The position numbers were made by a program, and so were the translations under genes. Below are positions 1 to 43,184 of a stretch of DNA of 43,184 bases, piece by piece. The stretch is from Neocallimastix sp. 'constans' (lineage: Eukaryota): positions 372,001 through 415,184 of the forward strand of contig JBODTK010000150.1 of assembly GCA_050613775.1 (NCBI GenBank), written 5' to 3'. Below the pieces are notes generated by a model. That model was given only the letters and a program-made list of their open reading frames with translations. It ran no database searches and had not been told where the DNA came from. How positions within the stretch are numbered: position 1 is the stretch's first letter; every line of letters starts with the position of its first letter.

Positions 1-338
1 TGCTTAAAGACCATATTTCTATTACCAAAGCGTTCGCTATAGCTGAAAAAGTTGATCGTTTATCTATTAAAAATAGTACTGAATATTATGATAAGACTCG
101 TTACAATCTCCTTAACTCTAAAAGTAATTTTAATAAGAACATTTCAAATGATTTTAACAAACCAAAAACCCACAAAAATGTATCTATAGAAAATCTCACT
201 AACAAGATGAAAGAAATGAAAATTAGTACTTGCTGGTTTTGTAGCAATGAAGGACATACCAAACGAAACTGTCCTAAATTATATTCTATATTGGAAAATA
301 ACCACAAGAAGTTTTATGAAAATTATTTAAACCACTAA
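1..338 (+). CDS. gag: Gag C-terminus with CCHC zinc knuckle (element 1)
   Basis: Manual translation gives CWFCSNEGHTKRNC; the frame ends at taa 336-338 just after slippery TTTAAAC 326-332. Confidence 0.8.
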   Translation, partial: LKDHISITKAFAIAEKVDRLSIKNSTEYYDKTRYNLLNSKSNFNKNISNDFNKPKTHKNVSIENLTNKMKEMKISTCWFCSNEGHTKRNCPKLYSILENNHKKFYENYLNH

Positions 339-3300
339 AAGGGAGTAGAAGCACTCCCATCGTCAAAAAAATTGCTTCAGTCTGCCATCGTCCCAAAACA
401 GTTGACTTAAAAGAGGATGATGATTATGAAGAAATTGCTGATTTCCAAGAAGGCACTACTACGGATTATTACGAAAATTTTGATGATGAGTCGGATGGTT
501 CCAAAGAATTGGATTACTTAGTAAATGTTATAAAGAGAAAGGCAAATCCTAAAGATGAAGAGACTAGTGACCAAAGAGGAAAGAGGGTTCACCGTAGTCT
601 AAGAGATGATCCTAAGCCAATAGTTACTCCAGGTTTACGAAAACAAAAAGAAAATCAATTAAGGGGAACATCGCGACCAGTCAAAAAGCCAACAACTCAA
701 TTACATCCTTCGATTATGGCTCAACCCAGAATAGAGAAAGAAAAGAGGATTGAGAAAGAGCTAAGAGATAAGGAAAGAGCTAGTACTAGTACTTCTGTGG
801 AAAATAATTAAAATAGTAATGTTAATATTATTAATGAAGAAACCTCTCAGGAAGGAAATAATTCTAAACAAACTTTAAATAAATTAATTCAAGAAAAATC
901 ATCAGAAAAGTCAACTGAAATTATGCCAACTAGAATTCCAAGAAGAATACAAATGCAAACTGATTGTGATAGTTATGACGTGATCAAAGATTTAAACTCC
1001 AGTAATTGCAATATTACATTTGGACAATTATTGGACGTTGCTCCAAAGATACGGTCTCAAGTATCACAAGGACTTAAATTAGAAAAGAATAATACTAAAA
1101 TTTCAGGTGCAGTGGATAATATGTGTGCTACTACAATAATAACGAACAATATAGATCATACATATAAAAGTAAACATCATGAACCACAAGAAGATGATAT
1201 TGCTATGGTTGATGTAATAGTAGATGGAGTTCGTGGTAAGGCTTTAATAGATTCATGTAGCAACTTAAGTATTATCACAAAGCAATTTTTAGATAAATTA
1301 CCTTATCAGTATGAACCTATAGGAGTTAGTGCAGGACGAATACGTTTAGCAACGATGAATGATGATTACTCAGGAGATGTGTTAATCAAAGTTCCCGTAA
1401 AAATTAATTAACTAGAACTACTTGTTACGTGTAGAATTATAGACAAGGAAGATCCATTCTATGATATATTAATCAAACTCAAAACTCAAATTGATAACCA
1501 ATTATTTATACATCCAATTAGATATAGTCTTTGTCGATTTAATGATCAAGGTTTAATTGAAGAAATTAAACCTATTAATAATGAATACGATGACGAAGAA
1601 AAATTATTGTGTGTAATCAAGGCATTGAATCACTAAGAAGCTAAGCAACAATTGAAAACGATTGAAGGATTACCACCCATAAAATATATATATGACACAG
1701 TTTTTCAAAGTACAATTAATTCAAATTATAGAGAAGCTATTACTAAATTACTTGAAGAATATATTGATATAATTGCAACTTCTTCTGAAGAATTAACACC
1801 TTCAGATTTATCACCACACAAAATTATTCTTAAGGAAGGTGTTAAACCTATTAAACAAAAATTTTATCGACTTCGTAAATTAAAAACAGATATCTTAAAA
1901 GAAGAATTAACCAAACTCATATATAAACGATTAATTGAACCTTCATGTTCAGAATGGTCATCACCAGTAGTACTTGTACCTAAAAAGAACGGTAAATGGC
2001 GCCTGTGTATTGACCATAGGAAAGTAAATGAAGCAACTAAGAAGGATTCTTATTCTTTACCAAATAGAGGAAATTTTTGATAGCTTAGATGGAGCAAAAA
2101 TCTTCTCAACATTAGATCTTTATTCCGGTTATCATCAAATATTAATGGATGATGATAGTGTTGAAATCACTACCTTTACAACTAAGTTCGGAAACTACCA
2201 ATTCAAGGTAATGCCCTTCGGTTTAACAGGTGCTCCAGCTACATTCCAAAGAGAAATGAACCGTATACTATTTCCCTTAATAGGAAAATGCATCTATAAC
2301 TTTATCGATGATATTTTAATCTACTCAAGAACTGAAGAAGAACACCTAGAACATCTTAAACAAGTCTTAGAAATATTCAAGGAACATAAGTTAAAAATCA
2401 ATAATGAAAAATGTTCTTTCATGCAAACTGAAGTAGAAGTACTGGGACATAAAGTATCCTCAGAAGGTTTAAGTCCATTGGAAAACAAAGTTAAAGCTAT
2501 TAAAGAATGGAAGGCTCCCTCTAACATTCATGAATTTTGATCATTTTTAGGAGCCATTGGATATTATAGAAATTTCATTAAGGACTTTGCAAAAGTTACT
2601 GCACCTCTATGCACTTTATTAAGAAAAGGTGTTAAGTTTGAATGGAAAAAGGAACAAGAAGAAAGTTTTAAAATTCTTAAGGAAAGATTAATCAATGCCC
2701 CAATATTAAGATTTCCTAGATTCGATAGAGAATTTATTATAAGAACAGATGCTTCCTATGATGGTATAGGCGGTGTGCTTTTACAAAAGGATGATGAAAC
2801 TGGAAAGGAACATCCGGTTCATTATATTAGTAGAAGTTTATCTAAATCGGAAAAGAATTATGGAATTACGGATCTAGAAGGTGCTGCTCTAATTTACTGT
2901 ATTAATAAATTAAAATCTTATATTATGGGAAATCCTAAGCAAACTATAGTATATACAGATCATAGACCATTAATCGGATTACTTAAAAGGAAGGAACCAC
3001 AAATTTCTCGTCATACTAGATGGTGTTTGACTGTCAGTATGTTAGGAATTGATTTACGATATGAAACTGGAAAGAATAATGTTGTCGCAGATGCTTTATC
3101 AAGAATGAAAAATGAAAAAGAAAAAGTTGTCTTAACAACACAAATTATCAAGGAACAAGATGAAAACCTGCTTTCAAGGACCATTAAGGAATTTATTGAA
3201 GAAAAATTTACGACAATTGATGGTGTGGACTACTTTGTTGATGGCAATAATTATAGAAAATTAGTTACAGATACAAAAGAAAAGTTTCAATTAATTTTTC

Positions 3301-4326
3301 AAGCACACAGTATAGGACACGAAGGCTATTACAAGACATACCAACGTTTGAAAAAGAGCTACTATTGGAACAATATGGTTAATGACATTAAGCGAATTAT
3401 AGGTAAATGTGAAAAATGTCAATTAAATAAATCTCAACCATACCCTGAACCAACGGAAGATAAACCAACTGAAGTGGAAGGACCATTTACACACTTAGGA
3501 TTGGACATTATAGGACCTCTAAGTAAAACCAGAAATAATAATCAATATATAATCGTTGTGGTTAATTATTTTACTAAATGGGTTGAGGCAGAGCCCACTG
3601 AAAATGTTACTTCTCAGGATGTGATAAAATTTTTTAATTAATGTATTTGCTCGACACGGTGTACCTCAAATTATCACTACTGATAATGGAACACAATTTA
3701 CATCAGATATGACAAAAATCTTCCTTGATTTATATGATGTATATGTTAAATTTATCACTTCATATCATCCTGAAAGCAATGGTTTAGTTGAGAATCGTAA
3801 TAAAGAAATTGGAAAATTATTACGATTACTAGGACAACAACACAAAGAATGGGATGAAATTTTACCATCTGCACTTTGGGCTTTAAGAACTACTAAAAAC
3901 TCAATCACCAACCTTTCAAGTTTTGAATTAGTTTATGGAAGGGAGGACCAACAACCTTTTGACATTGCTGCCAGACCAACTAAGGGTATAAATAAGTCTT
4001 CTGACGAAATTCTACTGGAAAAATTTGTATCACACTACCAATGGGTAATGGAGGCCGCGTCTAATATCAAAAATGCTTCGAAGTATTGGGCTACTAGGAG
4101 AGAAGAAAAGACCAGTATGAATCAAGCTAAAAGAATAAAACCAGGTGATTTAGTACTAGTAAGAAACTTTAATCGAACTAAATTAGAACCTTACTTTGTT
4201 GGACCTATGAAAGTGGTAAAGAAACAATTCAATACAGTCACTTTAGCTGATCCTGCTACTAATATACAAATGAATCGTAATGTTCATTTGAAAAATATTG
4301 TCAAGTTTAACTCAGCTTCTACCTAG
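330..4326 (+). pseudogene. pol: Pol polyprotein (PR, RT, RNase H, IN) with stops and frameshifts
   Basis: ORF fragments 923-1411 (LIDSCS), 2028-2540 (FIDDIL, MPFGL), 2775-3641 (TDH, ADALSR, HHCC, LDIIGP), 3709-4326 (YHPESNG..E, GPF-like PYFVGP). Confidence 0.93.
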
Positions 4327-4350
4327 CTTGAGTCTTAGCGGGGGGCATCT

Positions 4351-5135
4351 TAATACAGAATGAACAAATAATACTAATTGTGCTAGAATAATATAAATTA
4401 TTCTAACCTTATAGATTATTCTATTCTATATAATTGGAACTTTCCAATATTCTTCAAATATTACTAAATAGAAATCTTAAGTTAATAAATCACCAATTAA
4501 CCTATAATTCCTTTTTGAATTATCGATCCGATTCCATTATAATGTATTAAAAATCTTTAGCCAAGAATATTGTCCTTGCCCACTTAATATATTAATATTA
4601 TATTTCTTTTGTATTATGTTATATTGAAAATAATCAAATCTATTTAATTAGTTATTAAAATTTTCGTTATCAATTTAAATTTATTTTTAATTTCTAAATT
4701 TAACTAAACCACAATAAAATATTCTGTATAATCTCTTTATTTTTATTTTATATATATTAGTATTAAACTATTATTAAATAATTAATGATTCAATAATATA
4801 TAACTACTATTTATAACAATAATATTATTAACTAAAATAATAATTCAATTTCAATTTAAATGTTTTATTTATAAAAATAATTAGTAATTAGTTTATTAAA
4901 AAAATAGTTAGGCTTTACAAATTTTAATTTGATAAAAAAATATAAATACATGTAATTTTTAGTGAAATAAAATATAATCAATAACTTACTTTTATTAAAT
5001 AAATAATTATATTATTATTTTTCTTTTATAAATTTAAATAAATAAACATTGATTTTAAAACAAAATTATTTTTATTGTAATTTTATTATTTGTGTTAATT
5101 ATTATTATATTCCTAAAACTATATGAACCATACCA
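4351..5135 (+). repeat. 3' LTR of element 1 (family A, TA...CA termini)
   Basis: Follows the PPT; near-identical to 29794-30582. Confidence 0.9.
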
Positions 5136-5139
5136 GTTG

Positions 5140-6152
5140 TGGTAAAGAATGAATTAATAACCTTTATTTTATTATTAATAATTCTTTACTAAATTGTACT
5201 TTCCTATATTCTTGATAACCTAAACTTAATAATAAAATTTAATTTATTTTGATATAAATTAATTTTAACTTGTAAATAATGTAAATAAATTTTAATTAAT
5301 TACTTTATTGTTATATTATTAAATATATGTATATATTAAAATACAATTGTAAATATTAAAATTATACTTTTAAGATACTAAATTATTAAAACTATTAATT
5401 AAATATTATTATAAAAATTATTATAAAATTATTAAAATTATTAATTAAATATTATTATAAAAATTATTATAAACTATTAATATTATTAAATTATTAAAAT
5501 TATTAAATATTATTATAAAAATTTATTTATTATAACTATTAAATATTATTATAAAATTATAAAGATTATTAATTAAATTTATTATTAAAAATTATTATTA
5601 AAAATTATTAATTATTATAAAAATTATTATTTAAATATTATCAAATTTATTAATTAAATATTATAAAAATTTTATTTTATTTTTGAAAATAATTACAAGT
5701 ATTATTTAAAATAATTAAAGATTATTAAATTTATTATATTAATCTTTAAAAACAATTTATTTAACTTAAAAATATCAAAGAAAATAGTAAAAACTATTTT
5801 CTATATATTTATTTTATAATTATTTTTAATTAAATTATATTTGAATATTATATTATTATATTTATAAAAATTAAAACAAAAATGAATTATTGATATAAAT
5901 TTAATTCAATAATTCTATAAAATTACTTAAATTATAAACAAATAATTATACTTTAAATTCATAAAAAAATATAAATATTGTAACTATTTCTTAAAAATTA
6001 AATATGTGTACCTCAAAAATAAAATTTTATATTAATAAATAATAAATACTTTTTAATAAAAAGAATTTTTTTTTTGTTAAAATCAAAGCAGGGTAATACC
6101 CGTCCCCCCCTGCTTGATTTTAAATCCATAAGAATCAACCCCGAGTCTACCA
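5140..6152 (+). mobile_element. Solo LTR B
   Basis: TGGTA...TACCA termini; TSD gttg/gttg; start TGGTAAAGAATG resembles families A/G/H (orientation inferred from this). Confidence 0.8.
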
Positions 6153-6156
6153 GTTG

Positions 6157-6620
6157 TGATACGGGATGAATAAATAAATATAAAAATTAATAAATTTAGA
6201 AAAATAATAAAATAAAATTTAATTAAAGTTAAAATAAAAATTATATAGTTTAAAATAATAATAAACAATAAAAAAAAATTAAAAATAAATAAATTAAAAT
6301 AAGAATTATGAAGAAAAAAAATATTTTAGAGATAGAGAAAATAAATATAATTAAAAGGTCTTAGAGAGAGGCCTTAATTGAGATTTTTAGTTAGTAATAA
6401 TTAGTAAAATAAAATAATAAAAGTAATGTTAAAAATGTAATTAATGTAAAATTTAAATAATTATAAATAAAGTATTAAATAAATAATAATAAAATATAAG
6501 TTTTATTTAATATAATTATTGTGTTAAAATTATTAATTGTTTTATTAGAATATATTAATTTTCCTTAAATAAAATATTGCAAGTCCCATAAAAGTATACG
6601 ATTATAAAAATATCGTATCA
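6157..6620. mobile_element. Solo LTR C
   Basis: TGATACG...CGTATCA termini; TSD gttg/gttg. Confidence 0.82.
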
Positions 6621-6624
6621 GTTG

Positions 6625-7521
6625 TGTAAGAATCTATAATTATTTGCTAACAAATAATTATATTTTCTTAGTTAAGTTATTATAACTATAACTTTATTTA
6701 ATTACATATAATATTTATTAAATTTATTTAATTTAATTTTAAATATTCATTAATTTAACAAAATTTATTTAATTAATTTTAAATAATATATTTACAATAT
6801 GTTAAATTCTCTACTGTAACTAATGTATTTTGTATTGTATTTTATTCTGTATTTTATAATGTATTCTGTATTTTATAATGTATTCTGTATTTTATAATGT
6901 ATTCTGTATTTTATTAACTATTTAATTTTATATTTTTAATATAAGGATAAATTATATGATCGAAATATCTTTTATTATTTTATTCTTTTATTTTCGATCA
7001 TTAGATTGGAAAATCGGTTAATTAAGATTTTTTCCAATTACTTTTTAGAAGTAATCGGTTTTACTTAATTAATGCGATGATCGATATGGATAGAATATCG
7101 ATTGAAAACTTATCTAGGTTTTTCTATCTAATCTTTTCCTAGATAAGAGATTTGTTAAGATTAGAAAACCCTTTCTTATTTAACCTTATTTTCATAAAAA
7201 AAATATAAATAAGGCTCTTGAGTTCTCTTTGAGAAATCAAGAGTTATTATTATAAAAAACATAGTTATAATAGTAGCAATTTTATATTTTCAACTTTAAT
7301 AAATTAATAAAAATATTTTATTCAAAAACATATTTTTAAAATCAATTTATACAAACAATTCTTCTCTTACTTTTTGTGTTATTATTATAATTAATTTTAT
7401 AATAAACTCTACTCTAAAGGTAAAAAAATTTATTTTATTTTATTTTCTCAACTTAATGAATTAGTCGTTAAGTTGTAGTTAATAATTCTATTTTGAGTTA
7501 GTTTTTAATAGAATTATTACA
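6625..7521 (+). mobile_element. Solo LTR D (ENE/pseudoknot family)
   Basis: TGTAA...TTACA termini; 5-bp TSD agttg; reverse-complement relative of F, J, K; right end matches 29581-29790. Confidence 0.85.
7013..7165 (+). other. ENE-like U-rich internal loop plus H-type pseudoknot in LTR D
   Basis: ttaattaag-a-tttttt-cc...gg-tttt-a-cttaattaa; cttatctagg/cctagataag crossing ctaatctt/aagattag; covariation in other copies. Confidence 0.65.
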
Positions 7522-7524
7522 AGT

Positions 7525-8061
7525 TGATACGGTACCACACTAAAAACATTGTAAGGAATAGTTTTAGAAATTAGTTAAAGTAATAAATTAAAAATTAATA
7601 ATGATTGGTAGATAATTAAATAAGACTAAATAGTTAGATACATATTTTGATAATTCATTAATAATAAAACGAGGAGTTCTTTTTTATAATATAGGAAATA
7701 TATAATAAAGATACTTCAAAATAACAGGTTTACTAGTAGAAAATATAATAGTTTATAGAGTAATAAATATTAATTATTAAGTGTATAATTAGATAGTTAG
7801 TGAGAAAGATAATAATAAATATATAACTTGTATTTTTATATTTTTGTAAACATTGAGAATAATGTAATAAAAATAAATAAAGAAATAAGAATAAATAAAT
7901 AAAGACAAATCTTTACATTTAAATTATATATTTATATTTATACATTATGTGTTATTATTATATTTATTAGAATATATTATTTTGTTAATAATTCCCTTCT
8001 GACAACGTCCAAACAAATAAAATTATTTAGATACATCTTTAAATATAAAAGATACGTATCA
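7525..8061. mobile_element. Solo LTR E
   Basis: TGATACG...CGTATCA termini; related to 10350-10855 (shared tgatacggtacc start and ttagaatatattattttgt..aattccct..cgtccaaa motif). Confidence 0.82.
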
Positions 8062-8069
8062 TAGTTTTG

Positions 8070-8748
8070 TGTAATAATCTATTTATAATATACTAACTAT
8101 AACTAGATTATTAATATTTTAAGATATAAAAATTTATACTTAACTTTATATAGAGTTTATTATAAACACTAAATATTGATATAAACAAAAAGACTTTATT
8201 TCTTTTAATTTATTATATAGCATTATATAATAATAACTCTAATTTCTTTAATCAAAGAAATTTGAGTTCTTTTATACTTGTTTATTAATAATTATTTTAA
8301 TAGATGAAATTATTAAATAGATGTAATTATTAAATAAATAAAATAGATAAGATAAAGTTAACAAATCAAATAAAGGTATCTAATCTTAACAAATTGATAT
8401 TCAGGAAAAGATTAGTAGAAAAACCTGAATAACTTCGATTAATATTCTAATATATTAATCATCGTATTAATTAATAAAAACCCAATCATAATAATATTGG
8501 GGAAAAAATTAATTAACCGATTACTAAAATCTTATAAATTATCAACTAATTGAAATAATAAAATATAAATAATATTTTTAAGTAATTAATACATTACAAC
8601 AATTTTGTTTACATTATTTTTCAATATATTAATTTGGATAAATTAATATATTTTTTACATGTTAATAAATATTGAAATATAAATGAAATATAAATTAATT
8701 AAATAAGAAGATAGATTATTTTATAAGAAATAAATCTATATTCTTACA
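8070..8748 (-). mobile_element. Solo LTR F (ENE family, inverted)
   Basis: TGTAA...TTACA termini; TSD ttttg/ttttg. Confidence 0.83.
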
Positions 8749-8751
8749 TTT

Positions 8752-9770
8752 TGATAAAGAATGCCCAAATAATGTTCTTTTGGTTATTCATCTTAAATGA
8801 TTTATTTAACCCTTAAACAAATTATTTGATTCTTTATTCTTTTGGAACTTTCTATATTCTAATAAATTAATCTATATTCCTAATTAGTACAAATTAAATT
8901 ATACTAATTAAAAAAGTATATTTAATATTAATTCCTTATCTATGCTACCTTTATTATTCTTATCTATATTTTATTATTATTAAAATCCTTATCAATATTA
9001 TATAGTTTATTTTATCAATTTTCTTTATAGTTTATCAAAATCTTATCAATATTTCTTTTATTAATATTAAACTTATCAATATTAAATATTTCTTTGGAAA
9101 ATTCCAAATTAAAAATTGTATTAATGATTACTAATGAAAAATTAAACATAAAAGAAAATAGTTATATTATTATTATATGTTTTATTATAAATATTATATT
9201 ATAAATTTGATGAAATGATTATAAATTTTATATTAACAATTTAAATAATATTATTTTTCTAAACTTAGTAAAATTAAACTTTAGGATTAAATAAATATTA
9301 CTAAACCACAGAATTAACTTCTGTAAAATAAAAAAATTTGTCTTTTAAAATATATAATTAAGTAGATTAGTAATAAATAATTAGTAATAGATTAATATAT
9401 AAGTATTATTTATTATAAGTTAAATAATAATTATATTAATAATAAAAAAAATAATATAAAATATTTAATAATTAATTTTTATTATACAAAGAAATGGCTT
9501 TACCATTTCTATTATTTTAAAAAAAAAATATAAATAACAGTAAAAAAAAAAATTGTATTTTTTTATATGTTGTAATTTTAACATTGTAATTTTTAAATAA
9601 AAAAAATTAATAAAAGGATTATAAAAAATAAAATTTTAAAAGGTTATCTTGTTTATTTATTTTTTTTTTTTTTTTTTTGTTTATATTAATCTTTTATTTT
9701 TATTTTTATTATTGTTTTAATTTTATTTATAATTTTTGAATAATTTTTATAAAAACCCCGAACCAAACCA
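8752..9770 (+). mobile_element. Solo LTR G
   Basis: TG...CA termini; near-identical to 30587-32040; TSD gttt by reconstruction. Confidence 0.85.
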
Positions 9771-9773
9771 GTT

Positions 9774-10344
9774 TGATAAAGAATGAAAATTTAAAATTAA
9801 AAATAATTATAAAACGGAATTTAAAAATAATAAATTATTAAATTATAATAAAGTAATTAATTTTTAGATTATAAACATTTAAATTATAAAAATATTAAAT
9901 ATTTAAATAATACACAATTAATAATAATTAGATTAAAATAATATAAAATAAACAATAATTGTTTATTTAATTGTTTATTATTAATAGTTAATTTATTATT
10001 TATAAACAGAGTATAAATATAAAAATTAATATAAATAGAAATAAAAATTAATAGTTTTAAAAATTGTTCCTAATTAGCCATTATAAAAATTAGATAATAT
10101 TAATAATAATATTTTAAAATGATTATTTTTAATAAATTATAATTTTAATAAAACAAAATGTATTAATGAATCAATAACTAATTGATTTAATTATTTTAAG
10201 TTACTTAATAAAATATTAAAATAAAATTAAAATTACTTTTATCTTTTTTTTTTTATTAACTAGTATATCTAGTTATATTTGAACATGAGAATAAAGACTT
10301 TTAGTAAGAAATTACTAAATTAACTTTATTTTCAATCTGTTTCA
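9774..10344 (+). mobile_element. Solo LTR H
   Basis: TGATAAAG...GTTTCA termini; TSD agtt; start resembles 27205. Confidence 0.75.
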
Positions 10345-10349
10345 AGTTG

Positions 10350-10855
10350 TGATACGGTACCACCATAAATACCATAATTTAGTGAAACTTAGGTTAGGAA
10401 TTATTTGATAAAATCTTATTGGTTAATAATAATTTAATAATAATATATATAGTTAGTAAATAATAATAGTTTAAAGAATGGTTCTTTTATTAATATTAAT
10501 TTAGTTTATTAATAATTTAACCTATAAACAAGTTTATTAGTATAGTTTAGTGTAGTTTTACATTTAGTTTACATTAATAACATAAGAGATTTTAGTAATT
10601 GATTATATTTTATTGAATGATTTAATTATATTTTAACTAGTTAACAAATATTTATATTGATGATGTATTTTTATTGATGAATGATAATAAATAAATAAAA
10701 TAAATAAACTAAATATTAAAGTGTGAATATTATTATTGTGTGTATTATTCTATATAATATTAGAATATATTATTTTGTCAATTATTCCCTACTGTTATCG
10801 TCCAAATAAAATAAAATAAATATTGATATTGATGTTTAATAAAAATATCGTATCA
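10350..10855. mobile_element. Solo LTR E2
   Basis: TGATACG...CGTATCA termini; TSD gttg/gttg. Confidence 0.82.
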
Positions 10856-10859
10856 GTTG

Positions 10860-11251
10860 TGGTACAAGACCAATTGAAAAATGAAAATTAAATACGACTA
10901 AATTTACATAAAAAATAGAAAATCAAATTAATCCATAAAAGGATAAATTAAATTGAAATTTATATAATTTTTAATTTTATACTTTATATAAGTATAAAAT
11001 TAAAAATTATTAAGACTCTCTCTTTTCCACATATAACTTTATTAAATGTAAAAAATTAGATTGAATGACAATTGATCTAAATTGAGATTTCAATTGATCA
11101 AAAATAAAAATTTAATAAAAATTAAATAAACAATTTATAAAGTAGAATTTAAGTATTTAGTTATAATTTACAACTTTAGTGTGAATTACTTATTATTGTG
11201 AATATTAATATAATTAGATTTAAATTTTAAAAATTCATTTACATTGTACCA
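10860..11251. mobile_element. Solo LTR I
   Basis: TGGTACAA...TTGTACCA 8-bp terminal inverted repeat; 5-bp TSD agttg. Confidence 0.82.
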
Positions 11252-11258
11252 AGTTGTG

Positions 11259-13054
11259 TGTAATAATTTCTATAAATTATAGAAATTATTATTTATAATT
11301 AATATTAATGTCACGAATACTAGAGGATTTGAAGTTAAAATTCACTATTAGATCAATTAAAATTTAAATTAGTTATTGACAAAAATTATTTTAATTCGAT
11401 TTTAATTATAAAAAATAAATATTAGAAACATTAAAGAATTAGAAACCAAAGGGTTTGGACTTATTTATTAAAGATAATTTAATTTAATTTAACCCTTAAG
11501 AATTTAATAAAAATAACATGAAGAAAAACAATGATAACTCAACAAATAATGGAAATATTATATCGTGATTTCCCGCTAAAAATATATTCATTAGAAAGCT
11601 ACTGTTGAGAACTACAACATATATTAAAATCAACCTTATTGGACAACTAGATAACGAGATATTAGACTTTAAAGATATTTAAATATAAAAATATAAATTA
11701 ATTATTTAATTAAGACCCTAAATTATTAATTAAGAAATTTATATTAGATAAATCTCTTAATTTGGAAATTATATTATTAATTTTTATTATTAATTAAAAA
11801 TACAGAATTAGTTATTAGTAATAGTTTTATAATATTTTAAATAAGTTTATAAGTTTTATATATTTATTATTATATATTTTTATTCAATTATTTTCTAAAA
11901 GATTCTAAGGAATTCTTTATTATTCTAAAGATTTCCGAAGGAGAATTTTTAATTAGTTTAATATTTTATTTTATTTTATTTTATATTTTATTATTAAATT
12001 AATTTTATTATTAAATTGTTTTATGAATAATTATATAGTTATTTTATTAAAAGATTCTTATCAATATTATTTTATTATTATATTTTATATAGTTTATATA
12101 CATGTATGAATATATTAAGATTAAAATGTATTAATTAATTATATTGTTAATTATTATTTTAGTTTAGTATAAAAAGGATTTGAAATTCCATATTTTGAAT
12201 TCTTTGTAAGATTATTAACTTAGTAACCTTTAACTTTATAACTAATTATTAAATTCTAAAATATTAACATAAAGTTAATGAATTAATTATAACAATAAAT
12301 AATTTTTTATATTAATCTTAGTTAAAATTTATTATTAAAATATATATTAAATAAAAGTTCTAATAAAACATAAATCATAAATATTGAAATCTTAATTATA
12401 AAACTCTGTGTGTGTTATTTATTATTTAAATTTAATTAAATTGTTATAATTAATAAAAACATCTTGACCTGACCAATTTAACCCAAACTAGGAAAGATAT
12501 AGCAAGAATCTTACCTAAACACTCAATTTTAATTTAACAATTAACTAAACTATTAATATTTAATAAAAATTAAAATAAAAATTAAAATAAAAATAAGAAT
12601 TTAATACTTATCTTTAAAATAGAGTTTATTATAAGAAAATATAATAGACCTTGAATATGAAAAGAGAAAATAAAATATGTTTTTTTAAAAGAACTTTATT
12701 AATCTATTTGATTATTAAATATTTTATTATTTTTTTTTTGATAAATTTTAAAATAACTATTTTATATTAATTGAAATCTTACTGTTATTTATTGTTATTA
12801 TATTTTTCTTAAAATAATAACTCTTGATTTTCTAAAGACGAAAATCAACAGCTATTTATATTTTTACAAAAATAAATGTATTTTTCTAATCTTAACAATG
12901 ATTCTTTCCAGAAAAAGATTAGAAGAAAAAACTGGAAAGATTTTTGATTGTTTTTAAATGAAATAAATTTTTTTTAAAGAATAATAATTATGAAATAATT
13001 ATTAATTAATAAGAAATAGAAATAAATTATAAAAATTTATATCAATTTCTTACA
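11259..13054 (-). mobile_element. Solo LTR J (ENE family, inverted), interrupted by a nested LTR
   Basis: TGTAA...TTACA termini; TSD ttgtg/ttgtg; aligns to K once 11309-12544 is removed. Confidence 0.8.
11309..12539. mobile_element. Nested solo LTR-like insertion
   Basis: TGT...ACA termini with a 5-bp TSD attaa (11304-11308 and 12540-12544). Confidence 0.72.
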
Positions 13055-13810
13055 TTGTGATACAGATTGGAATTCTTAAGCATAAAATTATTAGAAACCT
13101 TGAATAATATCTAACCTATTCAACAACAAATTAATAAATTAAAATTTGAAATTAAAATCATAATAAAAAAATTTATTTTAATTAAATTCTAAAACTCGAA
13201 ATTATACTTTAATTCTATTTTAATTTTTAGAATAATGAAATACTAATGTTAATTAATTTCTCTTTTTAATTAAAAGTAAATAGTTTGTAAACAATTATTA
13301 GGACGAGTGTTAGAATACTCGGTTATACGTTGTTTTTGAGTGTATTCAATAAGCTCATTTGCAACTCGTTTAGACGAATCTATTTTGTTAGAGACTGCGT
13401 AAAGGATTACTATAAAAGACGTAATCTAATCCCATATCTCTTCAACAGAGTGAGGTTGCAGTAAACGAGTTAACAACGGTTAATGCGCTTAGGTCACCGA
13501 AGGTCTAAGATTAAATATATAGTTTTAAAATTTTCTTTTAAGGGTTTACTTGTTCCCTTTTTGTTATATTAACACCGCCGGTTTTTTAATGGTTGTGAGG
13601 CAAAGGTGTTAATTAAAATAAAATTGTATACAAATACTACTACCTACAGTCGAAAGAATAATTAAAAAAAAAAAAAAAAAAAAATTTTTTTCTTTTTGCA
13701 AGAATAAATAAAAAGAAATAAGTAAAATAATTCATAAATTCATAAATTAAGATAAGCGAAAATATAAATTGTAAGGTTTCTTTTTAAAATTTATAAATAA
13801 AATAATAATA

Positions 13811-14777
13811 ATGGAAAATTCAACCAAGGCAATAACCTTTAATAGGTTACCTATATTAGGGAAGGATAAGGTTTCCTTCGAGGAATGGCATTTTTCGTAT
13901 GAACGCTGGTGTAAAGCTAATAAAATAGAAGAAGAAGAAGATAAAATTGAATACTTAATCTCCTTAACTACAGATATAGCGAGAACCATTGTATTCAATT
14001 CATTAAACAAAGAAGCACCAGATAGTTACAAAACTATAATAAATAAATTAAGAGGACATTTCAGAGTTTCTACCTCTAAAAATGCCAGATTATTAGAATT
14101 ATCTACAGTCACTATTAAAAAGGGGGAAAGAATCTCTGAATTTGATGTAAGATTCAATACCCTATGTAATCAAGTGAATTTAGAAATTAGTGACCAAGTT
14201 ATCACTTCATATTATATTAATGCTTTTAAGAATTGGGGTAAAATTTATGAAGCCTTATTAGAAGAGGAACCAACCTCACTTCAGGATGCAATGAAAATAA
14301 CATCCAAGAAAGGAAAAATTATTGCTTTAATGGAAGAAAATAAAAATAAATATAAAAAATTACACGGAGTTAACAAGAAAGAAATAAAAGATTTCAATGA
14401 ATCTAAAAATTATAATAATAATTATAACAATTATAATTAGAAATGATTATTTTTCAACTTCAAATTCCAGATTGAATAATAAGCAATATAACAACAATAA
14501 TAATAATTATAATCGTTACGATAATAAAAATAAAAATAATGATAACTATAATAACAATATAAGAAATAATAGGTATAAAATGCAATCAAGAGAAGAAATA
14601 AACAAAGGAATTGAACATAGAATGAACACTTTAAGGTACCCTCAATCAACAATAGAAGATTTAGATGACATTACAAAAAAATTAAAACAATTAAAAATAA
14701 ATTTTTGTGTACAATGTAAACGAATTGGTCACAAAATGAATGATTGCCCTGAAAACGACGAAAGCCATTTAAATTAA
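13811..14777 (+). pseudogene. gag: Gag (element 2), one in-frame stop, CCHC knuckle
   Basis: ORF 13811-14440 plus 14397-14777 with CVQCKRIGHKMNDC; ends at slippery TTTAAAT. Confidence 0.85.
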
Positions 14778-17700
14778 TAATCGGGAGTACGCAGTCTCCT
14801 AGGACAATTAATTTTGCAAATGAAAATGAAAATAATTTCGAAAGAAGTGAAAATGACAAAGAAAATTTCACTAAAGAAGAAAGTAATATTGAAGGAAATT
14901 CTTCAAACTTTATCGGTACAGTACAAAAGAGAAAAACTTCGACAAGAAAATTAAATAACAAATCTATAGTAAAGCCTTCATTATTAAGTGAACCCAAAAC
15001 AAAAATAGTAAAACAACAAAAGAAAGTAATTAAAGATGCTAGAAGAAGAAAGCTTAGCAATTCCGAAGAAAATGAACCAAATACTAGTGATGATATAGTG
15101 ATGGAAGTTAATGAAGAAGAAAATAGCAATGAAAATGAGATTAGTGGAGCCTCATATATTGAAAGTAATAATGAAAAAGAATCAGAAAAACCAAAAACTA
15201 TTAAGAGAAGAAAAATGACCAATATCCAAATGTTAAATGAAAATGAAAAGTTTAGTATAACTGAAGAAGCTAATAACCTTTTTCCAAAAATTAGTTTATC
15301 TCAATTATTATCTGCAAGTCCGTCCATTAGAAAAGAACTTGAACAAGGTTGTAAACCAAGAGTTGAGAAAATCCTTTGTTCCTTAACTAATACAAGTCTT
15401 CCTATTATATGTGGTGAAATAGATAATAAAACATTTAAAATCTTATACGATACCGGTGCAAACGTTGATGTTATAACAAATAATTGTCTAGGCAAACTAA
15501 AACATAAAGTAATTAAACAATGTGACAATTTAGAAGATATTACCATTGTGGATGGTACTAAAGTAACTACAAATAGTTACATTGAACTAAAAATAAACGT
15601 AAATAATAAATTAACTATCACAGAAAAATTCTATGTAATTAATTATACAAATCCATATTTTGAAATTATATTTGGTAGAGGAATTCAGAAAAAGTATCGT
15701 TTGTATATAGATCCAGATGATGATGCTGTCTACCAGAAAATTAAGAAAGGAATTAAACAAGTAACCTATATAATTAATAGTAAATCAGAAATACCTCTTG
15801 TTAATTCCATTATTATAGAAAAAGATGAACAACAAGAGTTCATCGATACATTAAATAAAATTATTGAATCTGTCCCGGAAAAATTTAAGACAGAATTTAA
15901 AAATTTAATTGAGAAGTATAAAAACTGTATGGCAACTTCAATGTCACAATTAAGTACAGCTAATTTAGAACCACATTCAATTGTGACAATTAGTAATAAA
16001 CCTATAAAATTAAAGCCATACAAATTATCAAAAGAGCATGCAGATATTCTTAAATCGGAAATAATTAAACTATTAGAAAAAGGACTTATAGTTCCTTCAC
16101 ATTCTCCATGGTCTTTTCCTGTTCTATTAGTTCAAAAGAAAAATGGGAAATGGAGAATGTATATTGATTATCGCAAATTAAATGAAATTACTATAAAAGA
16201 TTCTTACGCACTACCATTTATAGATGAACTAATTTATTCAGTAAATTGTGCAACGTTATTCTCCGCATTAGACTTATATTCTGGATATCATCAAATTCCA
16301 ATGAATCCAGAAGATATAGAGAAAACAGCATTTACCACAAAATTCGGCAACTACAATTTTAAAGTAATGCCATTTGGCCTTACCAATGCTACCGCTACCT
16401 TCCAACGGGAGATGAATAGAATATTACTTCCTTTAATCGGTAAATGTTTATTTGTTTACTTAGATGATATTGTAATTTATTCAAGAACTCTTGATGAACA
16501 TCTTAAACATTTAAAGTTAGCTTTTGAAATATTTTCTAAATACAATCTTTCTCTTAACTTACAAAAATGTAAATTCTTTCAAGAAAGTGTTGAAGTATTA
16601 GGTCATGTTCTAACATCAAAAGGATTAAAAACAATTCCATCCAAAGTACAAAGTATTGTTTTGTGGGACAATCCTAAAGATGTAAGTGAACTTCGTTCTT
16701 TTTTAGGTTTAGCAAGTTATTATAGAAAATTTATTCAAAATTTCTCAATTATTGCTGACCCTCTTTTTAAGTTATTAAAAAAGAATTCAAAATATATATG
16801 GTCAAATGAATGCGAAGAAGCTTTCGAAAATATTAAAGAATGTTTACTTAATGATCCAATATTAAGTTACCCAGATATTAAAAAGGAATTCATCATTCGT
16901 ACTGATGCTTCTCTTAAAGGTATTGGTGGTGTTCTTTTACAGAAGGAAGGGGATAGTCTTGAACATCCTATCTGTTGCGTAAGTAGAACACTCTCTACAT
17001 CTGAAAAGAATTACTCCGTAACGGACTTAGAAGGATTAGCTGTCATATTTAGTTTAAAATATTTTAGTCAATATATATTAAGCAATAAAAATTTAACAAA
17101 TTTTATTACGGATCATAAACCATTACTTTGGTTTTTCAAAAAAAGCATTCCTACATCTAATCGTCATGCAAGATGGATAGAAAAATTTAACAAATATAAG
17201 ATTGAACTTATTTATGAGAAAGGAAAGAAAAATGTATTCGCTGATGCGTTATCAAGATTACCTTCTAAAAATTCAAAAGGAATTATTCAATGCGCTTGTA
17301 AAAGAAACACTAAAATAGATTACAATAACAAAATACAATAAATTTTATTTTATTAAAAAATTTTTTCATTAAAATATATTTTATTAATATTTAATAGTTA
17401 TTTGTTAAAAAATAACAATTACATCGAGAAAAAATGTGAAAAGTATCTTCTATTTATACTTTTCCTAAATACATTGATAATATATTATTTTATTTAAATT
17501 ACATATATTTTAATATAAAACTATCCTAATGAATTTTATTAAATAATAAATTTATAAATTATAACTAAATTTAGAAAAATATAATTATTAATTAAACGTT
17601 TCCCCGCATCATCCAGAATCGAATGGAATGATTGAGAATCGAAACAGAGAAATAGGGAAGTTATTAAGATTATTAGTAGAAAATGAGTCTGAATGGGATG

Positions 17701-18200
17701 AATATCTTCCATCGGCTTTATGGGCCTTAAGAACTACAAAAAATTCGAAAACAAAATTTAGTAGTTTAGAATTACTTTATGGTAGACACGACACTTGGCC
17801 ATTAGAAGTCATGTTCCCCAACATTTATAAAGATCCAAATGAATCAGAAGAAGAATATATATTTCGACGTTTCTTAAGACATCAAAATTGGGTAAAACAG
17901 GCTACTGAATATTCAGAGTATGCAAATAAATATTGGGAACACCGTATTGGATTTCAAAATGCACTAAAGAAGAAATATAAACCAGGAGATTACGTAATGA
18001 TAAGACTTATAGGAAGAAGTAAATTAAATCCTTACTTTTACGGACCTTTTAAAGTTGTTAATAAACAAAAATTCAATACCTTAGTATTAGAAGATCCAAC
18101 TACTGGAAAACTCTTAAATAGAAATGTTCATATTAAAAATGTTTTTCCATATGTATTTCAAGAAAATTCTTTGACTTCAAGGGACGAAGTCATCTCTTAA
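14774..18200 (+). pseudogene. pol: Pol (element 2): PR-RT-RH intact, integrase core lost
   Basis: LYDTGA, YLDD, TDAS, ADALSR in ORF 15098-17341; IN C-terminus 17628-18200 with GPF; AT-rich DNA ~17297-17598 replaces the HHCC and first DD region. Confidence 0.9.
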
Positions 18201-18212
18201 GGGCCGACGAAT

Positions 18213-18947
18213 TGATACAGATTGGAATTCTTAAGCATAAAATTATTAGAAAGCTTGAATAATATCTAACCTATTCAACAACAAATTAATAAATTAAAAT
18301 TTGAAATTAAAATCATAATAAAAAAATTTATTTTAATTAAATTCTAAAACTCGAAATTATACTTTAATTCTATTTTAATTTTTAGAATAATAAAATACTA
18401 ATGTTAATTAATTTCTCTTTTTAATTAAAAGTAAATAGTTTGTAAACAATTTTCTCTTTTTTTATTATTTTGAATTCTTTGTTTATAATAATTCTTGTAT
18501 TAATTGTTTATTTGTTTATTTTATTGTTTATTTTTATAAATATTATTATTCTTAATTGTTTTATTATTAAAAATTGTAAATACTTTAAATTATTGTAAAA
18601 ATATAAATACTTGTAAATATTTTATAAAATTAATTTCTCGTTGTTATTAGAAATGTAATAAAAAAATAATAACCAAATATTATATTAATAAATAATAATA
18701 AAAATTAATAAATAATAATAAAAATTAATAAATAATAATAAAAATTAATACTAAACACAAAAGAAATGTATAATTTTGAAAAAAAATTAATAACAATTCA
18801 GTGTTAAGCTAGAATAATAATAACTTAATTATTAATAATAATAAAACAAATTCATTTATATTAAATTTTATATTAAATCAAACTTGATACATCTATTATT
18901 ACTTTTGAAGTAATAACTTCAAATTAAGATAATAGAATCGTTTGTCA
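18213..18947 (+). repeat. 3' LTR of element 2
   Basis: TGA...TCA termini, followed by gttg TSD. Confidence 0.8.
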
Positions 18948-18953
18948 GTTGTG

Positions 18954-20284
18954 TGTAATAATTTCTACAAAAATATAGAAATTATTATCTCTATTAATAT
19001 TAATATTAATTAGAACAAAATAAAATAATAATTTAAATACTTATCTTAAGAGAGAGTTTATTATAAGAAACTATAATAAACTTAGAAACACTAAGTGTGA
19101 AAGGAAAAATAAAAAAATATGTTTTATGATAATTTATTAAAATGTTTTATTATTAAAATATTTTATATTTTATTATAAATTTTATTTTAAAAATTATTAT
19201 AAAATTTTTTATTAAAGATTTAAATATTTTATTTAAAAATTATAAATATTTATTATTATTATTACAATTTCTTATAATAATAACTCTTGATTTTCGAAAG
19301 GAAACTCAAGAGTCCTTTTTATACTTTAAAATAAAAAAATAAAGAAATTTCTAATCTTAACAAAATACTTTCCAGGAAAAGATTAGTAGAAAAACCTGGA
19401 AAGATTTCAACCAATAATCTATACTTATTGGTTATCGTATTATTAAGTAAAACCATTTTTATGGAAAAACCTTAATAACCGATGTTCTAAATTACGTAAG
19501 TTAAACGGTTAAATTAATTCACACTTTAACAATTTAACCGAATTAACTTACGAATAAAATAAAATTAAGAAATATACAGAAATAAATACAGAAATGAATA
19601 TAGAAATACATACAAAATAAATACAAAATAAATTTAGTAAAATTTAATATATAATTTAATAAAATTTGCTACATTATTAATAATTAATTATTTATAAAAT
19701 TAAGTAAACTTAATAATTATTTTATAATTATTAAGGATTAATGATATGGTTCAGTTAAGAAATTAACTTTATACACTTAAAGAGAGGTTTTAAATATAGT
19801 TTTCTTTTAAGAACTTTTTATTTATTTATTATATATTTTTGAACTATTTAGCTCCTTGAGCAATTAAACATTTTTTGTACTATTTATACTTTATCTTAAT
19901 TATAAATTTTATATTATTATAACATATGATTTTTACTATGAAATATATAAATTATATTAAGGAGTAAATATCAGGTGTTATAATAATATTCTCTAATAAA
20001 ATTCCTATTCTTAATAAATGTTATAAAATTACTATTTTTCTATATGAACTATAATAAAATATTTCCTAAACTCTAATTAATATATTTTTCATATTTACTA
20101 TTTATCTATTTGTTTTACATTAATTTCTTACATTTTGTATTCATTAATTTCATTTAATACGTAATTATTATTTACATTTATATTTTATAATTATTTTATG
20201 ATATTTTTACACATTTTCTTATTTTATTATCATTTCATATCATTAAGAAATATAGACTTATTACAATAAGTCTAATTTCTTACA
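18954..20284 (-). mobile_element. Solo LTR K (ENE family, inverted; possibly with extra internal DNA)
   Basis: TGTAA...TTACA termini; TSD ttgtg/ttgtg; pseudoknot 19351-19403, ENE 19435-19483. Confidence 0.8.
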
Positions 20285-21356
20285 TTGTGTTACGAAACAA
20301 TACTATATATTAATAATTTTTAAAGTCAAAAAAATATTTGTTAAGAATATATTTGGTTTTGATATAACTTGGTTGGAATGCTATAAACTAATAACTTCCT
20401 TATGATAATTAAATTTTATTTTATCAGTATTCATATAGAATTTTATTATATTTTTATTTTATTATTTTATTTGATTTTATTTAATAATATTTTTTTAATG
20501 AATGAAGTTATCAGATTATTAAAATATTAATAATCTTACGAAGATTATTTAAAACATTTAATTCACTATTCTTTTATACATAAAAAATAAACAATTAAAA
20601 AGTTATATAATAATAAATAAAATAATAAACAATTAAAAAGTTAGATAATAATAAATAAAAAATAAACAATTAATTATACTTTAAAAAGTATAAATTATAT
20701 TCAACAATTTTATTATTATTATTATTATTTAATAATAATAAATAATATATATTTATATTGTAAAAGGATTTTGAGGCGTATGATCATACTAAATAATGAT
20801 TAATTTGTTATGGTAATGAGGCTTATATAGCTCATCGAGTTATATCCTTTACAATATTATTTTATATTTTATATTTTTATTATTAAATTTATTATTTTAT
20901 ATTTTATATTTTTATTATTAAATTTATTATTTTATATTTTATATTTTTATTATTAAATTTATTATTTTATATTTTATATTTTTATTATTAAACTTATTAT
21001 TTTTATTTTATTTTTTTATTATTAAATTTAATATATATTTATATATATATAATTATGTTATATTAAGAATAATATTAAAAATGATTAATTAGAAAAATAA
21101 TTTTAACCAATTAAATTTATATATTGAACTATAAAAAGACAAATGTTAAAGAAATAATTTTAAAAACTCTCTCTTAAAAATTTTAGAAGAAATAAAACAA
21201 TAAAAATAACAGTAAGTCTTAAGAAGTGTTGGTTTTGATTTTGTTTGTGTTATTTGTTGTTCTTGATTTATTTTTAGGAGTTATAAATATTAATTGTTAT
21301 GAATATACAGTTCAAAATTATTAAATAATATTTTAAAATCCTGTAACATAAAATTT

Positions 21357-21373
21357 TGGCGAGCTATGCGGGA
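21357..21373 (+). promoter_or_regulatory. Primer-binding site (tRNA 3' end, Arg-like)
   Basis: TGGCGAGCTATGCGGGA, complementary to a tRNA ending ...GCUCG-CCA; the tRNA identity is an inference. Confidence 0.7.
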
Positions 21374-21748
21374 CCAATATTTGAATTGTATGAAAAGTAA
21401 TAATTAATAATTTATAATAGGTAATTAGATAGTAACATTAATTAAATTAAAAAAAAAAAAATTTTTTTTTGTGAAACCATAATTAGAATTTGATTGATAG
21501 AGAAAGATATAATAGATATTATATATAGTAATAGTAAATAGTAATAGTAATAAAAAAAAAAATAAAATAAATAGTGATAATAAATAGTGATAATAAATAG
21601 TGATAATAATAAGTATCAATATAGTAATAGTAATAATAAAAAGAATATAATAAAAAGAATAATAAAGAGTAATAGGAATAATATAGGTTTAATAAACAAA
21701 TAATATCATTATAAATAAATCAATAAAATAAGTAAATAATAATTAGAA

Positions 21749-22672
21749 ATGAAAATATTAGAATTAGAAAAATTATTACCAAGAATTAACGAAGACACTA
21801 ATGAAGTTGATACCTGGTACTATGAATTTACTAGACTGATGGCCCTTGCAGATATAACGAGCCAAAAGAGTGTCTATACTTGGGCTCTCGAATCCGTTGA
21901 TGGAAAACTGAGAGGAGCAATCCAAGAACTACACGAAGAAGACTCTCAGGAATATCCATCCATCAAAGAAATCAAAAAGGTTTTAGAAGAATAGTTGAGA
22001 ATAGCCCCACAGGAAAAGTGTAAAAAGCTCCAACAATTAAGAATTCAAAAAGGAGAATCAATCTCAAACTTCAACTGGCGATACAAGAAGCTGTATGATA
22101 GTCTATCTAAATTCTACCAGACATTCATCACTGTGGATGACTATGTAGAGTCTATAAAATTCAGGCCCTATGCAAGATCCCAAGTCATCACACAAAGATG
22201 CGAAGACCTAGAAGAAGCTTTTGAGGAAGCCGAACTAGCAGAACGAGCTGAAATCAACAAGACTTCCTCAAGAAGTACAGCTATCGTAATGACTACTTTA
22301 TTTAATAATAATTCCTTTTATCGAGAAAATGTCCACCCATTCAGGAAATTTGGAAGTACCAATCTAATTTCATATTATTATTCACAGAATCACAACCGAA
22401 ATCCAAGAAATGATTCTGCTAAGGGTTCTGACTATAGGAGAAAAATTCATAATGTACAGTCAAACCCACTAATTAACGATTTACCCAATTCTTCTAGTTA
22501 TGAGAAGAACATGAAATTCCATAACCTCCCTAACACATCCATCAAAAGATCAACGGTTTGCTATAGGTGTGGATTACAAGGACATTATTATCGTCAGTAC
22601 CCCTATTCCTTCAAAGAACTTGCTGAAATGGAGGAACGTAAACAAAATAATCAAGCTCTTTTAAACTTCTAG
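21749..22672 (+). pseudogene. gag: Gag (element 3), internal stop
   Basis: ORFs 21749-21994 and 21995-22672 are in the same frame; degenerate knuckle CYRCGLQGHYYRQY. Confidence 0.85.
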
Positions 22673-25600
22673 ATGGGAGAAGGGAAACTCCCATAAATCA
22701 AACCCGAAGTCAGAACTCTAGTCCTGAAGTCAATACGCAAGTCATCGCTGTAGCTACTCGGAAAAGCAACTTCTCATCCATAAGAATGAAGAAACTGTAT
22801 AACAAAAAGGGGAATATAAAGTCTCTCATAGATAACCCGTTCGGATAAATGTACCAAATAACAACCGAAACAATAGAAGTGTGACACAAGAAGATACTGA
22901 AATGAAAGAAGTTGAAGAAATTACAATCAATAATCACAAGGAAGTCGAAGAAACTGATCCCTCTGTTATAATCCAACCATCCATCACGAATAATACTGAG
23001 AAGCTAGAAGAAATCGATGTTTCAGTAATAGCCAATCCATCCATCAACAAAACTAAACGACTAGCTACCAAGGAAAGAGAAGAAAAAATTATACAGGATG
23101 CAGAAACAAACAATAAAAAAGGTAAACAGCGACATAAAGAAACAAAAACAGATGATGAAGTTCAAGAACTACCCAGCACCCGATTACGCAAGTAGAAAGA
23201 AGATACTCCCACTATGCTGGCTTCTCCTAAGAAGATTACATTACTCCATGGAAAGAAGAGCTATGACATATCAGACGATCTAATTAAATTAACTGCAAAT
23301 ATCTCTATTGCACAACTCTTAGATATAAGCCCAAGGCTGAGATCCGAGCTTACTAAAGCTTTAAAATTAAAAAGCCCTGAACTAGTTGAAGAAAACCCAG
23401 AAAAAGTTATGATGTCCGCGTTGACGAGGGATGATGTAGCTACTGCAGAATGTATTGTTGATAATGTTAAAGGAATCGCCTTTTTGGATACTTGCGCTAG
23501 TATAAACATCATCACTAGATCTTTCCTCAACAAATTAAAGAATGTTACTCCATCAGGCTTCTCCGATGATAATATTATATAAATATTCTCTAGCAAAAAT
23601 ATAATAATGGAAACGTGTAATCTGAGAGTCCAATTTGGTAACGTTCTCATTCAAGACAACTTCCGTATTATCGATCATGACATTCAAATCTTCGATATCT
23701 TAATAGGTTATCGTACCCTCAAAGATAACAATCTATTTATTAATCCTATTGACAATTTTTTGTGTCGAATGAATGAAGACGAAGAATGGTATAGAATCAC
23801 ACCACTACACAAATACAATTCTAACGACACTAATAAAAATAATACTTCTAAAGAAAACTCATCTAACAGTGATTCTCTCTTGTTCTGTTTAATTACGAAA
23901 TGTGATGATAACAATAATAAAGAAAAAATAAATCAAATGAATTCTGGAACTGATCCCACTATCAATGACGAAAAATCAAATATTATTCAAAAAATTATTA
24001 AAGAATCTCCAAAGGATAGCCGCCTTAAAGTTATCAAGCTATTTCGGAACTTTAAAGCTATTCTCGCTACTAGAATTGAAGAACTTGGTCCAACTAAGCT
24101 CCTTCCCCATAATATCACACTGGTGGAGAATGCCAAACCAATTAAACAGAAGTGTTATCGCCTATCGAAGGTCCAAGCGAAGGCTCTTAAAGAAGAAATT
24201 ACTAAACTCTTGAAGAATAAACTAATTGTTCCTTCCAACTCGCCTTGGTCCTTTCCCGTGATACTTGTTTTAAAGAAGAACAAAAAGTGGAGACTCTGTA
24301 TCGATTATAGGAAGCTCAATAATGTTACCATCAAAGATGCATATGCTCTACCTGTAATCGATGAAATATTATTTTCTATTGGAAACTCAGTTAAATACTT
24401 TACAATAATCGATTTATTCTCTGGCTTTCATCAAATCCCAATGAATGAAACCGACATCCCCAAAACCAGTTTCACTACCATGTACGGGAACTACCAATTT
24501 TTGGTCATGTCCTTTGGACTATGTAATGCCCCAGCTACATTCCAAAGGGAGATGAATAGAATCTTTTTTCCATTAATAGGTGTTTGTATGTTTGTGTACA
24601 TTGACGATCTTGTTATATTCTTTAAGTCTTTTGATGAACACATAAATGATATTATTAAGGTCTTCACAATTATTCGTGATAATGACTTAAAGATTAATTT
24701 CAATAAATGTCACTTCTTCAAACAAAAGGTCGAATTATTAGGGCATACTATCTCTACTCAAGGCATCTCTCCAATTGACGCGAAGGTTGAAGTCATCTCT
24801 AACTGGTTAGCCCCCAAGAATGTAAAACAATTACAATCCTTTCTTGGTGCCATTGGCTATTATCGTAAATTCATCCACAACTACTCATCCATCGCCAAGC
24901 CACTATACAAACTGCTTAAAAAAGGTATCTCTTTCGAATGGACGTCTGCACAAGAAGAAAGCTTCCAATCCCTTAAGGATAAACTCCTCTCTGCGCCAAT
25001 TCTCCAAATACCCGACTTCGATAAACCATTTTTGATTCGAACAGATGCTTCTTATGCTGGTATTGGAGGGGTACTTCTTCAAAAAGATGACAACAATGTC
25101 GAAAAGCCAATACATTACGTAAGTCGTTCTCTTAAGCCGGAGGAGGTTAATTATGGTATCACTGACCTCGAAGGCACCGCAGCTACATATTGCGTGAATA
25201 AATTCAAATCCTATAATTCTGGTAGTAAATTCAATACAGTATTATACACAGACCACAAACCTTTGGTTGGTCTTTTTAAAAACAAAGAACCCAACAACGC
25301 ACGACAAACACGTTGGATTATACTTCTCTCAATGCTGAACGTCAAGGTAATGTATGAACCAGGAAAGAAAAACGTAGTAGCAGATGCTCTTTCTCGTATG
25401 GAAACCGTAAACTACAAACCAATCGCCGCTTTAGTTACAAATCCTTCAACAATTAACATCACCGAAGACAATAGTTTACTCGGTAAATTTAAAGAAAACT
25501 TTATTACAATAGAAAATGAGAACTACTATATGGATAAAGAATCTCAAAACTTAAGGAAGATAATTGAAAATAATAATGACAAATAGATCTAGTATTAAAG

Positions 25601-26643
25601 GCTCACAGAGTAGATCATGAGGGCGTATTCAAGACGTACAATAGACTAAAACGTGACTATTACTGGACTAACATGATTTTGGATGTCAAATATATAGTAT
25701 CAACTTGCCATAGATGCCAGATCTTTAGACCACAGAGGACAAACAACCAAACCGAAGATATCCCAACAAAACCCGGACTCCCTTTCACGAAGGTTGGATT
25801 AGATATAGTCGGACCATTACCAAGGTCAACAAAAGGAAATTTATATATCATAGTCTTAGTTGATTACCTCACGAAGTGGGTTGAAGCTGAGGCTACTGAT
25901 AAAATTGAATCTGACAATGTTATATCCTTTCTTCCTAAGGTCTTTGCTCGTCATGAAATCCCAGAAGTACTTGTGACAGACAACGGTCCGCAGTTCCGTT
26001 CAGATAAAACAAAGTCTTTTCTTGATTTATACGGAGTATATGTTCACTTTACCAGTACCTATCACCCGGAATCCAATGGAGAAGTCGAAAATAGAAATAA
26101 AGAGATAGGTAAATATTTAAGATTACTATGTAATAATAACCAAGAAATATGAGATGATATGTTACTAAGTGCACTTTGGGCTTTACGCACTTGCAAAAAC
26201 GAAACAACAAAGTTTTCCAGCTTCGAATTGCTTTACGGTAGACGCAACTTACAACCATTCGAGCTAATGGTTAACTTAGATAAGAAAGAAGATTACGAAA
26301 GCAAAGACGAATTCCTCATTAGACGATTTACAAAACATTATAAATGGATCAACGAAGCCGTTAAGAATATCGAAACCGCGAATAAACTTTGGGAAGACCG
26401 CCGTAAACAAATGAAGAGATTAGGGCAAATTACAATCCAGGTGACTTTTTAATGATAAAACTCATCAATAGTTGAAAATTAGACCCATTTTTTGTTGGAC
26501 CCATGAAGATCATTAAAAAACAATTCAATACTGTTACTCTTTGCGACCCAATCACAAACCAAATTGCTGATCGCAGCGTTCATTTAAAAAACATAGTTCC
26601 ATACCGACTTTGCGAAATAGAGACTTCAAGGGAAGAAGCCTGA
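22666..26643 (+). pseudogene. pol: Pol (element 3) with several stops and frameshifts
   Basis: FLDTCAS, YIDD, TDAS, ADALSR, LDIVGP, TDNG, HPESNGEVE. Confidence 0.93.
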
Positions 26644-27204
26644 ACTTAGGAAACGGATTATGTTACGAAACAATACTATATATTAATAATTTTTAAAGTC
26701 AGAAAAATATTATTTTATATTTTATATTTTTATTATTAAATTTATTATTTTATATTTTATATTTTTATTATTAAATTTATTATTTTATATTTTATATTTT
26801 TATTATTAAATTTATTATTTTATATTTTATATTTTTATTATTAAACTTATTATTTTATATTTTATATTTTTATTATTAAATTTAATATATATTTATATAT
26901 ATATAATTATGTTATATTAAAAATAATATTAAAAATGATTAATTAGAAAAATAATTTTAACCAATTAAATTTATATATTGAACTATAAAAAGACAAATGT
27001 TAAAGAAATAATTTTAAAAACTCTCTCTTAAAAATTTTAGAAGAAATAAAACAATAAAAATAACAGTAAGTCTTAAGAAGTGTTGGTTTTGATTTTGTTT
27101 GTGTTATTTGTTGTTCTTGGTTTATTTTTAGGAGTTATAAATATTAATTGTTATGAATATACAGGTAAAAATTATTAATTAATATTTTAAAATCCTGTAA
27201 CAGT

Positions 27205-28155
27205 TGATAAATAATGAAATTTTAAAATTAAAATAAATAATAAATAATAAATTCTTATTTAACTTAACCCAAAATTAATTCTTTTAGAAATCCCAAAATC
27301 AAATTAAGAATATTAATTAAAAGAAATAAATGAAAATAATATAATAATAATTAAATTAATCATTAACAATTTTAATTAAAAACTAAAATAAATTAATAAT
27401 TAATATTCTTATAAAATTATAAACAAACAAAATAATAAACAAATTTAATAAATTGTAAATACTAAATAAACAAATTTATAAACATTTCAATATTAAAATT
27501 AAATAGTTGAATAATCTTTAAATTACCTTTTATTTAAAATAATTAATATTTTATTTATTTTATAACTCAACTTTTATAAACAAATTATAATTAAAACTTG
27601 TTTATTTTAACACTTTAGTGAAAAATAATTATAATATATAATATACTAAATCATAGATTAAAATTAATTAGACAGCCAATAATATTCAAGATAGAATTAA
27701 TTAATAAATTTAAAAGAAGAGAATGAAATAAAAGTTAAAAGAGAGAGTTTTTCTTGTTGTTTTAGAAATTCTAATTGAGAAAAAAATAATAGTTTTAGAG
27801 AACTTATAGTTTAGTTTAAATAATTAAGTAATTACTTATAGTTAAAGGATAAGAGTTGAATCCTATAATTATAAGTAAAATTATTATTAAGATATTAATA
27901 TAAATTGAATTATTAGAGATAGTTAATAATTATTATATTAAGAGGAATATAAAATATAATTGTAATAATTTATGTAAAATTAAATAAATAAATAAAAACA
28001 AGATTTAAAAAGAAATAAATAAATTTTATTATTTGTGTAAATTATTATTTATTATCTTTGAGTTGGAATATATTATTTTATAAATTCCCTATTTGCTCGA
28101 CCTCGTTATAATTAAATAAATAAAAATTTGATACTTTATTACTTATATTGTATCA
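27205..28155. mobile_element. Solo LTR block L, probably two LTRs (27205-27653 H-like; ~27659-28155 C/E-like)
   Basis: TGATA...TATCA outer termini; start resembles H and end resembles E; candidate junction aaatca|tagat|. Confidence 0.65.
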
Positions 28156-28743
28156 GTATTGGAACGTTACGTTCAGAAAAATATGAATTTCTTAATTTAA
28201 GAAAATAACCTAATCAAAAAAAAAAATTTAAATTATTTAAATTTATATTTTATTAGTTTATATGAATAAGTAATTAAATAATGATAGTTATTTAACAAAC
28301 AATTAAATTAAAGTATATTTTTAATTAAAAATTAGTATTTTTATTTATGTAAATAATAAACTAAATAGTTAAATAATTCTAAATTACTAACATTTCTATA
28401 TAATGTATTTAAAATAAATATTTTTAATTATTTTTTTAATATGTATTTAAAATAAATATTGTTTATTATTTTTAAGGTATATATAGTTAAAATATATTAA
28501 TTCAATTTATATTAACAATTAAATTGTATAAAAATTATAAAAAAAAAAAAATTGGAAAATAATCAAATAGTATAAAAATATTAAATTAAATTTTAAAAAC
28601 ATATATAAATAGGAAAATTCACAAGAATAAATTTTAGGAAAAAACTAATAATATTAATAAAAATAAAATAAAATTATTATCTATAAAAAATATATATATA
28701 TATAAAATTTTACATTTAATAGAGCAACTCGTCCCAAATTTTA

Positions 28744-28761
28744 TGGTGGAGAATCCGGGCG
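28744..28761 (+). promoter_or_regulatory. Primer-binding site (tRNA-Ala-like)
   Basis: TGGTGGAGAATCCGGGCG, complementary to ...UCUCCA-CCA. Confidence 0.75.
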
Positions 28762-28840
28762 TATGCTCTATGAAACATTATAAATCATTATACAAAAAAA
28801 TATATATATATATAACTTGTTATAAAATATTTATATAAAA

Positions 28841-28871
<31 letters not shown>

Positions 28872-28893
28872 AACATAAACTTAATAATACACT

Positions 28894-29468
28894 ATGTTGG
28901 ATGCTGCTAAAATCAAAAGAGAATTCCCACGCTTAGAAGATTATGGGAAAAATGTTCTCGAATGGGTGGATGATCTTAAGGAATACCTTCTTCTTTATGA
29001 TATTACAGAACCAAAGAAGGTATTCATTTGGGTACTTGCTGCTATAGAAGATGATGTTAAAGACGCCGTTAAAGCATTAGCTATTCGGAGAAATGGAGAA
29101 GAACGTTATCTCAAGTTCAGCGAATTCAGAAAGCGGTAGAAAGCTATCTAGAAATAACAGAGGGTGATAAATGGGCCATTTTACGAAACTTAATGATTGC
29201 AGAAGGTGAGTCATTAAAACAGTTTAACCACCATTACAAAAAATTATATCACAATCTTAATCGGTACTACCAGAAGTTAATTACCGTTAAAGAATACAAG
29301 GATTCTATTAGTTCTAGGGTTTTTCCGTGTTCTCAAGTATCTATTGCCAAGGTAGATACTTTAAAAGAAGCATATGAAATTGCTGAACTGGCGGAAACTA
29401 CCGAAAAAGAAATTCAAGAAAGAAATGAGGAATTACAACTAAAGAAAGATAATTTTAAAAAAGGATAA
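28894..29468 (+). pseudogene. gag: Gag fragment, frameshifted
   Basis: ORFs 28894-29139 and 29193-29468 resemble 21749-22672. Confidence 0.8.
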
Positions 29469-29580
29469 TGTTATTCAAATTATAAAAAAACAAAAGAGAA
29501 AATATTAGTAAGTAAAATTTCTATGAAAATAATATAAATATTCTTAATTCAGGAAGAGAGCAATTCAATAATTGGAAAGA

Positions 29581-29790
29581 AAATATTACAAAAAACATAT
29601 TTTTTAAACCAAATTTATCCAAATATTCCTTCTTTTACTTTTATGTTATTATTATAATTAATTTTATAATAAACTCAACAAAGGTATAATTTTATTTTAT
29701 TTTTATTTTATTTTCCTCAACTTAATGAATTAGTCGTTAAGTTGAAGTTAATAATCATATTAAGTAATAGCACTTAGTATGATTATTACA
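29581..29790 (+). mobile_element. 3' fragment of a family-D LTR
   Basis: Matches 7320-7521, including tcaacttaatgaattagtcgttaagttg. Confidence 0.8.
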
Positions 29791-29793
29791 TAT

Positions 29794-30582
29794 TAATACA
29801 GAATGAACAAATAATACTAATTGCGCTAGAATAATATAAATTATTCTAACCTTATAGATTATTCTATTCTATATAATTGGAACTTTCCAATATTCTTCAA
29901 ATATTACTAAATAGAAATCTTAAGTTAATAAATCACCAATTAACCTATAATTCCTTTTTGAATTATCGATCCGATTCCATTATAATGTATTAAAAATCTT
30001 TAGCCAAGAATATTGTCCTTGCCCACTTAATATATTAATATTATATTTCTTTTGTAATATGTTATATTGAAAATAATCAAATCTATTTAATTAGTTATTA
30101 AAATTTTCATTATCAATTTAAATTTATTTTTAATTACTAAAATTAACTAAACCACAATAAAATATTCTGTATAATCTCTTTATTTTTATTTTATATATAT
30201 TAATATTAAACTATTATTAAATAATTAATAATTCAATAATATATAACTACTATTTATAACAATAATATTATTAACTAAAATAATAATTCAATTTCAATTT
30301 AAATATTTTATTTATAAAAATAATTAGTAATTAGTTTATTAAAAAAATAGTTAGGCTTTACAAATTTTAATTTGATAAAAAAATATAAATATATGTAATT
30401 TTTTGTGAAATAAAATATAATCAATAACTTACTTTTATTAAATAAATAATTATATTATTATTATTTTTCTTTTATAAAATTTAAATAAATAAATATTGAT
30501 TTTAAAACAAAATTATTTTATTGTAATTTTATTATTTGTGTTAATTATTATTATATTTCCCAAAACTATATGAATCATACCA
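29794..30582 (+). mobile_element. Solo LTR A2
   Basis: Near-identical to 4351-5135. Confidence 0.9.
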
Positions 30583-30586
30583 GTAT

Positions 30587-32040
30587 TGATAAAGAATGCC
30601 CAAATAATATTCTTTTGGTTATGCATCTTAAATGATTCATTTAACCCTTAAACAAATTATTTGATTCTTTATTCTTTTGGAACTTTCTATATTCTAATAA
30701 ATTAATCTATATTCCTAATTAGTACAAATTAAATTATACTATTTAAAAAAGTATATTTAATATTAATTCCTTATCTATGCTACCTTTATTATTCTTATCT
30801 ATATTTTATTATTACTAAAAACCTTATCAATTGTCAAAAATTAAAGAAAAATTAATATTTGTTTAAATTTTTCTTAAAACTTATTTTTTAGTAATGAAAT
30901 TTAGGGAATTAAAAAAAATTAATTTTATTTATTTTTTTATTAAAATAAATAGTTATCGTAAATAATTAAATATAACTACGATTTTATAAATCGGGAAAAA
31001 TAAAAATGATTATAAGTTTTTTTTTTCGTTTTCTTCTTTTTATACTAACAATTTCACTAAAATTAGAAGTTATTAAAATTAAAATTAAATTTAAAAGTTT
31101 ATTGCATATAGTAGATTATTATTTTTTAATTCTGCTAAATGATTTTTTAATTTGTTTATTCAACTATTCATTAACTAAACTAAAATTTATTAATTACTAT
31201 TGATTCACTTATATAATTAAATATTAAGTTAAAACTATTAATTTTTTCATTAAATTTTATAAATTTAATTAATCCAATAACGGATTAATTCATTCACAGT
31301 ATAAGTATCGTCAGTTCTTGACATCAATATTATATAGTTTATTTTATCAATTTTCTTTATAGTTTATCAAAATCTTATCAATATTTCTTTTATTAATATT
31401 AAACTTATCAATATTAATTATTTCTTTGGAAAATTCCAAATTAAAAAAATTGTATTAATGATTACTAATAAAAAATTAAACATAAAAGAAAATAGTTATA
31501 TTATTATTATATGTTTTATTATAAATATTATATTATAAATTTGATGAAATGATTATAAATTTTATATTAACAATTTAAATAATATTATTTTTCTAAACTT
31601 AGTAAAATTAAACTTTAGGATTAAATAAATATTACTAAACCACAGAATTAACTTCTGTAAAATAAAAAAATTTGTCTTTTAAAATATATAATTAGGTAGA
31701 TTAGTAATAAATAATTAGTAATAGATTAATATATAAGTATTATTTATTATAAGTTAAATAATAATTATATTAATAATTAAAAAATAATATAAAATATTTA
31801 ATAATAATTAATTTTTATTATACAAAGAAATGGCTTTACCATTTCTATTATTTTAAGAAAAAAAATATAAATAACAGTAAAAAAAAAAATTGTATTTTTT
31901 TATATGTTGTAATTTTAACATTGTAATTTTTAAATAAAAAAAAATTAATAAAAGGATTATAAAAAATAAAATTTTAAAAAGTTATCTTGTTTATTTATTT
32001 ATTTTTTTTTTTGTTTATATTAATCTTTTATTTTTATTTA
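30587..32040 (+). mobile_element. LTR G2, with a nested insert and truncated at the Copia junction
   Basis: Near-identical to 8752-~9710. Confidence 0.88.
30832..31323. mobile_element. Nested solo LTR
   Basis: TGTCAA...TTGACA termini; 5-bp TSD tcaat; absent from the G copy at ~8995. Confidence 0.88.
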
Positions 32041-33713
32041 TTGTGTGGATTGCGTTTCATTTTCGCGATTCTGCAATCGTCACACTTATCTAAGTTAATT
32101 TCATGATGGTTTAGGAAGTTTTTCAAATCTTCTTGGTAGAAATGGCCAAGCCGTCGATGCCAAATTAGTTTTTAGGCATTACGAAAATTTTGAATTGCCA
32201 TAATATAATTCTTATTGTTTCTTTCGTTTTCAATATTGAAATGAGTAACTACGATTTTAACTTCATTGTTATTATTAGCTTGGAATGTGACAATATTATT
32301 ATAATTGTTATCTAAAATTTTAAGGATAATATTATTGTGTTTATCCTTTTCTGTCAAGGTTTTAACATCTTGTTTTGCCCATTCTATTCTACTAATAATA
32401 TTTTTAGCCACTTCTTTTGAATATAATACTTTGTTAAATTTAAAATGATGATTATTAATAGTAAATTCAAATTTACCATAACCTTCAAAATAGCAATAAG
32501 TATTATTTGCACATCTTAACTTTATTTTCTCTTTTTTAAAATTTTTAAGCAGACTTAGATCATTAGTTACATGTTCACCAGCACCTGAATCATATAACCA
32601 TTCTGATGTTTCTGTTTTATTGTAATTAATATTAAAAATTTCATTTGTATTATTTGTATTTATTTCATTTTTATTAATATTATTTATAAAAATTTCTTTA
32701 GCTAAATTTAATTTATTTTCTACTCGTGTTGTTATATTGTTTTTAATTAGAACTTCATTTTTAACGTCTTCTTTATCATAATTTATGAAACAATTTGATT
32801 TTTCAGATTCTTGATATTCATCTGAATCATCATCATCCACATATTTTCCTTTGCCTTTAGGATCATAATATTTATAAAACATTGGACGGATATCATCATA
32901 CGATACATTTTCGTTGTATTCATTAATTAAATTAATGTATCAAACAGCTCTTCCATTTTGCCCATTATAATGTGGATGATAATTGTTTCTGTATTTTTGT
33001 TCATCTTGAATGTAGTACTTGTTATATAATCCTTTTGGATTTCTTGGATTATATCTACATTCTTTGGTAGAATGGCCTCCTTTTTCACATATTTCACAGA
33101 ATTTATTATTATTGTTATATTTATTACTATTAAATATATCTTTATTGTTTTGTTTACTTGGATTTCCTTTTTTGGGAAAATTTTTATTATTGTTCTTGTT
33201 TTTTAAATTTTTCCTATCCTTGTGTCCAAGTTTCTCAGCATAATCTATATCCATCGGATCATCAGAATCATTTCCATTTTGGGTAACATCGTCGACATAA
33301 ATCCAGGTATTTATGTCGTTTACGATGGTGGTAAATGGAATATCTTCCTCTTTCTTCGCTTTTACCTCTCTTAATTTATTCATCCATTGAGTCATATCGT
33401 TTTCGTTGAGTTTGTACTCCCCTTCTAAATATTCGATTATTTCAAGAGGGGTAGTCATTCCGATTATGTCCTCATGAATTTTGGTACATATGGTATTTTT
33501 TATGATGTAGCGGACTTTTGTATTATTCCTTTTTGCATTTTCTATATCGTCCGCATTACTATTTGTGGCCTTTTCTTTTTCTTTTACTACATCCTTTATT
33601 AGATATTCCTCTAAGCCATCCTTTTCGAGGACATCTTTTAAATTATTATACCATATGTTATAATTTTTGCCATTCAATATGGCTTCCTTTTTGAAAAATA
33701 AGGATTCGTTCAT
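32041..33713 (-). pseudogene. Copia gag-PR-IN N-terminus
   Basis: ORFs 32940-33713 and 32172-32882; cut off in the integrase zinc finger. Confidence 0.85.
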
Positions 33714-34242
33714 AAATATTTTTATTATTTTTTTTTTAATTTAAAATTAGTATTATAATGATTTTGTGTTTTATTAAAAACAATTTTGTGTTATATTAAA
33801 CAATTTTATTTATATTTTATTTAATTATTATTTTATTTTATTAAAGATATTTTATATTATTTTATCTTTGTTTTATGAGAATGTTAAGAGTACAAATGAG
33901 ACTCTTAATCTATTAAAGAAATTTATTTAGTTATTAATTATTCATACATTTATTTATTTATTATAAAATATTTTATTGACGAAAGTCACGAATTTTCGTC
34001 TAAAGAATAAACAAATATTTTTATATAAACTATATAATTATTTCACGTGAATAAACAAGAATAAAGAGATTATTTACATGCGCATGATAAATCTAATGAT
34101 TTACATTTAATTATGTATTAATAATGTTAATTTACATTTTAAGTTTAGTTTTTACATAAATATTTATGATTTATACTTTCTATTATTTAATTATAAACCT
34201 AAATTGTTGTTAAGTTTATTTATATTATTTAATACTTTAACA
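32041..34242 (-). mobile_element. Truncated Ty1/Copia element (5' LTR ~33882-34242)
   Basis: Gag with CEICEKGGHSTKEC; protease WLYDSGAGEHVT; GAG-pre-integrase WHRRLGHF at ~32140-32165; TGTTAA...TTAACA LTR candidate. Confidence 0.88.
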
Positions 34243-34479
34243 ATTATTATTATTTTTACTGTTATTATGATTATCATATAAATGTAAAAATATACTTTTT
34301 TTTTTTTTTTATAATTTTATAATTTTATATTACATAAATCCAAAAAATTTTATTTTATTTTTGAAAACAAGAAAAAAATTTATTTTAAAAGTTTACATTT
34401 TAATTTTAAAGTTTTTAAAATAATTATTTTAAAAAAAATTTTTAAATTATTTATTTTTCTTCCTTAAACTGTAAACTTC

Positions 34480-34510
<31 letters not shown>

Positions 34511-34687
34511 GTTTTGTTTTAAAAAATATATTATAAAAAAAAAATAATAATAATAAATAAATATTTAAATATAAAATAATATATAAAATCAATATTAAAA
34601 ATATAGATTACTTTTTTTTTAAAAAAAATAATTCTAACCAATAATTAATACCAAATTAAACTATTTTATTTATTTATTATTATTATA

Positions 34688-34690
<3 letters not shown>

Positions 34691-34752
<62 letters not shown>
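34691..34752. repeat. (TTA)n microsatellite
   Basis: About 20 tandem copies. Confidence 0.9.
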
Positions 34753-34753
<1 letters not shown>

Positions 34754-35285
34754 AAGACAATAAATTTAAATTATATCAATAAATAATTGTAACAATTATT
34801 AATAATAATAAAAATAAAATAATGATTAAATACCACTATAATATAAATATAAATATATATTTATAAAACAAATATATTATTAATAATAATTTAATAATAA
34901 TTTTCAAATTAATGATAAAAAGTTTACTTAATATTAAAAAAGTAATTTATTTTAGTAATCTTTTTTTTTTTTATTAAATTATTATTATTTTATATATATG
35001 TATATATATAAATAATTTCTGATTAAATTTTAAATTTTATTAATATATTATTATATACTAATTAAATACTAAATGTTTGTTAAATATTTTTTATTTTATG
35101 CTAAAAATATAAAACATAATTAAATTTATGGATACATATGATAACTAAGCGATTAAACTTTAGTTTAATAGCATTAAAAATTAAATATATTTATTATTAG
35201 TAGTAGTAGTATAAATATAATATTTTATATTTATTTTATTTGAATTTTTTAAAAAAGAAAAAAAAAATTTTTTTAATTAAAAAAA

Positions 35286-37424
35286 TTAATATTTTGATTT
35301 TTTTACTTCTCTTTCATCATTCGATGAAAAAGACTCCTCATCTGAATCATGATTCCTTTTTCTTTTATCACTATTTCCATTATTTTCATTATTACTATTG
35401 GAAATTCTATCACCATATTCATTTGAAAGCATTTCACTATATATATTACTTCTATATTTTTCTTGATCCTTTGAATTCACTGTAGGATTTTGATGAGGAG
35501 GTTGATGATTCATATTATTAGCATGTGGAGGTCTATTGTGTGAACTTTGTTGCACAGGTATTCTTTGTTGTTGTTGTTGTGGAGGAGCTTGATGATGTAT
35601 ACCACGTTTTTTATCTATTTCTCTTTGTTTCCAATTATTCCTTATAATTTGTGTATGTTCTAAAAGCTTTATATATATATATATGATTTTATTTTAATTT
35701 ATTTTTTATATATATTAAATAGAATAATAATAAATTATATTAAAAAAAAAGTTGAATTTATAATTTATATTATAAAATTATACAACAATATTTTTTTATA
35801 TAAACATGTTTATAGATAATACATTACAAATAAAAATAAAAATAAAAATAAAAATAAAAAAAAAATGAAAATTAATAGATATATATATATTAAATTATTA
35901 CTATTATTATTATTACTATTATTAAATATATTTATACATACTTCATCTTTTTCAACATTATCCTCAATACTTTTTATAATTTTTTTTACAATGGATTCAT
36001 GATTTGCATTTTCTTTATCTTCTCTAAATCTCATAAAATGCCAACAATTATTTTCAAAATAACATTCAATAATTTTTCCTTCTGGAGGGTTTTTTTCCCA
36101 TCTAATTATAAATATATATATTGTATTCATTTAAATAAATAAATTATAATAATAATAATAAAGTGAAGATATTTATTTAAAGGTTATTACAATATTGTAT
36201 TATATTAAATAAATTTAAAAAGATATATATATATATATAAACAGAAAATGATAACAATAATAGTTTTATTAAATGAATTGATATAAAAGTATAAAATAAT
36301 AATAGCAATAATAATACAATATCAAATAATTTAATATTCAAAATAAAATGTATATTATTTAATTTTAAATAAAATTATTTATATATACTAACTCCTCTTG
36401 CATTTCTGGATTATCTATAGTTAAATCGGCATAATAAAAATGATTTTTCTCACCACCCCATATATTTAAGGTAAATCTATGTTCTTCTTTTATATAATGA
36501 ACCTTAAAGTCAATTGAATTTTCTCTTATAGGTTTCCATTTAAGCCTATTTCATACAATATATGGTAAAATAGTATAAATCAGTAATAATATTATAAATA
36601 TAAATGACAAATAGATTAATTTATATAATTTTTTTTTTTTTTTAGTGTAAAGTTACATACATTTTATTACAATTTCCTGATATATAAGGTGAACTTTCAG
36701 ATGTAAATATTAAACCATCACTTTTATGTTTTAATAGTTTCTGTTCTTCAAAAACATCATTCATACGATAAGAAAGATGAAGCTTCTTTAATTCTACTCT
36801 AATAGTTTTTCAATAAAATTATATACATAATAGTAATAAATGGTAATAAAAAAGTAATAAAATAATTACTAAATAGTAATAATAATAATTTATTAATTTT
36901 TAAATAATTAAAATTTTCTTTATATATATAATTATTATTATATTTATATAATATAAAAATAAATATAATACTTTCTATTAAGTTATATTATTCAATACTT
37001 ACGAAAAAGGTACATTTTTTGCATATTCAGGATTATATTGTAAATATTTTTTATATGGATTAAGTATATAATTTGTCAAATACTTTTTTGAACAAAATAA
37101 CACGAAGAATTATAATAATAATATTGATAATAATTATATATAGATATAGATAAGAAAAAGAAGAAAAAAAAAAGTATATGTATGTGTATAATATATTATA
37201 TACATGAATAATATATATATATATATATTAGTAAATAGTATTTTGAAATTTAATTTTCCTTTTTTTTAAAAAAAAAAAAAAAAATCTTTATTATCTTCTT
37301 TTTATACATAATACATACACCTAAACGTTTACTATATTCTCTTCCTGCTAAATATTCACCATTATATACTACAAGATCAAAAATCAAAAATCTTAATTTA
37401 GTCTTTATTTAATTATAATAGACA

Positions 37425-37465
<41 letters not shown>

Positions 37466-38622
37466 GAAAAATAAAGAAAGAAAAAAAAAAGAAAAGTAAA
37501 TATTAATGAAACGTAATTTATAATTCAAAATCATGTATAATATATATAAATTTTAATTAAAATAATATATACATGAAAGATTTTCAATATTTATAATTAT
37601 TTATAAATTAGAAATATAATAAGTTTTAAATTTTAATTTATTTTTTAAAATATAATGTATATTAAACTATATATAAATATTTGTTTGTACCTCTCCATTT
37701 TCAAGTTCATCCAAAACTAATTCACCATCAATAATGGTATTATCATGAAATTTTCTAAAAGTGTTATCATTAGGTTCAGGAAACCATAAATTACCAACAT
37801 ATTTATATTTATTTTTTCTATCAATCTTTACAATGAATATTATTTTTTTTTTTTTTTTTATTTTATTTTATTTTTGTTTTAAATAACATTTTTATTTGAA
37901 AAAATAATAATAATATTAAACAATATGTTCAACAAATGACAAATTTTTTAAAAAAAAAATAAATAAATAAAATGAGATAATTGATATTTAATTAATAATA
38001 CATCAAAGAAGATATATAATATTTAAAAGGCATAATTTCAATAAATTATTATTTAATTTATATACATATGAATATTTATTAATATTATTTTTATTTTATT
38101 TATTTTTTTTTTATATATTAATTAATAATATTAAGATATATATATATATACCAAAAATGCTTCCATTTTATTTTCAATATTTTTACAAACAAACAAAAGG
38201 CAACGAATACCATCAGCTTTTTCACTTACAAAATAGTTTTCATTTTCTAATTCTGAAAAATGTTCATTACTAAAACTTATAGGTTGTGCTCCAGGGAATC
38301 TTTGTTATTGATATATTTAAAAATATATATAAATGGAGTTATTAACTATTTAATAATTCTTAAATCATTATACTATTTTGTTATATTTTTCATCATTATT
38401 ATTGCTTTATTTAAATATTTTTTAAAAAAAAAAATAATAATAATTATAAGAGCAATAAGAGCGGAAAATAAATTTAAAAAAATTAAAAATTGAAAGACAA
38501 ATAAAAAAAAAAAAAAAGATATACCTATGATGTTTTACTTTCATTAAATTTGCAACCTGTCGTATTTTCTCTCTTTCATATGCAGCATCTAAAGAACTGC
38601 CTGGTATATCAGGTATGGCCAT
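35286..38622 (-). CDS. CEG1: mRNA capping enzyme guanylyltransferase (alpha subunit), 9 exons: 38525-38622, 38152-38299, 37691-37825, 37319-37402, 37003-37082, 36661-36798, 36393-36545, 35942-36101, 35286-35666
   Basis: Manual splicing at GT-AG gives FPGAQP, motif I EKADG, IIDGELV, FLIFD, SDGLIF, LKWKP..NSIDF and WHFMRFREDK..AN. Confidence 0.92.
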
Positions 38623-38872
38623 TATAATAAATCAATTTTTTTTTTTTCTTTCTTTTTCATAAATTTAATTTACATAAATATATATATATATGTATATGTT
38701 TGTAAAGATGTGATAATCCAATCACATTTTAAATTAAAAATTTTTCTTGTGTAATTCAAAAATGTCAATTATTCTTTGATTCATAAAATAATAAATAAAG
38801 TAAATAAATCATATGAACTGAATTTTTTAATTATATTCCTTAAGCCACAAGACAAATTTTTAATGTAACATA

Positions 38873-40909
38873 GAGGGTGTGTCATTTCGAAAATTTTTAT
38901 TACAAAAATTTGTATTTTGTTGTATGGCTTAAATATTTTTAATTTTAAGCCACTTAATTTTATTAAAATTTTAATGAATAATAATTAATTAATTAATTAA
39001 AATTACAATTCTCAAAAATTTTCAAACACGTAATCTTACGTGGGGCGTATATCTAATTGTATTATAATTTTGTGGTTTTTTTCTACAATTTTTAAAAAGC
39101 CATATATTCACAATATGGCGTGAATAATAATTATGGTGATATTTTATGACATAAATTTATAAGCCACCAAGAATTTGGCGAAATACAACACTTCAATAAA
39201 TAATAATTAGGTTAGGTATTTATATTTAACATTAAAAAATAAAAATAAAAATAAGAAATAAGAAAACTTTTTTTTTAAACATTGAAAAATAAAATAAAAA
39301 TAATAAGAAAACTTTTTTTTTAAATATTAAAAAATAAAATAAAAATAAAAAAATAAAATAAAATAAAAAAATAAAATAAAATAAAAAAATAAAAAAATAA
39401 ATAAAAATAAATAAATAAAATAGTAAATAAAGAAATAATAAATAATTAATAATTAAATAATTATTTAAATAATTATATAATTAATTAAAAAAAGGTTTAT
39501 TATTTTAAATATTTAAAAAAAAAAAAAAGTTTCAAAGCATTTAAAAGTATATTTATTAAAATATTTTATTGAAAAATTTTAATTATCAATGGTAGACAAT
39601 ATAGAAATTGAAATAAGTGAAACAAATCGAGGGAATGAACAAATTATTATTAATAAAAAACACAAATTTAATTTTTCATTTCAAAAGATAAATCAATAAT
39701 TTATATATGCACTGAATATAAGACTTTAAATAAATGTAAATCTTTAATTATTTTAAATGATAAAAAGGAGGTTTTAAAATATGAAAGTTTACATAACCAT
39801 CTTGAAAAAGAAATTGATGTGTCTGTATCAGTAGCAAAGCATAAAATTAAGGAAGAAATTAAGAAAAATTCAATTTCTATGGATATAAAACTTAAACATA
39901 TATTTAATGCCGTTTCTCAAGAAATGGGACTTATATATCCCGAATATAGTACAATTAGATCCAAAATAATAAGAAATATAAATAAACAATTTCCTCCAAA
40001 CATAAAAAGTTTTGATGATATTCCCATTGAATCAAAATATTATAAATGGTAAAGAAATGAAAATTTTATAATATTTAAAAATACTGATCTAATAATCTTT
40101 CAATCACCATTCCAAGCATATTTATTTTCGAATTATCATAAAAATATATTTGCGGACGGTACATTTTATGCAGCACCGAAATTTAGTTATTAGTTATTTA
40201 TAACAAGAACTTATGTTGGGGAATTTAATATGCTTTACACTACTTCCATTTCTATATTAAAAATAAAAAACAATCTACATATGAAACATTATTTAAAGAA
40301 ATAAAAAAAATGCAAATAAATTTAGGAGTAATACATTAATTACTACAATTAATTTTCATTGTGATTTTGAACAAGGTATATCTAATGCCGAAAAAAAAAG
40401 TTTTTCCCAATATAAATATTAAATATTGTGTTTGGCATTACAAAAGATCATTAGAAAAACAAAAAAATATATTATGTTATCATGAAGTGAAGAATAATAA
40501 TTATGTATATATTTATTATAAAGCTATTTCGAACTTACAGTTTATAAATCCTAACTATATATTTGATATTTATGTTATAATAAAAAGAATTTGTCAAAAA
40601 AAAAGTATAATAATTTTCTACAATTTTTAGAATATTTTAATAAAAATTATTTACTTAAGTATAATGTTAATAATTGGAATTATTATGAAAATATAGAGCA
40701 TTTAACAAACAGTGCATCAGAATCATATAATAGCTACTTAAATAATATATTTCCAAATAAACCTTTATTTTATAAATTAATATATATATTAAAAGAAGAA
40801 GAAAACTTATCTTATAATGATTACCAAAGGAGAACTAAAGGAACTTGGAAAAAAAAGCAAAAAATATTTAGTGCAACTGATGAAATTAAAATTATTCTAT
40901 TAAAAAAAA
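38873..40909 (+). mobile_element. Mutator/MULE DNA transposon, decayed and interrupted
   Basis: Candidate terminus GAGGGTGTGTCATTTCG; transposase remnants; boundary approximate. Confidence 0.7.
39589..40909 (+). pseudogene. MULE transposase pseudogene
   Basis: FADGTFY, CDFE, CVWHY and TNSASESYN motifs across multiple frameshifts. Confidence 0.85.
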
Positions 40910-43184
40910 TGTAGTTGTTATTAACTATTTTGCAGTTAATAACTAATAAAAAGAATTTTTATAATAAAGAGATTAATAAAAGAATTTTTTTTTTTTTAAT
41001 AAAATAAATTTCATTTGAATATTATTATTGATAGTGTTGTTTTTGTTTTTTTTTGTAATTGTAATCTGCTCCATAAGGAACATTTTACAATAACAACTAC
41101 ATTGTTAAAAAAAGTAGAGAACTACCTGTTAGAAAACTACCACTTGAAGAATTACTAAGAGAAGAAACAAGAAGTAATAATAGAAGAAGTACTATTTGAA
41201 GAAGTACTAATTATAATCGCATCCATTAAGTCGCCGCCGTGATTACTAATTATATTGGAATATTTAAGATTATTTTTATTTAAACTTATTATTATTATAA
41301 TAATTTTGTTTACTCGACGGGCACCATTTCAAGCGGTTAGAGCCAAGTCGACTTTACATAATATTATTATAATAGTAAATTTAAATAAAAATAATAATGG
41401 TATATAAGAATTCTTTTAATTAAAAAAAAAAAAAAAAAAAAAAAATTTTTTTTTCAAAGTGGAAGAACTTAATATTAGGCTAAGAAACTTCCACATTGAA
41501 GATATGGCGGAACGTGGACGAGAAGAAAAACGGAAGGTCAGCAAGCCACCGATTTTTAACGGTGAAAGAAAAGAACTTAAATGGTTCATCACAATTGTAA
41601 ATATGAACTATGAGGATACCCCAGATGACTTTCCAGACGATAGATCAAAAGTTAGATTTATAACCTCATTCTTAAGAGGTGATCCTTTAAATTGGGCCTC
41701 AAAACTATGGGATAATGAAGATCTCTTGATCGATAATTTAGATAATTTTAAGAGGGAACTTAAAATTAATTATGGGGATCCAGAAGTGGAGACAATTGTG
41801 GCTAATGGTAAATTAGATACCATTCGTCAGAAAAAATATAGGCAAGTGTTAGAATATATTAATCAGTTCAAAACAACTTGCCAAAATTCGGACTTCAACG
41901 AATCAGCCAAAATTTATATGTTTCTTAAAGGATTACATTACAAAATGAGGGAACAATTAGCCGTTGTTAACCCAAATCCAGATTCCCTTAACAAGTTGTA
42001 TACTGATGTAATTCAAATTGAAAATCTGTCAAAGCGAACTAATCTTGTTGAATTCTATTATAATCAACAACGAGTTAGAAATTCGCAACAAAACAGTAAC
42101 CACAACCAGAGAAATAGTAGTCGTCGTGATGATCCTATGGATTTTGATTTATATAGGATCAAAAATGATAGATATAGAAGATACACCCAGAACTATAATC
42201 AAAATTTATATGTTGAAAATAAAAGAGACTTTTCTGAAGAAAAGAAAAAAGGTCTTTGTTTTTTATGTAAACAACCAGGACACTTACAGTTTAATTGTCC
42301 TAACAAAAAAAGACCTTCTGGAGTTAAACACAAGAATAAAATTAGAGAAACCGATGAAAATCTTCCATCGGCAAAATTAAGAAGAATTAGGATGATCAAA
42401 GAATCCGATGATGCTCAAAAAATTAGAGCTATTACTGATGAAGAAAATGCTATGAATAAAAGAAAGAACAATATAATTACTTTCTATATAAAAACGAATG
42501 ATATTGAAGAAATTCCAGTTAGGGTTCTTATCGACTCTGGCTCAGATTTGAATTTTATTCATCCAACGTTCGTTAATAAAAACAAAATTAAATTGAATGA
42601 AGTTAAAAGATCTTTCAATGTTACTGGACTATCTACTATCTACGAACAAACAGAAAAGTGTATCTTACGATTCAAGAACCATTTTGAAGTTATTCAATTC
42701 TATACACTTTATATTACTGATGTAGATATCATTTTAGGTATTCCTTGGATTGAAAAGCATTGTCCAATGAATTATCATGATTCAAGAAAAATATCCTTTC
42801 CTTCTGGTTATTGCGCTAGGAACTGTAATAATGGTAAAAGAAAAAGAAAAAAACAAAAATAGAAGCAAGAAAGGTTCAAAGAAGTGTAAGATCGATATCG
42901 AACCTGTAGAAGAAAATTCCTATGAGCCAAGTACTCCATATACGTGTAAACCCCTTTGGGATTCCGAATCAGAAAGCGAAGCTGAATACGTCCGTGGAAG
43001 AAAAGTTAGAACCATTAATGATAGTGATAGTGATAGTGATAGTGATAATATTAATATTAGTGTTAAAGATAATGATTGTAGTAAAGAAAAAATTAACTTA
43101 CAAAAAATTAACTTACAAATAATGGAAATAACATATTGTGATTTCCCGCTAAGATTATATTCATTAGAAAGCTACGGACGAGAA
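40910..43184 (+). mobile_element. Gypsy element 4 (Tf1/sushi-like), 5' portion; LTR 40910-41101
   Basis: 11-bp terminal inverted repeat TGTAGTTGTTA...TAACAACTACA; inserted into the MULE coding sequence. Confidence 0.87.
41459..42862 (+). CDS. Gag-protease fused in frame (probably continuing past a frameshift to the window end)
   Basis: P..FNG..LRG..L.W capsid, PMD, CFLCKQPGHLQFNC, LIDSGS, ILGIPW. Confidence 0.88.
   Translation: MEELNIRLRNFHIEDMAERGREEKRKVSKPPIFNGERKELKWFITIVNMNYEDTPDDFPDDRSKVRFITSFLRGDPLNWASKLWDNEDLLIDNLDNFKRELKINYGDPEVETIVANGKLDTIRQKKYRQVLEYINQFKTTCQNSDFNESAKIYMFLKGLHYKMREQLAVVNPNPDSLNKLYTDVIQIENLSKRTNLVEFYYNQQRVRNSQQNSNHNQRNSSRRDDPMDFDLYRIKNDRYRRYTQNYNQNLYVENKRDFSEEKKKGLCFLCKQPGHLQFNCPNKKRPSGVKHKNKIRETDENLPSAKLRRIRMIKESDDAQKIRAITDEENAMNKRKNNIITFYIKTNDIEEIPVRVLIDSGSDLNFIHPTFVNKNKIKLNEVKRSFNVTGLSTIYEQTEKCILRFKNHFEVIQFYTLYITDVDIILGIPWIEKHCPMNYHDSRKISFPSGYCARNCNNGKRKRKKQK

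What the first reader, a model, noticed from the sequence alone, without database searches (positions are those of the whole stretch)
1..32040. Polarised 'tape-recorder' array: about 20 LTR retrotransposons from many families integrated successively at one fixed site
Seen: the elements abut with spacers A|gttg|B|gttg|C|gttg|D|agt|E|tagttttg|F|ttt|G|gtt|H|agttg|E2|gttg|I|agttgtg|J|ttg|El2|gttgtg|K|ttg|El3|gt|L|gtat|M..D'|tat|A2|gtat|G2. Removing elements from left to right while holding a constant left flank TAGT gives a matching 4- or 5-bp TSD for B through El3 and for A2 (for example D agttg, E tagt, F ttttg, G gttt, H agtt, I agttg, J and K ttgtg). Every TSD starts at flank position 1-4, and many include the first 1-2 nt of the right-hand neighbour. 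Block L fits only tentatively, and M, D' and G2 have lost one end. Inference: each new element inserted next to a left-hand anchor and pushed older ones rightwards, giving a CRISPR-like chronological record. Established: yeast Ty3 integrates within a few nt of Pol III start sites. A stack this deep and with this many families at one site is not something I recognise as described.
Basis: partly seen in the sequence, partly recalled or inferred. Interest (0 to 1): 0.93.

Follow-up and report, generated by a model that had tools for sequence, protein, structure and literature searches.

The report
Nineteen retrotransposons stacked at one spot
In a gut fungus, 19 jumping-gene pieces from at least a dozen families sit back to back, and the insertion scars of 13 in a row fit landings within four bases of one spot that pushed older copies aside, likely because they home in on a tRNA-type gene predicted to lie just outside the window.

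Summary
The stack is real. Window 1-32039 (Neocallimastix) holds 19 Ty3/gypsy blocks separated by only 2-8 bases. With one fixed left flank, TAGT, 13 of 13 consecutive elements (B to El3) get a 4-5 bp target duplication starting at flank position 1-4; 14 of 16 testable blocks fit. Shuffled spacers never reached this (0 of 20,000; 0 of 3,000 strict), a fixed right flank explains at most 9, and insertion at random junctions reproduces it in 47 of 5,000 simulations. The three pol-bearing elements are 52-56% identical but lie in one gut-fungal clade. The anchor lies left of the window and was not found; no genome is held. No age gradient was measurable. The best reading is Ty3/DGLT-A-like tethering to a Pol III start site, where push-out tandems are already described (PMC5391098, PMC5006619). 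The integrases seem to lack the chromodomain that Ty3 uses. What is unusual is depth, family number and lineage, not the principle. Nothing suggests a CRISPR-like function.

The parts
1..5135 (+). A: Ty3/gypsy element cut by the window start; broken pol (4 stops, 2 frameshifts), 3' LTR 4351-5135
   Evidence: Pfam RNase H and integrase; about 98% to family protein P0068; 98.5% to L001
5140..6152 (.). B: solo-LTR-like block, 4-bp TSD gttg, flank position 3
6157..6620 (.). C: solo-LTR-like block, 4-bp TSD gttg, position 3
6625..7521 (.). D: solo-LTR-like block, reversed relative to F, J, K; 5-bp TSD agttg, position 2
7525..8061 (.). E: solo-LTR-like block, 4-bp TSD tagt, position 1; the only block that fixes the first flank base
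8070..8748 (.). F: solo-LTR-like block, 5-bp TSD ttttg, position 4
8752..9770 (+). G: solo LTR, same family as G2, weakly like the A LTR; 4-bp TSD gttt, position 3
9774..10344 (.). H: solo-LTR-like block, 4-bp TSD agtt, position 2
   Evidence: contig piece starts exactly at 9774
10350..10855 (.). E2: solo-LTR-like block, 74% like E at its 3' end; 4-bp TSD gttg, position 3
   Evidence: contig piece ends exactly at 10855
10860..11251 (.). I: solo-LTR-like block, 5-bp TSD agttg, position 2
   Evidence: two contig pieces end exactly at 11251
11259..13054 (.). J: solo-LTR-like block of about 560 bp, 5-bp TSD ttgtg, position 4, interrupted by a nested LTR at 11309-12539 (TSD attaa)
   Evidence: uninterrupted form seen as loose ends at 11308 in 3 of 4 runs
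13058..18947 (+). El2: Ty3/gypsy element; 5' LTR cut at 13296, integrase interrupted at 17297-17597, 3' LTR 18213-18947; 4-bp TSD gttg, position 3
   Evidence: 98% to P0001 and L003
18954..20284 (.). K: solo-LTR-like block, 73% like J; 5-bp TSD ttgtg, position 4
20288..27202 (+). El3: Ty3/gypsy element; 5' LTR 20288-21348 with a nested LTR at 20339-20853 (TSD atatt), primer site after it, 3' LTR 26661-27202; 4-bp TSD gttg, position 3
27205..28155 (.). L: LTR-like block whose TSD fails; start weakly H-like, end weakly E2-like (70% each), possibly a fusion of two LTRs
28160..29579 (+). M: 5' LTR 28160-28736, primer site and broken gag related to the El3 gag; right part lost
   Evidence: 27% over 52 aa, E 5e-8
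29580..29790 (.). D': last 211 bp of a D-family LTR, fused to M
   Evidence: 81% to D
29794..30582 (+). A2: solo LTR of the A family; 4-bp TSD gtat, position 3
   Evidence: 96.5% to the A LTR, 14 substitutions in 789
30587..32039 (+). G2: G-family LTR with a nested LTR at 30832-31323 (TSD tcaat); right end lost where copia sequence begins

Best explanation
The region is a one-sided stack of 19 Ty3/gypsy elements and LTR remnants whose integration complexes were likely tethered to a host protein on a fixed site left of the window, most likely the Pol III machinery on a tRNA or 5S gene facing left. Step 1 (shown): staggered cuts of 4 or 5 bp all start at position 1-4 of one flank, with duplication length following family (5 bp in D, F, J, K and I; 4 bp in the other eight). 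Step 2 (shown by overlap, supported by simulation): each new element went between the flank and the previous one, copying the first one or two bases of its right neighbour. Step 3 (inferred): the anchor gene has an internal promoter, so it survives each insertion and resets the same target. Step 4 (inferred): LTR-LTR recombination collapsed most elements to solo LTRs and kept their duplications; later deletions and nested insertions damaged the right end. Step 5 (inferred): the tether is an ancestral trait of a large gut-fungal Ty3/gypsy clade and, without a Ty3-type chromodomain, probably uses another contact, as DGLT-A does.
For: 13 of 13 strict chain with a unique best flank; mirror model 9; random-junction model 47 of 5,000. 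Duplications are unlike each other (gttg, tagt, ttttg, gttt, ttgtg, gtat), so position, not sequence, is conserved. All 19 blocks meet at 70 spacer bases in 32 kb, while three LTRs of other families landed inside LTRs with AT-only duplications. A, El2 and El3 are 52-56% identical in RT/RNase H but fall in one clade of 104 rows with SH-aLRT 100 that includes three Orpsp1 proteins. The 4-base window equals that of Ty3, 1-4 nt from the Pol III start (PMC5911963). The commonest register (6 of 13) reads [..C]TA toward the anchor, matching the C and A enriched at positions 4 and 6 of Ty3 sites (PMC6673722); this is post hoc and weak. Push-out tandems at tRNA genes are described for TRE5-A (PMC5391098).
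Against: No tRNA, Rfam match or B-box-like motif in the window, and no locus with an anchor was obtained. The integrases end shortly after the C-terminal domain; the family profile stops at residue 1443 of 1547 of the Ty3 polyprotein, so the chromodomain that sets the Ty3 site (10.1101/2021.07.27.453949) seems absent. Most duplications are 4 bp, not the 5 bp of Ty3 and Tj1. No measurable age gradient. L and M..D' do not fit. Only E distinguishes flank TAGT from an LTR end plus GT.
Confidence: 0.7

Rival explanations
1. The stack is one-sided, but the anchor is not a Pol III gene: a protein bound to another fixed sequence, or to the end of a founder element further left, sets the cut.
For: Everything shown here concerns a fixed flank, not its nature. 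A flank of CA+GT (an LTR end) needs only one base change in the right duplication of E; its best unbroken chain is 8. The Ty3 chromodomain seems absent.
Against: All base-precise LTR-retrotransposon targeting seen in the papers read is at Pol III genes (Table 1 of PMC5911963). If LTR ends were anchors, the 18 ends inside the stack should also attract insertions and break the chain.
Confidence: 0.2
2. Elements prefer junctions between existing LTRs and went in at any junction, so left-to-right order is not time order.
For: Nine of 16 blocks show their duplication in the present sequence and so give no order on their own. The a that starts the D, H and I duplications could be the last base of the left neighbour. 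No age gradient.
Against: Every informative overlap points one way (D on E, F on G, G on H, J on El2, K on El3, El3 on L). Simulated random-junction insertion with the observed cut offsets gave the full chain in 47 of 5,000 runs and 12 or more in 70.
Confidence: 0.07
3. The array is an assembly artefact or a chance reading of AT-rich repeats.
For: No listed contig piece bridges a junction by 31 letters on both sides, and only 9690-11950 was laid.
Against: Misjoins happen at shared repeats and would not join unlike families through 13 self-consistent duplications. Block ends coincide with contig ends in other runs.
Confidence: 0.03

Closest known systems
Ty3 and its sigma solo LTRs (Saccharomyces cerevisiae)
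   Same: Ty3/gypsy order RT-RNase H-integrase; best solved relative of the family profile (7q5b, E 6e-162); 4-base integration window fixed to a flank; both orientations occur (D against F, J, K).
   Different: Mostly 4-bp duplications; no sign of the C-terminal chromodomain; 12-16 families share one site; no stack of this depth in the passages read; Pol III anchor not seen here.
DGLT-A of Dictyostelium discoideum
   Same: Ty3/gypsy element without chromodomain, 13-18 bp upstream of tRNA genes, many solo LTRs; several targeted elements can share one tRNA gene (PMC5006619, PMC6101501).
   Different: Amoeba host, 20 copies in all; relationship to the present clade not tested because no DGLT-A sequence was at hand.
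TRE5-A tandems upstream of Dictyostelium tRNA genes
   Same: New copy goes between the gene and the old copy and forms tandems without nesting (PMC5391098).
   Different: Non-LTR elements, about 47 bp upstream, wider window; tandems of two in the passages read.
Tj1 of Schizosaccharomyces japonicus
   Same: Ty3/gypsy, 1-10 bp from Pol III starts, fixed orientation; ten families cluster with tRNA genes (PMC4600332). Here the four coding elements A, El2, El3 and M also share one orientation.
   Different: Self-primed, 5-bp duplication; clusters are centromeric and not described as duplication-chained stacks in the passages read.
Plant tandem LTR-retrotransposon arrays
   Same: Head-to-tail LTR elements.
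   Different: One family sharing internal LTRs from a single insertion (PMC11899658, abstract); here unlike families, each with its own duplication.
CRISPR arrays, integrons, Drosophila HeT-A/TART/TAHRE telomeres, tandem Tn7-like islands (all recalled, no call)
   Same: One-sided growth that keeps order of arrival.
   Different: Different enzymes and anchors; no evidence here that the host reads or uses the record.

Membership tests
Ty3/gypsy LTR retrotransposons (Metaviridae) | pol order protease-RT-RNase H-integrase | tested here: met
   Pfam on A, El2, El3; profile match to Ty3 Gag-Pol
Ty3/gypsy LTR retrotransposons (Metaviridae) | LTRs with TG...CA ends, short inverted termini, 4-6 bp duplication | tested here: met
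   the A family starts TA instead of TG in both copies and in L001
Ty3/gypsy LTR retrotransposons (Metaviridae) | Non-coding blocks are LTRs of coding elements | tested here: inconclusive
   Direct for A2 (96.5% to the A LTR), weak for G and G2; the rest rest on termini and duplications only
Pol III-targeted Ty3-like elements (Ty3, Tj1, DGLT-A) | Insertion within a few bases of a fixed position | tested here: met
   13 of 13 at flank positions 1-4
Pol III-targeted Ty3-like elements (Ty3, Tj1, DGLT-A) | The fixed position is upstream of a tRNA, 5S or other Pol III gene | not testable with these tools
   Anchor outside the window; no genome held; searches gave no flank
Pol III-targeted Ty3-like elements (Ty3, Tj1, DGLT-A) | Element protein binds TFIIIB or TFIIIC | not tested
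   No host factor sequence was obtained
Ty3 proper (S. cerevisiae) | Integrase tail with vestigial chromodomain contacting Brf1 | tested here: not met
   Integrases stop about 10-20 residues after the last conserved strand; profile ends at Ty3 residue 1443 of 1547. Placing the chromodomain in that tail uses a recalled integrase length; no fold was predicted.
Plant-type tandem LTR arrays | One family with shared internal LTRs inside one duplication | tested here: not met
   Neighbours are unlike and each has its own duplication
CRISPR-like memory locus | Host acquisition machinery and use of the stored pieces as guides | not testable with these tools
   No RNA data examined; the pieces are inserted by their own integrases (inferred from family-linked duplication length)

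The most novel reading that the evidence does not exclude
A whole gut-fungal clade of dozens of Ty3/gypsy families shares a base-precise tether that is neither the Ty3 chromodomain contact nor a Pol III gene, and Neocallimastix genomes carry many such deep stacks that record the order in which families invaded.
Probability: 0.15. Interest if true: 0.85.

Novelty: new variant of a known kind. Interest (0 to 1): 0.62.

Why it matters
If the anchor is a Pol III gene, base-precise tRNA-gene targeting extends to an early-diverging fungal phylum and to a whole clade of families 52-56% identical in RT, which makes the origin and conservation of the tether testable by comparison. Chained duplications give an order of arrival for 13 or more families at one locus without any clock, and many stacks could be merged into a genome-wide succession. 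A site-specific native integrase would also be a candidate safe-harbour tool for anaerobic gut fungi, whose LTR elements a 2026 review still calls largely uncharacterised (PMC13728883).

Tried and rejected
No whole genome is held, so the contig could not be extended. ARAGORN, Rfam and a recalled B-box motif found nothing in the window; five hits of a relaxed intron-aware ARAGORN run were long AT-rich spans and were dismissed. A pattern for the A/G LTR start gave 1 locus in metagenome contigs, an internal A fragment without flank, and 0 in viral and prokaryote contigs. Protein scans gave 0 and 1 loci in viral contigs (the one is 54% GC and 33% identical) and 14 loci in prokaryote bins, mostly short AT-rich internal regions; none holds a tRNA gene. 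Searching five of these bins with 5900-13800 gave only low-complexity matches of 69-79%, and their tRNA hits were not followed. Contigs of 4 of 24 listed runs were laid on 9690-11950 only; lack of bridging pieces proves nothing. Summed depths were not used as copy numbers. Age tests were underpowered: El2 LTRs 2 of 239, El3 LTRs 6 of 496, A and A2 against L001 5 and 7 of 220 lean the expected way; stops (A 4, El2 0, El3 4) do not. C matching the El3 LTR in reverse was treated as low-complexity noise. No structure or complex was predicted. Ten literature searches found no description of such a stack or of targeting in Neocallimastigomycota; Navaratna et al. 2024, the one paper on these elements, is not held, so it and its supplements may already mention clustering.
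Full report
Setting. The window is very AT-rich. An exon at 35289-35666 is 100% identical over 126 residues to an mRNA guanylyltransferase named for Neocallimastix californiae, so the host is an anaerobic gut fungus of that genus. No whole genome is held.

Anatomy. From 1 to 32039 lie 19 blocks separated by 17 spacers of 2-8 bases, 70 bases in all. A, El2 and El3 carry Ty3/gypsy pol remains on the + strand, M carries a 5' LTR, a primer site and a gag related to that of El3. Thirteen blocks look like whole solo LTRs, and D' and G2 are cut. A/A2 (96.5%), G/G2 (97.5%) and D/D' (81%) are family pairs; D, F, J, K and E, E2 are alike at about 73-75%, which gives 16 families by an 80% rule and 12 by looser grouping. 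D and D' are reversed relative to F, J and K. Three further LTRs sit inside J (11309-12539), the El3 5' LTR (20339-20853) and G2 (30832-31323), each with an AT-rich 5-bp duplication. At 32040 G2 breaks into a minus-strand copia element, so the far side of the original site is lost.

The duplication chain. With a constant left flank TAGT, 14 of 16 testable blocks get a 4- or 5-bp duplication; L and M..D' fail. None of 20,000 spacer-order shuffles reached 14 (maximum 11), and the mirror model with a fixed right flank reaches 9. In a stricter test, where the cut position of each element must also explain the following spacer, B to El3 form an unbroken chain of 13 of 13; TAGT is the only one of 256 flanks that does this (next best 8), and 3,000 shuffles gave at most 9. 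Cuts start at flank position 1 (E), 2 (D, H, I), 3 (B, C, G, E2, El2, El3) or 4 (F, J, K). All four members of the D/F/J/K group and I make 5-bp duplications, the other eight 4-bp. L may be a fusion of an H-like and an E2-like LTR (70% each, weak), which would explain its failure.

Is order real? Nine of 16 blocks show their duplication in the present sequence and give no order alone. The informative overlaps all copy the right neighbour. A simulation that inserted the same elements with the same offsets at random junctions gave the full chain in 47 of 5,000 runs; one-sided insertion gives it by construction. Order is therefore well supported but not proven, and the first flank base rests on E alone. 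Divergence does not add much: El2 LTRs differ at 2 of 239 bases, El3 LTRs at 6 of 496, A and A2 differ from L001 at 5 and 7 of 220, A has 4 stops, El2 none in the matched parts, El3 4. Same-family copies at opposite ends differ by only 1.3-1.8%, so the stack formed within a span too short for these tests. The right end is the most rearranged, as expected if oldest, but El2 and J are damaged too.

Independent data. Eighteen of 24 listed public runs, from 12 studies, hold part of 4300-13600. Contigs of four runs were laid on 9690-11950. Pieces begin or end exactly at 9774, 10855 and 11251, and loose ends at 11308 in three runs continue with the J sequence that follows the nested insert, so the boundaries and the nested insertion are supported. 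None of the 32 listed pieces (of 14,790) bridges a junction by 31 letters each side. Two weak hints of other stacks: an E2-type end followed by taattt and TG in run X1 (8 records), and a join of a G-type end to an E2-type start with 24 letters on the short side in X1 and X5.

The elements. In a quick tree of 121 RT/RNase H rows (3 from the window, 118 of the 120 hits, which was seeded with El2 and so is not an unbiased sample), A, El2 and El3 are 52-56% identical, fall on three separate branches, and share a clade of 104 rows (SH-aLRT 100) with three Orpsp1 proteins, apart from 17 long-branch rows, 16 of them named plant, algal or animal. No tRNA-targeting reference element was in the tree. 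The best solved relative of the family profile is Ty3 Gag-Pol, but the match ends at residue 1443 of 1547 while using the profile to position 1225 of 1231, and the window integrases stop soon after their last conserved strand. The chromodomain that acts as a ruler in the Ty3-TFIIIB structure (10.1101/2021.07.27.453949, passages) therefore seems absent; its place in that tail uses a recalled integrase length.

Mechanism. A fixed position with changing sequence means a tether, not a sequence preference. The known base-precise tethers for LTR elements are Pol III factors: Ty3 at 1-4 nt from the start, Tj1 at 1-10 bp, DGLT-A at 13-33 bp from the mature tRNA (PMC5911963, passages; PMC4600332, passages). 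DGLT-A lacks a chromodomain and binds Tfc4 instead (PMC5006619 and PMC6101501, passages). An internal promoter would survive each insertion and reset the target. The commonest register reads [..C]TA toward the anchor, like the C and A at positions 4 and 6 of Ty3 sites (PMC6673722, passages); this was noticed after the fact. The anchor itself was not seen: no tRNA, Rfam family or B-box in the window, and no search returned a flank. I put Pol III tethering at 0.7, another fixed anchor at 0.2, unordered junction targeting at 0.07, artefact at 0.03.

Novelty. Push-out tandems at tRNA genes are described for TRE5-A (PMC5391098, passages) and noted for dictyostelid elements in general. Plant LTR tandems are a different thing (PMC11899658, abstract). 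PMC7175516 (passages) gave nothing relevant. Ten searches found no stack of this depth and no targeting report for this phylum, but Navaratna et al. 2024 was seen only as a reference. Unchecked notes of this scan describe a two-element stack 16 bp from a tRNA gene in a probable gut fungus and LINE stacks in other fungi; these are leads only, and they suggest the habit is widespread. Verdict: a real, unusually deep and clean multi-family stack, a new variant of a known kind, with the decisive anchor still unseen.

Noticed in passing
window 11309-12539: Nested LTR inside J that carries a stretch 77% like the internal region (about 43044-43184) of the Ty3/gypsy element at the right end of the window; a family that does not use the stack junctions.
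   Followed up: partly
window 20339-20853 and 30832-31323: Two more nested solo-LTR-like inserts with 5-bp AT-rich duplications, inside the El3 5' LTR and inside G2.
   Followed up: partly
window 4351-4352 and 29794-29795: The A-family LTR starts TA instead of TG in both window copies and in L001, yet A2 has a normal 4-bp duplication.
   Followed up: partly
window 17297-17597: About 620 bp of the El2 integrase is replaced by 301 bp of AT-rich sequence that begins TG.
   Followed up: no
window 32040-34200: Minus-strand Ty1/copia remnant (gag, zinc knuckle, protease, start of integrase) joined directly to the cut end of G2.
   Followed up: partly
window 35286-38631: Intron-rich host mRNA guanylyltransferase gene on the minus strand, about 3 kb from the stack's outer end.
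   Followed up: partly
window 39590-40900: Decayed reading frames that look like a MULE-type transposase (by eye, recalled motifs; not searched).
   Followed up: no
window 41420-43184: Another Ty3/gypsy element (gag, protease) of a different lineage, cut by the window end.
   Followed up: partly
L003-L014: Gut-fungal Ty3/gypsy contigs, one 98% identical to El2, are binned into prokaryote genomes from gut samples: likely contamination of those bins.
   Followed up: partly
window 21356-21372 and 28744-28760: El3 and M have different primer-binding sites (by recall tRNA-Arg-like and tRNA-Ala-like), so families sharing the site do not share a primer.
   Followed up: no
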